Positions 1 to 64,000 of a DNA stretch of 64,000 nt are shown one piece after another; within the stretch, counting starts at the first letter, position 1, and each line of letters begins with the position of its first letter. Source of the DNA: a virus (taxonomy: Duplodnaviria; Caudoviricetes). The DNA is taken from positions 64,001 through 128,000 of the IMG/VR virus record IMGVR_UViG_3300028591_000087, one strand, 5' to 3'. The notes beneath the pieces were generated by a model, which saw only the letters and a program-made list of their open reading frames with translations, made no database searches and was not told where the DNA came from. A program made the translations under genes and the position numbers.

Positions 1-552
1 TTTAGTTAGTGGTGTGTAATACGTGGTCCAGTTGAAACTAAAATAAATACTATTCAAAAGGCTGGTATTGTTGCAGATGTGCCGAATTTGACTCTTGATA
101 TATATATGGCTGATACTGAAAGAAATAGACGTACATTTGAGAGATATGTGAATTTTGAGTTTGATGAAAGATTTTGGAAAGTATAGGCTGTGGATTTTAT
201 AAGTACACCTGGCGTGTATGAAATTGTAGCTGAAGAGGATTATGAATGTCATAATCATGAACAATATTTACAAGTTGAGAAACCAGAACCAGTGCCGGCA
301 GAGGTAAATGAGATTTTAGGTGACGCTTCAATTAAACCAAGTGAGAAACATTGCTATATGATGAAGCTACCTGCCGTAGGTGAATGGACAATTACATTAC
401 CGGCAACTAAGAATAAAGAGATAGATGATGTAATGGACTACACTATTGATGGTGATAAAATCTTTGTTACTTGGACAATGTTGCGGTCTGGATCATTTAT
501 ACTTCATTATGGTGAATATGAAAAAACTGTAAATGTTGAATCATTATTTTAA
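1..552 (+). CDS. Virion neck/head-tail connector-region protein, 5'-truncated
   Basis: Frame open from base 1 when TAG (7-9, 184-186) is read as Gln: ...VIRGPVETKINTIQK...FWKVQAVDFISTPG...; ends in TAA. Function inferred from position upstream of the tail tube gene. Confidence 0.6.
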
Positions 553-566
553 GGAGAAAATGGAGT

Positions 567-1097
567 ATGAAAGTCGGAGAGGAATTTTTCAATCCTGAAT
601 CAAGTTTTTTAATTATTGAAAAGGATTTAGAAAAGATTGCTAATAAAATGCTGAAAAATCAACGGCTTTTAAAATTATTGCATTACCGTGAGGCGAATGC
701 ATTAGACAAGCCTAGTTTAACACAAGCTGAAAAATTAGCATTAATAAACCATGAAATAAAAATTGTTCCAAAGATTGACATTGAAAAAGAATGTCCTATT
801 TATGTGATTATCACTTTTGATAATTTTACGCCGAATGTGAATAATGATAAATTTAGAGATTGTACTTTAAGTTTTGATATTTTTTGTCATCCTGATCATT
901 GGAATTTGGGTAACTTTTAGTTACGTCCTTATAAAATTGCGGGCGAATTAGATGCTATGTTTAATAATACAAAGATGACTGGTATAGGAACATTATAGTT
1001 CATGGGTGCTAATAATTTAGTACTTAATGATCAATTGATGGGTCTTACATTATTGTATAGATCTGTACAAAGCACAGAGGATACGTTACCAGTTTGA
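567..1097 (+). CDS. Putative tail completion/terminator protein (176 aa)
   Basis: Track ORF 567-920 continues through TAG 918 (GNFQLRPYKIAGELDAMFN) and a second TAG to TGA 1095-1097. Function inferred from position. Confidence 0.6.
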
Positions 1098-1852
1098 ATA
1101 AGTTAATGTTATTAACTGGTGTTGATGTTCCAATACCATTGTTATAGTTAACTTTGCATTAGCCAACAATTCGAGAAATTTCTTATATGGGTGAATTGAA
1201 TTATTTTTCTACATTATAGATATTGTGTTTTGAGAAAAATACTATAATAGCCTCTAACCCAGAGGGCGCTTCTAGTTTATCTAATATGACTGATTTTCAG
1301 ATATTTATGACATTGATAAACAATCCAGACGTAAAAGAAAGATCACGGATTTAGGGTAATCTTGTTGATGTTTTGACAATTTTATTTCCTGGATATGTTC
1401 CTTAGATTATGCCGAATGGATTAGGAATTATGCTGAATAATCCTGAAAAAAAACATAACTTAGTTATTAATGATACAAATTTTGATATATTTAAGAAATC
1501 ATTGATGGAAGTCACTGATATACGCAATAGCGTAGGTGGCGAGAATTCCGGTTTTAATCCACGAAGCAAGAAAGCGGCCGCAATTGCGGCTAAGATAATG
1601 CGAGGACGCGCACGAGCTGCAGCCGATAAAGGCTATAATGGTGATGGCGTACTCGGTAGATATGTTTCTATTCTCACTGTCGGGCTATCGTCCATGAGTT
1701 TAGCTGATTGTCTAAACTTAACAACGTATCAGTTGTACGATCTTATTGAACGGTATGGCTTATACATTGGGTGGGATTTAGATATACGGTCACGTCTGGC
1801 TGGCGGTAGTCCGGATAATAAACCAGACGACTGGATGAAAGATTTACATTAA
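1094..1852 (+). CDS. Conserved tail-region protein, possibly chaperone-like (252 aa)
   Basis: TTG start overlaps the previous TGA (alternative ATG at 1106); reads LLTGVDVPIPLLQLTLHQPTIREISYMGE through several TAGs into track ORF 1409-1852; ends in TAA. Confidence 0.7.
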
Positions 1853-1870
1853 ATAAGGAGGAAATAACCT

Positions 1871-2905
1871 ATGAAATTTGGTGTACGTGAGATTTGCGAC
1901 GTCGTTCTTAAGAGAAAAGCAGCTGGTTATTTCGGCAAGTTGTATCTCGATAAGAACATGCCAGTTCTCTATTTTGATACCTTAAAGACCTCTAGCTTAG
2001 AGGGTCAGGCAGCCACCGTTTATGCACAGGGTGGTAAAGGTAATCCACGCTTGGTTGCATGGGAAGGTGACAGAACTGTTACATTCACAATGGAAGATGC
2101 CTTGATTTCTCCAGAAAGCTTCTCTATTCTTTCTGGTGCTGGCTTCATTGATGCAGAAGATGGCGCTCCAATCTATGTTCATACAACTGAACAGGTTGAA
2201 ATCAAGAATAATACTATTACTCTTTCTAAGAAGCCTGCAACCAAAGGTGAAATGTACTTGTTACTTATGACCGAAGATGGTTCTATTAATACAAGCAAGC
2301 TTCCTATGAAGTTACCTACTGCTACTGTTGCAGGTATTGGTGATGATCTTAGTTTAAGTCTCTCTACTGCATTCCAGGCTTGGGAAACTGAATACAACAC
2401 TGATACTCGTCACGTTGAACTTCGTCAGGCTGGCGTTTTGAGCGAAGTTTCTGCACCTGTTGGTGTAAGAACTGAAGCTGCTCTCCATGCTGGTGATGGT
2501 GACTATATTATCGGTGGTACCGAAGCAACTGATGACCAGGGTTCTGTTATCTATGTAGATTATTATGTAGAAGCAAAGTCTGGCGCAAAACAGATTGATA
2601 TTGAAGCTTCTAAGTTTGGTGGATCTTACTATCTTGAAGCATCTACATTGTTCCGTGATCAGGCAACTGGTGAAGATTATCCAGCAGAATTCATTATTCC
2701 TAATTGTAAGGTACAGTCTAACTTTACCTTCACAATGGCTCCTACTGGTGATCCTTCTACCTTCACCTTTACGATGGACGCTTTCCCAGATTACACTAAG
2801 TTCGACAAGACCAAGAAAGTAATTGCTGCTCTTCAGATCGTTGAAGATAAGGAATTGTTTGGTGCTGTTGCTGGTGGAAGTCAGGAAGAAGAACCAAAAT
2901 TATAA
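1871..2905 (+). CDS. Major tail (tube) protein
   Basis: AAGGAGG RBS; tail-tube-like motifs LYFDTLKTSSLE, YAQGGKGNPRLVAWEGD and FTMAPTGDPSTFTFTMD; no TAG; followed by a terminator. Confidence 0.8.
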   Translation: MKFGVREICDVVLKRKAAGYFGKLYLDKNMPVLYFDTLKTSSLEGQAATVYAQGGKGNPRLVAWEGDRTVTFTMEDALISPESFSILSGAGFIDAEDGAPIYVHTTEQVEIKNNTITLSKKPATKGEMYLLLMTEDGSINTSKLPMKLPTATVAGIGDDLSLSLSTAFQAWETEYNTDTRHVELRQAGVLSEVSAPVGVRTEAALHAGDGDYIIGGTEATDDQGSVIYVDYYVEAKSGAKQIDIEASKFGGSYYLEASTLFRDQATGEDYPAEFIIPNCKVQSNFTFTMAPTGDPSTFTFTMDAFPDYTKFDKTKKVIAALQIVEDKELFGAVAGGSQEEEPKL

Positions 2906-2918
2906 TTGAATGACAATA

Positions 2919-2953
2919 GGGGAGATACGAATAAGTATCTCCCCATTTTTTTT
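2919..2953 (+). terminator. Rho-independent terminator
   Basis: GGGGAGATAC-gaataa-GTATCTCCCC followed by a T-run. Confidence 0.85.
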
Positions 2954-2976
2954 ATTACGCGGAAAAGGTGATGCTA

Positions 2977-4206
2977 ATGAGACAACATGTTACTAATTTA
3001 AGTTATTTTCATGTTGAAGCTAAATATAGAAGTTAGTATGGCAATGTACCTCCGCAACAAATTTTATAGATGGTTCATCAAGAATTATATAATAAATATA
3101 AAAACGTTGCATGGGGAAAAACGAAACAATCTGGCGAAGGTACTCCAGCTGAGGCCAAAATGTTACAAGATTATTTACAAGATTTGAAAAAGGTTGCTAA
3201 TGAAATGACTGGATCTGGGGAAAAAGCAGATAATTTAATATCTGGAATTAGTAAAGAAATATTACAATCTGTGCTTTAGACTTCTAATGCTGGTAAGTAT
3301 TTTATGCAACAATGGATATAGTATGGACCTCAACAACGAGGAGCTGTTTTTGAACAGGAATTAGGTTAGGTTTTTGCTGGAACATTTGAGGTTGCTAGCG
3401 GAGGTAAATTTAAAAGCGATGGTTCCGATTATGTTTGGGGCACTTAGCAAGTTGATATTGGTGGAGCAAAAAAAGATATATTAAAAGAGTTGGCAAGAAA
3501 AGTTGGCCAAGAAGCTATTAAAGATGCTGGCAAATATTTAGATAAACGTTTTTCAAATGCTGAAATTAATCCTCTTATAAAAGATATGATACAAGTTGAA
3601 GTTAATGGTAAAGTAGATATTGCTGGTATGAAATGTGAATATAATTTTTCTGCTGAACCAAAAAGTAAACTAGTGACAATTGCTGAATTACTTCAAAAAG
3701 CTACAATTACTGCAAAATCTTATGCATCTAAGCAAAGATCGGGTAATTGGATAGATGAAAATGGAATTCGTCATTATTTAAATGCAACAATTAAAGTTAT
3801 TCATTTAGGTTCTACATATTCTAAACGTATTATTATGGATACTTTGACAGGAAGAGTACCGATTAAAGTTGCTTTAAGTTATCAAATTGTTATTCAAAAT
3901 AGTCAAAATGTTGATGTACAAGTTGCTTTAAGTAAATTACGTTTTATGTATGAATTAACTGGTGTTGGACAAAAATATGTTGATGACATTTATAGAAAAT
4001 GGATGGCGGAAAATGGGGCATTAGGTGCTAAATATCTTATTTATAATGACCCTGCTTCATTAAATATTTATGTAAAAAGTAGTGCTGAATTAATTATGGA
4101 AGCTGAAAAAGCTATTAATGAAGTAATTGATTGGAATAATAGTAAAATGGAATGGGGCGCTAGTTTATCTAAACAACTTGTTAGTGGTGGAAATTAGTCA
4201 ATTTAA
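2977..4206 (+). CDS. Hypothetical protein (409 aa)
   Basis: AAGGTG RBS; track ORFs 3070-3279 and 3490-4197 share a frame and are joined by TAG read-through; ends at TAA 4204-4206. Confidence 0.75.
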
Positions 4207-4223
4207 AAATTTTTTGGTATAAT
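4195..4223 (+). promoter_or_regulatory. Sigma-A/70-like promoter with extended -10
   Basis: TAGTCA-N17-TATAAT with TG-N before the -10, followed by an AAGGAGG RBS. Confidence 0.55.
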
Positions 4224-4246
4224 AAGAGAAAAAGGAGGCCAGAAAG

Positions 4247-4771
4247 ATGGCTAAAGTTAGTTTTAATAAAATTACTCCAATTAAATCTGGAGAGATTAAA
4301 GAATTAGAAATTAATGGCGAGAAGATTATAGTAAAGCAATATCTTCCTACAGATGAATTAACCGCATTAATTGTAGATGTAATGAATTTTACATTTGACA
4401 ATGATGGATTTGTAAGTCCACTTAGATATGAAATTTATAGTAAAATGTATATTGTTAAATATTTTACTAATATAAATATTACAGATACAATGATTGATAA
4501 TATTGAAAAGACTTATGATTTATTAGTTTTGAATAATATTATTAATCAAGTATTAGATAGTATTCCAGATGACGAAATTTGTCGTATTGAAAACATTATG
4601 TGGGATACTATGAAAAAGATTCAAGAATATAATACTTCTTTTATTGGTTGGATTAAAACAACAGCGAATGATAAAGCATTGGCAGAAATGGATTTACAGA
4701 AAATTGTAAGTGAATTACAAAATACTGAAAATTTTGAAACGGTAAAAGAAGTAATGGAAAATATGACCTAA
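4247..4771 (+). CDS. Putative tail assembly chaperone
   Basis: 174-aa acidic helical protein directly upstream of the tape measure gene; no TAG. Confidence 0.6.
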   Translation: MAKVSFNKITPIKSGEIKELEINGEKIIVKQYLPTDELTALIVDVMNFTFDNDGFVSPLRYEIYSKMYIVKYFTNINITDTMIDNIEKTYDLLVLNNIINQVLDSIPDDEICRIENIMWDTMKKIQEYNTSFIGWIKTTANDKALAEMDLQKIVSELQNTENFETVKEVMENMT

Positions 4772-4793
4772 GAGCCGAAAGGCTCTTTTTTTT
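4771..4793 (+). terminator. Terminator/attenuator between chaperone and tape measure genes
   Basis: AGAGCC-GAAA-GGCTCT followed by a T-run. Confidence 0.7.
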
Positions 4794-4817
4794 ATGAGAG
4801 AAAGGAGTTGACAATAA

Positions 4818-7800
4818 GTGGCAGGAAATAACAGAGTGCAGTACACAATAGGTGTAAATGCTGATACTAAATAGGCTGACGCGCAATTGGCTAAATTAAG
4901 TTCAACTCTTGATAAGATATAGAAATAGGCTGCAAGTAAAGTTACATTAGATTTAAAAATGGATAGAGCCGCAGAGTCTGCTAGAGTTTTATAGCAATCT
5001 TTACAAAAAGCAACTAATATTGATACAGGAAAATTAAATTTATCTAAATTTAATCAAGAATTACATCAAGCTGGCGTTTCTTTAGAAGAATTAACTTCTA
5101 GTTTATTACAAGCTGGTTCTAGTGGTTCAACAGCTTTTGTTCAATTAGCTTCGTCTATTGCTGGAGCAGAAGTTCCTATTAAGCATATGAATAGTACACT
5201 TGCAAATTTTGCAACTACTTTAAAAAATACAGTTAAATGGGAAATTTCTTCTAAATTAGTCCATGGTGTAGAAAGTTTTTTATCTGGTGCAATTAATTAT
5301 GCAAAAGATTTAAATGGTACACTTAATGATATTCGTATTGTTACAGGTGCTTCTATTGCGGATATGGGTAAATTTGCTGATCAAGCAAACAGAATGGCAA
5401 AAGAATTATCTGCAACAACACAAGAAATTGCTAAAGCATCTTTGATCTACTATCAACAGGGTGATAGTGCGGAAATGGCTGCGAAAAAAGCTGCAATTAC
5501 AACAAAAGCAGCAAATGTAGCATTTACCGCGTCTGCGCAAGAAATGTCAGAAATGTTAACTGCTGTTTGGAATTCTTATCAAATGGGCGAAGATCAACTC
5601 GAACATGCTGTTGATGTTATGGCTCATTTAGGTGCAACTACTGCATCAAGCATGGAAGAAATGGCAACAGCCATGCAGAAAGTTGCTGCTACGGCGAATA
5701 ATGTTGGTGTATCTATGGAATAGATGTCTGCTATTGTTGCTACATCTGCTTCTGTTACAAGACAAGCTCCGCAGGTTATTGGTACTGCTTGGAATACAAT
5801 TTTAAGTCGTTTAGGTGGTTTAAAATTAGGGGAAACACTTGAAGATGGCGTTGATCTTAATAAGTATTCTAAAGCATTAGCATCTATTGGTGTGCAAGTA
5901 TTAGACGCGACTGGTAACTTAAAAGATATGGGTGGAGTTGTTGATGAAATTGGTGCAAAATGGGATACAATGACTCGCGCGCAATAGTCTGCATTAGCAC
6001 AAACCATTGGTGGTACTCGTCAATATACATAGATCTTAGCATTTTTTGATAATTTTGATAAATATTAGAAAAATTTATAGACTGCAAATAATTCTGAAGG
6101 TGCATTAAATAAACAGGCTGAAATTTATGCTCAATCTTGGGAAGCAGCTTCTAAGCGCTAGAAAGCTGCATTGCAAAATGTATTTACTTAGGTTATTAAT
6201 GATGAAGCTATTATTAAAGTTACAAATAGTTTAACAACTGTAATAGATCGTATTGGAGATATTGTCAAAGGATTTGGTGGAGTTCAAGGTATTTTATTAA
6301 CTTTAGGCGCCGTAGCAATGAAAGTATTTAATAGTTAGATTGCTACAGGTATAGATTCTGCTTTAACTAGAATTAAAAGTTTTGGAGCTATGCTTGGTTA
6401 GGCTAGAGTTATTAGTAAAAAACATGGAAATGAACGTACTGTAAGAGATGCTACTGGCCATCCAGTATATGATGAAAAAGGTAGAGAAAGAAAGACTATT
6501 GTAAATGCTGAAACTGGATTAGGAGTTGATGCAAAAACTAGATTAGGTCGTTTTATTGGTGCTATAAAACAATAGGGTAATTATGAAATGCGTCAACAAA
6601 GAGCGGCTATATAGGAAAGTAAAGCATAGATTAATGCTTCTATTTCAGAACCAGGAACTAATGCGGAAGGAATTGCTTAGACTTCTGCTTAGAATTTATT
6701 AACATTAAAAGAAAAATTATTAAATACTGAATATAAGTTAAGCGCAGCGTAGTAGAAAGTTGCCTAGGAGGCAATTAGTGCTTATGGAAAAGAGTCAGAA
6801 AAATTAGTTGAATTAATTTCTAAATCTGAAGAATTAGAAAAACAATAGAGAAAGCATCATAGTGAACAAGCCAGTAGTTTATATTTAAGTAAAGGTAATA
6901 AAAAGGGTGGCAAAAAAAGTAAAGCTAAAAAAATGAATGTGTCAGATATATAGCAAAATCTTGATAAATATGTTCAAAATGCAACGGTAGACCAAGTTTG
7001 GCAAGATATGTCTGTTAACGGCGAAGAAAAATTAGAAATGAAAGATTGGCAAAATGCTGATAAAAATTGGAATGCTTATTATCGTAATACTTTAGGGACT
7101 AGAGTTGGACAAATGATTGAAGCTGTTAGCGGTGATGAAGGTAATAAATTATAGGAATTATATAATAAAATTGGAAAATTGCATGATAATGGTGATGATT
7201 TATCTAGTGTAAAGTCACACGTTAAAGAACTTATTGAAGAGATGAAGCGTTTAGGTACTGAAGGAGCTAAGGGCGCTGAAGAAGCAGAGGCAGCATTAAG
7301 CAAACTAGGAGATGAAGGTACTGCAGCTTTAAATGAAGCTCAACAAGAGGTATAGGAAAGAAGAGAAAGTATTCAAGAAATAGGAAATTAGTTTGCAAAT
7401 ACAGAACGATCACGAGAAAGCGCAGAACAAAGTTTAGAAGAAAAATATCAAACTACTAAATTTGCTCAAGGAATGGCTAAAGTTGCATCTGCAGCAATGA
7501 CTGCGATGTCTTCTTTTAGCGCAATGGAAAATACTTTTTCGATAATGAGTGATAAATCAGCTAATTTTTCTTAGAAAGTAACTTCTATATTAAGTACTGT
7601 TGGTAATTTAACTAATGCTTGGTCTCAAGGTCTTATTAGTGGTCTTACTGCTACTATATCTGCTGGGCTTGGATTATTAATAGCTCGTTAGGAATAGTTA
7701 GAAAAAAATAATCAAGCATCACGTAAACAAATTTCTGATGAAATAAATGAAAATACTAATAAACTAGTTGAAGATACTGAAAAAGCTGTTGAAGCATTAA

Positions 7801-10800
7801 AAGAATATGAAAAATTAAAGTCTTAGTTTGAAGAAAATGAAATATCGAGAAATGAATATGTAGCTGGTTTAACTAATATAACTAATTCTTTAGATATTGA
7901 AGGAACACATGTTGCAGAATTAACAGGGAATTATCGTGAATTAGAAACTGCTATTAAAAATGCTACAGCAGAAAGATTAGCTTCTAATTCAAAAGAAGCG
8001 TTTATAGAATATAGTAATGCCAGAGATTCAAGTTAGACATTGTTATTATCTGCAAAAGAGCAAGATTCTAATAGCTATATTGATTTAAAGAAATTTCAAA
8101 ATTAGTCTAATACTGCTGTTGAATCAATTGATTTTTTAGAACAAATGTTAAATAGTGGTGAATATAAGGCTAATTTAAAACGATTTAGTCAAACAGATTC
8201 TGTTGAAGAAATTTTTAATTTAATGTTTGGTGGTATTACAGGAGTTTCACGTGGACAAGACGGAATTCTTGGTGGTGGATTCGCAGATGATTTATATTTT
8301 GAATCTGATATTGAAACATTAAAACAATTATCTGATCGATTTAAAGAGTTAAGAGAAAAAGCTTCTGATGTGACTGATCCAATGCGCAGTATTTATGGAG
8401 CAATTATTAGTTCTATTCCTTTTTAGAATTTAGAATCATACGTAAATAGTGCAGTAGATCCAGTAAAAAAATTATAGGCTGTATCTATGAAATCATTTGC
8501 ATCAGAATATTTGAATACTATTAATAGAAATACATTTGTATCTAATTATAAATCAAATTAGGAATAGTTTGGTAGAGATGCACTAATTCAATAGGTATTA
8601 AATGTTTGGGATAGTAAAAATATTGATATTAGTGAATATGGAGAAGAAGATGCTAAAATTTTAGCTCAACAATTTGTTGATGCATTTTTAGATGGATTTT
8701 CTGATTTATCATTTGAGACTGCAACTGAAAAAGATGCTGCCGCAATGCGAGATTAGATTTATAAAATTTTAGATAATATTTTATCTCCAGAAAAAGCATC
8801 TGAAATTAAAGACTATATAAAACAAAATTGGGATAATATTTTTAAAGATATATTTGCAAATATGAAGAACCCATATGAATTTGATTGGGGTTCTTTAGAA
8901 AATACTGAAATAGAAGATATTATTCCAAATCTTCAGGGCTTATCTGAATATAATAAAGCTACAAATAAATATGAGACATTATTAAATTATACTACTAGAA
9001 ATGATCTTACGTCTGCAGATTTACCAGATATTTTAGGTTTATTAAATGATGAAGATATTTCAAGAATATTTGATAATTAGTACAGTACTGTTAGTTCTCT
9101 TTAGTCTGCATTAGATAATGGTCTTGTAGATAAAACAAAAGTTTTAAATACTATTTTAAATGATTTAACAGCTAATATAATGCTATATTATGATGCAATT
9201 TTAGATCCTGCGACAGTTTTATAGGCTAGCATTACAAAATAGGTAGCTGATATTCGAAATAATTGGAAAACACGTATAGGAAAACCGACTATAGATGAAG
9301 AAACTTTAAGTGAATATTTAGAAAATGGGCAAAAAATTTATGATGCTGATAAAAAAGATTTAGCTAATCAAGAAGAAAAAGAAGAAGTTTCAAAAGTTTT
9401 ACGAGCTTTAATTGATAACAGCCCTTCTTTTAAAAAATTTATGTTAGAGCAACTTGCTGACATGGATACTGGACTAAATTGGGTGTCAAATGAATCTTTA
9501 ATTAATGGATATACTGATAGTGGTAGACCAACATATTTTTCCGCGTTAACTGATGAAAAACTTAAATATGTAATAGGTGTTGCTCAATAGTATTATACAG
9601 CTGATAGTATATAGAAAGGGCAACAATTAAATACAACATTAAATAATTTACCAGAAATAAGATATGGTGCATCTACATCTATTACTTCTTCTAAAACTAT
9701 CCATACTTAGGAAGAAGCTATGGCAGCTGAACAAGAAAGACAAAAAGCAAAATCTGATGCGGAAAATGCTAAACGAGAAGCTGAGGAACGAGCTAAACAA
9801 GCTCAACGAGATAAGATTAAGACTGATATTACTAGCTTAAAAGATATTAATTTAAAAAAATTAGATGTTATTACTCCTCAAATACAAGCATTATTAAATT
9901 TAGATGAACAATAGGTATTAGATTTCCATAAATTAGATACACAAAGTTAGGAAAATTTTATTACTCAAGCTTTAAAAGAAAATAAGACTAAACTTGAAAA
10001 TTCTTATGCTGAAGATGAAGAAATTAGTTTAGAAGATAAATAGATATTAGCTATATTAACTCAATTAATACAAGAACGTGAAAACGCTCCAGATAAAGCT
10101 AATTATGAAGCTGCTTATGAGGCAACCAAAACAGCATTACAAGAATAGCAAACTGAATTAACTAAAATGTAGTCCGGAGCGAATACTTTATTAAATAATT
10201 ATCAAACAGGAAAATTAGATAATGTTGCTTTAAATACATTAAGTCAAAGTGGCTTAGGAAAATTAGTTCAAGATTATCAAACTGTAACGACTGAGCAAGA
10301 ACGTTTAAATATTGCTACTCAAGCATATAGTCAATATTTACTTCAATAGCAAGAATATTTAACTGAATAGAATAAATTATACCAAGAAATTAATAGTAAT
10401 ATAAACAAAATGACAGATGAACAAAAAGAAAGTACTGATAAAATTACTGACTCAACACAATTTATTAAAGATTATTTTGGTAATGTAAGTGAGCCAACAA
10501 AAGGATTATTATTGTCTGCAATGCAAACAGTGGCTTCTAAAAAAGGAGTCGCATCTATTGCTGACATGTCAGTTAAAGAAATGCTTCCTGCATTATAGGA
10601 ATATATTGATACTGTTATTACAGAAAATAATAATGCGTTTTAGACTATTAAAGCAACTGGTATTGATACATTAACTTCAACTTGGGAAGCTGCAGCGTCT
10701 GAGGCGGCTACGGCTGCAAAGAGTTCGGTAGAAGAATGGGAAACTGCGTTCTCTAATATTGCTGTGCTAAGAGAAAAGTTATTAAAAGGTGAAAGCATTG

Positions 10801-13800
10801 CTAAAGATGTATTTGGTGATTGGACTAAATACAGAGATGCTTATCTTGCCAGTGGCGAAGAAAGTTATGAAGAATTTAATAAAAAAGTTTTATTAAATGA
10901 TGATACATTAAATTTACAGCAAAAAGACTTTAAAGATTATACAGAAAGACTTAAAAAGAATTTTGGATTAACTAGTCAAACAGTTGGACGCGATGGAATG
11001 TACATATCTGCAGAAGCATAGATGTCTGCGGAAAGAGCTAAATTTAGTCGTAAATATACTAATTTACCTGAATATGCAGTTAATTCCATGTGGGCAAGTA
11101 GTAATGAAAGAAAATTAGCAGAAACATATGTAAGACAAAATGCAAAGACATTATTACAAAGTTACTATGGAGATAGTAAAACAGAGACAGAAATTAATGA
11201 TCTAGTAGATCAATATATGCATGGCTCAGTTGAAGTTATGCAAGAAGCTGCTAATGCTATGAATAAAGTAGCTGATGGCATGGCGCAAGGTACTGAAAGA
11301 GATCAATTACTTTCTGATGTTGAAATTCAACAATAGGAAATTACTGAACAACAAAGTACAGCAAGAGAATTATTGGAGTCTATTATTACTGGTAAAGTAG
11401 ATACTCCATGGCAAAATCGTTTAGATAAAAATGAAGCAAAAAATGAACAGAAATTATAGGAATTAGCTGATGCATTAAATATGCCATTAGAAGATTTAAA
11501 GAAATTATCATATGAACAAATACAAGAAAAATATAAAGAACTTGGTATACAAATTGATAAAACTGCGGATGAATTTAATATATTAAATCAAGCAATCGCC
11601 GCCGGTGATTTTGATGGTAAAAAAGTTTCAAATTATACAAAGGATGGTCATATTTTATTTGAAACAGATTAGCCAATTACAAAATATGGTTCTGAAGCAG
11701 GATATGATACAGAAAAACTTGCTAGACAAGATTGGTTAGCAATGAAAAAATCTGGCGAAGTAAATATCGAAAACACAAAAGTTGTTAAAGGTAATGATGG
11801 AAAATATTATATACTTGATAATGTTGAAGAATCATAGGTAGAAGAAGGTAAATATACTTCTACAGCAAAATCAAATGTTGCGGGTGAATCAGAATCTGCT
11901 CTTGATCAAGCTAATAAATAGGCTCAAGAAGATTGGCTATCTAATCGTAGTAAAGAACTTGAAAAATTAGATGCTTTACAAATTGATTTAAATAATCCTG
12001 ATGTAAAACCTGCTAAACTTGTTAATGATTGGGAAGCATTAGCTAGCACTCTTGATTTAACTAACGAAAAGATTGCTTATTATTATCAATAGATGCAACA
12101 GGCTGGCGATGATAGTGACAAATTATAGGCTGCTATTGATGGAATGACTGCTTCAATTCTTCAGCAAGGCGATGTAATGCTTACTGATACTGAATCTTTA
12201 AGCTTAATGCTTTAGCAATTTGCTGAATTATATAAAGTTACTGATAAAAGTGGTAATGCTTTAAATTATAATACATTAATGGCAATTCGTTTAGCAAGAG
12301 AAACATTAAGTTTAAAGAGCATAGTACAAGATTTAAATACTAAAGTTAAAACATATACTAATAATACTGATTATGCCTCAGATTCAGTTAAAGATTTACG
12401 TAAAAAATTAAATGAAGCAAATGAATCATTTGATGATTATGTAGATAAATTAAACGATGCATCTGATGAAGAAAAAGATTTATTAAAAGCAACTAATAAC
12501 ATGATCAACGGATTTGAAGATTTAGGAAAAGAATTAGGCGTAAAACCTGAAGAATTAGATGATTATGTTGATTCATTAATAGATGCTGAAGATACTTCTG
12601 ATTTTGTTAAAAAAGCTTTAAGTAATGTTGGACAAGAAACAAAAAATGCTTTAGCTGAAGCTGCAGACTATTTTACTGGCGAAGATTTTAAAACTGATAT
12701 GGCAGCAGATGTTAATGCAGAATTAGCAAGAGATTTTAATGACATGGTAACTCAATCAGCTGCACTTTGTGATATTTCAGTTGTAGAAATGAATCAAGTT
12801 TATGATAATTTTATGGCTGAATTGAAATAGCATAGTGGAGATGTCAATGAAATCAATTGGGGCAATGTAATTCCTAATCTTGATGTAGATACATCAAAAA
12901 TACAAAGTGTATTAATTAATTTAGTAAATTTAGCAAGTTCAGTTAAAAGTGCGGTAACTGGAACTGGAGTAACTGCTTTAAGTGGATTAGTTAATAATAT
13001 TGGAAAAATAAAACAGGCTTTAGCATTAGCTAAAACCGCTAATACCAAAGGCGGCGGAGGCGGTGGCGCTTCTAATGTTAAAAATGATGTTGCTCCTACT
13101 GAATCTTCTGGTGGTGGCGGTGGTAATAAAACCAAGAAGTCGCTTGAAAAAATGCAAGAAGATGAAAAAGAACGCTATCATGAAATAACAAAGCGCATTG
13201 ATGAACAAAGCAAAGAATTAAATAAATTAGACAAAATTAAATCCGCAGCTTTTGGTGCAAATCATATTAAAGCTATTAACGATGAAATTACAGCATTAAA
13301 GAAAGAAAAAGTTTTATATGATGAATTAGCGACAGAAGCAAATAGTAATCTTGCAACTAATAGATCTGCTCTTGTCGGATTTGGTGCAACGTTTAATTCA
13401 GATGGTACAGTAAATTATGATGAGTTTATGAACAAAATTACTCGTGAGTATAATGCTGCCGTTGAGAAGTATAATGACACAGACGCAGAAGACCAGAAGA
13501 AAGCAAAAATAGATTTAGATTATGCAAAAGAAAGATATGATAAAGCAAAAGAAGCATTAGAAGATTATGAAGAAGATATGGAGAAAGTACAAGATGCTGA
13601 AGAAAATCTTCTTGATATTGTAAACCAGATTTCCGCAAAGACTCTTGAAGCTATTGAGTATAAGATTGAAGTTAAGTTTGATATCAATGACCGCGATGTT
13701 AAATATATGCAATATCTTAGAAACAAATGGGAAGACGTGTTAGATAAAGCAGATGAATCAATGGAACAAATGATCAATGAAGCAAAAGAGTATAAGGATA

Positions 13801-16109
13801 ATTTAGATGTATTACAAATTGCGAATGATGAATTGTATAAACAATATAATGAAGGTAATTTAACTGCGGCCGATTTCGCTGAAGGTCTAAAAGAAATTAA
13901 TGATAAGAGTCTTGAAATGCTTGAGAATTTAATCACAATCAAAAAGTCTATTAAAGAAGCATATGGTAATGCATTAGAAACAGCAAATGACGAACTTGAA
14001 AAGCATACTGCTGTATTAGAACATTCTTATTCTATGATGGAAAAATATATTCAGATACAGCAATTGATTGGTATGGGAACCGATTATACTGGTCTTAAAG
14101 CTATGTACGAGTTCTAGTACAAATCTAGCTTGGCTAGTGTTGAAGCTGCAAAAATTTATTTAGACACTTTAAAGGATGAAGAAGAAGTATTACAAAGACA
14201 AATTAATGCTTATGGTTGGACTGAAGTTTTAAAACAACAATGGGAAGATTTACAAGAACGTATTCGCGATGGTGAAGATGAATTAGCTGAAAAAACAAAT
14301 CAAACATTAACAACTGCACAAAATGCTTTTGCTAATGCGATCAAAGCTGCAATTGAAAAGTTTGATGAATTCGTATTTGGAGTGCGGGGCGGGCTTTCTA
14401 AGTTAGAAGCCGATTACCAGTACTATCAAGAGGAACAAGAAAGATATCTTTCTACTTCTAAAGAGTTATACGAAGTTGCTAAATTAAATAGAGAAATTAA
14501 TGGATCTTTAGATGAAGTAACTAGTCAGCTCACAAAAACTAGATTGCGCGAATTGCAAGAAGAAATTAAATCTCTTTCTGAAAAGAATCGCTTGACTGAA
14601 TATGATGTTCAAATGTTAGAGTTACAATACAAGTATGCTCTTGCTCTTGAAGATCTTGAAGATAAGAAAAATGCTAAGTCTATTGTGCGGTTAACTCGTG
14701 ATGAAAATGGTAATTATGGTTATCAGTATACCGCAGATAGCGAAGAGATTGATAAAGCCGCGCAGCAGGTCGATGATGTATTGCAATAGATCAATGAACT
14801 CGCAGCCAATCGCACTGCCGAAATTGAGCAGGCAGCTATTTCTGCGCAACGTAATTATTATGATAACTTAGAGCAAATTTCTAATGATACTAGCTTAAGT
14901 ATTGAAGAACGTCAAGCCCGCATCGAAGAGTTAACTCAACGTTATGCGGAAACGATGCAATTTAATCAAGAGCAATACAATAACGCTACTAATGCGCTCT
15001 TGACCAATCAAGAATATGTATATAAGCGTTATGGTACAAGTATTATGGAAAATACCGGAATGATTCAAGATCAGATGAATAGTGCAATTACCGCAATGAT
15101 TAATAAGACTAATGATTGGTCAGCTTATTTAAGCACTCAGTTACAGCCTGGTGGAGAAATTTATGAAGCTCTTGAAACTTATAAGCAATAGCTTGATGAA
15201 ACAAATATTTCCGCGGGACTGGGTAATCGTCAACAAGCAGTACAAAACATGACTAATAGTATTGATGATTTGACTGAAGCTAATGAAGCGGCTGATGAAG
15301 CAATTCGTAACATCGCTGATACATTAGATGATACATTAAAGAACATTAATGCGCAAACAATTGCATGGGAAGAATTAACTGGATCCATTCAAGATGCTAT
15401 TGATGCATATGAAAAATTGGCTTAGACTTCCGGCAATAAGATTGGTGAGCTTGGTTAGAATGTAGTTAATACTGGTGTAGGTGGCGAAGAAGTAAAGACT
15501 AAACCAAAGAATGTATATACTTATACCTGGGTTGATGAATATGGTATTATGCATCCTGGTGAATGGTCTTATGATAGTTATAGCTCTGCTATGGAAGGTG
15601 CTGAATAGAATATTAAATCATTCTATTCTTCTTACTTAACTGCTGGCGAGGATGATGCTGAAACAGCTGCCAATAAGGCTACATATGAATCATTAATCAA
15701 TGCAGCTTTAGGTACACGTAGTGCTCCATCTACGCAAGTTGCAACGTTCCTTCATGGCGGTATGATTGATTTTACAGGTCCTGCCTGGGTTGATGGCTCA
15801 ACTAGTTCCCCAGAATCAATCTTAAACGCTGGTGATACAGCAAATATGGTCCGCATGGCTAATTTAATTCATGATATTGATCTTGAAGCATTGAGATTAC
15901 TTTATGAATCAATTAACCAGTCTGCTCTTGGAATGATGTATCCACTTAATGGATTACTTAATAGCCAATCTATTAATCCATTTGCAACTGAATTACAACA
16001 ACATGTTACAATCACTGCTGAGTTCCCTAACGCTACTGACCATAGTGAAATCGAACAGGCATTTGAAGATATTGTTAATCTAGCCGCACAGTATGCGGGA
16101 CGTAAATAA
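4818..16109 (+). CDS. Tape measure protein (~3,763 aa)
   Basis: GTG start after AGGAG. Fourteen track fragments (5187 to 15762) lie in one frame separated by TAG. TP901-type TMP core (IRIVTG, YYQQG, IGTAWNTILSRL, ALAQTIGGTRQYTQ), long coiled-coil, C-terminal HGG..FTGPAWVDG motif; ends in TAA. Confidence 0.9.
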
Positions 16110-16140
16110 GAGGGTGGCTTTGCCACCCTCTTATTTTTAT
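16105..16140 (+). terminator. Rho-independent terminator
   Basis: AATAAGAGGGTGGC-ttt-GCCACCCTCTTATT followed by a T-rich tail. Confidence 0.85.
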
Positions 16141-16163
16141 TTGGGTAATATACATTAATAAAT

Positions 16164-16192
16164 TTGACAAGATTTTTAAAAATTGGTAGAAT
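16164..16192 (+). promoter_or_regulatory. Near-consensus sigma-A/70 promoter
   Basis: TTGACA (16164-16169), 17-nt spacer, TG-G-TAGAAT (16187-16192), just after a terminator and before an AAGGAG RBS. Confidence 0.75.
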
Positions 16193-16214
16193 ATGAGAAA
16201 AAGGAGTGAGTAGT

Positions 16215-19200
16215 TTGTCTAATAGTACCGAGAAATTATTTGATGCTGTAAGTCTTGTTGCTAATAGTATTGTATAGAAATATCAATATGATAAGACTAT
16301 TGAAGCTAAGATTGTTTCTGATGACAAAAAAGATTAGGGCATCTATAAGGTAGAATTTGAAAATGCTATAATGGACGCATATTCAAATGACAGCTACTAC
16401 AAAAATGAGATTGTCTATGTCCATATTCCAAATGGCGATTTTAGTAAATAGAAACATATCGTTGGACGTAAAGTGGATATAGAAAAAGCACCAAACCGCA
16501 CTTTTAATTTAAGGATGCCTTTTGATGATTTTGTTGGGATTGAAAAGTTAACTGAACAAACTCCTTACATATTTGGTAAGAGAGGATATTTAGCTAACTA
16601 TCCTAAACATGGTAATAACTATATATTTGATCAAGATTATTTAGATGCTGTTGCTGAAATAAGCGCTTAGATATCTACGTGTGATCGTCAATTTTATTCT
16701 AATTTAAATGGTTTAAATTATTTATATTTACAATTCTTAGATGAGTTAAATACTGATAATCTATTGAATACATATAATATAAAGTTAGTTGGCGGTTCCC
16801 GTATTAGAAATGTAATTGCGGAAAGTACAAAAACTTTCTATGATGTATTAGTAGAAAGCGTTGAAGCAAAATCTATAGAAAATTTTAGAGATTATTTACA
16901 AAATTATGCCTCATTACAAGGATCAGTAGCTAAAGATATTTCTGCGGAAATTGGTCAAACAGATTATGATGATTTAATTAAATATATTAATTTAGCTTGT
17001 GAAAAAGAAACAGTATTATTATAGACTGCTTATCAAGCAGATCGTGATATTTATGTAAAGCAAGCACAAGAAATAACTGATAATTTCGCTGAAGGCAATT
17101 ATAATTTATTATGGTCTTGGCGCAATACATCATCTACTCCTCTTGTAGAAACTATGTTAGGGATTTCCGCAGATTTCCAAACATTAATTGGATCTTATCG
17201 ACCTATTAGAGGTTTATATGGTTTAAGAATTTTAATTTCTGGTATTTTACGTTAGCCAGAAGAGAATCAGCCTTCTTATCATACAGAAGAAATTATTTGG
17301 AATAATGAAGAGATGTATGGTAATACATATGCATATGCTACACCATATACTCAACAAAAAGTTCTTGATGTATCTAATTTCTTGTCTTTAACCGGTATTG
17401 ATATTTATTTCTATCAAGATGATAGTCATTATGTAAATGACATTGCCGATCATTTCCTTTTGGATAATTTTATGGATGAATAGCATTAGCTTATTCCTTA
17501 TGATGATGATGATCATAGATTATTACCTAAAAATATTTATGTAGATAATTTACAAGTATTTTTAGGTTTAACTACTTCTCAATGTAATACTGATAGAGTT
17601 TTGTTATATACATATGATTCTACTCAATATGGCGAAGATCCATTTAATGAAAATTCAAGAGATCAAGTAGATAAAAGAACTATTCAGATTTCTTGGATTC
17701 ACAAAATGAAAGATGGATCTATGGTGTTAGTAGATCATGCGAAAAAACGAAATGAGCATGATAATGCGGCACTTGAATGCTATGATGCAGAAATTCATTG
17801 GTATCATTATGTGTTTGAAATTCCGCAAGATACTACTATCATAGAGCAACGTCAAGGTGGAGTTAACTGGGAATATCTAGCCTATGAATATGTAGATGAT
17901 GTTAAAGAAGAAACTGTTTGGGTTAATGATGAACCAGAAACAGTAGAAGTTCCATATCACGCATATACTAAGTTTGCTATTGATGTAACTCCAGATATTG
18001 CAAAAGCAAAAGAAAAATGGAAAGTTATTGTTTCTGTTGGTGGAGTTCCTTATATTTCTGAACCGCTTATATTCTACAATTATGACTAGACAGTTGAACA
18101 AGCTGAACTTGAATCTGTTAATGAAGTTGTATTTAGAATTTTACGGGAAACCATTGATGAAAAAACTGGAAAAAAGATGCTTAAAGAAGATAATTCTTTA
18201 GATCAATTTCTTGTTTATGATGAAAATGGTAATTGTTTAAAAAATGATGATAATTTAAAATGGTCTCAAATTTGGTTCTATATACAGGTTTGGATTCGTA
18301 ATAATGAAGATGGCGGATATACTCCAATTGCTTTGTCAATAGATGAAGATAATTGGGATACATATACGACTTCAATTGAGTGGTTATTGCCAGGCATAAA
18401 TAGTATGTTATATAATATACTTGAACCAACCGATCAAGATTTAGCGAACGCTGAACTTGCGCCGACTACTGAGAATATTTCAGAAGGTTTTAGAACAGCT
18501 ATTCGTTTAAGTACACGTAAGTTCTAGATTAGAGATCATTGGAATTTAAGATACACAGATAATACAATCGCGGCACGCATTGTGCGGAATGGACGTTCTT
18601 ATAATATTCAAAAGAAATTTGAATTTGGTCAGTCCGGCACAATGGGTAGTGAATATTCTGTCGCTATTGTGCAAGATCTTCCTGAACGTGATTATATGAT
18701 TCAGGGAGAAGAATTCAGGGTAAGAGCAGTTGTTTATGATAGTAGAGGGAATAGAGTGAACAACTCAAACTTTGTTTTCTCTTGGGAATTGCTCTCACCA
18801 ACTAAGATTACGCCTGGTAAAAATAATCCTTACGAAGAATCTACTGCACAAGAATTATTTGAATAGATTCAGTATGGGTCAGACACTGCGGGCAATCATA
18901 ATAATGTAATTACCGGATTTATTCGTAATGAATATCCTCCAGTATTTAGAGTTACTATTCGTAATGCGGCAGATTATCCTTTAACTCAAACTGTTGGTTT
19001 TAGCTTAGTAAATCAAGTCTATGTAGATTCTTGTGATTTCATAGTTAATTGCCCTAATAAGATTGAATTTAAGAGCGATGGTAAAGTACCAATTACAATT
19101 ACCAGTCCTTTCGAAATTATTCGTATTGCAGATGGTTATACTAAGATTGAGCATTGTGATTGGGGACTTGAACAATATGTTTTAGATGACGACGTATATG

Positions 19201-22200
19201 TTCAAGTACAAGATAGTGATATAAGATGTGTAGGATTGAAACAAACTACATATCAAGATGAATCAATAGTAACAAATAACAACCCAGTTATTTATTGTTA
19301 TGTTATGAATGATGAAATTGATTTTGATTCATCTTTTAGCTTAGAAAATGATGGCATACATACAGTTGCATATTTTTATACGAATGTAAAGAATGCTATT
19401 AACCAAGATTATGCAGATAAGATTAGTGAACTATATGATTAGGATACAGTTGATCTTGACGCAGAATCAGCATTATTAATCACTAAGAATAATCGTATTC
19501 GTGAACTGAATCGTATTGTATAGAATCTTATTCCCCAATATACTGAATATGCTCTTGATCCTTATATTGGATATACACCAGGACGTGACGTCCCTTGGCA
19601 GTGGGATGATTCGCTTGAAGACGATTATTATACAATTTTATATTTTACTAACACAGATAATTTAAATGGTTAGGCTTATTATAAACAAGCCATTCCATTT
19701 ACTCGTAATGTATATAGTTCTTCATTGGTTAATTCTTGGAATGGTTCTTTAACTCTTGATGAACAAAATGGTGCTGTCTTGGCAACAATGATTAGCGCTG
19801 GCGCAAAAGACAGTAAGAATCGTTTTACAGGTGTTATGATGGGTGATTGGGCAGAGAAAGCTGATAACTCATTAGATGTACCTGGATTATATGGATTAAA
19901 ATATGGAGAACAAGTATTTGGATTTAAGACTGATGGTACTGGATTTATAGGTGCTTCTGGTAAGGGACGTATTGAGTTTGATGGTAATAAGTCTTTAATT
20001 AGTAATAATGATAGAACTTGTTACATTAACTTAGATCCAATTATCTACACTCTTGATACAAATAATCAAGTTGCGAGATTAAATAATTATTCTGGTTTTT
20101 CTCAATATTTCTTATATGCGCAAACTAAGAAAACAAGTAATGGAAATTATTTGGGTGAAGATAAATTAGAGGCTTCTACCTCTTGGGCATATGATTTTAT
20201 GTAGGATACAACAAATGATTACTTCATTGTTGATCCTAATAATGGTATTTTAACTACTGGTGGAATAATTGCGCGATATGGTAAGATTGGCAACTGGATG
20301 ATTTCTAATCTTGGTTTATACCAAAAGAAATCAGATGGTTTGACTTATACTGATAATCGTTATATGTATTTAGGCTTTTCCGCACTTACTGATGAAGAGC
20401 AAGCAATTATTGATGCTAAATATGGAACTAAGTATGCGAACCTTGAAAATCGTTATAGTATGATGATTCGAAGCGCGCGATCCAAGTTCCGCATGGAAGA
20501 GTTTAAAGTAATTGGTTAGTATAAGAAAGATATCTTTAATGTTGACCCAATTCATTTCTTTAATTACGCATGGCCAGTATATGACATTATTCAAGCATTG
20601 TAGGATACTCTTGATTGGGTTGATGATAATCCTGAGTATACTACAAATGAACTAATTAATACTTTAAAAGAACGAGTAGGCTATTACATTTATGAGCAAA
20701 CTTATTCTGGTTATCATAGACATTATAGTCATGGTGTAATGGAAAACGGTACACCTTATACTGGTGGTACTAGTGTTTATGGATATTGTATAACTAATTT
20801 GTCTGTTACTAATGATTCATACAGTGGTCAAACATTATAGATAGTTGCTAATACAAATAGACAACCAGAAGGACATCATTTCGCAGTATTTTGGACTTCA
20901 AGCACAAATAATACAAGTTTAATGAGTAGATACAATAACTTCTTTGGTACTCCTGGTTCATAGGGTGCATCTCAAAATCCACCTTATTACACAAGTGCGG
21001 AAGTTACTGCACATCAATGGGCTAATTGCTATACAGAGTATGGCGCAAAGACTGCAACATGTTCACGCTTAAATACTAATTTAGGTGAACAATATAATAA
21101 TGTTGAAGTATATCAAGAGACTCTTGATTGGTTGACAGCTTATTATAATTATCATTTGGAAGCATACCTTGATCAATTGGATATGATGATTGCGGAAGGA
21201 TTAAAAGATCTTACCGCAGAACAACGTGCTATTTATGATGCGGCAAAAGCAGAGAATGAAAGACAATTGCAATTGTATATTAAAAATGTAGTTGATCCTA
21301 TTTATAATTCTTATAAGTCTGCTTTTGATACTGCGAAGAATAAAGATATTCAAGAGTTCTTAGATGCTTCTTATGAAAATAGATATGCAATATTTGCGGG
21401 ATATCAATATGACCATGACCCACTATTTAGTGTAAACTGGCGTGGATATATGACCGCACGTGCGGGTAAAATTGGTGATTCTGCACCTTGGTATATTACA
21501 GATCACGGTCTTACATAGACAAGTGAATATGAACAAAGAGATAATTCAAATTTGCTAATTAGAAAAATTTATAGTACAATATTCTTAGGGAATCCAGATG
21601 CTCCTGCTAATAAAGCTGATTGGACTGACCTTGCAGGTGACACAGATCAATTAACTTTATTGCCAAATCATAATGAGGATGATAGTCCGCTGGTTTGGGG
21701 TGCATCTGATTTACCAAATGCTCCAACAAGAGGACGATTTGCTATTTATGCCGGTGGTCCTGGTTATGAGCGCAATTGGAATCCAAGCACAAATACTTGG
21801 ACCAGAGAATGGGTAAATACTGGAAAAATAAAATTTGGTGTGCGTCCAGATGGTACATTATATTCTACTCAAGGCGAAATTGGTAAATGGAAAATTTCTA
21901 ATATGAGTTTGAGTAGTTATGATGATAATATTATTTTGGACTCAAATAATTCATAGATTGTGCTTGGTATGGGTCGTACCATTTTATATGGTAATGGTAA
22001 GATTAAGTTAATTAATAGTGATGATAATGGCAATACCGCACGAGCTTGTATTGAATTAGCTGATTATCAATTAAGTGCGGATACTACAACTCATAGTGCA
22101 AGTAATTTACAAGTATTATCCGCGATTTCTACTGGCAGTTCTGGTGGTGGTGGAGATGGTAATATTACTAGTTTTGATGTTAATTGGCATTATAGCGGTG

Positions 22201-23435
22201 TTCATAGTGGTTAGTCTTACACTTATACTTGGAACACAGCGACTGCGATAACTGGTGAATCATCATCCACTATTGGAACATTATCAGAGCCAAATATTTT
22301 TTCTATTTGGGAACAAGGCTTGAATAATGCTGGTGTTAATTTAGTTACTGGTAAATTAGATTCAACAATTATTGGTGCAATATTATATCCACATAATGTA
22401 ACAAATGGTTATGCAACTTTAGGTACTCCTGGATCACCATGGAATTTATATGCTAATTCTATTTAGGGTGGCAATGCAAGATTAAATTCATTATATCTAG
22501 ACCAAGATGAATTGTATCTTGGTGGTGAAAAAGCTGCAACTCAAGAATGGGTTATCAATAAGTTAAAAGATTTAGTTGATAATGTATTATCTAATGCAAA
22601 TAGTGATGCTGGTGAAACAGCAGAAAAAGCTTAGAATGGTGTGCACAATGTTTGGAATAAATTAGCAGGTGCTTTTGATGGACCTTATTTTATTCATTCT
22701 TACAGTTTTGGTACTAATATTGGCTCTGGAGAAAAATTAGTATTATGGAGAACTTATAGTACATTTAATTTTGGAGCAATAGCTGATGGTGGAAATACTG
22801 CTAGTATAAATGTAAGAAATACAACATTAGAGAAACAGTCTTTAGGCGGAGAAGTTATAATTAATGGATTTGATGGAGGCGCTTCTGGTAAAGTTGCTGA
22901 TGGTTCATCTGTTTCTTCAACAGACTCCATAAAATCTTCACTTGGTACTTTAATAACAGCGTCAAGTAAAAGTGTAACAAAAATTGATACACTTACAATG
23001 AATGGCAAAAATATAAAATTGCAATTAGGTAATGCAAATGGTACTTGTGGTGATGCTGCTGAATAGTCTCTTAATCATTCACATGATTTTAATTTTGATT
23101 TTAGTGGTGGTGTTGTATCATTAACTATAGGTGATGCAAATTTTAATTCGGCCACGTCGGGACCTAAAACGTTCAACGTGGCCGCGACTCGCTGGTATGA
23201 TGATTAGATTTAGACTGCTAAAGTTGAAGCATCAAATGCAGCATTATCTGGTGTCTATGTTGGCTTTTCTGATGGAAAAGCAATTGCATATTCTGAAGGC
23301 GGATCAGCTTTAGACAGTAAATCATATCCAACGTCAAGTGTATCTGTTTCATTGGTTAAAGGTGATAGTACAATTCCTATTACTAGTGGATACACAATTC
23401 CATCTTCAGCAGTAGGCTATACTATAACATTCTAA
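16215..23435 (+). CDS. Large tail-tip/central fibre protein (~2,406 aa)
   Basis: TTG start after AAGGAG. Twelve same-frame track fragments joined through TAG. Motifs WNGSLTLDEQNG, SAGAKDSKNRFTGVMMGD and repeated GKIGxWxI beta-repeats; ends at TAA 23433-23435. Confidence 0.8.
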
Positions 23436-23460
23436 TATAGAGTAAAAGGAGAATAAAATT

Positions 23461-23847
23461 ATGGAACTTAATTTTAGTAAAATTACAGGTTTAAATGAAG
23501 CTTTAATGGCATTGAAAGATAAACAACTTCCATTTAAGCTCAGTCTTATTATTGCAAAAGATCTTGCTCTTCTTGCAAAAGAGATCGAATTTTATATCGA
23601 ACAAGAGCGTGAATTTGCAAACAAGTATCTTCAGAAAGACCCTGAGACAGGAATGTTTATTCAGGAATCTGAAGGCGTCTTCAAGATTATTGAAGGTAAA
23701 GAAGAAGAGTGCAATGAAGCTCGTAAAACTCTCGATGCATTCACAACTGAGGTAGATCTTCGTACAATTCCAGTAAGTTTGATTGAAAATCTCGAACTTA
23801 CACCAGCACAAGTGGGGGCTTTAGAAATTATTATTGAGGAGGAATAA
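23461..23847 (+). CDS. Small helical tail-associated protein (DUF1617-like)
   Basis: Intact 128-aa ORF with RBS; LPFKLSLIIAK and EREFANKY pattern; family call by resemblance only. Confidence 0.55.
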   Translation: MELNFSKITGLNEALMALKDKQLPFKLSLIIAKDLALLAKEIEFYIEQEREFANKYLQKDPETGMFIQESEGVFKIIEGKEEECNEARKTLDAFTTEVDLRTIPVSLIENLELTPAQVGALEIIIEEE

Positions 23848-23849
23848 TC

Positions 23850-26800
23850 GTGGCTTTATCTCCTACAAAATTGCCACCACCAAGTGTTTCTGGTACTATT
23901 CCTCCATTTTATGAAGATACAATCAAAGGGACTGTCAAATTGACAGTCCCTTTTACGATGAATCGTACCGTAAGCACATTGGAAGTTGGTGGTTTTTAGC
24001 TTCGTATAAAAGATGCTAATACAAATGCCTCATTGGGCAATATAACCACATATAATTGGAATAATGATATTAATAGTCCAGAAGTAGTATTTGATTTAGG
24101 CAATGCAAGTTCTAAGACAAGTATTGCTGGAAAATTAAATGTTGGATATTATTATAAAATATAGATTGCATATATTGATTCTTCAATGCTTCATCACGCA
24201 GGATATTTTTCAACTATTTGTATTGTTAAATTTACAAATAAACCAAAAGTATATCTCGCGCACTTGAATCGCTATATGACTAATACAGATGTAATTGATT
24301 ATACTGGAGTATATAGTAATTCAGATACAAGTGAAAAAGCATATCAATATATGTTTACATTGCGTGATTCTAATGGAACTATTCTTGAAAATTCTGGCTG
24401 GCTAACTCATAACTCTAACACTGACACTGAGCAAGGTCAATCTCAAGACTTATATACTTTAATGCACGCAATTACTCCAGATGATAAATATACTATGCAA
24501 TATAGTGTATTAACAACAAATAAACTTCGTATTGATAGTCCACGCTATCAAATAGTTGGTTCAACATCTATTCTTCCTGAATTAGATGCTTTCTTAATCG
24601 CCGATCCTGATTATGAAAATGGATGTATAAATCTTACACTACAACCCAAATCTATGGGTCGTGATAAAACAACAGGCGAAAAATTAGTTGCTAAATTAAG
24701 TGGATCATTTGTTTTAACAAGATCTTCTTCAGAAGAAAATTTTGCAATTTGGACTCGTTTATATGCGTTTACCCTTACCGGCAGATTGCCGGATGGTGCT
24801 TTATTCACTGATCATACTATTGAACAAGGTCAAACATATAAGTATGCTATTCAATAGTATAATGAACATGGAATATTCTCAAGTCGTATTTATGCTTCAT
24901 ATAGAGAATATGATGAGTTCGGTGATTTAGTACCAAGTGAGAAAACAGAAATAGTTGCTACATTTGAAGATATGTTCTTATATGATGGAGAGAAACAATT
25001 ACGTATTCGCTTTAATCCTAAAGTATCTTCTTTTAAAACAACATTATCTGAAAGTAAGAAAACAACAATAGGAAGTAAATATCCGTTCTTCTTTAGAAAT
25101 GGTATTACACAATTTAAAGAATTTCCAATCTCTGGTTTAATTTCATACATGATCGATGATAATGAATATTTCTTAGATCGAGTTAATGATCTTAATATGC
25201 CAATAGACTGGACAGATATAACTGATATAACAGATGAAAACTTAACATATGAACGTAAGTTTAAGTTAGCTGTATTAGATTGGTTAAATGATGGTTAGAT
25301 TAAACTATTTAGATCACCTGGTGAGGGCAATTATCTTGTGCGGTTAATGAATGTTTAGCTTACACCAAATGATTCACTTTCCCGCATGATCCATACCTTT
25401 CAATGCCAAGCGACAGAAGTAGATGATTGTAACGCATCTAACTTATCTAAATATGGATTCTTAAAAGCTGATCCAACAATACCAATGTAGTTACGTTTTG
25501 GTACTATTGTTTTAGATGAGTTTATTGAAGAGATAATTGAAAAGATTACTCATCAAAGACGCAATAACAGTGATGAATATTATACAGTAGCTGATGCTTT
25601 GGAAATGGTTAAAACTCAAGACCTATTGAATGGTTGGGCATGTCAATATTTAAAAATAGAAGAATGCTGGCCGCATACAGAGTTTGAACTTGATGGCAAT
25701 AATTTTTATATTGGATCTACTGGTCAATATGAAGCGTCATTTACTGATAAGCCATATGGACTTTATTTAAAGAATCCTCGTCGGCACATGCAAGGTATCA
25801 TTACCTATGGTGTACTTACTTCTGTCAATAATCAATTTGATACAGTCGTAAGTTTAACTCAGTCTGATGTATTTCAATTTTTAGATTATCAAGGTGGATC
25901 TAATTTTATTGAAGAGAATACATTCCAGAAATCACGTATTAACAAGATTTACTTTATGCACTTTTATCTTAATGATTTAATTTATGACTTTGAATCTCTT
26001 GAGCATTTTTAGAATATGTATGGCATGTATATGCAGATTTAGCATGAAGAAAACATTGGTGATGAGACAGATCAAAATGGTATATTAATTTGTCATTTAA
26101 GAGGCGTTGAACCAATTTCTGAAGAATATCATTATTTAGATGAATATTATCATAAAGTATATAATGAACAAACTAATACGTTTTATTATGAATATATTCA
26201 ACGTGGCGCGGGAGATCTTTATGTAGATAATACATTAATTCGCATGGCGAATGGTGATATTTATAGATATACTTTAAAGAGTGATTTTGATTATTATGCG
26301 CCTGACCCATTACACGGTGGCGGTTATTATACTAATGCAGAACATTTTGGTATCGCTGGTATTATGACAAAACTTGAAATTGATGAAGAAGGCGTAGCAC
26401 CAAGTCAAGTTATTATTGATAATGATGTAATTGATATTTCACTAACAAAAGATGCTTATCTTCCAATGACTGAAAAAATCCCAGAAGTTGTTCGTTGGGG
26501 TGAAGCAGTTCGTGCGGAAATCTGCTACCAGAGACTTACTATTGATTATGGTCCAGAGTTTAACGAAAAAGTCATTGTTGGTAAATCATATTCAATGAAA
26601 GATCTCTATGATTATATAGATGAATTACATAAATATTATGATGCGTCTATTTTAAGATATGATAGATGGCCTGGTAATATTAATATTATTAACTTAGTTA
26701 GAAACTTAAATAGTGATCCAAATATGACATTCTATGTTTGGAAGCCTTGGGATAGATTCTATCGCTTAGAAGATGAAGAACGTTTATCTTTTACTGGCGA

Positions 26801-27047
26801 AGAAGTATGGATTCCATGCACTGGATGGAAATTTGATGCGAACGATGAGTGGGAATATGCTGATGGAGAAATAATTTCTGGCGCGAGTTATTATGTACCT
26901 ACTAATCCAGTGGTTGATTATAACTCTGTGGAACAGCCAACAGACGGTCCTGGAAATTATTATCCACATGCAATTCGGCAATATGACCAACAATTAATTG
27001 AGAAACTTGCGGAAGAGGAGAGGGAGTTGAACTTAGATGGCAACTGA
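23850..27047 (+). CDS. Tail-tip protein with FnIII/Ig-like and distal-tail-like regions (~1,065 aa)
   Basis: GTG start after GAGGAGG; fragments 24186, 24972, 25599 and 26244 in frame; motifs RFNPKVSSFK, IGSKYPFFFRNG, WLNDGQIKLFRSPGEGNYLVRL; ends in TGA. Confidence 0.75.
23925..23954 (+). terminator. Perfect 13-bp hairpin inside a coding sequence (terminator-like)
   Basis: AAAGGGACTGTCA-aat-TGACAGTCCCTTT-T. Confidence 0.5.
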
Positions 27048-29835
27048 TGCTTTACTTGATAAAGATTTTTTACAGAAGCTTGACGCTAATCGGCATAAGA
27101 CTCTCTATGCAAAAATTATTTCCTTGAACTTTGATGAAGATCCAATAGCAGAAATTACTGGCAATATTACTGGTGGTAGTATCAATGTTGATGGGTCTTC
27201 ATCTGTCCGCCGGTCATGTTCTCTCACTCTTGTTACAAATAGCGTTCGTATTAATGAAGTTGATTGGACTTTGCGCACAAAGTTTAGAGCTATGATTGGC
27301 GTGTAGAACACAGTTGATCCAAATTATGATGATGTTATTTGGTTCCCACAAGGAACATTTGTAATTACTTCATTTAGTTCTACATTAAATGATAAAGGAT
27401 ATACAATTAATATATCTGGTAAAGATAAGATGTGTTTACTTAATGGCGAAGTGGGCGGTTAGTTATTTGCGGCGCATGAATTCAGTACGATATATACTGA
27501 ACAAAAGGATGGTACGATAACTAAAACAAAAATACCTATTTCTACTATTGTGCGCGAAGCTGTTCATACCTATGGACAAGAACCATACTTTAATATTATT
27601 ATTAATGATTTAGAATCTTGCGGCGTTGAATTAATTGATTATATTGGCGACGATGCTAAGATGTATATTTTTGAACTCAAAGCACAAGATACAATGGACC
27701 CATATACACAACAGATTACATTTGAAGGGTCTTATATTGCTGATCTTTGGGATGCAGAGATAGAAGCTCATAATGGTTTAAAGCAAGATATTTATATGAC
27801 TATTGGTGATAGTGAAACTGGCTATTATGAATATCATTTATTAAAATGTATTGATCCGAATGAAGATCCTGATACTACCGCAGGTTATCGGGCAACAGAT
27901 CTTATTTATCCAAATGATTTAATTGTTAACATTGGTGGTAATATAACTTAGATGTTAGATGAGATTATTAAGATGCTTGGTGAGTTTGAATATTTTTATG
28001 ATGTAAATGGTAGATTTATTTTTCAACGTAAAAAGATTTATTATAATTCATCCTGGAATAATGCAATTACTTATGAGAATCAAACATATTATGATTCTGT
28101 AGCTAATAGTTCAGCAAGTGTTTATAATTTTCAATCTGGTTATTTAGTAAACTCATTCTAGAATAAACCAAATATCGGTGCAATTCGTAATGACTATTCA
28201 GTATGGGGTAAGCGCACAAGTGCGTCCGGTGATGAACTTCCTATTCATTTGCGCGAAGCCTTTGATGTGCGACCAACAATATATTACAGCCTATTGGATA
28301 GAAAAACTTATATGGCAGATTTTTATAGCTTTAAAGCTATTTCTGGATATAAGAAAGATGATTCTGGCAATTATATATATGACTCTATTGGTTAGCCGAT
28401 TCCAGAGTATACAATTGTATCTGGTAATTATGACTGGCGTGAATTGATTTATCAAATGGCGCGAGATAATCTCGCAGCCGATACAAAGATTAAAGCATTT
28501 AATTATGCGCTTCAAGAAAAATTTTATCATTATTCTGAATATAAAATGGATAAACAATAGGATTATTTACATTATTATAAATTTAATACTGTAACCGAAA
28601 AGTTTGAAGCATTAAAAGAACAAGATAAATCAGGACTTGAAGAAGAAGAATATGAAGCTCAACCAGGTTTGGCTGCTTATGAAGAGTGTAAAGAAAATGG
28701 TGTATATTTATTTGGTCCAGATATGTCAATGGCAGAATGGTATATAACTGATTCTACTATTGAACAATTGGAAAATGATATACGTTTTGGTGTATATTAT
28801 ATTTATGATGAACAACATGATACTTACGAAAAAGTTACGAAATATGATAAAGTAATTGAAGACTATGTGTATGGTGTAAATGATTATTAGACTTAGTTCT
28901 TAAATATATATTATTCCGCAGATTACACAATAGAACAAAAGCAAGTATTACTTAATGATCTATTAGAATTAAAAGAAAGAGAACAAGATCTATTAGATTA
29001 TTATAATCGTAATAATGTTATTGATGATCTATTGCATGAAATTGATGCATGGTCAAAGACGTTCAATACTGGTTATGATGCTTATTATGCGGATATGCTT
29101 TAGTTCTGGCCTTATATGTATAGAACTACAAATGTAATTCAATTTGTATATGATGAAGATGGCAATATTTCGCTTGATGATAATGGTGATCCAATTTATT
29201 CTTCATCAAGCATTCCGTCAAAGAAATGGAAAAAATGGTGTGACAATGGATATTGGAATCCTGATTTGATTTATTGGAATCCTCAAACAAGAGAGATTAC
29301 ATTTAAAAATCCTGAATTGTTATATTTTTGGATTGAATTTATTGAACAAGATACCGATCCATCTTTATGGGAGTACTCAGTCCCTGTCATCGGAAGACGG
29401 TCAAAATCAATTAATGATGATAAGGTAAAAGCTATCTATTTTAGAGAGACGCCTAATATTTTATTCGTAAGTTCTGATTGGGATGAAGTAAAAGGGTCTG
29501 AATATTTAGGATATGAAAGCATTACAACAGATCAAACTTGTATTGCTCATATTAACTTAGTACCACCAATATCTAATTATTTTCGCATTAGTCAATAGGG
29601 CAAGAGTGCAAAGGAAGTAATAGATGGTTTGATTTATGATGGTACTTATTATAAAGAATCTATTACTTTAAGTTGTATACCTATATATTATTTTGAACCT
29701 AACACGCGCATAACTGTTTAGGATGATATGACAGGTATTAACGGTGAATATCTTATTAAATCATTTTCTATTCCACTCGCTCACGATGGGTTCATGTCCA
29801 TTCAAGCGACGCGTGTTGTTGATAGAATAGATTAA
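27037..29835 (+). CDS. Baseplate hub/Tal-like tail protein (DUF5048-like, ~932 aa)
   Basis: Same-frame fragments joined through TAG; N-terminal EITGNITGGSINVDGSSSVRRSCSLTL, FEYFYDVNGRFIFQ, C-terminal IPIYYFEPNTRI...GEYLIKSFSIPL; ends at TAA 29833-29835. Confidence 0.75.
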
Positions 29836-29849
29836 GGAGGAAACGGAGA

Positions 29850-30182
29850 ATGGCGAAGAGAATTGGTTAGATTCGTTATTTCGGTGAGAAAGATAAACAA
29901 AATTATCCGGCAACGATTAATGCAACTCGCTTGCGCACCGGGGCAGCCTTTACTTCTGTATACCCTATTGTTCAATTAGGTATACAAACTATGCCGGGCA
30001 CAAAGTTCTATGTAAATAACCATACAACTCCTGTCGTAGTTGGAGCTACTGGTATTTACGAATTGGACGTTGATGGTTTATCTAATATTACTGATATTCA
30101 ATTTGATGATAAATCTTTATAGATGATAAATGGTAATGCGAATGCATATATTATAATCGACTATATTTATGAAACGGAGTGA
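29850..30182 (+). CDS. Small virion beta-sandwich protein (110 aa)
   Basis: RBS and ATG 29850; MAKRIGQIRYFG...QLGIQTMPGTKFY...GATGIYEL; two TAGs; ends in TGA. Confidence 0.75.
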
Positions 30183-30187
30183 GCTAA

Positions 30188-32929
30188 ATGGGATTTTATG
30201 GTAAGATAGCTAACTCCAATAAGACAGCTTTTAGTTTTGATATAACTTATTAGACCAGACAATACATGGATGAAATGGCTCAATCCGATGGTGTCTTTAT
30301 TGGTCGTTATGTTTTGATTGAATATGATGAACCACCTATCACAGGTTATTTTAATGGTACTGATTTCTATACAACTCCTACATTTAATTCGGCAGTTGTA
30401 GAAACAAAAATCGAACCTCGTGAAGGTGTTGTTTATCAAGATTTAATGAAATATAATAGTGTTGCTTCTTTCTATCGTTGGGATGGCGAGAGATATGTAG
30501 CGCTTGATGTTTCAACTGGATACGCAGCTTGCTTTAATACAGACGTTATTCGCTATGGACGTGGTTATGATTCTACTGCTTGGATGAAAACATGGGATAC
30601 TACAAATCAGCGGTATCGCTATGTAATGGTAGCAGAATTAAATACTATTGTTCCTACTTTTAGTATTATTGCGGACTAGCCTGGTGATGCACCAACCGCG
30701 CCTTATTTTGATAGAGATTCTAGCAATGTAAATTATTTCTTACACGTACAAAGTGCTTGGCAATCAAGTATTCGTTAGGCTAATCCGCAAGGGCGTTTAG
30801 GAGATAATGACAGAATTATTCCTTCAAAAGACGCTTTTGATGTATCTGATGAAAATGTTTCATTTACAAAAATTAATTGGAGTAGTGACGTAAACTTAAA
30901 TCAGCAATTCTATGCTATTGAAGAGTACAATACTCCTGGTGATATTTTCTATAATAAAGCTGGTTTCCAAAAAGAACAACGCAACTTTTATACTTTAGCT
31001 ATTGATCCAGATCGTCCAAACGATCCTACTGATGGTAAGATGATTAATACTATCAACTATGATTTAAATCGTAGTGGTAGACGTTATGGCGCGGGCTTAA
31101 ACGCAAGTGGTACTGCGTGGACTTCTGGTAAAACTGCTGATGATATGATGTAGTGGTATATTCATTTACCGATTCTTGGTAATTCTATTTGTACTCTTTG
31201 GGATACATTATATGGATATGATACTCAAACTAATTCAAGATATACTCGTTTAGGATCTCAGCGTAGTGATCCGGATTCTAAAGTAAGTTATAATACCGCT
31301 TCAGCTATTGGTTGTATTAATAGAATCCGTGATATGCTTGGTTGGGGTATCCAACAATTAGATCAGCAAACAACTATTGGAACTACTACTTTAAATAGTG
31401 CTGATGCAGATAAACTTTATTATACTTTAACCAGTGAAGGTTTAGAAAAAGAAGAAGAAATTGTGGATAAGTATTATTACTATGCTTATTATCCTCTTTG
31501 GGTTGAAGTATTTTATGATAGTGTAAATAATGAATGGTACTATAATACAGAAGAAGAAGGTCGTGTTGTAATTGAAACATCCGATCATCATCCTGATTAT
31601 TATAGATTATATTATTTAGATCCTAAAGACCATATTTATAAGCATGTACAAGGTACATTATATCAAAGTCAATTGACTGATGGCACACCAATGCCAGCTT
31701 ATTATCAGCATTATTATACTCCACAACCTCAATGGATTTTGACTGAATTAGAAGCTCCAGATGAAGATTCATTATATGGGTTAATTTTACGTTTGCATCA
31801 ATTGATTGGAACTAATGCTGAAACTGAACGCAATCCAGAATCTTTGTGGGGAGTTATCAATATTATGAATGACACAATCAAGAATATTGGTAAACAACTC
31901 GCACCACAAAGAATTTTAGCTACTGACCAAGGTGGTCAGATTATTACAACTAATACTGAGTTCCCATTTGCGGCCACTCGCACAACAGTAACAGATAAAA
32001 ACAATGTAATTCACAATGTGACTGGTGGACATGAAAGTCTTACAAGCTAGGGTGAATGGCGTTTGCTTCCAGATTATAAGTTATATACCTATTCTGAAAT
32101 GAACGATCAGAATGGTCTAGCTTATTTTGATGCTGGCTATTATGGAAATAGTAATAAGCATATTGTTGAACAAACAGATACTTTAGGTGAAGCTATTCGT
32201 AAGATTTCAAATGAATTAGCTGATTTGAATTATCAACCACAAACTGCAAAGCTCTTCGCGCACGCAAGAGTAGAGGGCGAAGCTAATTCAGATTATCTTG
32301 CTGTTGAAAATGGAAAAAATATTACCGATATAACTCTTGATTATGAATTAAATAAAGGTCCTCGTTACTCTATTTCAATTCAAGATATTACGGGAACTCC
32401 TCGTACAATTTATTCTGCGACTATCAGTGATACATTGGCGCACTTAGCCAGTGGATATGCTGAAACTGCTACTGGCACTCAGCACGATACTGATGGTATT
32501 GAAAGTACGATAGGTAATAGAGACCATGATATTACGTATCGTATATCTGTTGTAGATGAACGTTCTAATACTGCAACAGCAAATGCAGTGATTAAATATA
32601 TGAACAAATGTTATTGGGGCGTTGGATCTGCATACAGCGCTAGTGCTCTTGATAATATTACTCATTTGGACAATGCTATTACTGGTGGCTCAAAACTTAC
32701 GAGAGAAAAGTTCAATCCACCTACAATGATAGCAGGAGAAAATCAATATGTTTATTGGATGCAACCTGCTTCATTTGATGATCCTATTTTCCGCATGAAC
32801 TGTGTTGAAGGTGGAATGGATTACTTAGGCATTGTTGAATTTACTAATGCTTCTAATTATGCAACAAATTATAAAGTATGGCGTAGCACTAATACCAAAC
32901 TTGGTAAAGTTGATTTAATGGTACTATAA
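30188..32929 (+). CDS. Tail-associated structural protein (~913 aa)
   Basis: MGFYGKIANSNKTAFSFDITYQTR; fragments 30266, 31334 and 32063 in frame through TAG; ends in TAA. Confidence 0.75.
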
Positions 32930-32942
32930 GGAGGGAATATAA

Positions 32943-35171
32943 ATGCAAACAATGGATCATAATAACTTACAATTTCCACAAGGAGAAAATTTATATTCCA
33001 CTCCATATGATTATAATAAGACACTAGGTTTAGATGAAAATTGTGTATTAACTAATGAGCGCACATATGCTGGCACAGTAGTAGTGCCATCAGGTTTGAC
33101 GCAAGTTAATGGAAATGATTTCCCATTAATTCATGCAAAAGACATACAGATTGGTAATTATCCGCAAGATAGATTAACTTATAAGTTAGAAGTTTATGAT
33201 GCTATCTTGCGTGATTTATATGGCACAAGTTCTCCAACGGTTTTGGAAGCATTGCCAGATGGACGTGATCCATTAGATCTTGCTTCTATTGGAGACAATG
33301 ATGGAGCCTCTGGATTAACTGGCATACATTCTTTAACACGTATTGCTCAAATTCTCAACAATAGAACTGAAACGATTGATGATCGTATTATTGATCTTCG
33401 TATTTTTAAGACTGTAAGCATTGGTGCGCAAGGTACATATACTAGTGATTGGGAGACTGGGTCAGAAGCAACTGATTTGATTTCTGATAGTAATCATGAT
33501 ACATTATCAATTGCATCTAAAAATAAATGGATTATTTTAGATGCAGATACCGATCATGACTCATTCACTATTGGTCACTATAAGAAAGACTTTAATCCTA
33601 CTACAAGCACATTAGATTTAAATAGTTCTGGTACTTTTGATATACCTTCTTATGTATATGATGAAGCTGGTCATGTAACTGCAAAAGATACAAAGACATT
33701 AACATTGCCTTATAATTATAAGACAATCGCTTTAAACAATGCTTTGTCAACTGCTGTTACTGATATCACTACGAATAACACATCTGTTGTAGCTGACGAT
33801 CAAGTAGAAACAGTTACATTTATTGCTGGCAATAAATGGATTAGATTTGCTGGCGAAACTACGACAGGTAAATCAATTACCTTCGCGCATTTGCTCTCTG
33901 TATTAACATAGGGTGCTCATGCAAGTGGTTGGTCATTAGATGCGCAAACGCCATTATTTGGTGCGACGTTTAATATGCTTATTCCGGCAGTTTCTTTCAC
34001 TACTGATGAAGCAGGTCATATAACTGCATATGAATATTCAAATAGTACAACGACAGTATAGATCCCTATGCTATCTGTTGTTGATAATGCAACAGGTGAT
34101 ATTGTAACTGGATTAAGTGTACAAACTTCCAATAATACAAGTAATGGTACATTTACAACTACTCGCGCATATGTTGGATCATTTGCATTAACTGGTTATA
34201 TTGCACCAGATTTACCATTTGGATATTATGCATCTACTGATAATAATCCAGAACATATAAAGAAAGTACGTAGTAGTATCGCTGCGACAGATACACTACA
34301 ATCTGCTATTGCTTCTTTACAAACTTATGCTTATAATAACCAGGTGGCTATTGAAACAGAAGTTGTTGATCGTCAACAGGCAATTACTAATTTGATTAAT
34401 GGCGCATCATCAGATTATGATACATTAAAAGAATTAGAAGATGCAATAAAGCAAGAAGTTACTGATCGTGGCATTGCAATTACTAATTTAATAAATGGTG
34501 CTTCTGATGGCTATGATACTTTTAAAGAGTTAGAGGATGCTATTAAACAAGAGACGACAGATCGTGGCACAGCCTTAACGAACTTAGTAAATAATGCGAG
34601 TGCTAACTTCGACACTCTTGGCGAGATTGAAACTTAGGTTACTAACCATACCAGTAACACAAGCAATCCTCATCAAGTAACAGCCACACAGGTTGGTTTA
34701 GGTAATGTTACTAATGACGCGCAGATTAAAGCATTAAGTTCATTAGCTTCTGGCAATGTTGGCAAAGTTGCTATTTGGTCTGCGGCAAATGAATTGGGCG
34801 TAAGTGATTATACTATTGGTAAATCAGTTCCTTCTGATGCAGTGCTTACTGCTACTGCTATTAATGAATTGATTACTACACAATTAGAAAGTTTCTCTAA
34901 GAATTTTGATATGACTGTGAAGATGCCGAACTCTGTTTCTTGGGCATACAATGAAGATACAGGTATATTAAGTGCTTCTCAAGTTGGGGATTTGTCTGGT
35001 GTTACTATTTCGATCGAAAAAAACGAGGGCTCCAGTTGGGTTCCCGTTACCGATCCCGTCCCAGCAGATGGAGACGAGTTCAGAGCTATCGCTTCAAGAA
35101 CTCTCACCGTTGGTGAATCAACATTCTCTGGAACGAAGATATTCAATCAAACTTATACTTATCACGAATAA
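32943..35171 (+). CDS. Tail fibre-like protein (~742 aa)
   Basis: Three fragments joined through TAG; DEAGHVT motifs, DTLKEL repeats, NPHQVTATQVGLGNVTND fibre motif. Confidence 0.75.
34356..34635 (+). repeat. Three 96-nt (32-aa) tandem repeats within the fibre gene
   Basis: AITNLINGASSDYDTLKELEDAIKQEVTDRG-like units starting at 34380, 34476 and 34572. Confidence 0.85.
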
Positions 35172-35178
35172 AATATCT

Positions 35179-35214
35179 GGGTCTATGTTGGTTAATCCAC
35201 ATAGACCCTTTTTT
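35179..35214 (+). terminator. Rho-independent terminator
   Basis: GGGTCTATGT-10 nt loop-ACATAGACCC-TTTTTT. Confidence 0.75.
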
Positions 35215-35259
35215 AATGTATAAAGATGAGAAAACTATTTACCGAAGGAGTTGAATTAT

Positions 35260-36174
35260 ATGGCTGAATCCAATACTAAAGTGTTGTTCAAATTTGGCTC
35301 TAGAGCGGAATATGAATCCTTGTCACCGATACAAATACAAAATAATGCGTTATACTTTTTAACTGATACTAATGAGTTATATCGTGGTTCCGTACCGATG
35401 TGTAAGTCTCATTATTATGAAGGCGAAGTACAGAAAGAAGAAACAGTATTACACGCACAAGCTCGTATTCTCGATGAGGCAATTCCGGTAGCTAATGATA
35501 TTCTCGTTTTATGCTATGAGAATGGTAATAGAATTCCATATATCTATACTGAAGACGCAGGTTGGAAATTATTAATCAACGTTGTTGTTGAAGGTTCCAC
35601 TCCTGTTGAAGCAGGTATGGATTATGACGCACTTGATGAGGATGTTTTCTCTACAATTGAAGAAAATAATGAAACAGTTGGTTTTACACTTAAAGATTTT
35701 GGTGTAAAGTATTATGATTATGTTGATGGTAATTATGTTTTGGTTACTGTTGACGATCAGCATCCTTGGCCAACTGGTCTTACTCCAAGAGTAACCTTGG
35801 AGAATGGTCGCCCAGTATTAGGTTGGTTTATGCCGAATCCGGATACTGGTGCGGGACAAGCTGAAGATCTTACTGCGCTTAAGCAGGATGTTGCTGACTT
35901 AAAGTCAATTGTAGGTCATGCCGGCACAGGTAGTTCCCCAGCTACTGGTTTAGTCCAGAAAGTTGGATCTTTGGTTGAAAAGATTAAGATAGGTAGCACA
36001 ACCCTTACTCCAGTTGATGGTATATTAGAGCTTAATATTTTCGACGGTACAAATAATGGTTTAGTTCCAAAACCTTCCGGAATTAGCGGAATTAAAGTTC
36101 TTGGTTCTAATGGTTATTGGCTTGATCCAAATGATTTCTTTGAACTTGAATGGAAACCTATTTTAGAATCATAA
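35260..36174 (+). CDS. Tail appendage protein with Mtd/hyaluronidase-like N-terminal anchor
   Basis: ATG after GAAGGAG; VLFKFGSRAEY...ALYFLTDTNELY; no TAG. Confidence 0.65.
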   Translation: MAESNTKVLFKFGSRAEYESLSPIQIQNNALYFLTDTNELYRGSVPMCKSHYYEGEVQKEETVLHAQARILDEAIPVANDILVLCYENGNRIPYIYTEDAGWKLLINVVVEGSTPVEAGMDYDALDEDVFSTIEENNETVGFTLKDFGVKYYDYVDGNYVLVTVDDQHPWPTGLTPRVTLENGRPVLGWFMPNPDTGAGQAEDLTALKQDVADLKSIVGHAGTGSSPATGLVQKVGSLVEKIKIGSTTLTPVDGILELNIFDGTNNGLVPKPSGISGIKVLGSNGYWLDPNDFFELEWKPILES

Positions 36175-36195
36175 TGACAGCAAGGAGGAAATATA

Positions 36196-37899
36196 ATGGC
36201 TAATTTGTTTTTTAAGCGTGGTTTAAAAGCTAACCTTGCTACTGCAGCCGTTCAAGACGGTGCTATTTATGTAACTACCGATGAACACGCAATGTATGTT
36301 GACGTTGGTGAAACTCGTATTCGTTTAGGCGATTTTAGAGAATACCCAACTTGGGCAAAAATTGCAGCGTTACCAGCAGCTAAATTAGATACCACAGCTC
36401 TTTATTATGCAGCCCAGGAAAATATTCTTTGTAAATATACTGGAGATCCAGCTGGTGCCGATGGTGGTTGGGTACAAATTAATGCTCAGTCTAATTTAGC
36501 AGGCATTTTAACCGCAGTTATTAATTCTACTACTGCTATTGCAGGTACTAACAATGTTGGAGCAGGTACCGCAGTACAGACTGATTATAAAGATAAGAAT
36601 AGTGTAACTGCACGCACTAGCACTGTAAATTATGTTTCTGGTAATGAATATATTAATGTCGCAGGTTCTTCAAATGCGCAGACTGGTGTAGCGACAGTAA
36701 CTATTACTCCAGAGCATATTGTTGAAAGTGCTTCTATTAATGCAGCTGAAGACCAGAATAATGCTGGTGATGTTAAGTTAATTATTACTAACAGCAAGAC
36801 TGGTACTACTGCGTAGGGCACTGCAGTCAACAATTCTACTGAATCTTTCATTACCTTAAGAGGTAACGGCATTGCTTTAGCAGAAAATAATGGCATTTTA
36901 ACCTTCACCAATGAAGGCGGCGTTGTTAGTGTTAACAATGCATTTGACTCTAATGGTAAGTTCGAAACAGTTGTTACATTGACAACTGGTGACACAGTAA
37001 GATCTAATACTGTATCTCCTGCAACAGCTCTTACACCTACTATTCGTTATGGTCAGGTTACTTCTGATGCAGTATTCGCAAATGGCGTAGCTGTTCTTGA
37101 TATTTATACTAAGAGTGAAGTAGATACCAAGATCTCTAATGAACTTAGGGCTGTTAATGCAATGACCTTCAAGGGTGCTATTGGTCAGGGTATGGGCGCG
37201 TCTTCTGATGATTTACCTACATCTAATGTCGCTAATGGTGATACATATATTGTAAATTCTGATGGCGATTATGGTGATGATGGCACTAATTACTTATATC
37301 CAGATTGCCGCAAGGGCGATTTGTTCCTCGCTCAAGGTACTGAAGGGACAGATGGATATATTCCAGCAAATGATCTTACTTGGATTTATATTCCATCTGG
37401 TGATGATATTTCTCAGACCTATTCATTCAAATATGATAATTCCACTGGTAAGGTTCAGTTAGTTGATTCTGCACTTAGTCCTGTAAGTTCTATCGTTGCT
37501 GGAACTGATATTGCGCTTAGCGGTGATAATACTACTAAGGATATGACAATTAGCCATGCTAATGTCACCCGTACTAATACCACCGGTACCGCACAGACTC
37601 AGGTATCTGGTAATGGTCCATTTGCGGTAAGTGTAATTACCGGTGTTACTACATCTGCTACTGGCCATGTAACAGGAGTTGAAACAACTACTCTTACAAT
37701 TGCCGATGAATTCAATCAGCTTCTTTCTCTTGGTGTTACTACTTCTGTTGAACAGAATGGTGATGCTAAGATTAACATTGCTGTTGCAGATGGTAAGACT
37801 TCAGTAAATAATGACTTGTACTTGCGTTCTAATTCTCTCACCTTTGGTTCTGCTTCTGGTGGAGTTACAACAATTGAAATGCAGTGGGGTTCATTCTAA
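36196..37899 (+). CDS. Tail fibre/appendage protein (567 aa)
   Basis: LFFKRGLKANL...DGAIYVTTD N-terminus; a single TAG at 36814 joins two track ORFs; AMTFKG and WIYIPSGDD fibre motifs. Confidence 0.8.
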
Positions 37900-37906
37900 T
37901 AAAAAA

Positions 37907-37939
37907 AATAAAGGGGCGGTGAAAACCGCCCCTATTATT
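37907..37939 (+). terminator. Hairpin terminator, possibly bidirectional
   Basis: A-run, then GGGGCGGT-GAAA-ACCGCCCC, then TATTATT. Confidence 0.65.
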
Positions 37940-37962
37940 GTCAGAGAGAAGGGAGTTTTAAA

Positions 37963-40900
37963 ATGGCTTTCAGCACATCTAGCGATCCTTTTAAAGTGTA
38001 TCGTGGTTTAGAAGCAAAGATAAAAGACGAATATCAAACTCCTATTGTCAATGGCCGTGTATATTTTGCTTATGACTCTGATAAAATCTTCTATGACGCT
38101 CAGGGCGTTCGTCATGAAATTTCTGGCGGCGGTGATGTATCATTTATCAAAGCCAAAAGTGCGCCTACATTTGAAGGCGATACTGGTTATTATGTCTTCC
38201 CTATGGCAGATATCGAAGCTAAGAAATTAGCAGTTGATAATATTGTCTTAGCAATAGATGACTGTATCTACCGTGTAGTTATCATTGATGACGAAACAAA
38301 TGTAGTTAAAACAAAGCAGATAGCCGGCGGTGGCGGCGGTGGTGGTGTAACTAATCCACTTACAATTACCACAGTGTCTAATTTCCCTAACCGTACTATT
38401 GATACGGAAGATGTAACTTGTACGATCAAAGTTAATTCTATGATTACAACTGATCAGACTTGTATGTTACAAGTATTTGTCAATAACGTAGAAGTTACTA
38501 ATTTAGGTAATTTGGATTTCCCACTCCGCACAGAGGCTGATTTCACAATCCCTCATCGTTATTATCGTTTAGATGGTGTTAATGAAGTTAAATTTGTTGC
38601 AACAGTTGATGAGAATACAAAAGAAAAGACAATGCGTTTCTATGCGTTCCATTCTGAATTTGCTGTAACTGATTTCAACTATCGCGCACCTTACGGCACA
38701 GATGAGGCAGTAACCAAAGTTTTAAACATTGGTTATAGTTTTACTGGCTTGGATGAAATCTATGGTCATATTCATTTCACTATTGATGGAGAAGAACTCT
38801 GGGATCTTAGTAATGAGATCGATCAACAGGTTCTTGCGGCTGGCGGCGGTCAGATTAGAAGCTCCATTGGTAGTTTAACAATTTCTTGTTTAAGAGAAGA
38901 GTTTGTTACTCTTGAACATGGAAATCACACTTTGACTCTTAATGCTTATGCAGTTGTTAATAATGAAGAGTTCTTTGTTAATTCTGTAAGCTATGATATT
39001 ATTTGGGCAACAGAAGCTGGCGCAGATACACCAATTATTATTAGTGCTTATCCAGACTATGCAGAAGAAGAAAACTATAATATCATTAGTATTCCTTATT
39101 TGATTTATGCAAAGAATACTGAAAAGATTATTACACATTTGTATGTTAATAATCAAGAGTTAGCAACGAGTCCTATTAACTATGAAAATAAAGGTTACAA
39201 TAGCTGGCAGTATTGGACTGTTTCTAAGTATACTCCTAACTTCACTAACACATTCTCTATGTTAGCCAATGTTGGTGGTAAGACTGCAATTCGTGAATTT
39301 ACAGTTAAGATTACCCCAAGTGATTTGAAGTTAGATGGTATTGCTGATGGTTTATTGTTATATTTAAGCGCACAAGATCGTTCTAATGCAGAATCTGCAT
39401 TAAGTCGTCAGACTTGGACTTATACGAATGACGCAAACAATCAGACCACCAATGCTCAATTCAGTGGCTTTAACTGGTATAATAATGGTTGGCAATTGGA
39501 CGATGATGGTGATAATGTACTTCGTTTAAACAACGGGGCGAGAGTAACCATTCCATTCGATCAAGTGTTACAAGTTGATATGCCATCCAGAGGTTTCACT
39601 ATTGAAACTGAATTTCGTTGTCGTAACGCTATTAACTTCGCTAAGTTATTAACTTATTCTTCTAAATCTATTCAGGATACGGATGAATATGGCAACTTAT
39701 TATGGGAAACTGAAGTTGTATATGAAGAAGATGGCGTAACGCCTAAGATGAAGATTCAGATGATGCGTGACGAGCATGGTCAAGAGACAGATATTCCTGT
39801 ACAGGTTGTTGACGCACGTGGTCACTTAGCGTATGAGATCCATACTGGAGATGATCCAGAAACTGGAGAAGAAATTTGGGCAACTTATTATGCTTGGGAA
39901 GATGAGCAAGGTAATGTTACTTATTGGACCAAGAAGAACGTACAATATGCCGATGATCAAGGTAATCCAATTATTCCTGCTCCAGCAAATATTAGACCTA
40001 TTTATGTTTATGAAGAAGTAACAAGAAACGTAAAGAGAGATCCTAATGGCGCAGATGAAGCAAGTAACTGGGTTCCTATTATGGTTGCTGATGGTGCTGT
40101 TACTAAATAGATCAATTATGTTTTAGATGACAATGGCGATCCTACTGATCAAGTAGCTAATGCTGTTGGTACCTTCTTCGGAAATAAACGTGGTTTGTGT
40201 ATTGGTACACAAGAAGCTTTCTTCGCTTCTCGTGACATCACAGTAAACGTTCGTTATGCTGATAATGATAAAGTAAAGATTTCTGTCGTTGCTGACACAG
40301 TATCTAAATTACTTTATATCTATATTAATGCTGTTCTTTCTGGTGTTGAGCGTTTTAGTGATAGAGACGTATTCTCTACTGGCGCGCTTGGAATGATCTT
40401 CAATTCTGATTATTGTGACTTAGACCTTTATACAATTCGTATTTATAATAAGCCACTTAATTTTGCTGAAATTGTTTAGAACTGGGTTGGTGACGCTCCT
40501 AACTTACAGGAAAAGAGAAAACGTTATCAAGAGAATAGTATTACTCATATTGATAGCCGCAATGGCTATGTAACATTAGACTATGATTTAACTAGAAAGT
40601 TAAGTAAGGATATGGCTGATAATTATAAGACTCAGATTGCTCTTGGTAATTCCGATGCGCAAAAGGGTCTTCCAATTGCAGTTATTTCTACTTATCCTTC
40701 TCACCTATCTAACGATACTAAGTCTGACTTGTTACCTTATAATAAGGCAATCAAGCAGTATGTTGATATTCGTTTCTGGGATCCAAATGGTGATGTACCG
40801 AGCTTTAAGGCACAAGACTTTGAATTATCTGTTCAGGGTACATCTTCTCAAGGTTATCCTCGTCGTAATTATAAAGCTAAATTGAAAGCAACTGATGCGG

Positions 40901-43900
40901 CTAAGAACGCATATGCTAACAAGTATCCATTCTATTTCACAACTTGGGATGGTAATGAAGATTTGAAAGATGTATGGCCTACATTTAATTATCCAGATCC
41001 ATTACCTTCTACTGCAACACAAGCTGAAAAGGATGCTTATGATGCGGCTTACTCCGCAGCAGAAGAGGCAGGTTGGGCAGCTTATAAAGAAGCAACCAAA
41101 GTTGCTACTGATGAGGGTATGACCGCTGGTTACAAGAAGTTAAAAAAGATTGATATTGGTAATGGAACACAAGAAACTAATTTCTGTTTCAAGGCAGATT
41201 ATATGGACAGTTCTTCCGCACACAATACTTCTTTAGCAAACTTCGTAACTGAATTGTGTAAATATAATGCTGATTTAACTTATCCTATTAAGAATTAGGT
41301 TGGTAATCCAGGTAACTGGAGATCTACTGTTTATGGCTTCCCAATGTTAGTATTCTGGGATCATAAAGGATAGAGCACTGCTCCTGAATTTGTTGGTCGC
41401 TATAACTTTAATACTGATAAGAGTGCTATTAGTTCTTTCGGTTTCAAAGTTGAAGAACCGCATAATTATTTACATGATGTAGATTATATTGGTTGGACTA
41501 CTGAAATCAATAATAAGGGTAAAAAAGTTGATGTAGTTAAGGTCATCCATGGTGATCCTACCTATGCTGATATTTGCGAATGTTGGGAATTAACTTCTAA
41601 CCAGCACGGTTTCACTGGTTTCCGCAGAAACGACTTTGATGCTGTTGATACAGATGGTAAGTTAGACTTCTATAACTTCTTCGAAAATCGTCAACATATC
41701 GCTGATTTCGATCCAGCAGATATTTATGACGAAGAATCTGATATTACAGTTGCAAATCAGAAATTGAGATTATATGCTAATAATATCATCGATTTGTCTA
41801 AATGGATTTATTCTACTGATATCCATCCTTGGGATGGTGAAGGCTCTGAATCTTATGACGCTTCTGATACAACACATCATAAGTTGACTGCAATATCTGA
41901 CTCTTCTCAGATTCGTTATAGAATTATTAATGAGACAGAGGAAGAAGTTACTGAATTTGCTTTACTTAGAGACTACTATACAGTAGCAGGAACTAAGTGT
42001 ACTTTAGTACAGCCTAAGCAGTTCAAGATTACTAAGTCGACAGTAGATGATGTGACAACATATATCGTAACCATTTATGAACTCGATGCAAATGAAGACG
42101 TAACAGAAACTGCAATTCCTGCAAGCCGTTTGTGGGTTGATGAGATTAACGCTACACTTGATACACCTGCATTCTACCTCACTCGTGACGAAGAACCAGA
42201 TGTTGAATGGCTTGGCGCAAATCACGATCAGCGCAGAGTAAATAAGACTTATTATAGCGCACCGGATGAACAACATCCAATTCCAGAAACTTGGTACAAA
42301 CGTGTTGAAATCACGACTGAAAACAAGGTTTGGGATGATGACGCTAATAATGGTCAGGGTGGTTATGTTGGCACTGGTCAGTTCACTGTTGTTGGTTATA
42401 CAACAAAGATCGAAGATGAGACTGGTAAAGTATATGACATTGATAAGGTTTATGAAGAATATGTAAAAGATACAAAAGCATATCGTCTTGCTAAGTATCG
42501 TGCAGAATTCAGTGAACACTTGAATTTTGCATATTGTGCATTCTACTTCATCTTAACCGAGTTTATGATCCTTTACGATTCTCGTGAAAAGAATATGATG
42601 ATCGCTACCTGGGGTCCTGAGAAGCCAGGTGGTAGTTATATTTGGTACCCTATCTTCTACGATATGGATACTCAGTTAGGTATTAATAACTCTGGTACAG
42701 TATTCTGGGATTATGATGTTAATGCTCAAGACGATGGTTTGTTCTCTGGTGCTGGTTCAGTATTGTGGGACAACTTCTATGCTTGCTTTATTGATGAGAT
42801 TAAAGCTTTCTATCGTAAGATGCGTAGCTCTGGTCACTTCAATCTTGATGAATGTATTAAGTATTATAATACTCAGAGTGCAGATCGTTGGACACCAATT
42901 ATGAAGAACATTGATGCTTTCTATAAGTATGTTGCTCCTTCTATTGATGCTCCTGGTTTACGTTATGTTACTAAACAGGGTGACGAAGCAATTACAGCTT
43001 CTTTCTTCTATTGCGCGCAGGGTGATAGAACATTAAACCGTTCCGCTTTCTTCCGCAATAGATTCAACTATAAAGACTCTGAATGGCTCGGTGGTTCTTA
43101 TCAGACCCAGGGCGGTAAGAATATTGAAATGCGTTATGATGCTAACTCTAATGCCTCTGGTAAGACTTCTGATCCAGATGCAGCCGCAAGAGAAGGTGGC
43201 ATTGGCGCGAGCATTATTCCAAAAGCAGAACATCCAGAGTTAGAATCTAATGCAACATTTGATATTAAGCCTTATTTAACACAGTATATTTCTGTATATT
43301 ATGATGAACTTCCTCGTGAAGGTGGACGTTATGATATTCAGTTTGAGCCTACTGTTGATGTAAGCGGTGTGGCTTCCGCATCTACAAAGTTGCATTATCC
43401 AAAGAACTGGCAAAATGTTAAGAAAGACGGTTTCATTACTGTTGATCCATTACCAGCAATTCAAGAGACTATTGATTCCGGCTTAGAGTTATCTCAACAG
43501 TTGGTTTATATCTATGGTCCTGAATATATCCGCGATCTTGGCGATTTAAGCTTGAAATACTTAGACCGTTTCTTCTGCGGTGATGCTATTCGTTTGAATA
43601 GATTGGTAATTGGTAATGATAATCCATTGTATAAGAACGATGGTATGTCTGGTGCTTTCTCTCTTGATACTTCTTATTATAGCTCATTTGTCGGCGAAGA
43701 TGGTACTAAGAAATTGAATCCAAACGCTAAGGCATTGTTACAGTACATCGATTTAAGTAACTTGGGTGGCTTATCCGGTGGTCTTGACTTGTCTGGTTGC
43801 TTGAAGTTGAATACTTTGAAAGCACGCGGTACCAATTATAGTGGTATTACAGTACCAGAAGGTAACGTTATCGAAACCTTATACTTGCCAGCTTCTACTC

Positions 43901-46320
43901 AGTCTTTTGTACAGATCCAGGCTCAGAAACTTAATAAAGTTATCAGAAATGCTAACTTGGCAAGTGACTATGAGCAAAAGAAAGTTGGATCTACTCAGGC
44001 TGTCGGCTTGTTTATTGAAAAACTTACTGATCGTATGAATGTAAGTAGAGATGCTGATATTTATGATGTTTACACTTCCGCAGGTAGTGAAGAAACTCAT
44101 AAGAGTGCAATTGCTTCTTATATTACCAGCGATCCTAATTATAATTCTACTACTCCTTCTGAGTCCGATTATATGACTCATATTGATACATTCAATATTG
44201 AAGGTGGTAAGTTAGGATTTATTTCATATGAACTTCTTGACTATATCTTAAAGCAAAAGATTAAGGCTCGTTATGATTCTGCTATTAAGAATGATACACC
44301 AAACTTAAAACTTCGTTTATTAGATGTAGCTTGGACTCCATATGAAAAGATTGATAGTGCTTATGAAGATGATCGCGGCTATACCGATAATCAATACTTC
44401 ATTAGAACTGACAAATTAACTTATGAACCATTACCAGCAAGTACAACATTTGAATATGCAAATCAGAACTTGGGTGGCATCTATCGTAAGACTGATAATC
44501 GCTTAAGTATTGATGGTACTGCTAACAATGTTGCTGAAGGTATTCCAAATCTTAAGATGCTTAAGATGTTTGTATCTGATTTTAATAATGCAAATCGTAC
44601 AAATACAAATCCTAATAACTTGTATCTTGTTCGTGATACCTATATTCCAGATAACCTCGCTAAGAGATTACCTCTTATCGGTGGTGAAATATATGTTGAT
44701 AATGATGAAGCTATTAGTGAATATGAGTTGTATAATTTAGCTCTTACATTTACGACAGAAGTTCTTAAGATGGACCCAGACGCAACTCCATTAACAATCT
44801 GCGCAAAAACAGTAACTGAGTGCCCTCGCGCAAAGTTTATTGAAATTGAAGCAGGTGCTGGTGACGCTGATGCTGATGGTATAAAGGCTAATGGTACTCA
44901 AAAAACAATTGCTACTTATCGTAGTAATGATGCAAATGCTGATGTTGAAATTCCTACAGACTTGATTCGTAATGACTATGACTTCCGTGGTTGGGCAACT
45001 TACGAAGCAATTCAAGAGTATCAAGATTCTAACAAACCATTCTTGTCAGTTGATGGCAATGGTGTTGTATTAAGCAATACTGGTGGTGTTGTTGCAACTG
45101 ATAGTCCAATCCTTGAACATTTAGCTGTTACAATTGATATGACAACTCGTGAGCGCACTTACGCTGATGACGCTTCTTCATTGAAGTTTGGCGCAACTCC
45201 TACAACATATTATGCAATCTTTACATTACATAAATATGAAGTAAGATATATCTTAGATAAGGATGCATATGATTTATCAGAAGGTGCAGATCCTAATTCT
45301 TATGAATCAGTATTAGTTCCTTCTAATGCTTATATTGATGCTTATCCACCAGAACATATTCCTTATTTCCATAATGATACATTACCTATTGGACAGATGC
45401 ATAAGTTCCTTGGTTGGGGCATCTCAACTGACTTAAAGCCTCGTTCATTACACTACGCAATTCGTAAGGACGTTGTGTTCTATCCATTCTACTCTGTAGT
45501 TAATGCATATAAAGAACCATTAGACGCTAATTACTTTGATTGGACAGTAGTCAATGGTGGTGTAGTAATTTATGGTATGAAATACCATGTCGGTGGACGT
45601 ATCTGTATCCCTAAGATGATTAATAATCTTCCAGTAACTCAAATCCTTGGTTCTTTCTACAAGATCGCTACAAATAGTTACACTTCTGAAGTAATTCAGG
45701 GTGCATCTCCTGCGGCTAGAACTAAGGTTGAAGGTAATGGTTTACAATCTAACTTGGAGATTGAGCATGTATACTTTGAAGGTGCAAATGATGGAACCTG
45801 TAATTTACAGGCAATTGGTCAGTATGCATTCTTCTATGCATGGTACTTAAAGTATGTTGATCTTCCAGATTCCTTAACTTAGATTGATACTTATGCTTTC
45901 GCAAGATGTGGTTACATTGGATATGCTAACTTAAATAATGTAAGAAACATTGGTCAGTATGCATTCACTTGTACTAATACTGCTAACTATGACCGTGAAA
46001 GTGGATCTTATGTTGGCGACCATGTTGACATCATCTATATTGATGGTGATACTAACATTGGTGCTGGCGCATTTAACGGTGTTGGTTATCGTCAGATTAT
46101 AATCGGTAGTGAAGGTAAGCCTTCTTCTAAATCAAGTTATAACTTGGTTAGTGCAGGCGCTGGTCAATTCTTCCATACTGGCAATCCTTATGGTGATACC
46201 TTACCTTTCCCTGAGTTGGTTAGATTGTACAGTTCTGTATTAGGTCCGTCTAGCACGGGTGTATCTAGAATGGTACAGTCTCCAATCGAACTTTCTGTTA
46301 TTACAGTTGCACAAAGCTAA
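37963..46320 (+). CDS. Giant virion protein (~2,785 aa): anchor, Ig-like, LamG-like, CotH-kinase-like, LRR, B-repeats and BspA-type LRR
   Basis: Four track ORFs plus a C-terminal tail, joined by five TAGs (40108, 40477, 41296, 41371, 45880). Motifs QGTSSQGYPRRNYK, FKADYMDSS, FVGRYNFNTDK, YDSREKNM, WYPIFYDMDTQLG and LPDSLTQIDTYAF; ends at TAA 46318-46320. Confidence 0.8.
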
Positions 46321-46331
46321 GGAGAATCAAT

Positions 46332-46544
46332 ATGATTAAGAATACACTTTATCGTTACCTCGGCACAAACGGAGTAATTGAGTCTCCTGTGCATCTTGAG
46401 GATATTTATTATGTCCGTATAGTACAGTTGATTGCGGAAGGCCGCAATCAACTTACTGACGGTGAGAAATACGTTAAGACAATTACAGTGCCTGAAGACG
46501 AAGTCTCTAAATGGCACGAAATTCCTTTGGGCGTAAATAACTAA
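46332..46544 (+). CDS. Small protein coupled to the giant LRR protein (possible chaperone)
   Basis: 70-aa ORF with AAGGAG RBS, followed by a terminator. Confidence 0.65.
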   Translation: MIKNTLYRYLGTNGVIESPVHLEDIYYVRIVQLIAEGRNQLTDGEKYVKTITVPEDEVSKWHEIPLGVNN

Positions 46545-46579
46545 ATAATATAGGACGTTTTTTATATTATTTAGAAGCT

Positions 46580-46607
46580 TGGGGCTTCTTCGGAAGCCCC
46601 ATTTTTT
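46580..46607 (+). terminator. Rho-independent terminator
   Basis: TGGGGCTTC-TTCG-GAAGCCCCA-TTTTTT. Confidence 0.9.
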
Positions 46608-46628
46608 GTGTAAAAGGAGAGAATAATC

Positions 46629-47102
46629 ATGGCAACAGTAATTGTTGATGCGAAACCCACAATGAGGGCAATAGGAATCAATGGTAGTTCTCAAGTCAAC
46701 ATCGAAGAAGTTGAATGGTGCCTTGAGAACTCTCTTACAAAAGATACCGACGTGTATGCTATAATACAAGGTCGGAAATCTCGCTTATATGATATTGTGC
46801 GATTGGTTGGCGGACAACCTTACGATAAACTTCATACTATTTATAAGATTTATCCAGATCAAAATCTTAGAATAAATGACGAACAGGTACTTGTTAAATT
46901 AATGATACTTGATCGTGGGAAGACAGGACAGCGTACTACTAACTCCATTGCGTTTATCCTTGAAACTGATAATTACGCATTAGCACGTTAGACCGCAATC
47001 GCGCACGAACTTGGCCTCACATTAGATCGCTATTATGAGGCACTTACTCTAATGCTTAACGAATTAAAGAAAGGGGATATCGTTGATGATAACGAAAGTT
47101 AA
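46629..47102 (+). CDS. Hypothetical protein (157 aa)
   Basis: Track ORF extended through TAG 46989 to TAA 47100-47102, overlapping the next start. Confidence 0.65.
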
Positions 47103-48843
47103 TGGCAATAACTATGAAGAGTTATTCCGTGCGGCTGAAGTGCAATTAGGCAAGCCAACTGGTAGTATTGATACTATTCACGCTTATCTTGACGCCATTT
47201 CCGCAATCAATGTACGTAAAGACTCTAACAACTATAATCTTTTAAGATTACCAGTTGAAGCAGATGAACCTCTCTTCGTAATTGATGCTAATACTCGTGA
47301 AATTAAGATTCCAGACGTATTCAAACAGAATGGTTTGACCATCCAGGGCGATATGCTTGCTGAAATCGTTTATTTCAAAATGGCTCGTTTCTTCGATATG
47401 ATGGACTTATATCGTTTCAGAAATGACAACTTCGATGGTACTACTCATATGGGCGCACACGCTTATATTGAATGGTACAATCCTTCCGCGAAAGCAGAAG
47501 AATATCAGAAGGGTGTAGACTTAGCATACGCAATGACCTGCGATGATGACTACATTTATTTCGGATGGCCTCTTGCTGATAAGGTTTCTGGTGAAGCAGG
47601 TAATATTCAGTTTACCGTTCGTTTCCTTGAGATCGAAGGCGACGAGATTATTTATAACTATTCTACTAAGATTGCAAGTTGTGAAATTAAGACAACTTTG
47701 AATTTTGATATTAAAGATGGCGGATTGAAAATTGACTCTTATGAAGATTTGCTTTATAACCGCGCAATTTATTCTTCTGTTATCAACTCTATTGAATCTC
47801 CAGCTGCTATTCTCTTGAAGGGTATTGAAACTGGCATTTATGATATGACTAAGACAATTGAGGAATATGACACCGGAGCAATTGATGAAAATGAAGATCC
47901 AATTATGGGAGAAAGAGAAGTATGGAATCTTGATATTCCTGTTGTAGCTACTGTTTCTTCTGCTATTGGAACTAATCCTAATACTGGTGAGCCTTTGACT
48001 CAGACCTTAACCTTCCAGTGGTATCGTAATGACTTACAGCTTCCTGCTTCTGAAATTCCTGCTCGTGTTACTACTGGTAACGCTCCTGCAGAATATGAAG
48101 ATGAAAAAGCAAAACAGTCTGTATTCCACGCAAATAAAGTTGGTCGTTACACAGTTTATATCGGCAACCAGATCGAAGGTAAAAACAATGTTCGTTATAT
48201 CTACACTGGTACCGTTACTATCCCTGGTCCAGAAGCAGTTGTTATGGACCGTTCTGGTATCTCTGATAAGGGCTATGTTGGTAAGGTAGTATTAACTGCG
48301 GGTGTAGCCAATACAGTTTCTCAGTTAAATCCTGTATATACTTGGTATAAGTATGTTGATGGTGAAGCAGTAGAAATTCCTGGCGTAACTGGTGCTACTT
48401 ACACTCCTACAGACGAGGGTGTATACTTTGCGCACGTAAAAAACTTACGTAATGGCGAAGAGACTGGCGATTCTGACGCTTCCTTCTCTCAAGAGTCTGA
48501 TGTACGTATGGCTCCACAGAGACTTACTAGCTTGACTCTTGATTATAACGCTCAGGGTAAATATTTCGTATGTACTGCAACCCATGCTTATGCAGGACAT
48601 AAGATTCACTACACTTGGTATCGTTTGGATCCTAAGACTCTTGAACAGTCTATCATCAAGGATGAATTGACTGGTACTCAGAGTGAATTTGAGCCAACAC
48701 AGCCTGGTAACTACTATGTATATGCTCGTGAAGTAGTATTTGATGATGATCCAATTCTTCGGACTGAAGCTTCTGCATCTGATCGTTCTACTTCTAATGA
48801 AATTCAGCTTGATGAAAATTTACAGCAGATCGTTGGTGAATAA
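47086..48843 (+). CDS. BppU-like baseplate protein with C-terminal Ig-like domains
   Basis: FVIDANTREIKIP...IQGDMLAEIVYFK..RFFDMMDL; repeated YTWY...GxYxV Ig-like segments; no TAG. Confidence 0.7.
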   Translation: MITKVNGNNYEELFRAAEVQLGKPTGSIDTIHAYLDAISAINVRKDSNNYNLLRLPVEADEPLFVIDANTREIKIPDVFKQNGLTIQGDMLAEIVYFKMARFFDMMDLYRFRNDNFDGTTHMGAHAYIEWYNPSAKAEEYQKGVDLAYAMTCDDDYIYFGWPLADKVSGEAGNIQFTVRFLEIEGDEIIYNYSTKIASCEIKTTLNFDIKDGGLKIDSYEDLLYNRAIYSSVINSIESPAAILLKGIETGIYDMTKTIEEYDTGAIDENEDPIMGEREVWNLDIPVVATVSSAIGTNPNTGEPLTQTLTFQWYRNDLQLPASEIPARVTTGNAPAEYEDEKAKQSVFHANKVGRYTVYIGNQIEGKNNVRYIYTGTVTIPGPEAVVMDRSGISDKGYVGKVVLTAGVANTVSQLNPVYTWYKYVDGEAVEIPGVTGATYTPTDEGVYFAHVKNLRNGEETGDSDASFSQESDVRMAPQRLTSLTLDYNAQGKYFVCTATHAYAGHKIHYTWYRLDPKTLEQSIIKDELTGTQSEFEPTQPGNYYVYAREVVFDDDPILRTEASASDRSTSNEIQLDENLQQIVGE

Positions 48844-48865
48844 TCTTTAAAGGAGGGAGCTACAG

Positions 48866-49522
48866 ATGGCTGATACTGAATTATACGATGAATATTATCA
48901 ACAGCATCCATATTACGCTCTTTTAAGACAGATCCAAGATAAAACAATTGCTGTAAATACTCAGAAAAATCTTTTATCTGTAAATTTGTTCAAGATTGAT
49001 CTGGATACACGTGAAATTATTGCTCCACCTGGTTATACCGAGTTTATCGGTATAACCGGTGAGCACAAATCTGAGACAATCACATTCCAGGTTGACCGGT
49101 ATTATGAAGATATTGATCTTGCGAATATGACGATTGTTGTTGAATACGTCAACGCAGATGGCGAAGGAAGAGTGTCTCCAATAGTATTGAGAGATTATGA
49201 TACTTTCCCAGATCAAATTCTTTTTGACTGGATTATAGACGCGGGAATGACAAAATCCGCAGGTATTGTTTATTTCGATGTACGTTTTTATATGGTTGGC
49301 GACTCAGTAGATGGAAACCCTGAAAACCGTCCATTGGTTTATAGTTTGCGCACAAAACCATTTACTTCAAACGTTATTGATACTTTACCTCTTGATCCAG
49401 ACGAATTTGAAGAACAATATCGTGATGCTTTTGCGGATCAATTAGACGCTTTAATTGGCGCCACCGCAAATTTAGAAACTAAAATTGAAAATAAAGAATT
49501 ATATTGGATAGATATTGTATAA
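48866..49522 (+). CDS. BppU-like baseplate protein (paralogue of the preceding N-terminal domain)
   Basis: FKIDLDTREII...GEHKSETITFQVDRYYEDIDL...FDVRFY. Confidence 0.7.
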   Translation: MADTELYDEYYQQHPYYALLRQIQDKTIAVNTQKNLLSVNLFKIDLDTREIIAPPGYTEFIGITGEHKSETITFQVDRYYEDIDLANMTIVVEYVNADGEGRVSPIVLRDYDTFPDQILFDWIIDAGMTKSAGIVYFDVRFYMVGDSVDGNPENRPLVYSLRTKPFTSNVIDTLPLDPDEFEEQYRDAFADQLDALIGATANLETKIENKELYWIDIV

Positions 49523-49534
49523 GGAGGGTAACAT

Positions 49535-51817
49535 ATGCCAAGTAATCCAGTCGTAAAATTAAAACGGGGTTCATATAGTACCTTATCAAGCTATCCTACT
49601 ATTGATGGCACTTTATATTTTGGAGTCGATGCAACTCCAACTTTATAGCAGTCTGAAAAAGGCGATAATGCGGCTTACAATTTATTCGTGTTGGACATGG
49701 ATGATGGTACTGGTAGTATAATTCGTAAAACCCTTGATGGTTATCGCGCATTATATGCAAAAGAAGCTGGAACAGCTGATTCCGCAGCCATTTGGTCTTC
49801 TTCTTCAGTATTTAAAATTCAAGATAATGACGGCACAAATACAGAAGCCAGTGGTGTTTCTGTTAATGGTAGCGCAGCCACTTATACATTAAAATTACCA
49901 GCAACTATTAAGGCTTCTATCACTGGTAATTTGACTGGTACTGCTGATAAAGCTAAACAGTTAGTCAATGGTAGTGGTACAGCATATAGTATTGGTTCTT
50001 CTACAAAACCTGTTTACTTCTCTAATGGTGTTCCTGTTGCAGTAGACAGTGTTGATGCAACCGCTACAGCAGCTGATAAGTGGTCTTCTCCAAAAGTTTT
50101 CCGCATTGAAGACAGTGCAACTACACCTCATAAAGGCGCAGATGTTAGCGTTGATGGTTCTAATGCAACTTATGTTTTAAAGTTACCTGCTACAATTCAG
50201 GCTTCATTAAGTGGTACTGCTACTAATGCTACTAAGTTAGTAAATAGTAGTAATGGGGCTGCTTATACTGTTGGTGATACAACACAACCTATTTACTTTA
50301 ATAATGGTGTTCCTACTGTTATGGGTACCACGCTTGGTTCTAGTGGTACTAATGGTGTATCTTGGACTGTTTATGGTACTTTAATGGGTACTGCTACAAA
50401 AGCAGAATCCTTAGCTTTAACTCAAAAAGTCGGCGACACTAATCGCCCAGTATTCTTTAGTGCTGAAGGTTTACCAGTTGCAGTTACTAGTTTAGATGCT
50501 TCTTTAATTAGTGGTACAATTAGTGCTGATAACTTACCAGCCAGCGTTAAAGAACGTATGATTGTTGTTGCTGATGAAGCAGCAATGAAGGCATTAAGTG
50601 ATGCTAATGCTCAGGAAGGTGACACAGTTCGTCTTTCTGGCACTGGTTCGGATAAATCTTTATATTATATTGTATCCAAGAGTGCAACTTCACTTCCTTC
50701 TGATACAATTACTGGTACAAACTTCAAATTCGTTCCATATAGCGCAGGTAGTGCGGCCCATGCAGATAATGCAACAACTGCAGATACATTATCTTCAGCT
50801 AAGTCCTTCTCCATTACTGGCGGTGTTGCTACATCTAATAGTATTAGTTTCAATGGTAGTGGTAATGTTGCATTAAGTGTAACCACTTTAGCTCTTGGTA
50901 GCTTTACTTCTATTACTGGTCAGTTAGGTTATGCAAATGGTGGTACTGGATTTAGTTCATACACCAAGGGCGATATGATCTATGCTAGTGCTAATAACAC
51001 TTTATCTAAGTTGGCTATTGGCACTACTGGTCAGATTATGACAGCAAACAATGGCATCCCTACTTGGACAGACACAAGTGATATTACTGATGTTGGTTCT
51101 GCTCAACAGTTATCAGTTACTAAGACAATTAACGGCACAGGCTTCAATGGTACTGGCAATATTGTTACTGCTACTTGGGGTACTGCGCGCACAATTACAA
51201 TTTCTGACAAGGATGGAACAAATACTGAATCTACTGCTAACATCAATGGTGGTTCAGACTTCACATTAAAATTACCTGCAACTATTAAAGCTACTTTAGC
51301 TGGTAAAGCTAATACTGCTGGTACTGCAGATAAAGTCGCTAATGCATTAACATTATCTTACACTAATGTTGGTGGTGCTTCTTCTACTGCTGTTACATTC
51401 GATGGTAGTCAAAATAGTGCAGCCTTTACAGTTAGCGCAGATAATTTGTTCTATAAGTTCACTGCAACTAAAACATTTAGCTCAGCCGTTACTGCCGGAA
51501 CCTGGACTGCGATTGGCACTCCAACTGGTATGTCAACAGGCACATATATTGTACAAATTGCTACAAATAATGCAACCTTTAATGTTGAATTGTTTAGTGG
51601 CGTAATGAGTTTCTCTTCTGAAACTTGCGAAAATGTTTCTACCGCAACAGATAGTCATGAAGTTATTCTTCATGCTTGCGGAAAGAATGCTAAGACTCAT
51701 AATATCTTCTTACGTACACGTAGAGTACAGAATAATAAGGTTGTTATTGAGTTCTCTGCTGACGTAGGATTTACTACAAGCGATCAGCTTACATTTACAT
51801 TCAGAAGAATGATTTAA
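49535..51817 (+). CDS. Tail fibre protein (760 aa)
   Basis: ATG after AAGGAGG; single TAG at 49646; Ser/Thr/Gly-rich with three LKLPATIxA and three GxxxxPxYF/FF repeats. Confidence 0.8.
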
Positions 51818-51840
51818 TAGATAAAAAGGAGTGATTTCAT

Positions 51841-54800
51841 TTGGCGGAAATTAGACTACCCTTGTCTGGGACAAGTACGCATAAAAGTGTAAATCCTTCT
51901 TCTTTAACGTTAAAAACAGATGCTAGTACTTCCGTTGTTTATGACGGAAGTACTGGTAAAACTGTTAATCTATATAGTTTGTCTGTGGCTTCAGCTGACA
52001 AATGGACTAGCACTTGTAATTTAACAATTGGTAATAAAACAATTGCAGTAGATGGCTCTACGGCACAGACTTGGTCTTTGGCTGCTATTGGTGCTTTACC
52101 GGCGGCTGGAGGAAAAGCTACAGGACGTATTTATAGAGAAGGTGCTTCTACCAACTGGAATAAAGGTAGATCAAATGCTTTAGTCGCAACCTCAACAATT
52201 AGTGGTTACTCTCCTTTTGCGTCTATTAAAACTAAAAATGGTTCTTGGGATATCGGTGCTTATGATAATGCTAATTATCAAGATGATTTAATTTTTTCAT
52301 ATGTAACTGATACATTATTTAATGGTTCTAGTTCTAATACAACTGCGCAAATTAGATTCCTTGAAAATGGTCATATTGTTGCTGATTTAGATGGTAATGC
52401 ATCAACAGCTTCAAGCGCAGCCAAGTGGGCAGCCACAAAATCTTTCACTATTGGTAATACTACAAGATCAGTAGATGGTTCTTCAGATGTTTCTTGGACG
52501 GTTGCTGAAATTGGTGCGGCCGCTTCAAGTCATACTCATGGAAACATTACTAATAGTGGCGCTAAATCTGGTACAACTGTTAAATCAACAGATGTTGTAA
52601 CTACTTCACATAAATTTTTACGTGAAGATGGCACATGGCAAGTTCCTATTTATTTAACTATTGGTAGTACCGCAAGTCAAGCTATGGCTGGTAATACTAA
52701 TGTTAATAATGTTGCTATTAGCGCAAATGTAACTACTAATGCTAATTATCCTGTTGTGTTTGCAGTAACTAATACCAGCACAACTTCTGCGAAGAATGAA
52801 GGATTGCAGAAAGCTAGTACGTTATACTTTAATCCTTCTACTGGTACTCTTACTGCTACTAAGTTCTCTGGTAATGTAACAGGTTCATCTGGATCTTGTA
52901 CTGGTAATGCAGCCACAGCGACTAAATTTGCTTCTAGTTAGTCTGTCGCTTTAACAGGTGTTGTAACTGGTTCTGCAAGTTCTCAAGCAGGTTGGTCTAT
53001 TACCACTACTATTGGATCTGGTAAAGTTACTAACGCTATGTTAGAAGGTTCTATTGCTAATGGCAAGTTGGCTAATTCAAGTATGACATTTGGTAGTCAA
53101 CAAATTAGTCTTGGTGGAGAACTTAGTTTACCTACATTACTTACTGACTTAGGTATTACGAGAGTTTTCCAATATTTAGGTTCGACAAAAAATGTACCAT
53201 CTGGATCGACAGTAAATAATATCAATTGTGTATCAGGTGATATGGTTCTTGTTACTGGTAATGCTACTGCTTCTAATGATGGTATTTATGTATATAATGG
53301 CTCCACTTGGGATAAGATTGACTCTTCCAATGGTGCCTATAAAGTTTTACAGACTGGTACAAGCGGAACAGGTTCCACGCTTAAAACTATCACTTCTTGG
53401 AGCCAAAATGAAAATGGTGAAATTACTATTACATATAGTGATATTCAAAGTGGTACAACCAGTCAAAAAGGTTTAGTTCAATTAGCTAGTTCTCATAGTG
53501 CATCTGATTCGACAATGGCTGCGACAGGTGCTACAGTTGCATCAGCTATATCTGCTGCCATTGGCGCATTAGATGGTTCTATTACTGGTTCTGCTGGTTC
53601 TGGTAAGACTTTAACTGCGTTTAGTGAAACAAATGGCGTTGTCAGTGCTACATTTGGTAATATTAGTATTACTAAATCGCAGATTTCTGACTTCCCATCT
53701 ACAATGACTCCTGCAAGTCATACTCATGGCAATATTTCAAATGCTGGTGCAATTACCGCAAATGCTGTTACTATTGCTAATAATGATTTTATAATTGTTG
53801 GAGATGCAAGCGATAGTAGTAAACTTACAAAAGGTCCTGTATTTGATGGTTCAACTGCTACTCAGTGTTTAACTAAAAAAGGTACTTGGGCTAATTTCAA
53901 TAATTATTCATTACCAACTACTACATATAATACACTGGGTGGCGTAAAACCTTGGTACAGTCATACATCTGCTAGCACTGGTCCTACTGCAGGATCTAAT
54001 GCTACTGCAGTCGCTGTTAATACTATTAGTTCTACTGCTGGTAGATATTATGCTGTTGAATCTGATAGCAATGGTAGATTATTTGTAAACGTTCCTTGGT
54101 CCGGCGGTGATACATCTGGATTGTTGCCTAAATCTGGTGGAACAATGACTGGTACATTAACTCTTCGTGGAGTTAAAGGTACCTCCACAATTGACTATGG
54201 TGATGTTCTTCCTGCTGATGGCGCAGAAGGTAGAATTTTCTTCCAGGTCAGTGATGGTGGATCTGATATGCCTCCAGGTGGTACAACAGGTCAAGCGCTC
54301 GTTAAAGCAAGTAATGCTGATGGCGATGTAACTTGGGGCGCTGCGGGTGGTATTTTAAGACCTACTACTACAACTAAATACTATGTTGGTGGATCTGCAT
54401 CTAAAACTGAAAATACAAATCCAATCTTGTTCGATACAGCGATCTATGTTGAAAATAGTGTTCTTCAAGGCGCAGCTTGGAACGACTATGCTGAATATCG
54501 TGCAACTAAAGAAGTAATTGAAGCCGGACGTTGTGTGGTTGAAGTCGGCGATGATACGCTCGAATTATCGACTTCCCGCAGACAACCAGGAGCTGAAATT
54601 GTTTCCGATACATTTGGTTTTGCTATTGGTCAAACTGAAAAATGTAACACTCCTATTGCAGTTACTGGACGTGTTCTTGCGTTCCCTTATGAAGATTTAA
54701 GTCGATTTACTCCTGGTCGACCTGTATGTTCTGGTCCGCAAGGTACAGTAAGTGTAATGAGTGATGAAGAAGCTCGAAACTATCCTTGGTGTATAATTGG

Positions 54801-54885
54801 TACTGTTTCTGGTATTCCGCAAGAAGAATATTGGGGTGCTAATAAAGTATCAACCAAAGGAAGAGTTTGGATTAGAGTGAAGTAA
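51841..54885 (+). CDS. Tail fibre with C-terminal intramolecular-chaperone (peptidase G2-like) domain (1,014 aa)
   Basis: Single TAG at 52939 joins two ORFs; SHTHGNI repeats, LPKSGGTMTG, C-terminal WNDYAEY...VSDTFGF...GRVWIRVK. Confidence 0.75.
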
Positions 54886-54886
54886 T

Positions 54887-55432
54887 ATGCCTAGTTATCA
54901 GTCAAGTCATACAGGAGCTTAGCATGATGATTATGTGACAAAGACTGAACTAGTTAATTTGATTTATCCAATTGGCGCTATTTATATAAGTACAAATAGC
55001 GCCGATCCTTCTTTATTATTTGGTGGCTCTTGGACACAAATTGAGGATACATTTTTACTTGGTGCTGGAAGCACATATACGGCTGGTGGGACTGGTGGAA
55101 GTGCGGATCATACACATACGACTAATGCTGGTACTACTGGTGCGCATACTTTAACAGAATCAGAATTGCCTAAAATTAGTGGTAGTTTAAGATGGCATGG
55201 CCAAGAACATGGTACACATATTTATCATATTGATGGACATTGTACTGGTAATCTTATTAATGGTATGTATCAAACTACAGGACAAACTTCAGGTGCATAT
55301 TCATATGGTGACACCGGATTTGCATTTGGTGGCGATGGTTCTCACACACATCCACAAACATCCGTTGGTACATCTTCATCATCAAATCTCCCGCCATATT
55401 TAGTAGTTTATATTTGGAAGAGGGTGGCATAA
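54887..55432 (+). CDS. MPSY-tag protein with gp10-like/short-fibre C-terminal domain (181 aa)
   Basis: MPSYQSSHTGAQ(TAG)HDD; YPIGAIYIST...GGSWTQI...NLPPYLVVYIWKRVA. Confidence 0.8.
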
Positions 55433-55900
55433 TTGCCTTCATATAATTCACAACATACTGGTTTACAAATTGATAATGGTATTATCGCCGCCAATGCGGC
55501 CTTGTCTAAATCTGAGGCTTCAACTACTTATTTAACATAGGCTAAGGCGGCTTCTACTTATTTAACATAGGCAAATGCTTCTACTACCTATTTAACACAA
55601 ACAAACGCTGCCAGTACATATTTTCCTAAATCAAACGTATTTATCATAACAGATAAAACTGTTGCTATTGCGGACTGGGCATCTGATGCCACCTATACTG
55701 CTTATCCATATAAAGCTATTGTTTCAGATTCTCGTGTCACAGCGAGTACATATTGTGAAGTTGTATTTAATTTGACAGATGCAACTTCTGGTTATTTTGC
55801 CCCAATTTGTAATAGTGTTGCGGGCGGAATTGAGATATGGGCTAGTTCCATCCCTTTGACCGCAATCACTATTCCAACTATTAAGTGTACGATAGGATAA
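55433..55900 (+). CDS. MPSY-tag protein with 10-aa repeats and a beta-rich C-terminal domain (155 aa); absent from the ORF track
   Basis: TTG start; MPSYNSQHTGLQIDNG; TAGs at 55538 and 55568; YPYKA...FAPICNS...IEIWA...AITIPTI; ends at TAA 55898-55900. Confidence 0.8.
55517..55620 (+). repeat. 30-nt tandem repeats (xSTYLTQ units)
   Basis: TATTTAACA-TAG, TATTTAACA-TAG and TATTTAACA-CAA at a 30-nt period. Confidence 0.9.
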
Positions 55901-55913
55901 GGAGTGAATATCA

Positions 55914-56138
55914 ATGGCATCAGGCGGTGTAGCCGTTTGGCATACAACAGATTTTGATTATTATAAGGTTAAACTATATAAAAATGGTTCCTGGAAGGGA
56001 GCTACTCCTTGGGTATACACTGACGGAGAGTGGAGAAAAGTCGGTGGCGCAAATTGCCTGATGATTGAGTGGTATGACAAGAATGGCAATTTGATGGTTG
56101 ATTCTCAAGGAAGAACAATTTTGGTACGTGATAGATAA
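55914..56138 (+). CDS. Small Trp/Tyr-rich virion protein (74 aa)
   Basis: AAGGAG RBS; two YxxGxW units. Confidence 0.65.
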   Translation: MASGGVAVWHTTDFDYYKVKLYKNGSWKGATPWVYTDGEWRKVGGANCLMIEWYDKNGNLMVDSQGRTILVRDR

Positions 56139-56713
56139 TGCCAAGTTATAATTCTACCCATACTGGTATATAGATTGATAATGCCGTTGACACTTACTAG
56201 ACTCAATCTTAGGTTTAGGCTTTAATTAATAGCGCAATTGAAACAGCTGTCGCGCAAACCAAATTAGCTATGTATCCTATTGGGTCTATATATATGTCAT
56301 TGCAGAATACAAATCCTAGCGCATTCATTGGTGGTACTTGGCAATAGATTAAAGATACATTTATACTCGCAGCGGGAGATACTTATACTGCTGGTGATAT
56401 TAGCGGCAAAGCCACACATACACATACAACGATAGAAACTACTACAGGAAGCCATATATTAACAGTTAATGAAATGCCATCTCATAGACATGCTACTTCT
56501 AACTATAATGGTGGCGGTAATAGCGCTGGACATGCAACTACAAATGCATATCCACATGGTGATAGAAATTATTGGAACTATAATAATCCTGGTTATTCTA
56601 GTTATACAGGTGGAGGATAGGGGCATACACATACACAAGTATCTACAACTACTTCAAGCGAATCAAATATGCCTCCTTATCTTGTAGCATATGTTTGGAA
56701 AAGAATAGCATAA
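56138..56713 (+). CDS. MPSY-tag protein with gp10-like domain, paralogue of 54887 (191 aa); absent from the ORF track
   Basis: ATG overlaps the previous TAA; MPSYNSTHTGIQ(TAG)IDNA...YPIGSIYMS...GGTWQQIKDTF...NMPPYLVAYVWKRIA; six TAGs. Confidence 0.85.
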
Positions 56714-56726
56714 AGTTGGTGATGAT

Positions 56727-57059
56727 ATGGTCGGCACCACAAATACAAACACTAAAATTGATTTATCACCTTATGCTTTATCATCTTCAGTTCCTATTAT
56801 AAAACGTGGGTACGTTTAGTTTGGTCAGTCTGGTAGCACAAATATAGGTAGTACAACTTATTATGGTAGTGCAACAGTTTATTATGGATATACATTTCCA
56901 AGCGCACCGACAGTCATTTTAACAGGGAATGATTTATCAAGTGGTGTATTTGGTGCAGAAATTGATGGCGCAGTAACTAATACATATTTCCAATGTACAG
57001 GATATGGCGCAAGTAGTGGTACATATGGTGTATATTGGGTAGCGGTTTGGACGGGATAA
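56727..57059 (+). CDS. MVGTTN-tag protein with H-type lectin/gp53-like domain (110 aa)
   Basis: GGTGA RBS; IKRGYVQ...YGYTFPSAPTVILT...YWVAVW; one TAG; ends in TAA. Confidence 0.7.
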
Positions 57060-57061
57060 GT

Positions 57062-57451
57062 ATGATTGGTACGACTAATATTGAAGCTCGTTTAGCTTAT
57101 GGATGGAAACGTTGGGGTTCAATTAGTTTATCTGGCGGTAATTCTTCTACTCAAAGTATTACAATTACAACTCATGGTCATCCTGTATATTTGAGTTTAA
57201 TGGGTAATAATAATCCTGATAATAATGCTTGGTGTAGAGGTTATATCTATAGAGGATCTACTGAGTTATGTTATGTAACTTGTCACGATCCAGGAGCATC
57301 TACAAATCGTCCATTTTGTTGTTAGTATTTAGATATTATAGAAGCTGGAACTTATACATATAATTTTAAAATATAGACACATTCTGGGACTATTAGTTAT
57401 TCTGAGAACGGTGCAAATGAAAGTCCTTCTTGTGTTTGTTTTGAGATTTGA
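57062..57451 (+). CDS. MIGTTN-tag protein with Cys-containing beta-sandwich domain (129 aa)
   Basis: Reads through two TAGs to TGA 57449-57451; ITITTHGHPVYL...AGTYTYNFK. Confidence 0.7.
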
Positions 57452-57460
57452 GGGATGCAT

Positions 57461-58018
57461 ATGGTTGGAATAACGTCAGCAGTAGAAACATATCGTAATT
57501 TTAATATAGGTACTGAACCAATCTATATGCATAAAGATAATAATACTTATGTCCAAGTATATTACCATGATACTGGAGCTGGTTATTGGACAAAAAGTCT
57601 TTCAAGTATATTATATTCTACTGATTCGCGCAAATATTCATTATTTAGTAAATTAGATTAGTTAACTTATCAACCAAGCATATATCAATTTATTTTAGAG
57701 TATCCTGGATATAGTAGCACATCATATAATGAATGGTCTCAAACATCAAATCCTACAATGTATGACAATGCTGTTACTGGTTATACTCCAATTCATATTG
57801 ATTGGAATGGGTCAAGTTCTTCTGTTTATTTTAATGGTTTAAGTTTTATGCCAAGTCATTCATCTTGTTATTGTAAAAGTTATTGTGGCACATCAAGTAA
57901 CTGGTGGTTTGCTTTATTTTCTTATAGTTCTTATGAAGGCGGAGTACCTGGCCCAGAATGGGGCTCAAGCTCATATAAAATAGTTACTAAAATACGTTTA
58001 TGGTTGCGGGTGAAGTAA
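57461..58018 (+). CDS. MVGITS-tag protein with fibrinogen-C-like domain (185 aa)
   Basis: Two track ORFs joined at TAG 57659; KYSLFSKL...YQFILEYP...NEWSQTSNP...GYTPIHIDW...FNGL...WWFA...LWLR. Confidence 0.7.
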
Positions 58019-58019
58019 T

Positions 58020-58727
58020 ATGATAGGAACAACAAGTAGTATTAATCATATTATTTAGCAAGATGTAAATAATTATGATCATTTGGTTATATGGCTGGAT
58101 GGCACCGATTTTATGAATCATGGAAATGATTAGAGTTATACAATTTCTAATGGTAATAATTTTAATCAATTGGTTATGTAGACTATTAAAAATAAATCTG
58201 TTTCTACATATTATAAAAGAAGTGCTGCTGCTCGTGCAAATAGTATAATAATTACTCCAACCGCATTACATAATTATAGTTCAATTACAATGATGGCTTG
58301 GTGCGCTCGTTGCGATAATACTGACCATAATAATTTATTTACTTGTGGAGATGCAAGTAGTGGTTTTTTTGAAGCACGTTTTAGATTGACTGGAACTAAT
58401 GCAGTTGGTTATTTATGGGCATCTGGTTCATCTTATGACTATCATAGTGTAGCTGTAGGACAACAAATAAATGAATGGGGTCATATGGCTTTTATTAGAA
58501 ATGGATCATCAATAAAATGTTATTATAATGGAATTGTTGTTGACCAAGTAACTGCTTCAACAACTAGAAATTCTATTTCGATTTTTCATTTATTAGGTGA
58601 TACCTGTTGGACATCTGACACTGGTGGAGCAAGTTATTGTACAGATTATAGATATTATGATATAGCATTAAGCGATGCGGATATTTTAGAAATATACAAT
58701 GCTGGTCCGCAATAGCATAGAAGTTAA
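58020..58727 (+). CDS. MIGTTS-tag protein with LamG/ConA-like domain (235 aa)
   Basis: LVIWLDG...ITMMAW...NEWGHMAFIRNGSSIKCYYNG...DYRYYDIALSDADI; four TAGs; ends at TAA 58725-58727. Confidence 0.8.
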
Positions 58728-58741
58728 ATTGTGGTGATATA

Positions 58742-59119
58742 ATGATTGGGACTACATCAATTACACCAAATATGTATCCTTTTTTCCAATTTTCTACTGA
58801 TGAATAGAAAACACCATTTAAATGGATTGATGGGAAAGATTTATATTGTAAAATATTAAAAATGACTACTGGATATTCAGAAGGAACTGCTTATACTGTT
58901 GCTACAAATGTAGATTAGCCTGTTTTAATTTAGTTTATTGTTAGTACCACTTCTGAAAGTCCATATGTATGGACAATTGGTAATTATTATTGCTCTGGAG
59001 GAGATAGAAATTATTCTTACTGTCGTTTAAATAATGGAACATTAACATTTATGCATCGTAGCGGTAGTAGCTATGCTTATGGCAGGACATGGGTAATCTG
59101 TTTTTATACTAAAAAATAA
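58742..59119 (+). CDS. MIGTTS-tag protein with fibre-tip 'WIDGK...YTK' domain (125 aa); absent from the ORF track
   Basis: GGTGA RBS; FSTDEQ(TAG)KTPFKWIDGKDLYCK...FYTKK; three TAGs; ends in TAA. Confidence 0.75.
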
Positions 59120-59131
59120 GTAGGTGATAAA

Positions 59132-60532
59132 ATGAAAGTCACCGTTAAATTAAGTCTACAATCAAATATAGATCATTATGGTACATCAATTGTAGAACTT
59201 GATATAGAAGAATATGTTAAAGGCGTAGTGCCTGCGGAAATAGGTAATGCGCGTATAGAAGCCTGTAAAGCTCAGGCAGTGGCTTCCCGCACTTTTGCTT
59301 TTATAAAAGCTAGCAAGGGAAAGCAATTGACCGATCAAAGTAGTAAAGACCAAGCCTTTAAAGCAGTTCGTATTTCCTCTTCATATCCTAATGCAATGCA
59401 AGCTGTGGAAGAAACAGCGGGGCAAGTCTTATATTACAACGGTCAATTAATAACAACAAGTTCATATTCAAACGCGAATGGTGGACGCGTTAAATCCGCC
59501 AAAGAAGTCTGGGGTAGTGATCGTCCTTGGTTGATCTCTAAACCAGACCCATATAATGGAACTAAAACCGGTGGGCATGGCGTTGGTATGTCACAGACTG
59601 GCGCAAAAAACATGGCTGCGCAAGGTTTTTCATATAAAGATATTCTCGCTTTCTATTATGTAGGAACTGAGATACGCAATAACTATGGAGAGGAGAGAGT
59701 TATGACAAAAGCAGAAAAAGTTGCTAGTTGGGCTCGTTCAAAAGTAGGTTGCGGTTATGTTTATGGTGCTACTGGTCAAAAGGCTACTGAATCAAGCGTT
59801 CAAGCATTAATCAAATCATATGGTACATCAAATATAGATTATTCAATTGTGAAGAAATGGATTGACAAGGGTGTACAAGTATATGACTGTGCGGGGCTCG
59901 TCTCAGAAGCTATAAGTGCCGGCGGTCTACCAGGTATGTCCACTGGCGCCACGTCTCAGTGGAATAAAACTACTTGGCTCAAACGTGGTACTATTGATAC
60001 TTTACCTAAGGATAAAGTGTGCTGCCTTTATCGTTAGGTTTAGGCTAATCCGGTAAAAATGCAACATACCGGCATATATCTTGGTGATGGAACATTTATC
60101 GATTCAAGAGATAGCACCAGAGGCGTCATTGGTCCTAACAAGTTATCTTCGTATAAATGGACTCACTGGGGCATTCCGAAGGGGTTATATTCGGAAAGTG
60201 ATATTGATATTCCTGAGGTGATTAAAGTGGCTTATCAAGCTAAGGTAACAGCTTCTTCTGGTTCTACTGTTAATATGCGCAAGACTCCTTCTTCTAATGG
60301 TGCATTGATCTCTAAGATTGGTATAGGACAAATTATTGATGTGACAAGTGTTAGCGGTGATTGGTCCGCGATCACTTGGAATGGCAAGTCTGGTTATATG
60401 ATGTCTAAGTTCTTGCAAAAGGTTGAGGGTTCGGAAAATAATAAGGTATGGTATGTCCGCCTCGAGTGCGACAGCGAAGAGCAAGCAAAGGCAATCGCGC
60501 AAATCCTCGCGAAAGCGAAAGCAACCACTTGA
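59132..60532 (+). CDS. Endolysin: SpoIID/LytB + NlpC/P60 + SH3b (466 aa)
   Basis: EEYVKGVVPAE, KAQAVASRT, GHGVGMSQ (SpoIID); GYVYGA, YDCAGLV, QHTGIY, WTHWG (NlpC/P60); VNMRKTPS, GYMMSKFL (SH3b); joined via TAGs at 60035 and 60041. Confidence 0.9.
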
Positions 60533-60809
60533 GTTTAGCAAGAAGTTAACAATTGCAGACATCCTTGTCTATGTATTGTTAACTCTTGGTGTACTTATAT
60601 TATTATTTCTAGAACCTGAAACTCTTGGTGCTTTTGCACAAACTATTTTTGCTTATTTAACCACTGCTTATGTATCATTGCGACTTGGTTATACAGCAAA
60701 AGCTGGTGTGGAAAATTATAAGAAAATTGCCACAAATTATAAATCAATCGCAGAACTCGCGGATAATGAAGACTGTGAGTCTGACGATGAAGAAGAAAGT
60801 CAAGGCTGA
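60453..60809 (+). CDS. Putative holin (two TM helices, acidic C-terminus)
   Basis: Hydrophobic segments ILVYVLLTLGVLILLFL and IFAYLTTAYVSLRLGY, then KAGVEN; overlaps the endolysin 3' end; start uncertain. Confidence 0.6.
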   Translation: MSASSATAKSKQRQSRKSSRKRKQPLEFSKKLTIADILVYVLLTLGVLILLFLEPETLGAFAQTIFAYLTTAYVSLRLGYTAKAGVENYKKIATNYKSIAELADNEDCESDDEEESQG

Positions 60810-60833
60810 CAGTTCGAGAAAGGGTGAGTTAAA

Positions 60834-61424
60834 ATGGTTAGTTGGGCATTGGTCTTAGAAACGGCTATTAAATGGCTCATTCCAGCGCTTTGTGTTGCTA
60901 TTGTTGGTTTAGTGGCTTCTCGTTTTGTAAAGCCATGGAAAACCGGAACAAAAGCAAATCAGCAACAGCAATGGGATGAATGCATGAAGAATTCTGAACT
61001 ACCTAAGACCTATTGCGACCAGACATATAATAAACTCAAAGCTGAATCTGATGCTAAGGATTCAGAGATTTTAAAGAGTATTAAAAATTTAAGCGATAAG
61101 ATAGAAGAGAATCATAAAGAGGCTTGTAAATATCACGAAAGAGTAGACGAGCAAATGGATGGATTGCGCTTAGGCGTTTTAGATGCACATCTACAAAACC
61201 TCATACAAACTTGCAAGCAATATATACGACGTGGTTATATTACATTAGATGAATATGATGTATATAAAGAACGTTATGAAACATATAAGAAACTTGGCGG
61301 AAATGGGCATATGGATCACTGGAATAAATTAATTGAGGAATTACCTCATAAAGATCCTAATGGGAATATTCAACAGGTACCTCCTGCTATAAAACCTGCT
61401 AATCCGCCAAAAACACATATATAA
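60834..61424 (+). CDS. Membrane-anchored lysis-cassette (holin-like) protein
   Basis: N-terminal TM helix, coiled-coil, C-terminal YIRRGYI...YKKLGGNG motif typical of Bacillota phage lysis cassettes. Confidence 0.6.
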   Translation: MVSWALVLETAIKWLIPALCVAIVGLVASRFVKPWKTGTKANQQQQWDECMKNSELPKTYCDQTYNKLKAESDAKDSEILKSIKNLSDKIEENHKEACKYHERVDEQMDGLRLGVLDAHLQNLIQTCKQYIRRGYITLDEYDVYKERYETYKKLGGNGHMDHWNKLIEELPHKDPNGNIQQVPPAIKPANPPKTHI

Positions 61425-61469
61425 AAAAAAATAAGGGCGACTCTTAATTGAGTCGCCCTTATTTTTTTT
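61423..61469. terminator. Bidirectional terminator between convergent operons
   Basis: A-run, AATAAGGGCGACTC-ttaatt-GAGTCGCCCTTATT, T-run. Confidence 0.9.
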
Positions 61470-61869
61470 ATCCTTGTGTAGGTTTACTAATGTTAACAGT
61501 TGCTTCGATCGCATTCTTAATGTAATCGTTCAAATCTCCAACTGCTTCGCTCAAATAGGTCTGAGCCTCGGAGCCGAGCTGTTTGAGAATTGCATTATAA
61601 GTCATTTCAAATGCTTTCTTTTGCGCTTCTGCATCAAATTTACCTTGCGCTTTTAAAGCTTCAACATAAGTCTGATTGGTTGCGACAACTGTCTGTTGGA
61701 TTGTGCGGTTAAGCATATCAATGTACTTTTTGTAAGTATCATTCTTTGCTTTTTCCTTGAACTCTTGTGCCTTGATATTCACAAAATGGCAAAAATACTT
61801 GACCAAGAGTGCGAGAAGAGGAATAAGAACCACACGGAATACTTCTTCAATAATTATTGTCCATTCCAT
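61468..61869 (-). CDS. LL-H-type holin-like protein
   Basis: One N-terminal TM helix followed by TNQTYVEALK...AQKKAF...IEATV. Confidence 0.6.
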   Translation of the reverse strand: MEWTIIIEEVFRVVLIPLLALLVKYFCHFVNIKAQEFKEKAKNDTYKKYIDMLNRTIQQTVVATNQTYVEALKAQGKFDAEAQKKAFEMTYNAILKQLGSEAQTYLSEAVGDLNDYIKNAIEATVNISKPTQG

Positions 61870-61873
61870 AATT

Positions 61874-62365
61874 TTACTCCCAATTTAATTCATTATTTAA
61901 TGCATGATCGGCTGCATATCCTATACAAATCGCGTCGGCTTCGTCCTATGTACAGATCTTGCCAAACTTCTCTCTAACCCACTCTTGAGCAATTTTTTTC
62001 TGAGCATTACGTTTTTTATCATTATCTTTTAAGAAATGACATTCCGCACGCCATTGATTTGGTGCCCAAATCTCGAATGGAGTATATTTAGATAGAAGTG
62101 TTTCAATAATTGCTCCTTGTAATTGAGCCAATGCTTTAAAAGTTTGTACATTATTAGTTTGTCCCTGCAAAGAAATATCTTCTATAATAACCTTATCTGG
62201 TTTGAACTTAATGAGCATAACCTATAAATATATACAAACTTTATGGATTCTTTTTAATATATCTTCATCGTCAAATGTTACTTTGCCGAAGTCGGTCAAC
62301 TAACCATCTTCAAAGATTGCCCACCCGCTAGTGCGGGTAGCCTAATCAAGGGCTAGGATTTTCAT
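61874..62365 (-). CDS. ruvC: RuvC-like Holliday junction resolvase (163 aa)
   Basis: MKILALDQ(TAG)ATRTSGWAIF, VIIEDI, LAQLQG and CTQ(TAG)DEADAICIG; four TAGs; ends in TAA. Confidence 0.85.
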
Positions 62366-62948
62366 CCGTAGAACCGAATCCACCCTCGCGTTCGCCATTT
62401 GTCACATCGTCAATTGTTGTTCCATATTGGAGGAAGACACCTTGACCGATACAGTCGCCTTTTTTCAATATAATATCAAAGGGTAGTAGATTAATAATTT
62501 GGAAATAGATGTGTCCTTCATTGGATGGATTATTATAATAATCTGCATCAATAATTCCAACACCATTTCCTAATATCAGCCAATGCTTTAATGAAAGGCT
62601 GGACCGCACACTTAATTGTAAATACCAATCTTCTGGCATTTTAGCCTTAATTCCTGTTGGAACAAGTGTAACTTTCTTTTTGTATTTCTTTACAAAAGTG
62701 GCAGTTGTGTCAAGATTATATGGAAGACTCTTGATAAACTCCTCAAATGATCCATAGTATGTAGATAGATCCTTTGCTAACTCATTTGCAAAGTCAGCTT
62801 CAATAGCACTTAGATAACTCGGTATGACCGTATCTTCTGCAACGTAGAAGTCATAACCAGCAGATGCTTTTGTTTTCCGAACTGGAATTTTAATATCTGG
62901 ATCATCTTTATACTGTTCAATTTTTTCAAACTTTGCGTCAATAGTCAT
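62346..62948 (-). CDS. dut: Trimeric dUTPase
   Basis: All five motifs present: AGYD, RSS, GIIDADYY, GQG, REGGFGST. Confidence 0.95.
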   Translation of the reverse strand: MTIDAKFEKIEQYKDDPDIKIPVRKTKASAGYDFYVAEDTVIPSYLSAIEADFANELAKDLSTYYGSFEEFIKSLPYNLDTTATFVKKYKKKVTLVPTGIKAKMPEDWYLQLSVRSSLSLKHWLILGNGVGIIDADYYNNPSNEGHIYFQIINLLPFDIILKKGDCIGQGVFLQYGTTIDDVTNGEREGGFGSTDENPSP

Positions 62949-63171
62949 AGCTTACTTTTACACCAGATACAGGATCTTTTTCGTTATTAATAACTTTCTT
63001 AACCTGTACAACCTGGTACTCCTCTTCAGTTTTCTTGTTAAATTTAGTGGTGTATTTAAATGACTGCAAGTCATATTCTGGCGCAGTATTAAATTCATCA
63101 CGTAGTTCCAATGCTTCATTTACAGTATCCACACGATAGGTTTCAGTTACGTTTAAAAGATAACGAGCCAT
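62938..63171 (-). CDS. Hypothetical protein (77 aa)
   Basis: AAGGAG RBS; intact ORF overlapping the dUTPase start. Confidence 0.75.
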   Translation of the reverse strand: MARYLLNVTETYRVDTVNEALELRDEFNTAPEYDLQSFKYTTKFNKKTEEEYQVVQVKKVINNEKDPVSGVKVSYDY

Positions 63172-63181
63172 ATTTTTCTCC

Positions 63182-63445
63182 TTATTTTGAATTTAGTTCA
63201 AATGTAATTTCGCCATAGTTAAATTGATGCATTAAATATTCCTGAATCGAATCACTTAAACCCAATCCAGCATAATTACATAATACATGGTCGATATGAC
63301 CAGAATTAATACAAGCACTTATTGCTTCGATTAATTTATCCATTTCTGCTATATGAAACTAAGTTTCTCTCGGTTGACCATTATCATCTAAATAAAAGAA
63401 GATAGATGGTCCAACCGGATCATAATTAAAATATCCGTATTTCAA
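63182..63445 (-). CDS. Hypothetical protein (87 aa); absent from the ORF track
   Basis: TTG start overlaps the upstream TGA; AGGAG RBS; one TAG; fills the gap exactly; ends in TAA. Confidence 0.65.
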
Positions 63446-64000
63446 TAATATACAACTCCTTGTTCGTATGGGAACAAATAAGCCACGGTAGGCTCTCCAT
63501 CCCACATTGCCCAAATTTCAACTGCGCCAGATGGCTTACCATCGATCATTTCTACTTCAATAGAACGAAGATCATGATCACCATAATGGTTCGTTAAAAC
63601 ATCTTTTAATTCTGCTCGGAAGCTCTGCCAAGGAGTCATACGAACAGGACGTTTAAGCGCATTACAAGCGAAGATAGTAAAGTAATGCTTTTCGTGATTA
63701 AGCAAAGCAAAATGAAGCATATATTTATCTTTTGTATGTTCATCGAACCAATCTACAATTTTATCAAGAGCATTATTGACTTCCATATTGGTCATAGATT
63801 TTAGACCATTAATTAAGTCTTTATTCATCTGATACATAGTAACTTGCGCGATAGGTTCTTCACGTTGCTCTTCGGGCAAGTTTTTAACCTGATTTTTAAG
63901 ATATTCCGCGTATTCATCAGGTTCCATAAAGATAGGTTCTGGCTCTTCCGCAGGAATAGTTTTCTCCAATGTGGTTTCTTCTTCCACTATTGGCTCAATA
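63442..64000 (-). CDS. Conserved phage hypothetical protein, probably 5'-truncated
   Basis: Frame open to the window edge; HFALLNHEKHYFTIF...AVEIW...YLFPYEQGVV. Confidence 0.7.
   Translation of the reverse strand, partial: IEPIVEEETTLEKTIPAEEPEPIFMEPDEYAEYLKNQVKNLPEEQREEPIAQVTMYQMNKDLINGLKSMTNMEVNNALDKIVDWFDEHTKDKYMLHFALLNHEKHYFTIFACNALKRPVRMTPWQSFRAELKDVLTNHYGDHDLRSIEVEMIDGKPSGAVEIWAMWDGEPTVAYLFPYEQGVVYY

Follow-up and report, generated by a model that had tools for sequence, protein, structure and literature searches.

In-frame TAG codons in the late genes of a large tailed phage probably encode glutamine

Recoding of the TAG stop codon to glutamine is already known in phages (10.1101/2021.08.26.457843; PMC9523058; PMC10607447), so the phenomenon described here is, as a sequence-only reading of this DNA had acknowledged, not new. 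In crAss-like phages, proteomics has revealed that peptides spanning TAG carry glutamine (PMC9523058), and an early/late split in TAG usage has been reported for independent recoded phage clades (10.1101/2021.08.26.457843). The phage phAss-1 (OQ749652.1, 'Caudoviricetes code 15 clade') of the proposed Phassvirus group reads TAG as glutamine in its terminase, portal, tape-measure, and fibre genes. It encodes many tRNAs including tRNA-Sup-CTA and no (0) aminoacyl-tRNA synthetase genes, its predicted hosts are Clostridia, and Enterococcus phage EF1 is a standard-code relative (PMC10607447).

We studied a 64-kb stretch (hereafter the window; G+C content 35%) of a 193-kb IMG/VR phage record that is rated complete by CheckV and has at least 296 related IMG/VR contigs. 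The record carries a diverged 20-kb copy at its end, which may represent either another strain or a genuine duplication. By its terminase and virion structural protein, the phage clusters next to Enterococcus phage EF1/VRE9 and next to phAss-1, for which TAG-to-Gln recoding is published. Judged by these proteins, the phAss-1-like "code 15" phages of Bacillota appear to be its nearest published relatives, and its hosts are likely Clostridia or other Bacillota. We assign a probability of roughly 0.93 to the reading that the window represents the late block (virion, tail, and lysis genes) of a tailed phage of Bacillota of ~173–193 kb, in which UAG encodes glutamine and genes end with UAA or UGA only. 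The phage is a further member of the known TAG-to-Gln phages and a very clear case.

Open-frame cover, defined as the share of the window occupied by stop-to-stop frames of at least 300 aa, increases from 33% under code 11 to 80% once TAG is treated as a sense codon, whereas the control recodings raise it little (TGA as sense, 35%; TAA as sense, 43%). The gain in coding density expected for code 15 is therefore borne out. Concomitantly, the longest open frame grows from 1,502 to 3,763 aa. Out-of-frame TAA and TGA codons occur at a density of 83 per 1,000 codons, and frames of such length are therefore not open by chance. Genes translated with TAG as glutamine tile positions 1–61424 on the plus strand and 61468–63999 on the minus strand. 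The 36 genes obtained in this way occupy 96.9% of the window with terminators that are all TAA or TGA, in line with the tiling described from the sequence alone. The RBSs noticed at gene starts are likewise recovered, 21 of 34 starts being preceded by an SD-like motif at a distance of at most 20 nt, versus 8.5% of random positions. Moreover, Pfam domains are found in the TAG-merged genes.

The same frames bear on the view that TAG still signals termination and that the window stems from a phage in decay, or from a faulty assembly, with nonsense mutations disrupting its genes. Translated by code 11, the late region has 74 ORFs of at least 100 aa, and 38 of them indeed terminate at TAG. However, the 36 genes contain 178 in-frame TAG codons but not a single TAA or TGA in frame, nor any frameshift; hundreds of related contigs look alike, with TAG at shared as well as at different positions; a tRNA(CUA) is encoded in the genome; and the record is rated complete. 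We regard broken genes as next to inconceivable. In two genes (2968–4206 and 58020–58727), TAG sits two to three codons ahead of the final stop, which could be a relic of an old TAG stop with a back-up stop. Outside the late block, 13 code-11 ORFs of at least 100 aa terminate at TAG, some of them possibly at genuine gene ends.

The plus strand of the window begins with the 3' part of a gene that starts upstream (1..552; two in-frame TAG). The residues of its relatives are Q (6) or TAG (2) at the TAG of nt 7, and E (44), Q (14), or TAG (9) at that of nt 184. A 252-aa virion-module gene (1094..1852) follows with five in-frame TAG, of which those at nt 1145, 1160, and 1217 mostly correspond to Q or TAG in relatives. 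The adjacent 344-aa virion structural protein (1871..2905) is free of TAG, uses CAG for 11 of 11 glutamine codons, and is 41% identical to a 'virion structural protein' of Enterococcus phage VRE9_4; a Pfam search with it gave no match, and it is possibly the major capsid protein. Downstream, a 412-aa gene (2968..4206) contains seven in-frame TAG, including one that precedes its TAA stop by two codons. The 3,763-aa tape-measure protein (4818..16109; PhageMin_Tail, E 2e-27) carries 70 in-frame TAG, including the TAG-TAG doublet at 6750–6755, which is in frame with the gene start at 4818 as proposed, and the predicted RQYTq motif at aa 401–405. Next, a 2,409-aa tail-module protein (16206..23435) has 27 in-frame TAG; in five related genomes, TAG alone breaks up its orthologues, at 3–22 positions per match. 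Five tail or baseplate-module genes (1065, 932, 110, 913, and 742 aa; 23850..35171) contribute 29 in-frame TAG in total. Two tail genes (1,065 and 586 aa) returned no matches when used to search for related loci. These are host-range genes that evolve too fast for this approach, and the three nearest genomes were compared directly instead.

Further along the plus strand, a 2,785-aa BspA-type LRR protein (37963..46320; LRR_5 match), likely a fibre or adhesin, contains five in-frame TAG. One of these lies in the EIVqNW motif at nt 40468; the motif, listed as LamG in the sequence-only reading, is thus present, but in this gene and not in the small Laminin_G_3 gene. The latter encodes a 235-aa concanavalin-like lectin protein (58020..58727) with four in-frame TAG. 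Small genes at 54887..56713 include two Gp10_C baseplate-domain proteins (54887–55432, one TAG; 56138–56713, six TAG), and a 466-aa endolysin (SpoIID, NlpC/P60-like, and SH3 domains; 59132..60532) carries two in-frame TAG at aa 302 and 304. On the minus strand, a 174-aa RuvC-like resolvase (61874..62398; PF02075) contains four TAG (62342–62344, 62300–62302, 62222–62224, and 61946–61948), while a 200-aa dUTPase (62346..62948) has none, and a doubtful 110-aa ORF (63182–63514) has one. Recoding had been claimed for both strands; the RuvC gene upholds this, although the minus-strand case consists mainly of that one gene.

Which residue TAG encodes is addressed by the codons that face it in relatives. 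When the TAG codons of the window are compared to 169 related phage loci, their partners are mostly CAA, CAG, or TAG. In well-aligned columns from 54.9–80 kb of the genome, tallied over 80 IMG/VR loci, CAA is found 529 times, TAG 209, CAG 185, GAA 170, and AAA 106 times, while all serine codons together amount to 60. As CAA, the commonest partner, is two bases away from TAG, the signal lies at the amino-acid level and does not reflect mutational nearness. Using all cells of the 80 loci, the margin of glutamine over any alternative residue exceeds 1,400 ln units, whichever direction the comparison takes. In a stricter fit, which is restricted to the window and grants each TAG site one vote (relatives cover 67 of 178 sites), glutamine leads lysine by 44, glutamate by 53, and serine by 60 ln units. 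Viewed in reverse, the window codon opposite the TAG of relatives encodes glutamine at 7.3 times the expectation from abundance. Two cultured relatives with the standard code, Enterococcus phage VRE9_4 and Geobacillus virus E3, offer 38 aligned columns opposite TAG; Q occupies 7 of these, more than any other residue does.

In the RuvC-like resolvase on the minus strand, two TAG codons fall on almost invariant glutamine columns. Its ALDqA motif is found at aa 16–20 as anticipated, and database homologues have Q at aa 19 in 118 of 118 and at aa 151 in 114 of 120 cases. At the DNA level, both columns are occupied by CAA, CAG, or TAG with the exception of leucine in one distant subfamily (~26% identical). 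A PDB search with RuvC yielded no usable homologue. About 60% of the TAG sites in the window fall into fast-evolving tail genes without a well-aligned relative, and at many covered sites relatives have E, K, or S, as expected of variable surface positions. Homologue columns were also inspected for a residue other than glutamine at TAG, and glutamine is the best-fitting one. Together, the codon tallies, the one-vote-per-site fit, the RuvC columns, and the cultured relatives support the assignment of TAG to glutamine made from the sequence alone.

A candidate decoding tRNA is encoded elsewhere in the genome. Two tRNA(CUA) genes, one in each tRNA array, are located at genome positions 4496–4588 and 182267–182355, both outside the window, and tRNA(CUA) scores 52.4 bits against the Rfam tRNA model. 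Searches of the 193-kb record for a release factor (PF00472) and for GlnRS/GluRS (tRNA-synt_1c, PF00749), which had been suggested together with that for the tRNA, gave no match, while positive controls worked. At a permissive Rfam threshold, the surroundings of the suppressor tRNA contain only tRNAs, a sub-threshold YrlA-like match, and noise, and no ribozyme (neither theta nor HDV-like). The D-arm and the A1/G2/G73 acceptor of tRNA(CUA) match the phage's own tRNA-Gln(UUG), its anticodon stem resembles that of the phage tRNA-Ser(AGA), and its variable arm is long (20–23 nt by ARAGORN and Rfam), the variable region of 19–23 nt containing a conserved hairpin.

This mosaic is relevant to the proposal that TAG specifies another amino acid, be it serine, or glutamate or a Gln-Glu mixture generated by a non-discriminating GluRS with failed GatCAB conversion. 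Serine was suspected from the long, type-II-like variable arm and G73, and would fit the Ser-like anticodon stem; the codon tallies, however, reject it, the D-arm and acceptor stem fit tRNA-Gln and not tRNA-Ser, and the variable arm differs from all Ser, Leu, and Tyr arms compared. Glutamate and lysine are the next commonest residues opposite TAG, and the likely Bacillota hosts belong to a phylum of which many members have no GlnRS. Against any residue but glutamine stand both fits described above, together with the TAG codons that occupy near-invariant glutamine columns of RuvC. Another amino acid is thus very improbable as the meaning of TAG.

Reading of TAG as glutamine would proceed by charging of the phage tRNA(CUA) with glutamine by host enzymes and by its outcompeting host RF1, with glutamine identity conferred by the tRNA-Gln-like acceptor stem and D-arm. 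The variable arm may also contribute. It consists of a 3-bp stem backed by covariation and a 7-nt loop, C-U-(C/U)-U-G-A-A, in whose YUG triplet U and G are invariant; the loop copies the anticodon loop of tRNA-Gln and displays CUG or UUG. Among the V-arms of 63 tRNAs for Ser, Leu, or Tyr, none has such a loop, and literature searches turned up no account of it. Two other folds, a 5-bp stem with GAA triloop (the ViennaRNA lowest-energy fold of two members) and a CUGA tetraloop register, fail in sequences with a flipped -5/+5 pair. As a tentative idea drawn from these sequences, which we would give somewhat less than even odds, the variable arm might act as a second, miniature 'anticodon arm' that keeps the glutamine identity of the suppressor: its loop could serve as a recognition element for host GlnRS, or for GluRS together with GatCAB, while the anticodon CUA reads UAG. 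By tRNA geometry, a variable arm of 3 bp falls short of the place where a synthetase usually holds the anticodon. Long-arm tRNAs with UCA or UUA anticodons, which bear on whether the arm triplet tracks the amino acid, provided no informative cases in the fetched loci.

TAG is unevenly distributed over the genome. The late block has 200 TAG in 23,555 codons (8.5 per 1,000), while every called gene between ~128.5 and 145.4 kb has 0 TAG. Five genes of this block were assigned by Pfam to NrdD, Pol III alpha, SF1 helicase, RecJ, and DnaB; GyrA (148.4–150.8 kb) also lacks TAG, and in all ~22 kb of replication genes are without it. Following the timing model of Borges et al, replication genes would be translatable in an uninfected-like cell, whereas structural and lysis genes would need the suppressor tRNA. 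Outside the late block, TAG is also present in some genes, for example those for a GIY-YIG protein (7) and a PhoH-like protein (4), and the early/late split is therefore a tendency and not a rule.

The pattern could also have arisen without any role in timing, by AT pressure that converted CAG to TAG (C-to-T) once an efficient suppressor tRNA was present, with purifying selection barring TAG only from genes with the highest expression or the greatest sensitivity. The 35% G+C of the window is in keeping with such neutral spread, as are the TAG in some non-structural genes, the exclusive use of CAG in the TAG-free virion structural protein, and the lower TAG share of glutamine codons in genes with a higher CAG share (rho -0.62, p 2e-4). 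The complete lack of TAG from the ~22-kb replication block versus its density in late genes argues against it, and so does the similar split in independent recoded clades (10.1101/2021.08.26.457843). We thus consider neutral spread a rather unlikely origin of the pattern, though one to be taken seriously.

Annotated with the standard code, the window falls apart into ~90 fragments, and the genes for its three largest proteins (3,763, 2,785, and 2,409 aa) go unseen. Consequently, table 15 is needed for annotation, host-range, or protein-family work on this group of relatives, which numbers at least 296 contigs. What makes the case unusually clean is a single essential gene with 70 TAG codons; this sets a lower bound on the silencing of UAG termination by a phage without its own release factor or synthetase: ~99% read-through per codon would be required for about half of the tape-measure chains to be completed (0.99^70 = 0.49). 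The aspect of the mechanism most worth attention is the second, glutamine-like loop of the suppressor tRNA. If true, this mimic would represent a natural separation of tRNA identity from decoding and would help to explain a stop-codon takeover efficient enough for 70 TAG in one gene.

Compared to known systems, the phage shares with phAss-1 a long-variable-arm tRNA(CUA) that is 86% identical over 81 nt. In contrast, their terminases and virion structural proteins are only ~44% identical, the genome of phAss-1 comprises 136 kb versus ~173–193 kb here, the present phage falls into a family of its own with at least 296 IMG/VR contigs, and its tape-measure gene has 70 TAG. Membership in the genus Phassvirus requires at least ~80% nucleotide identity across the genome and synteny with phAss-1; by sequence comparison, the present phage appears to lie outside this genus, with kinship to phAss-1 at about the family level only. 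Like Lak, crAss-like, Agate, Jade, and other recoded phages, it combines a low G+C content with an enrichment of TAG in structural and lysis genes, and its replication genes can be read with the standard code; it has a phage suppressor tRNA and would rely on host synthetases. The code-change module of Borges et al (release factor or synthetase), which is optional and occurs in some clades only, is not present in its genome; unlike this phage, some Lak and Agate phages encode a phage RF2. Lak and crAss-like phages also represent another phage lineage with another likely host phylum. Finally, the phage tRNAs resemble the supE-type amber suppressor (E. coli glnV44) in their tRNA-Gln-like body, weak 1–72 pair, G2–C71, G73, and CUA anticodon, but supE has a normal short variable loop of 4–5 nt where the phage tRNAs have a hairpin-bearing region of 19–24 nt.

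TAG as a sense codon reshapes the coding potential of the window. Under code 11, 33% of it is covered by stop-to-stop frames of at least 300 aa, a share that rises to 80% with TAG as sense; in the corresponding controls, TGA as sense yields 35% and TAA as sense 43%. The longest such frame grows from 1,502 to 3,763 aa. With TAG read as Gln, ORFs span 1-61424 on the plus strand and 61468-63999 on the minus strand, and the resulting set of 36 genes occupies 96.9% of the window. These genes contain 178 TAG but neither TAA nor TGA in frame, and all of them end in TAA or TGA. Since TAA and TGA together occur out of frame at 83 per 1,000 codons, open frames of thousands of codons are not a product of chance. 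Moreover, an SD-like motif lies 5′ of 21 of 34 starts versus 8.5% of random positions. Gene tiling, starts, and ends agree with the sequence-only reading, which had proposed genetic code 15 on both strands. Likewise, its in-frame TAG-TAG (6750-6755), the tape-measure motif RQYTq, and the RuvC motif ALDqA (q, TAG) are present. EIVqNW is found as well, at nt 40468, but in the gene of the 2,785-aa BspA-type LRR protein and not in the small lectin gene. In two genes, a TAG precedes the TAA stop by two to three codons (4195-4197 and 58713-58715); both may once have terminated their genes, with the TAA serving as a back-up now that TAG is read through.

Pfam searches further identify a tape-measure protein (3,763 aa; 4818-16109, plus strand; 70 TAG), two Gp10_C baseplate proteins, a Laminin_G_3 protein, an endolysin (SpoIID, NlpC/P60-like, SH3; 2 TAG), and, on the minus strand, RuvC (4 TAG) and dUTPase. 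At ~0.15 nm of tail per residue, the tape measure predicts a tail longer than 500 nm, unless some of the protein serves a different function; its homologue in Enterococcus phage VRE9_4 comprises ~2,670 aa. The late block of virion, tail, and lysis genes (genome 52.7-126.4 kb) carries 8.5 TAG per 1,000 codons; the replication genes NrdD, Pol III alpha, helicases, RecJ, DnaB, and GyrA have none. A few other genes are recoded as well, among them those of a GIY-YIG and a PhoH-like protein. The per-gene TAG share of Gln codons drops with rising CAG share (rho −0.62, p 2e-4), consistent with C-to-T changes converting CAG into TAG wherever this is tolerated. In genes with few or no TAG (1871-2905, 36196-37899, and 47083-48843), Gln is encoded almost only by CAG (11 CAG and no CAA in the virion structural protein, 1871-2905), and TAG-rich genes (4818-23435) use CAA and TAG.

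The window, with a G+C content of 35% and no tRNA genes found in its 64 kb, comprises bases 64001-128000 of a single 193,102-bp IMG/VR virus record, complete by CheckV. Two arrays in this genome together contain 71 tRNA genes, and one suppressor tRNA with a CUA anticodon is found in each: a 93-nt gene at genome 4496-4588 (locus L277:4496-4588) and an 89-nt gene at 182267-182355 (locus L283:14267-14355), both on the minus strand, outside the window. Among the tRNA genes, also outside the window, lies a sub-threshold Rfam match to YrlA, a Y RNA-like RNA (30.8 bits; L277:3943-4064, minus strand). The genome also encodes, at 164301-165860, a Ro60-like protein (DUF2828/DUF7788). Outside the window, genome 173372-193102 is a syntenic copy of 1-19611 with 73-100% identity (last 20 kb versus first 19.6 kb), the last 100 nt being identical to 19512-19611 (1-based). 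Complete relatives with terminal repeats are shorter, at 165.7 and 169.0 kb, so the assembly of the 193-kb record probably wrapped around through a second strain. In that case, each of the two suppressor tRNAs may come from a different strain rather than both from one genome.

With their long variable arm and G73, the two tRNA(CUA) genes look Ser-like and at first spoke against Gln; the inserted residue was therefore tested empirically. Related IMG/VR stretches were collected by the 344-aa virion structural protein (296) and by dUTPase (249). Genes with X at TAG were aligned to read-through ORFs of relatives, and codons were tallied in gap-free columns with at least four of eight neighbours identical. 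For the genes around the window, compared across 80 related loci, TAG is paired with CAA (529), TAG (209), CAG (185), GAA (170), and AAA (106); all Ser codons together reach 60. Mutational nearness does not explain this signal, since the most frequent partner, CAA, lies two changes away from TAG. In a likelihood comparison using a substitution table derived from these alignments, Gln outranks every other residue in both directions, with a margin above 1,400 ln units. For the window only, with the three nearest genomes added and one vote per site, relatives cover 67 of the 178 TAG sites, and the majority residue is Gln at 23 and E, K, and S at 9 each. Here, the lead of Gln in ln units is 44 against Lys, 53 against Glu, and 60 against Ser, making Ser decoding unlikely. 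Conversely, opposite TAG of relatives, the window's own codon encodes Gln at 7.3 times the expected frequency. On the minus strand, the RuvC TAGs at aa 19 and 151 correspond to Q in 118/118 and 114/120 database homologues, respectively; at the DNA level, these columns hold CAA, CAG, or TAG, except for Leu in one distant subfamily (about 26% identical). Q is also the commonest residue opposite TAG (7 of 38 columns) in the cultured standard-code relatives VRE9_4 and Geobacillus virus E3, for example in terminase RILKQ and the small-protein motif KKQL. Judged by these alignments, the residue inserted at TAG behaves as Gln. The TAG-to-Gln reading of the window is confirmed as an observation and supported as an interpretation.

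The D-arm and the A1/G2/G73 acceptor stem of tRNA(CUA) agree with those of the tRNA-Gln(UUG) that the phage itself encodes. Against the Rfam tRNA model, tRNA(CUA) reaches 52 bits, with 20 nt inserted in the variable region; this region spans 19-23 nt in both genes and presents, on a covarying 3-bp stem, the 7-nt loop CUCUGAA. This loop looks like a tRNA-Gln anticodon loop. Scanning viral contigs for the same anticodon arm returned at least 116 matching stretches, and among the matches listed are at least 30 tRNA(CUA) genes of 84-95 nt. In twenty of these 30, the variable arm folds into a 3-bp stem with the 7-nt loop C-U-Y-U-G-A-A, a design present in at least 20 other viral contigs. Positions −5 and +5 are paired in 20/20 among the matches listed: C-G in 11, G-C in 7, and U-A in 2. 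In the YUG triplet of these listed arms, U and G are invariant, and the triplet takes the form of either Gln anticodon, CUG or UUG. Alternative stem registers fail across the listed sequences, and such a loop is carried by 0 of the 63 variable arms of Ser, Leu, or Tyr tRNAs examined in these loci. Five further loci (L227:7318-7407, minus strand; L225, L163, L209, and L221) encode tRNA(CUA) with a true Ser- or Leu-type body, in which the D-loop is long and the long variable arm is of the ordinary kind; L227 additionally has G73 and an encoded CCA end. In the phages of these loci, TAG might stand for a residue other than Gln.

Intact late genes need TAG read-through, for which the phage provides tRNA(CUA) without a release factor or synthetase of its own: domain searches with positive controls found no RF-1/RF-2 and no GlnRS/GluRS domain in the genome. 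Host enzymes would charge tRNA(CUA), which would outcompete RF1. With 70 TAG in one essential gene, completing about half of the chains requires ~99% read-through at each codon. Following the model of Borges et al, in which late recoded genes wait for the suppressor tRNA (10.1101/2021.08.26.457843), the late genes of this phage may wait for tRNA(CUA). Candidate roles of the variable-arm loop include synthetase recognition, a decoy, or something else.

By terminase (49% identity) and virion structural protein (41%), the phage is closest to Enterococcus phages VRE9 and EF1. In phAss-1, both proteins are about 44% identical to those of this phage. TAG-to-Gln recoding, which the sequence-only reading had already considered known, is published for the phAss-1 group, whose hosts are probably Clostridia; given this kinship, our phage is a clear further case. 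The same tRNA is present in phAss-1, where its annotation is simply tRNA-Sup-CTA; the phAss-1 paper makes no mention of the variable arm, and in literature searches we found no description of this loop. The more novel lead here is not the code itself but the second loop of the suppressor tRNA.

Follow-up and report, generated by a model that had tools for sequence, protein, structure and literature searches.

A shared N-terminal hexapeptide as a candidate docking tag on an array of unrelated, predicted binding proteins in a TAG-recoded phage

Why should five consecutive phage genes begin with almost the same six residues and have unrelated sequences thereafter? The locus that raises this question belongs to an uncultured phage with a genome of 193,102 bp (IMG/VR record IMGVR_UViG_3300028591_000087), whose host is probably Gram-positive; coordinates below are those of the window, the whole 64-kb stretch of that record under study. 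With TAG read as glutamine, five adjacent plus-strand genes at 56727-59119 have the N-termini MVGTTN, MIGTTN, MVGITS, MIGTTS and MIGTTS. The sequence-only reading that drew attention to this array had placed their starts at 56727, 57062, 57461, 58020 and 58742, and all five positions were confirmed. Each is preceded by a Shine-Dalgarno-like purine run 5-12 nt upstream; in genes 4 and 5 the ATG of the tag is the earliest possible start after a stop, and gene 3 has an alternative ATG two codons upstream, at 57455.

Three observations support TAG as a glutamine codon in this phage: the genome carries two tRNA genes with the anticodon CTA, TAG stands opposite CAA or CAG in alignments of orthologues, and the conserved glutamine of the EQKT motif of gene 5 is written TAG, where standard-code homologues have Q. 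As had been claimed, every gene of the array contains this codon (1, 2, 1, 4 and 3 times in genes 1 to 5), and standard annotation does fragment them: translation with code 11 breaks all five, and the public gene calls for the contig are pieces of 87 aa and 141 aa. Close orthologues of the tag genes give dN/dS values of 0.06-0.25 (0.06 for gene 1 against its counterpart in the related contig L005), which marks the array as a set of real genes.

The bodies behind the tags are best understood in the last two genes. Gene 4 (58020..58727, 235 aa) has a LamG domain at residues 78-222, as first proposed, with a match to Pfam Laminin_G_3 (PF13385) of E 4.6e-11 and 43.5 bits over a cut-off of 27.6. 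Gene 5 (58742..59119, 125 aa) couples a tail (residues 1-21) to a β-sandwich head with a WIDGK...YTK signature, and its proposed fibre-tip nature is borne out by its membership in a widespread fibre-head family, which is without a Pfam family of its own: homology searches recovered 80 representatives at E<1e-3, with the head domain at the C-terminus of proteins of 398-602 aa, and W28, K32, Y35 and Y122-T123-K124 are invariant across 42 sequences of the family. In 2 of 10 long homologues, one chain carries a Phage Tail Collar domain followed by the head. A BFVD search matched gene 5 with tail-fibre proteins and with collagen-fibre proteins (E 7.6e-6 to 6e-4), and a middling VIA match to the fibre foot of pyocins R1 and R2 was obtained (Z 6.7 and 6.3); a Foldseek search of the PDB with the gene 5 model gave no match at E <=0.001.

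The first three genes are more elusive. For gene 1 (56727..57059, 110 aa), the suggested H-type lectin or Gp53-like domain comes down to weak similarity with a tagged protein from a relative, L007:12312, which has a Gp53-like_C domain (34% identity over 82 aa, E 0.16), alongside a weak match to PHROG 2557, "virion structural protein" (E 0.0097). Gene 2 (57062..57451, 129 aa) was described as a putative β-sandwich with cysteines, of which it indeed has seven; it has no Pfam or PDB sequence match, and an Atlas search returned only unnamed viral clusters. The fibrinogen-C assignment of gene 3 (57461..58018, 185 aa) is unsupported: there is no Pfam match at E up to 1, an AF2 model of its homologue P0001 from three sequences was unusable (pLDDT 41.6), and an Atlas search with the same homologue gave unnamed viral clusters and a sub-threshold lead of 0.89 to a cluster with 23% Fibrinogen_C members. 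PDB sequence searches with genes 1, 2, 3 and 5 and three upstream proteins found nothing below E 0.02. Where the tagged bodies can be identified, they are of carbohydrate-binding or fibre-tip types, and, in keeping with the initial description, they lack fibre shafts; a depolymerase domain was seen in none.

That the genes share nothing beyond about residue 6 was corroborated by an all-against-all BLAST of the bodies, in which the best E among the five window genes was not below 0.4; the tagged bodies of this genome and of the contigs L005-L008 fall into 14 BLAST families. Faint cross-family similarities do surface, as in that between gene 1 and L007:12312 and in that of gene 4 to a 218-aa protein of a second tagged locus (E 0.012), and could be taken to mean that the tagged proteins are far-diverged paralogues of a single fold, whose N-terminus is its best-kept strand. 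We consider this highly improbable, as the bodies match different Pfam families (LamG, Gp53-like_C, discoidin, H_lectin) and the proteins of the window and its relatives vary from 102 to 235 aa. Moreover, the AF2 model of gene 5 (pLDDT 90.2) places residues 1-21 as a coil outside the β-sandwich, the first ten having a pLDDT of 67, and in standard-code homologues the domain begins at the same place behind other N-termini that are devoid of the tag. In this model, then, the tag region of gene 5 is a free, modular tail outside the fold.

The tag is specific to these genes. A relaxed pattern, M[IVL]G[TIVS]T[NST], matched against all six frames of the complete genome (193,102 bp), finds only the five array sites, and a looser one, M-x-G-[TIQ][TV][NST] followed by an ORF of at least 60 aa, adds a single gene of the second locus. 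A preference in translation initiation, akin to a downstream box, might be suspected, since the tag occupies codons 2-6 and the genes are closely packed and probably coupled. However, none of the other approximately 220 ORFs called in the genome has the tag, and it is the amino acids that are conserved and not the codons, so that initiation bias is a most improbable account of the tag. Across 17 tag starts, the third position of the glycine codon is free (0.3 bit) with G1 and G2 invariant, and third positions in general carry about 0.3-0.5 bit; the tag glycine is written with all four codons, tag glutamine with both CAA and TAG, and the threonine and serine codons vary as well. As the codons differ while the amino acids are kept, selection acts on the peptide, and the tag stands as a module of its own.

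The same codon data bear on a further possibility, namely that the conserved 5′ end (the ribosome-binding site and first codons) is mainly a joint at which cassettes recombine, with the peptide itself having little function. Two junctions speak for it: in L005, which lacks gene 2, the junction lies within the ribosome-binding site and the ATGATTGG of the tag, and gene 3 ends in a copy of the fibre gene's 3′ end that extends to the stop-start junction. Yet the DNA identity between tags is low, no DNA repeat of at least 16 nt was detected at them, and the tag amino acids persist even in relatives so diverged that identity in the conserved neighbouring protein is down to 52-54%. We therefore think it decidedly improbable that the 5′ end serves chiefly as a recombination joint.

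Relatives of the phage place the tag in a wider setting. Eight related contigs, among them L005, L006, L007/L008, L015 and L020, carry differing arrays of 2-7 tagged genes, so that the tag is retained in homologous arrays of variable length and on many unrelated bodies; these include a Gp53-like_C domain (E 2.6e-8), two weak F5/8-type-C (discoidin) matches and one weak H_lectin match. Gene 2 has orthologues in L006 and L015. Generalised over the relatives, the tag reads M-x-G-[TIQE]-[TV]-[NST] on 14 unrelated bodies, and over all arrays only M1 and G3 are invariant: L020 has the variants MLGITI and MNGNCN. This looseness was counted against docking, as any socket would need to accept such variation, unless the tag is decaying in L020. 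Judged by gene content, the arrays differ by whole cassettes. The absence of a diversity-generating retroelement or invertase, previously noted for the window, extends to the whole genome, which has no match to RVT_1, Resolvase or Phage_integrase, and no meaningful inverted repeats flank the array. Should the tag be a docking peptide, host recognition could diversify by gain and loss of cassettes in the absence of either device.

The arrays were found only in relatives from Logan and ENA, and the lineage sampled is narrow, a point against docking. Searches with gene 4, and with an alignment of gene 2 in viral and metagenome contigs, revealed no further arrays in IMG/VR or JGI metagenomes, and IMG/VR relatives reached through the endolysin are devoid of them. 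DNA patterns for the MPSY tag of the upstream genes and for the junction of collar end and tag start gave chance matches only, and tblastn of the fibre protein and gene 5 against cultured phages gave no match.

The array is framed by conserved genes, all on the plus strand. Its upstream border is a 1014-aa tail fibre (51841..54885) with a weak Phage_fiber_2 match; its C-terminal segment, which the fibres of L002 and L020 have kept, lacks a Pfam match and resembles an auto-cleaving chaperone. There follow an MPSY-tagged collar protein of 181 aa (54887..55432; Pfam Gp10_C, E 7.8e-18), an MPSY-tagged mini-fibre of 155 aa with a TTG start, three to four ten-residue repeats and a conserved C-terminal domain (55433..55900), which the sequence-only reading had put forward as candidate socket, a 74-aa protein (55914..56138) that is 100% identical on 8 contigs with differing arrays, and, directly 5′ of the array, a second MPSY-tagged collar protein of 191 aa (56138..56713; Gp10_C, E 3.8e-18). 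For the baseplate proteins further upstream (47083-51817), neither Pfam nor PDB sequence searches gave a match. The downstream border is an endolysin with SpoIID, NlpC/P60 and SH3 domains (59132..60532), with homologues 51-56% identical in IMG/VR phages that have no array. The collar, 74-aa and 155-aa proteins likewise have homologues in relatives without tag arrays (L018), so that there is no strict association of any of the three with the tag; this too was counted against docking.

A pair of tagged genes forms a second locus in the same genome, outside the main tail module; one fits the looser motif, its neighbour starts with GTG, and the pair runs over the stop codon of an NlpC/P60-SH3-like gene of 231 aa. 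This placement of the pair, beside a lysin gene and not in the main tail module, was counted against docking. As both tag loci abut an NlpC/P60-SH3 gene, one could also picture the tagged proteins as detachable cell-wall-binding subunits that dock on these lysins in the manner of the multi-subunit PlyC. The two lysins, however, already have SH3 binding domains of their own, the gene 5 fold and Gp53-like_C are fibre-tip domains, and the adjacency is expected anyway, endolysin genes normally lying after fibre genes; we accordingly rate lysin subunits as very unlikely.

More generally, the tag might be a different sort of address label and no structural docking strand on the tail: it could mark proteins for packaging or targeting, or be recognised by a chaperone or modifying enzyme. 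The internal proteins of T4 provide the precedent, as their capsid-targeting sequence directs them into the prohead and is then cleaved, and their bodies are injected anti-defence proteins. They present the same picture of polymorphic small genes with unrelated bodies that share only a short N-terminal tag, and differ from the present array in having no lectin-like bodies and a locus that is not among the fibre genes. No socket has been found here, and the conserved 74-aa protein beside the array could be the reader of such a label. Conversely, lectin and fibre-head bodies act outside the particle, and the genes lie between the tail-fibre genes and the endolysin, in the fibre/lysis region and away from the head genes, which makes an address label unlikely on balance. 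A capsid-targeting sequence of the T4 type was considered by itself and set aside, by the features familiar from T4, as the tags are not followed by a common protease-type site ending in Glu and the locus lies between fibres and lysin.

We favour, with moderate confidence, a different proposal drawn from the sequences, the gene 5 model and analogy: the tag would be a common docking or assembly peptide by which interchangeable binding heads are mounted on the tail or baseplate fibres. Under this proposal, the five genes would encode small, shaft-less heads, mostly of carbohydrate-binding or fibre-tip type, in each of which a short linker joins the six-residue tag at the N-terminus to a body unrelated to the others. 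The tag would attach any of them non-covalently to one conserved site in the tail/baseplate fibre network, so that heads could be gained, lost or swapped as gene cassettes with the scaffold unaltered. The tagged proteins would thus be virion components, and the tag is predicted to bind a socket. Adjacent genes and domain fusions point us to the collar (Gp10_C) type of protein, encoded directly before the array, as our best guess for this socket, though we put it forward as a tentative candidate that is more apt to be wrong than right. A tag gene directly follows a Gp10_C collar gene in L005, L006 and twice in L015, where the collar stop overlaps the tag-gene start. A complex prediction for the 191-aa collar protein (P0109, 3-row alignment) with gene 5 (P0004, 42-row alignment) scored 0.00, which gives no answer either way. 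A bolder version, in which the five to seven lectin heads made in one infection compete for one tolerant socket on the collar-type stub fibres, such that each virion has a random mix and the burst is a combinatorial set of host-binding specificities, produced at the level of protein and re-tooled by cassette exchange at the tag, is speculative and in our estimation unlikely.

If the tag is indeed a docking peptide, it would represent the most extreme plug-in receptor-binding arrangement so far, with a six-residue address of which two residues are invariant, carrying single-domain lectins instead of tailspikes, in a phage that is uncultured and whose host is probably Gram-positive. Receptor-binding genes that standard annotation breaks up in TAG-recoded phages could then be found by a simple sequence rule, and laboratory phage work would gain a minimal tag with which to place foreign binding domains on virions.

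The proposed mounting of small heads by their N-termini has several parallels. Gp38 of T2 and S16 sits on the tip of gp37, and BppL of the lactococcal phage TP901-1 sits on BppU; there too a small head gene comes just after the fibre or baseplate gene and its product is held non-covalently via its N-terminal part, but attachment is by folded domains or stems of at least 20 residues, with one head type per phage and no array. Klebsiella jumbo and myophages of the Menlow group and PhiK64-1/RaK2 have many receptor-binding proteins (RBPs), several with a conserved N-terminal segment, which spans about 55-260 aligned residues in proteins of 580-1600 aa (as modelled in PMC6872550), as opposed to a hexapeptide on single-domain proteins here.

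The closest likeness is to the branched RBP systems of Klebsiella phages KP32, KP34 and K11, E. coli phages K1-5 and K1E and Salmonella phage SP6, in which a short N-terminal peptide is borne by otherwise unrelated RBPs encoded in a variable stretch between conserved structural and lysis genes. In KP34-like phages, K1-5, K1E and SP6, conserved N-terminal peptides of 7-11 residues on secondary RBPs were modelled as docking on a T4gp10-like domain (Latka 2019, PMC6872550), and that of KP32 was tested by deletion and grafting (Latka 2026, PMC13352976), the peptide being a modular, transferable plug. The principle of a short N-terminal docking peptide on secondary RBPs is therefore not new, having been described and put to the test in phages of Klebsiella and E. 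coli. With six residues, the tag described here falls below the length of every docking peptide tested so far, which was counted against docking, and only its M and G are invariant. The sockets of the branched systems are T4gp10-like domains 2/3, whereas the Gp10_C match in the adjacent collar genes is to the C-terminal domain of gp10. Finally, a phage of those systems mounts one or two depolymerase tailspikes, which are large trimers, whereas the arrays here encode five to seven tiny heads (102-235 aa), free of enzymatic domains and hidden by TAG, with the shared peptide on the five window genes, two others elsewhere in the genome and the 14 body families.

Five genes of the window, starting at 56727, 57062, 57461, 58020 and 58742 (genes 1–5), share an N-terminal hexapeptide tag (MVGTTN, MIGTTN, MVGITS, MIGTTS and MIGTTS, respectively) and begin exactly where a sequence-only reading had placed them; as it had also held, the bodies following the tag have no significant similarity to each other. 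The dN/dS between close orthologues is 0.06–0.25, and the tagged ORFs are therefore real genes. A relaxed tag motif is found at only five sites in the six-frame translation of the whole genome, which are the five gene starts. A translation effect would be an unlikely explanation for such a common start. In a comparison of 17 tag starts, drawn from this genome and related contigs, the ATG never varies, nor do the two G's that begin the Gly codon; the third position of that codon holds just 0.3 bit, and genes 1–5 between them use all four codons for Gly. This pattern points to selection on the tag peptide and not on the DNA.

A long run of giant structural genes ends in the region of the array, with the order: a 1014-aa tail fibre (51841); three genes starting with an MPSY-type tag (54887, 55433 and 56138), two of which have a collar-type domain (Pfam Gp10_C); a 74-aa gene (55914–56138); genes 1–5; and an endolysin whose SpoIID, NlpC/P60 and SH3 domains suggest a Gram-positive host. 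The MPSY tag is one form of a broader N-terminal motif, M..Y.S.[HY]TG.Q.D, in related phages: homologues of the 155-aa protein encoded at 55433 (which has a TTG start codon) show it in other phages (P0084–P0094; e.g., MANYNSSYTG and MSVYNSSHTG). The 74-aa protein, a possible chaperone or adaptor, shows 100% identity among eight contigs with differing flanking arrays, and its diverged homologues (72–100 aa) adjoin collar genes in L012, L018 and L020.

The window covers bases 64001–128000 of a single virus contig of 193,102 bp, which is rated complete by CheckV, has a GC content of 38% and carries 71 tRNA genes, including two with the anticodon CTA; TAG must be read as a sense codon for long ORFs to appear. 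Its reading as glutamine is supported by several independent lines: TAG stands opposite CAA or CAG in orthologue alignments, alternates with CAA at the Gln position within the tag and, in the EQKT motif of gene 5, occupies the conserved Gln position, for which standard-code homologues have Q. Genes 1–5 contain 1–4 TAG codons each and, as anticipated, standard annotation breaks them up, with public gene calls for the same contig giving 87-aa and 141-aa fragments. The small accessory genes at 54887–59119 are much richer in TAG (e.g., 6 of 191 codons in the gene at 56138 and 4 of 235 in that at 58020) than the gene for the 1014-aa fibre, with its single TAG; some relatives have TAG as the second or fourth codon of the tag. 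Near the contig ends lie two diverged copies of one block (genome 1–20 kb and 172–192 kb), each with a large tRNA array, a tRNA-CTA and homologous genes (including those for 942-aa and 914-aa secreted-type proteins), representing either a real duplication or two strain variants joined.

The binding domains proposed from sequence fared unevenly. Gene 4 is indeed a LamG domain (Pfam, 4.6e-11), and gene 5 can be upheld as a fibre-tip-type head: its AF2 model (pLDDT 90.2), a nine-strand beta-sandwich from residue 22 after a 21-residue coil, has matches in BFVD among predicted tail-fibre and collagen-fibre proteins of phages (E 7.6e-6 to 6e-4) and, with intermediate Z scores, matches the foot domains of the fibres of R-type pyocins and of the AP22 gp53 fibre. 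The cysteines of the supposed Cys-containing beta-sandwich of gene 2 are there (seven), with no recognisable family; a fibrinogen-C-like gene 3 is unsupported; and gene 1 yields only weak matches, to a virion-protein PHROG and a Gp53-like relative. Tagged bodies in relatives include one Gp53-like_C (2.6e-8) and, below threshold, two F5/8-type-C domains and one H-lectin. A single diverged fold for all these proteins is an improbable alternative; by BLAST, the bodies of this genome and of the related contigs L005–L008 fall into 14 unrelated families.

IMG/VR returned only distant relatives (endolysin 51–56% identical), from which the array is absent; closer ones were reached by protein look-ups with a gene-3 homologue (73%), the identical 74-aa protein (eight contigs) and homologues of the 155-aa MPSY protein. 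Among these are arrays of two to seven tagged genes with differing bodies, as the sequence-only reading would predict. The arrays of L009 and L010 repeat that of the window; L005 has genes 1, 3 and 4, with gene 2 missing; seven tagged genes are present in L006 and five in L007 and L008, where none is homologous to those of the window; and L015 and L020, in which the 155-aa protein is just 52–54% identical, have two each. Two of the L006 genes (11829 and 13704) reach a stop after 20 codons, with the reading resumed in a different frame; they are pseudogenes or reflect errors of assembly. Starts observed in the arrays include MIGQTN, MIGQVN, MQGTTT, MQGITS, MKGQTN, MIGQTT, MIGETN and MLGITI, giving the consensus M-x-G-[TIQE]-[TV]-[NST] with M1 and G3 invariant. 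The fibre module of L015 (2471–6217) has two long ORFs (473 and 457 aa) with Cys-rich CxxxCxxC-type motifs, putatively radical-SAM enzymes, preceded by two small genes sharing a MAVS.G.KV start.

A second tag locus lies on the minus strand at genome 167404–168441 (103404–104441 in window numbering, beyond its end), where one gene encodes 218 aa (starting with GTG, followed by IGQVN, in which TAG stands for Gln) and the other 123 aa (MLGQTN). The pair directly follows a 231-aa NlpC/P60–SH3-like gene and a 366-aa beta-helix fibre-like gene, and three upstream genes share DIDAITG-type motifs. That the tagged proteins are lysin-associated binding subunits is an unlikely reading.

We propose instead that the hexapeptide would be a shared docking or assembly peptide mounting interchangeable heads on a conserved tail part. 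We give such docking an even chance; an address label of another kind is a less likely alternative. Docking would follow an established principle. Secondary receptor-binding proteins of KP34-like, K1-5, K1E and SP6 phages are modelled as attached to a T4gp10-like branching domain by a conserved N-terminal peptide of 7–11 residues (PMC6872550); deleting the KP32 docking peptide abolished incorporation, and grafting it on a foreign enzyme conferred incorporation (PMC13352976). If the tag docks, the collar/Gp10_C proteins are a tentative candidate socket, because tag genes directly follow collar genes (in the window, L005, L006 and twice in L015, where stop and start overlap) and, in 2 of 10 long homologues, a Phage Tail Collar domain precedes the gene 5 head in one chain. 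Against this, L018, a tagless relative, also has collar, 74-aa and 155-aa homologues.

The gene 5 family is large and lacks a Pfam model (80 representatives at E<1e-3), comprising free 108–130-aa proteins, C-terminal domains of 398–602-aa proteins and tandem copies in giant proteins. In standard-code homologues the domain begins at the same FST/YST...EQKT motif after differing N-termini, and free ones (P0009, P0012, P0020, P0023, P0072 and P0075) have a leader M-[WF]-Q-[KQ]-x-x-Q-x-x-GG and a Gly-rich linker; two genes with such leaders stand in tandem in L013 (228–999). Thus, the combination of a small free head and a lineage-specific leader appears to extend more widely through this domain family, which suggests a general leader-plus-head design, the hexapeptide being the leader used in the present lineage.

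Cassettes are exchanged at gene boundaries. Gene 3 of L005 follows immediately on the end of gene 1: the sequence matches the start of the window's gene 2 up to and including ATGATTGG, and its match to the start of gene 3 sets in within the SD region; hence, the gene 2 indel is bounded by tags. Likewise, the last ~23 residues of gene 3 (...RLWLRVK; 57950–58022) resemble the fibre C-terminus (...RVWIRVK; 54815–54889), and the same GTGAAGTAATATG stop-start junction follows both, which looks like a recombination footprint. The tag could also be read as a recombination joint, but its region offers only microhomology, making a purely DNA-level role unlikely, though conceivable. A repeat search found neither a DNA repeat at the tags nor flanking inverted repeats, and models for reverse transcriptase and serine and tyrosine recombinases had no match in the whole genome, so that the absence of a DGR or invertase noted for the window extends to the entire genome.

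Searches returned no description of a tag array for this phage group. The observation of the array is solid, and the docking-peptide principle is already known; what is new is the extremely short and loose address, the second, MPSY-type tag on the upstream collar proteins, and the invisibility of the whole system to standard-code annotation. The cargo is new as well: whereas the known docking-peptide receptor-binding proteins are tailspikes, here it comprises many predicted single-domain lectin-like heads.
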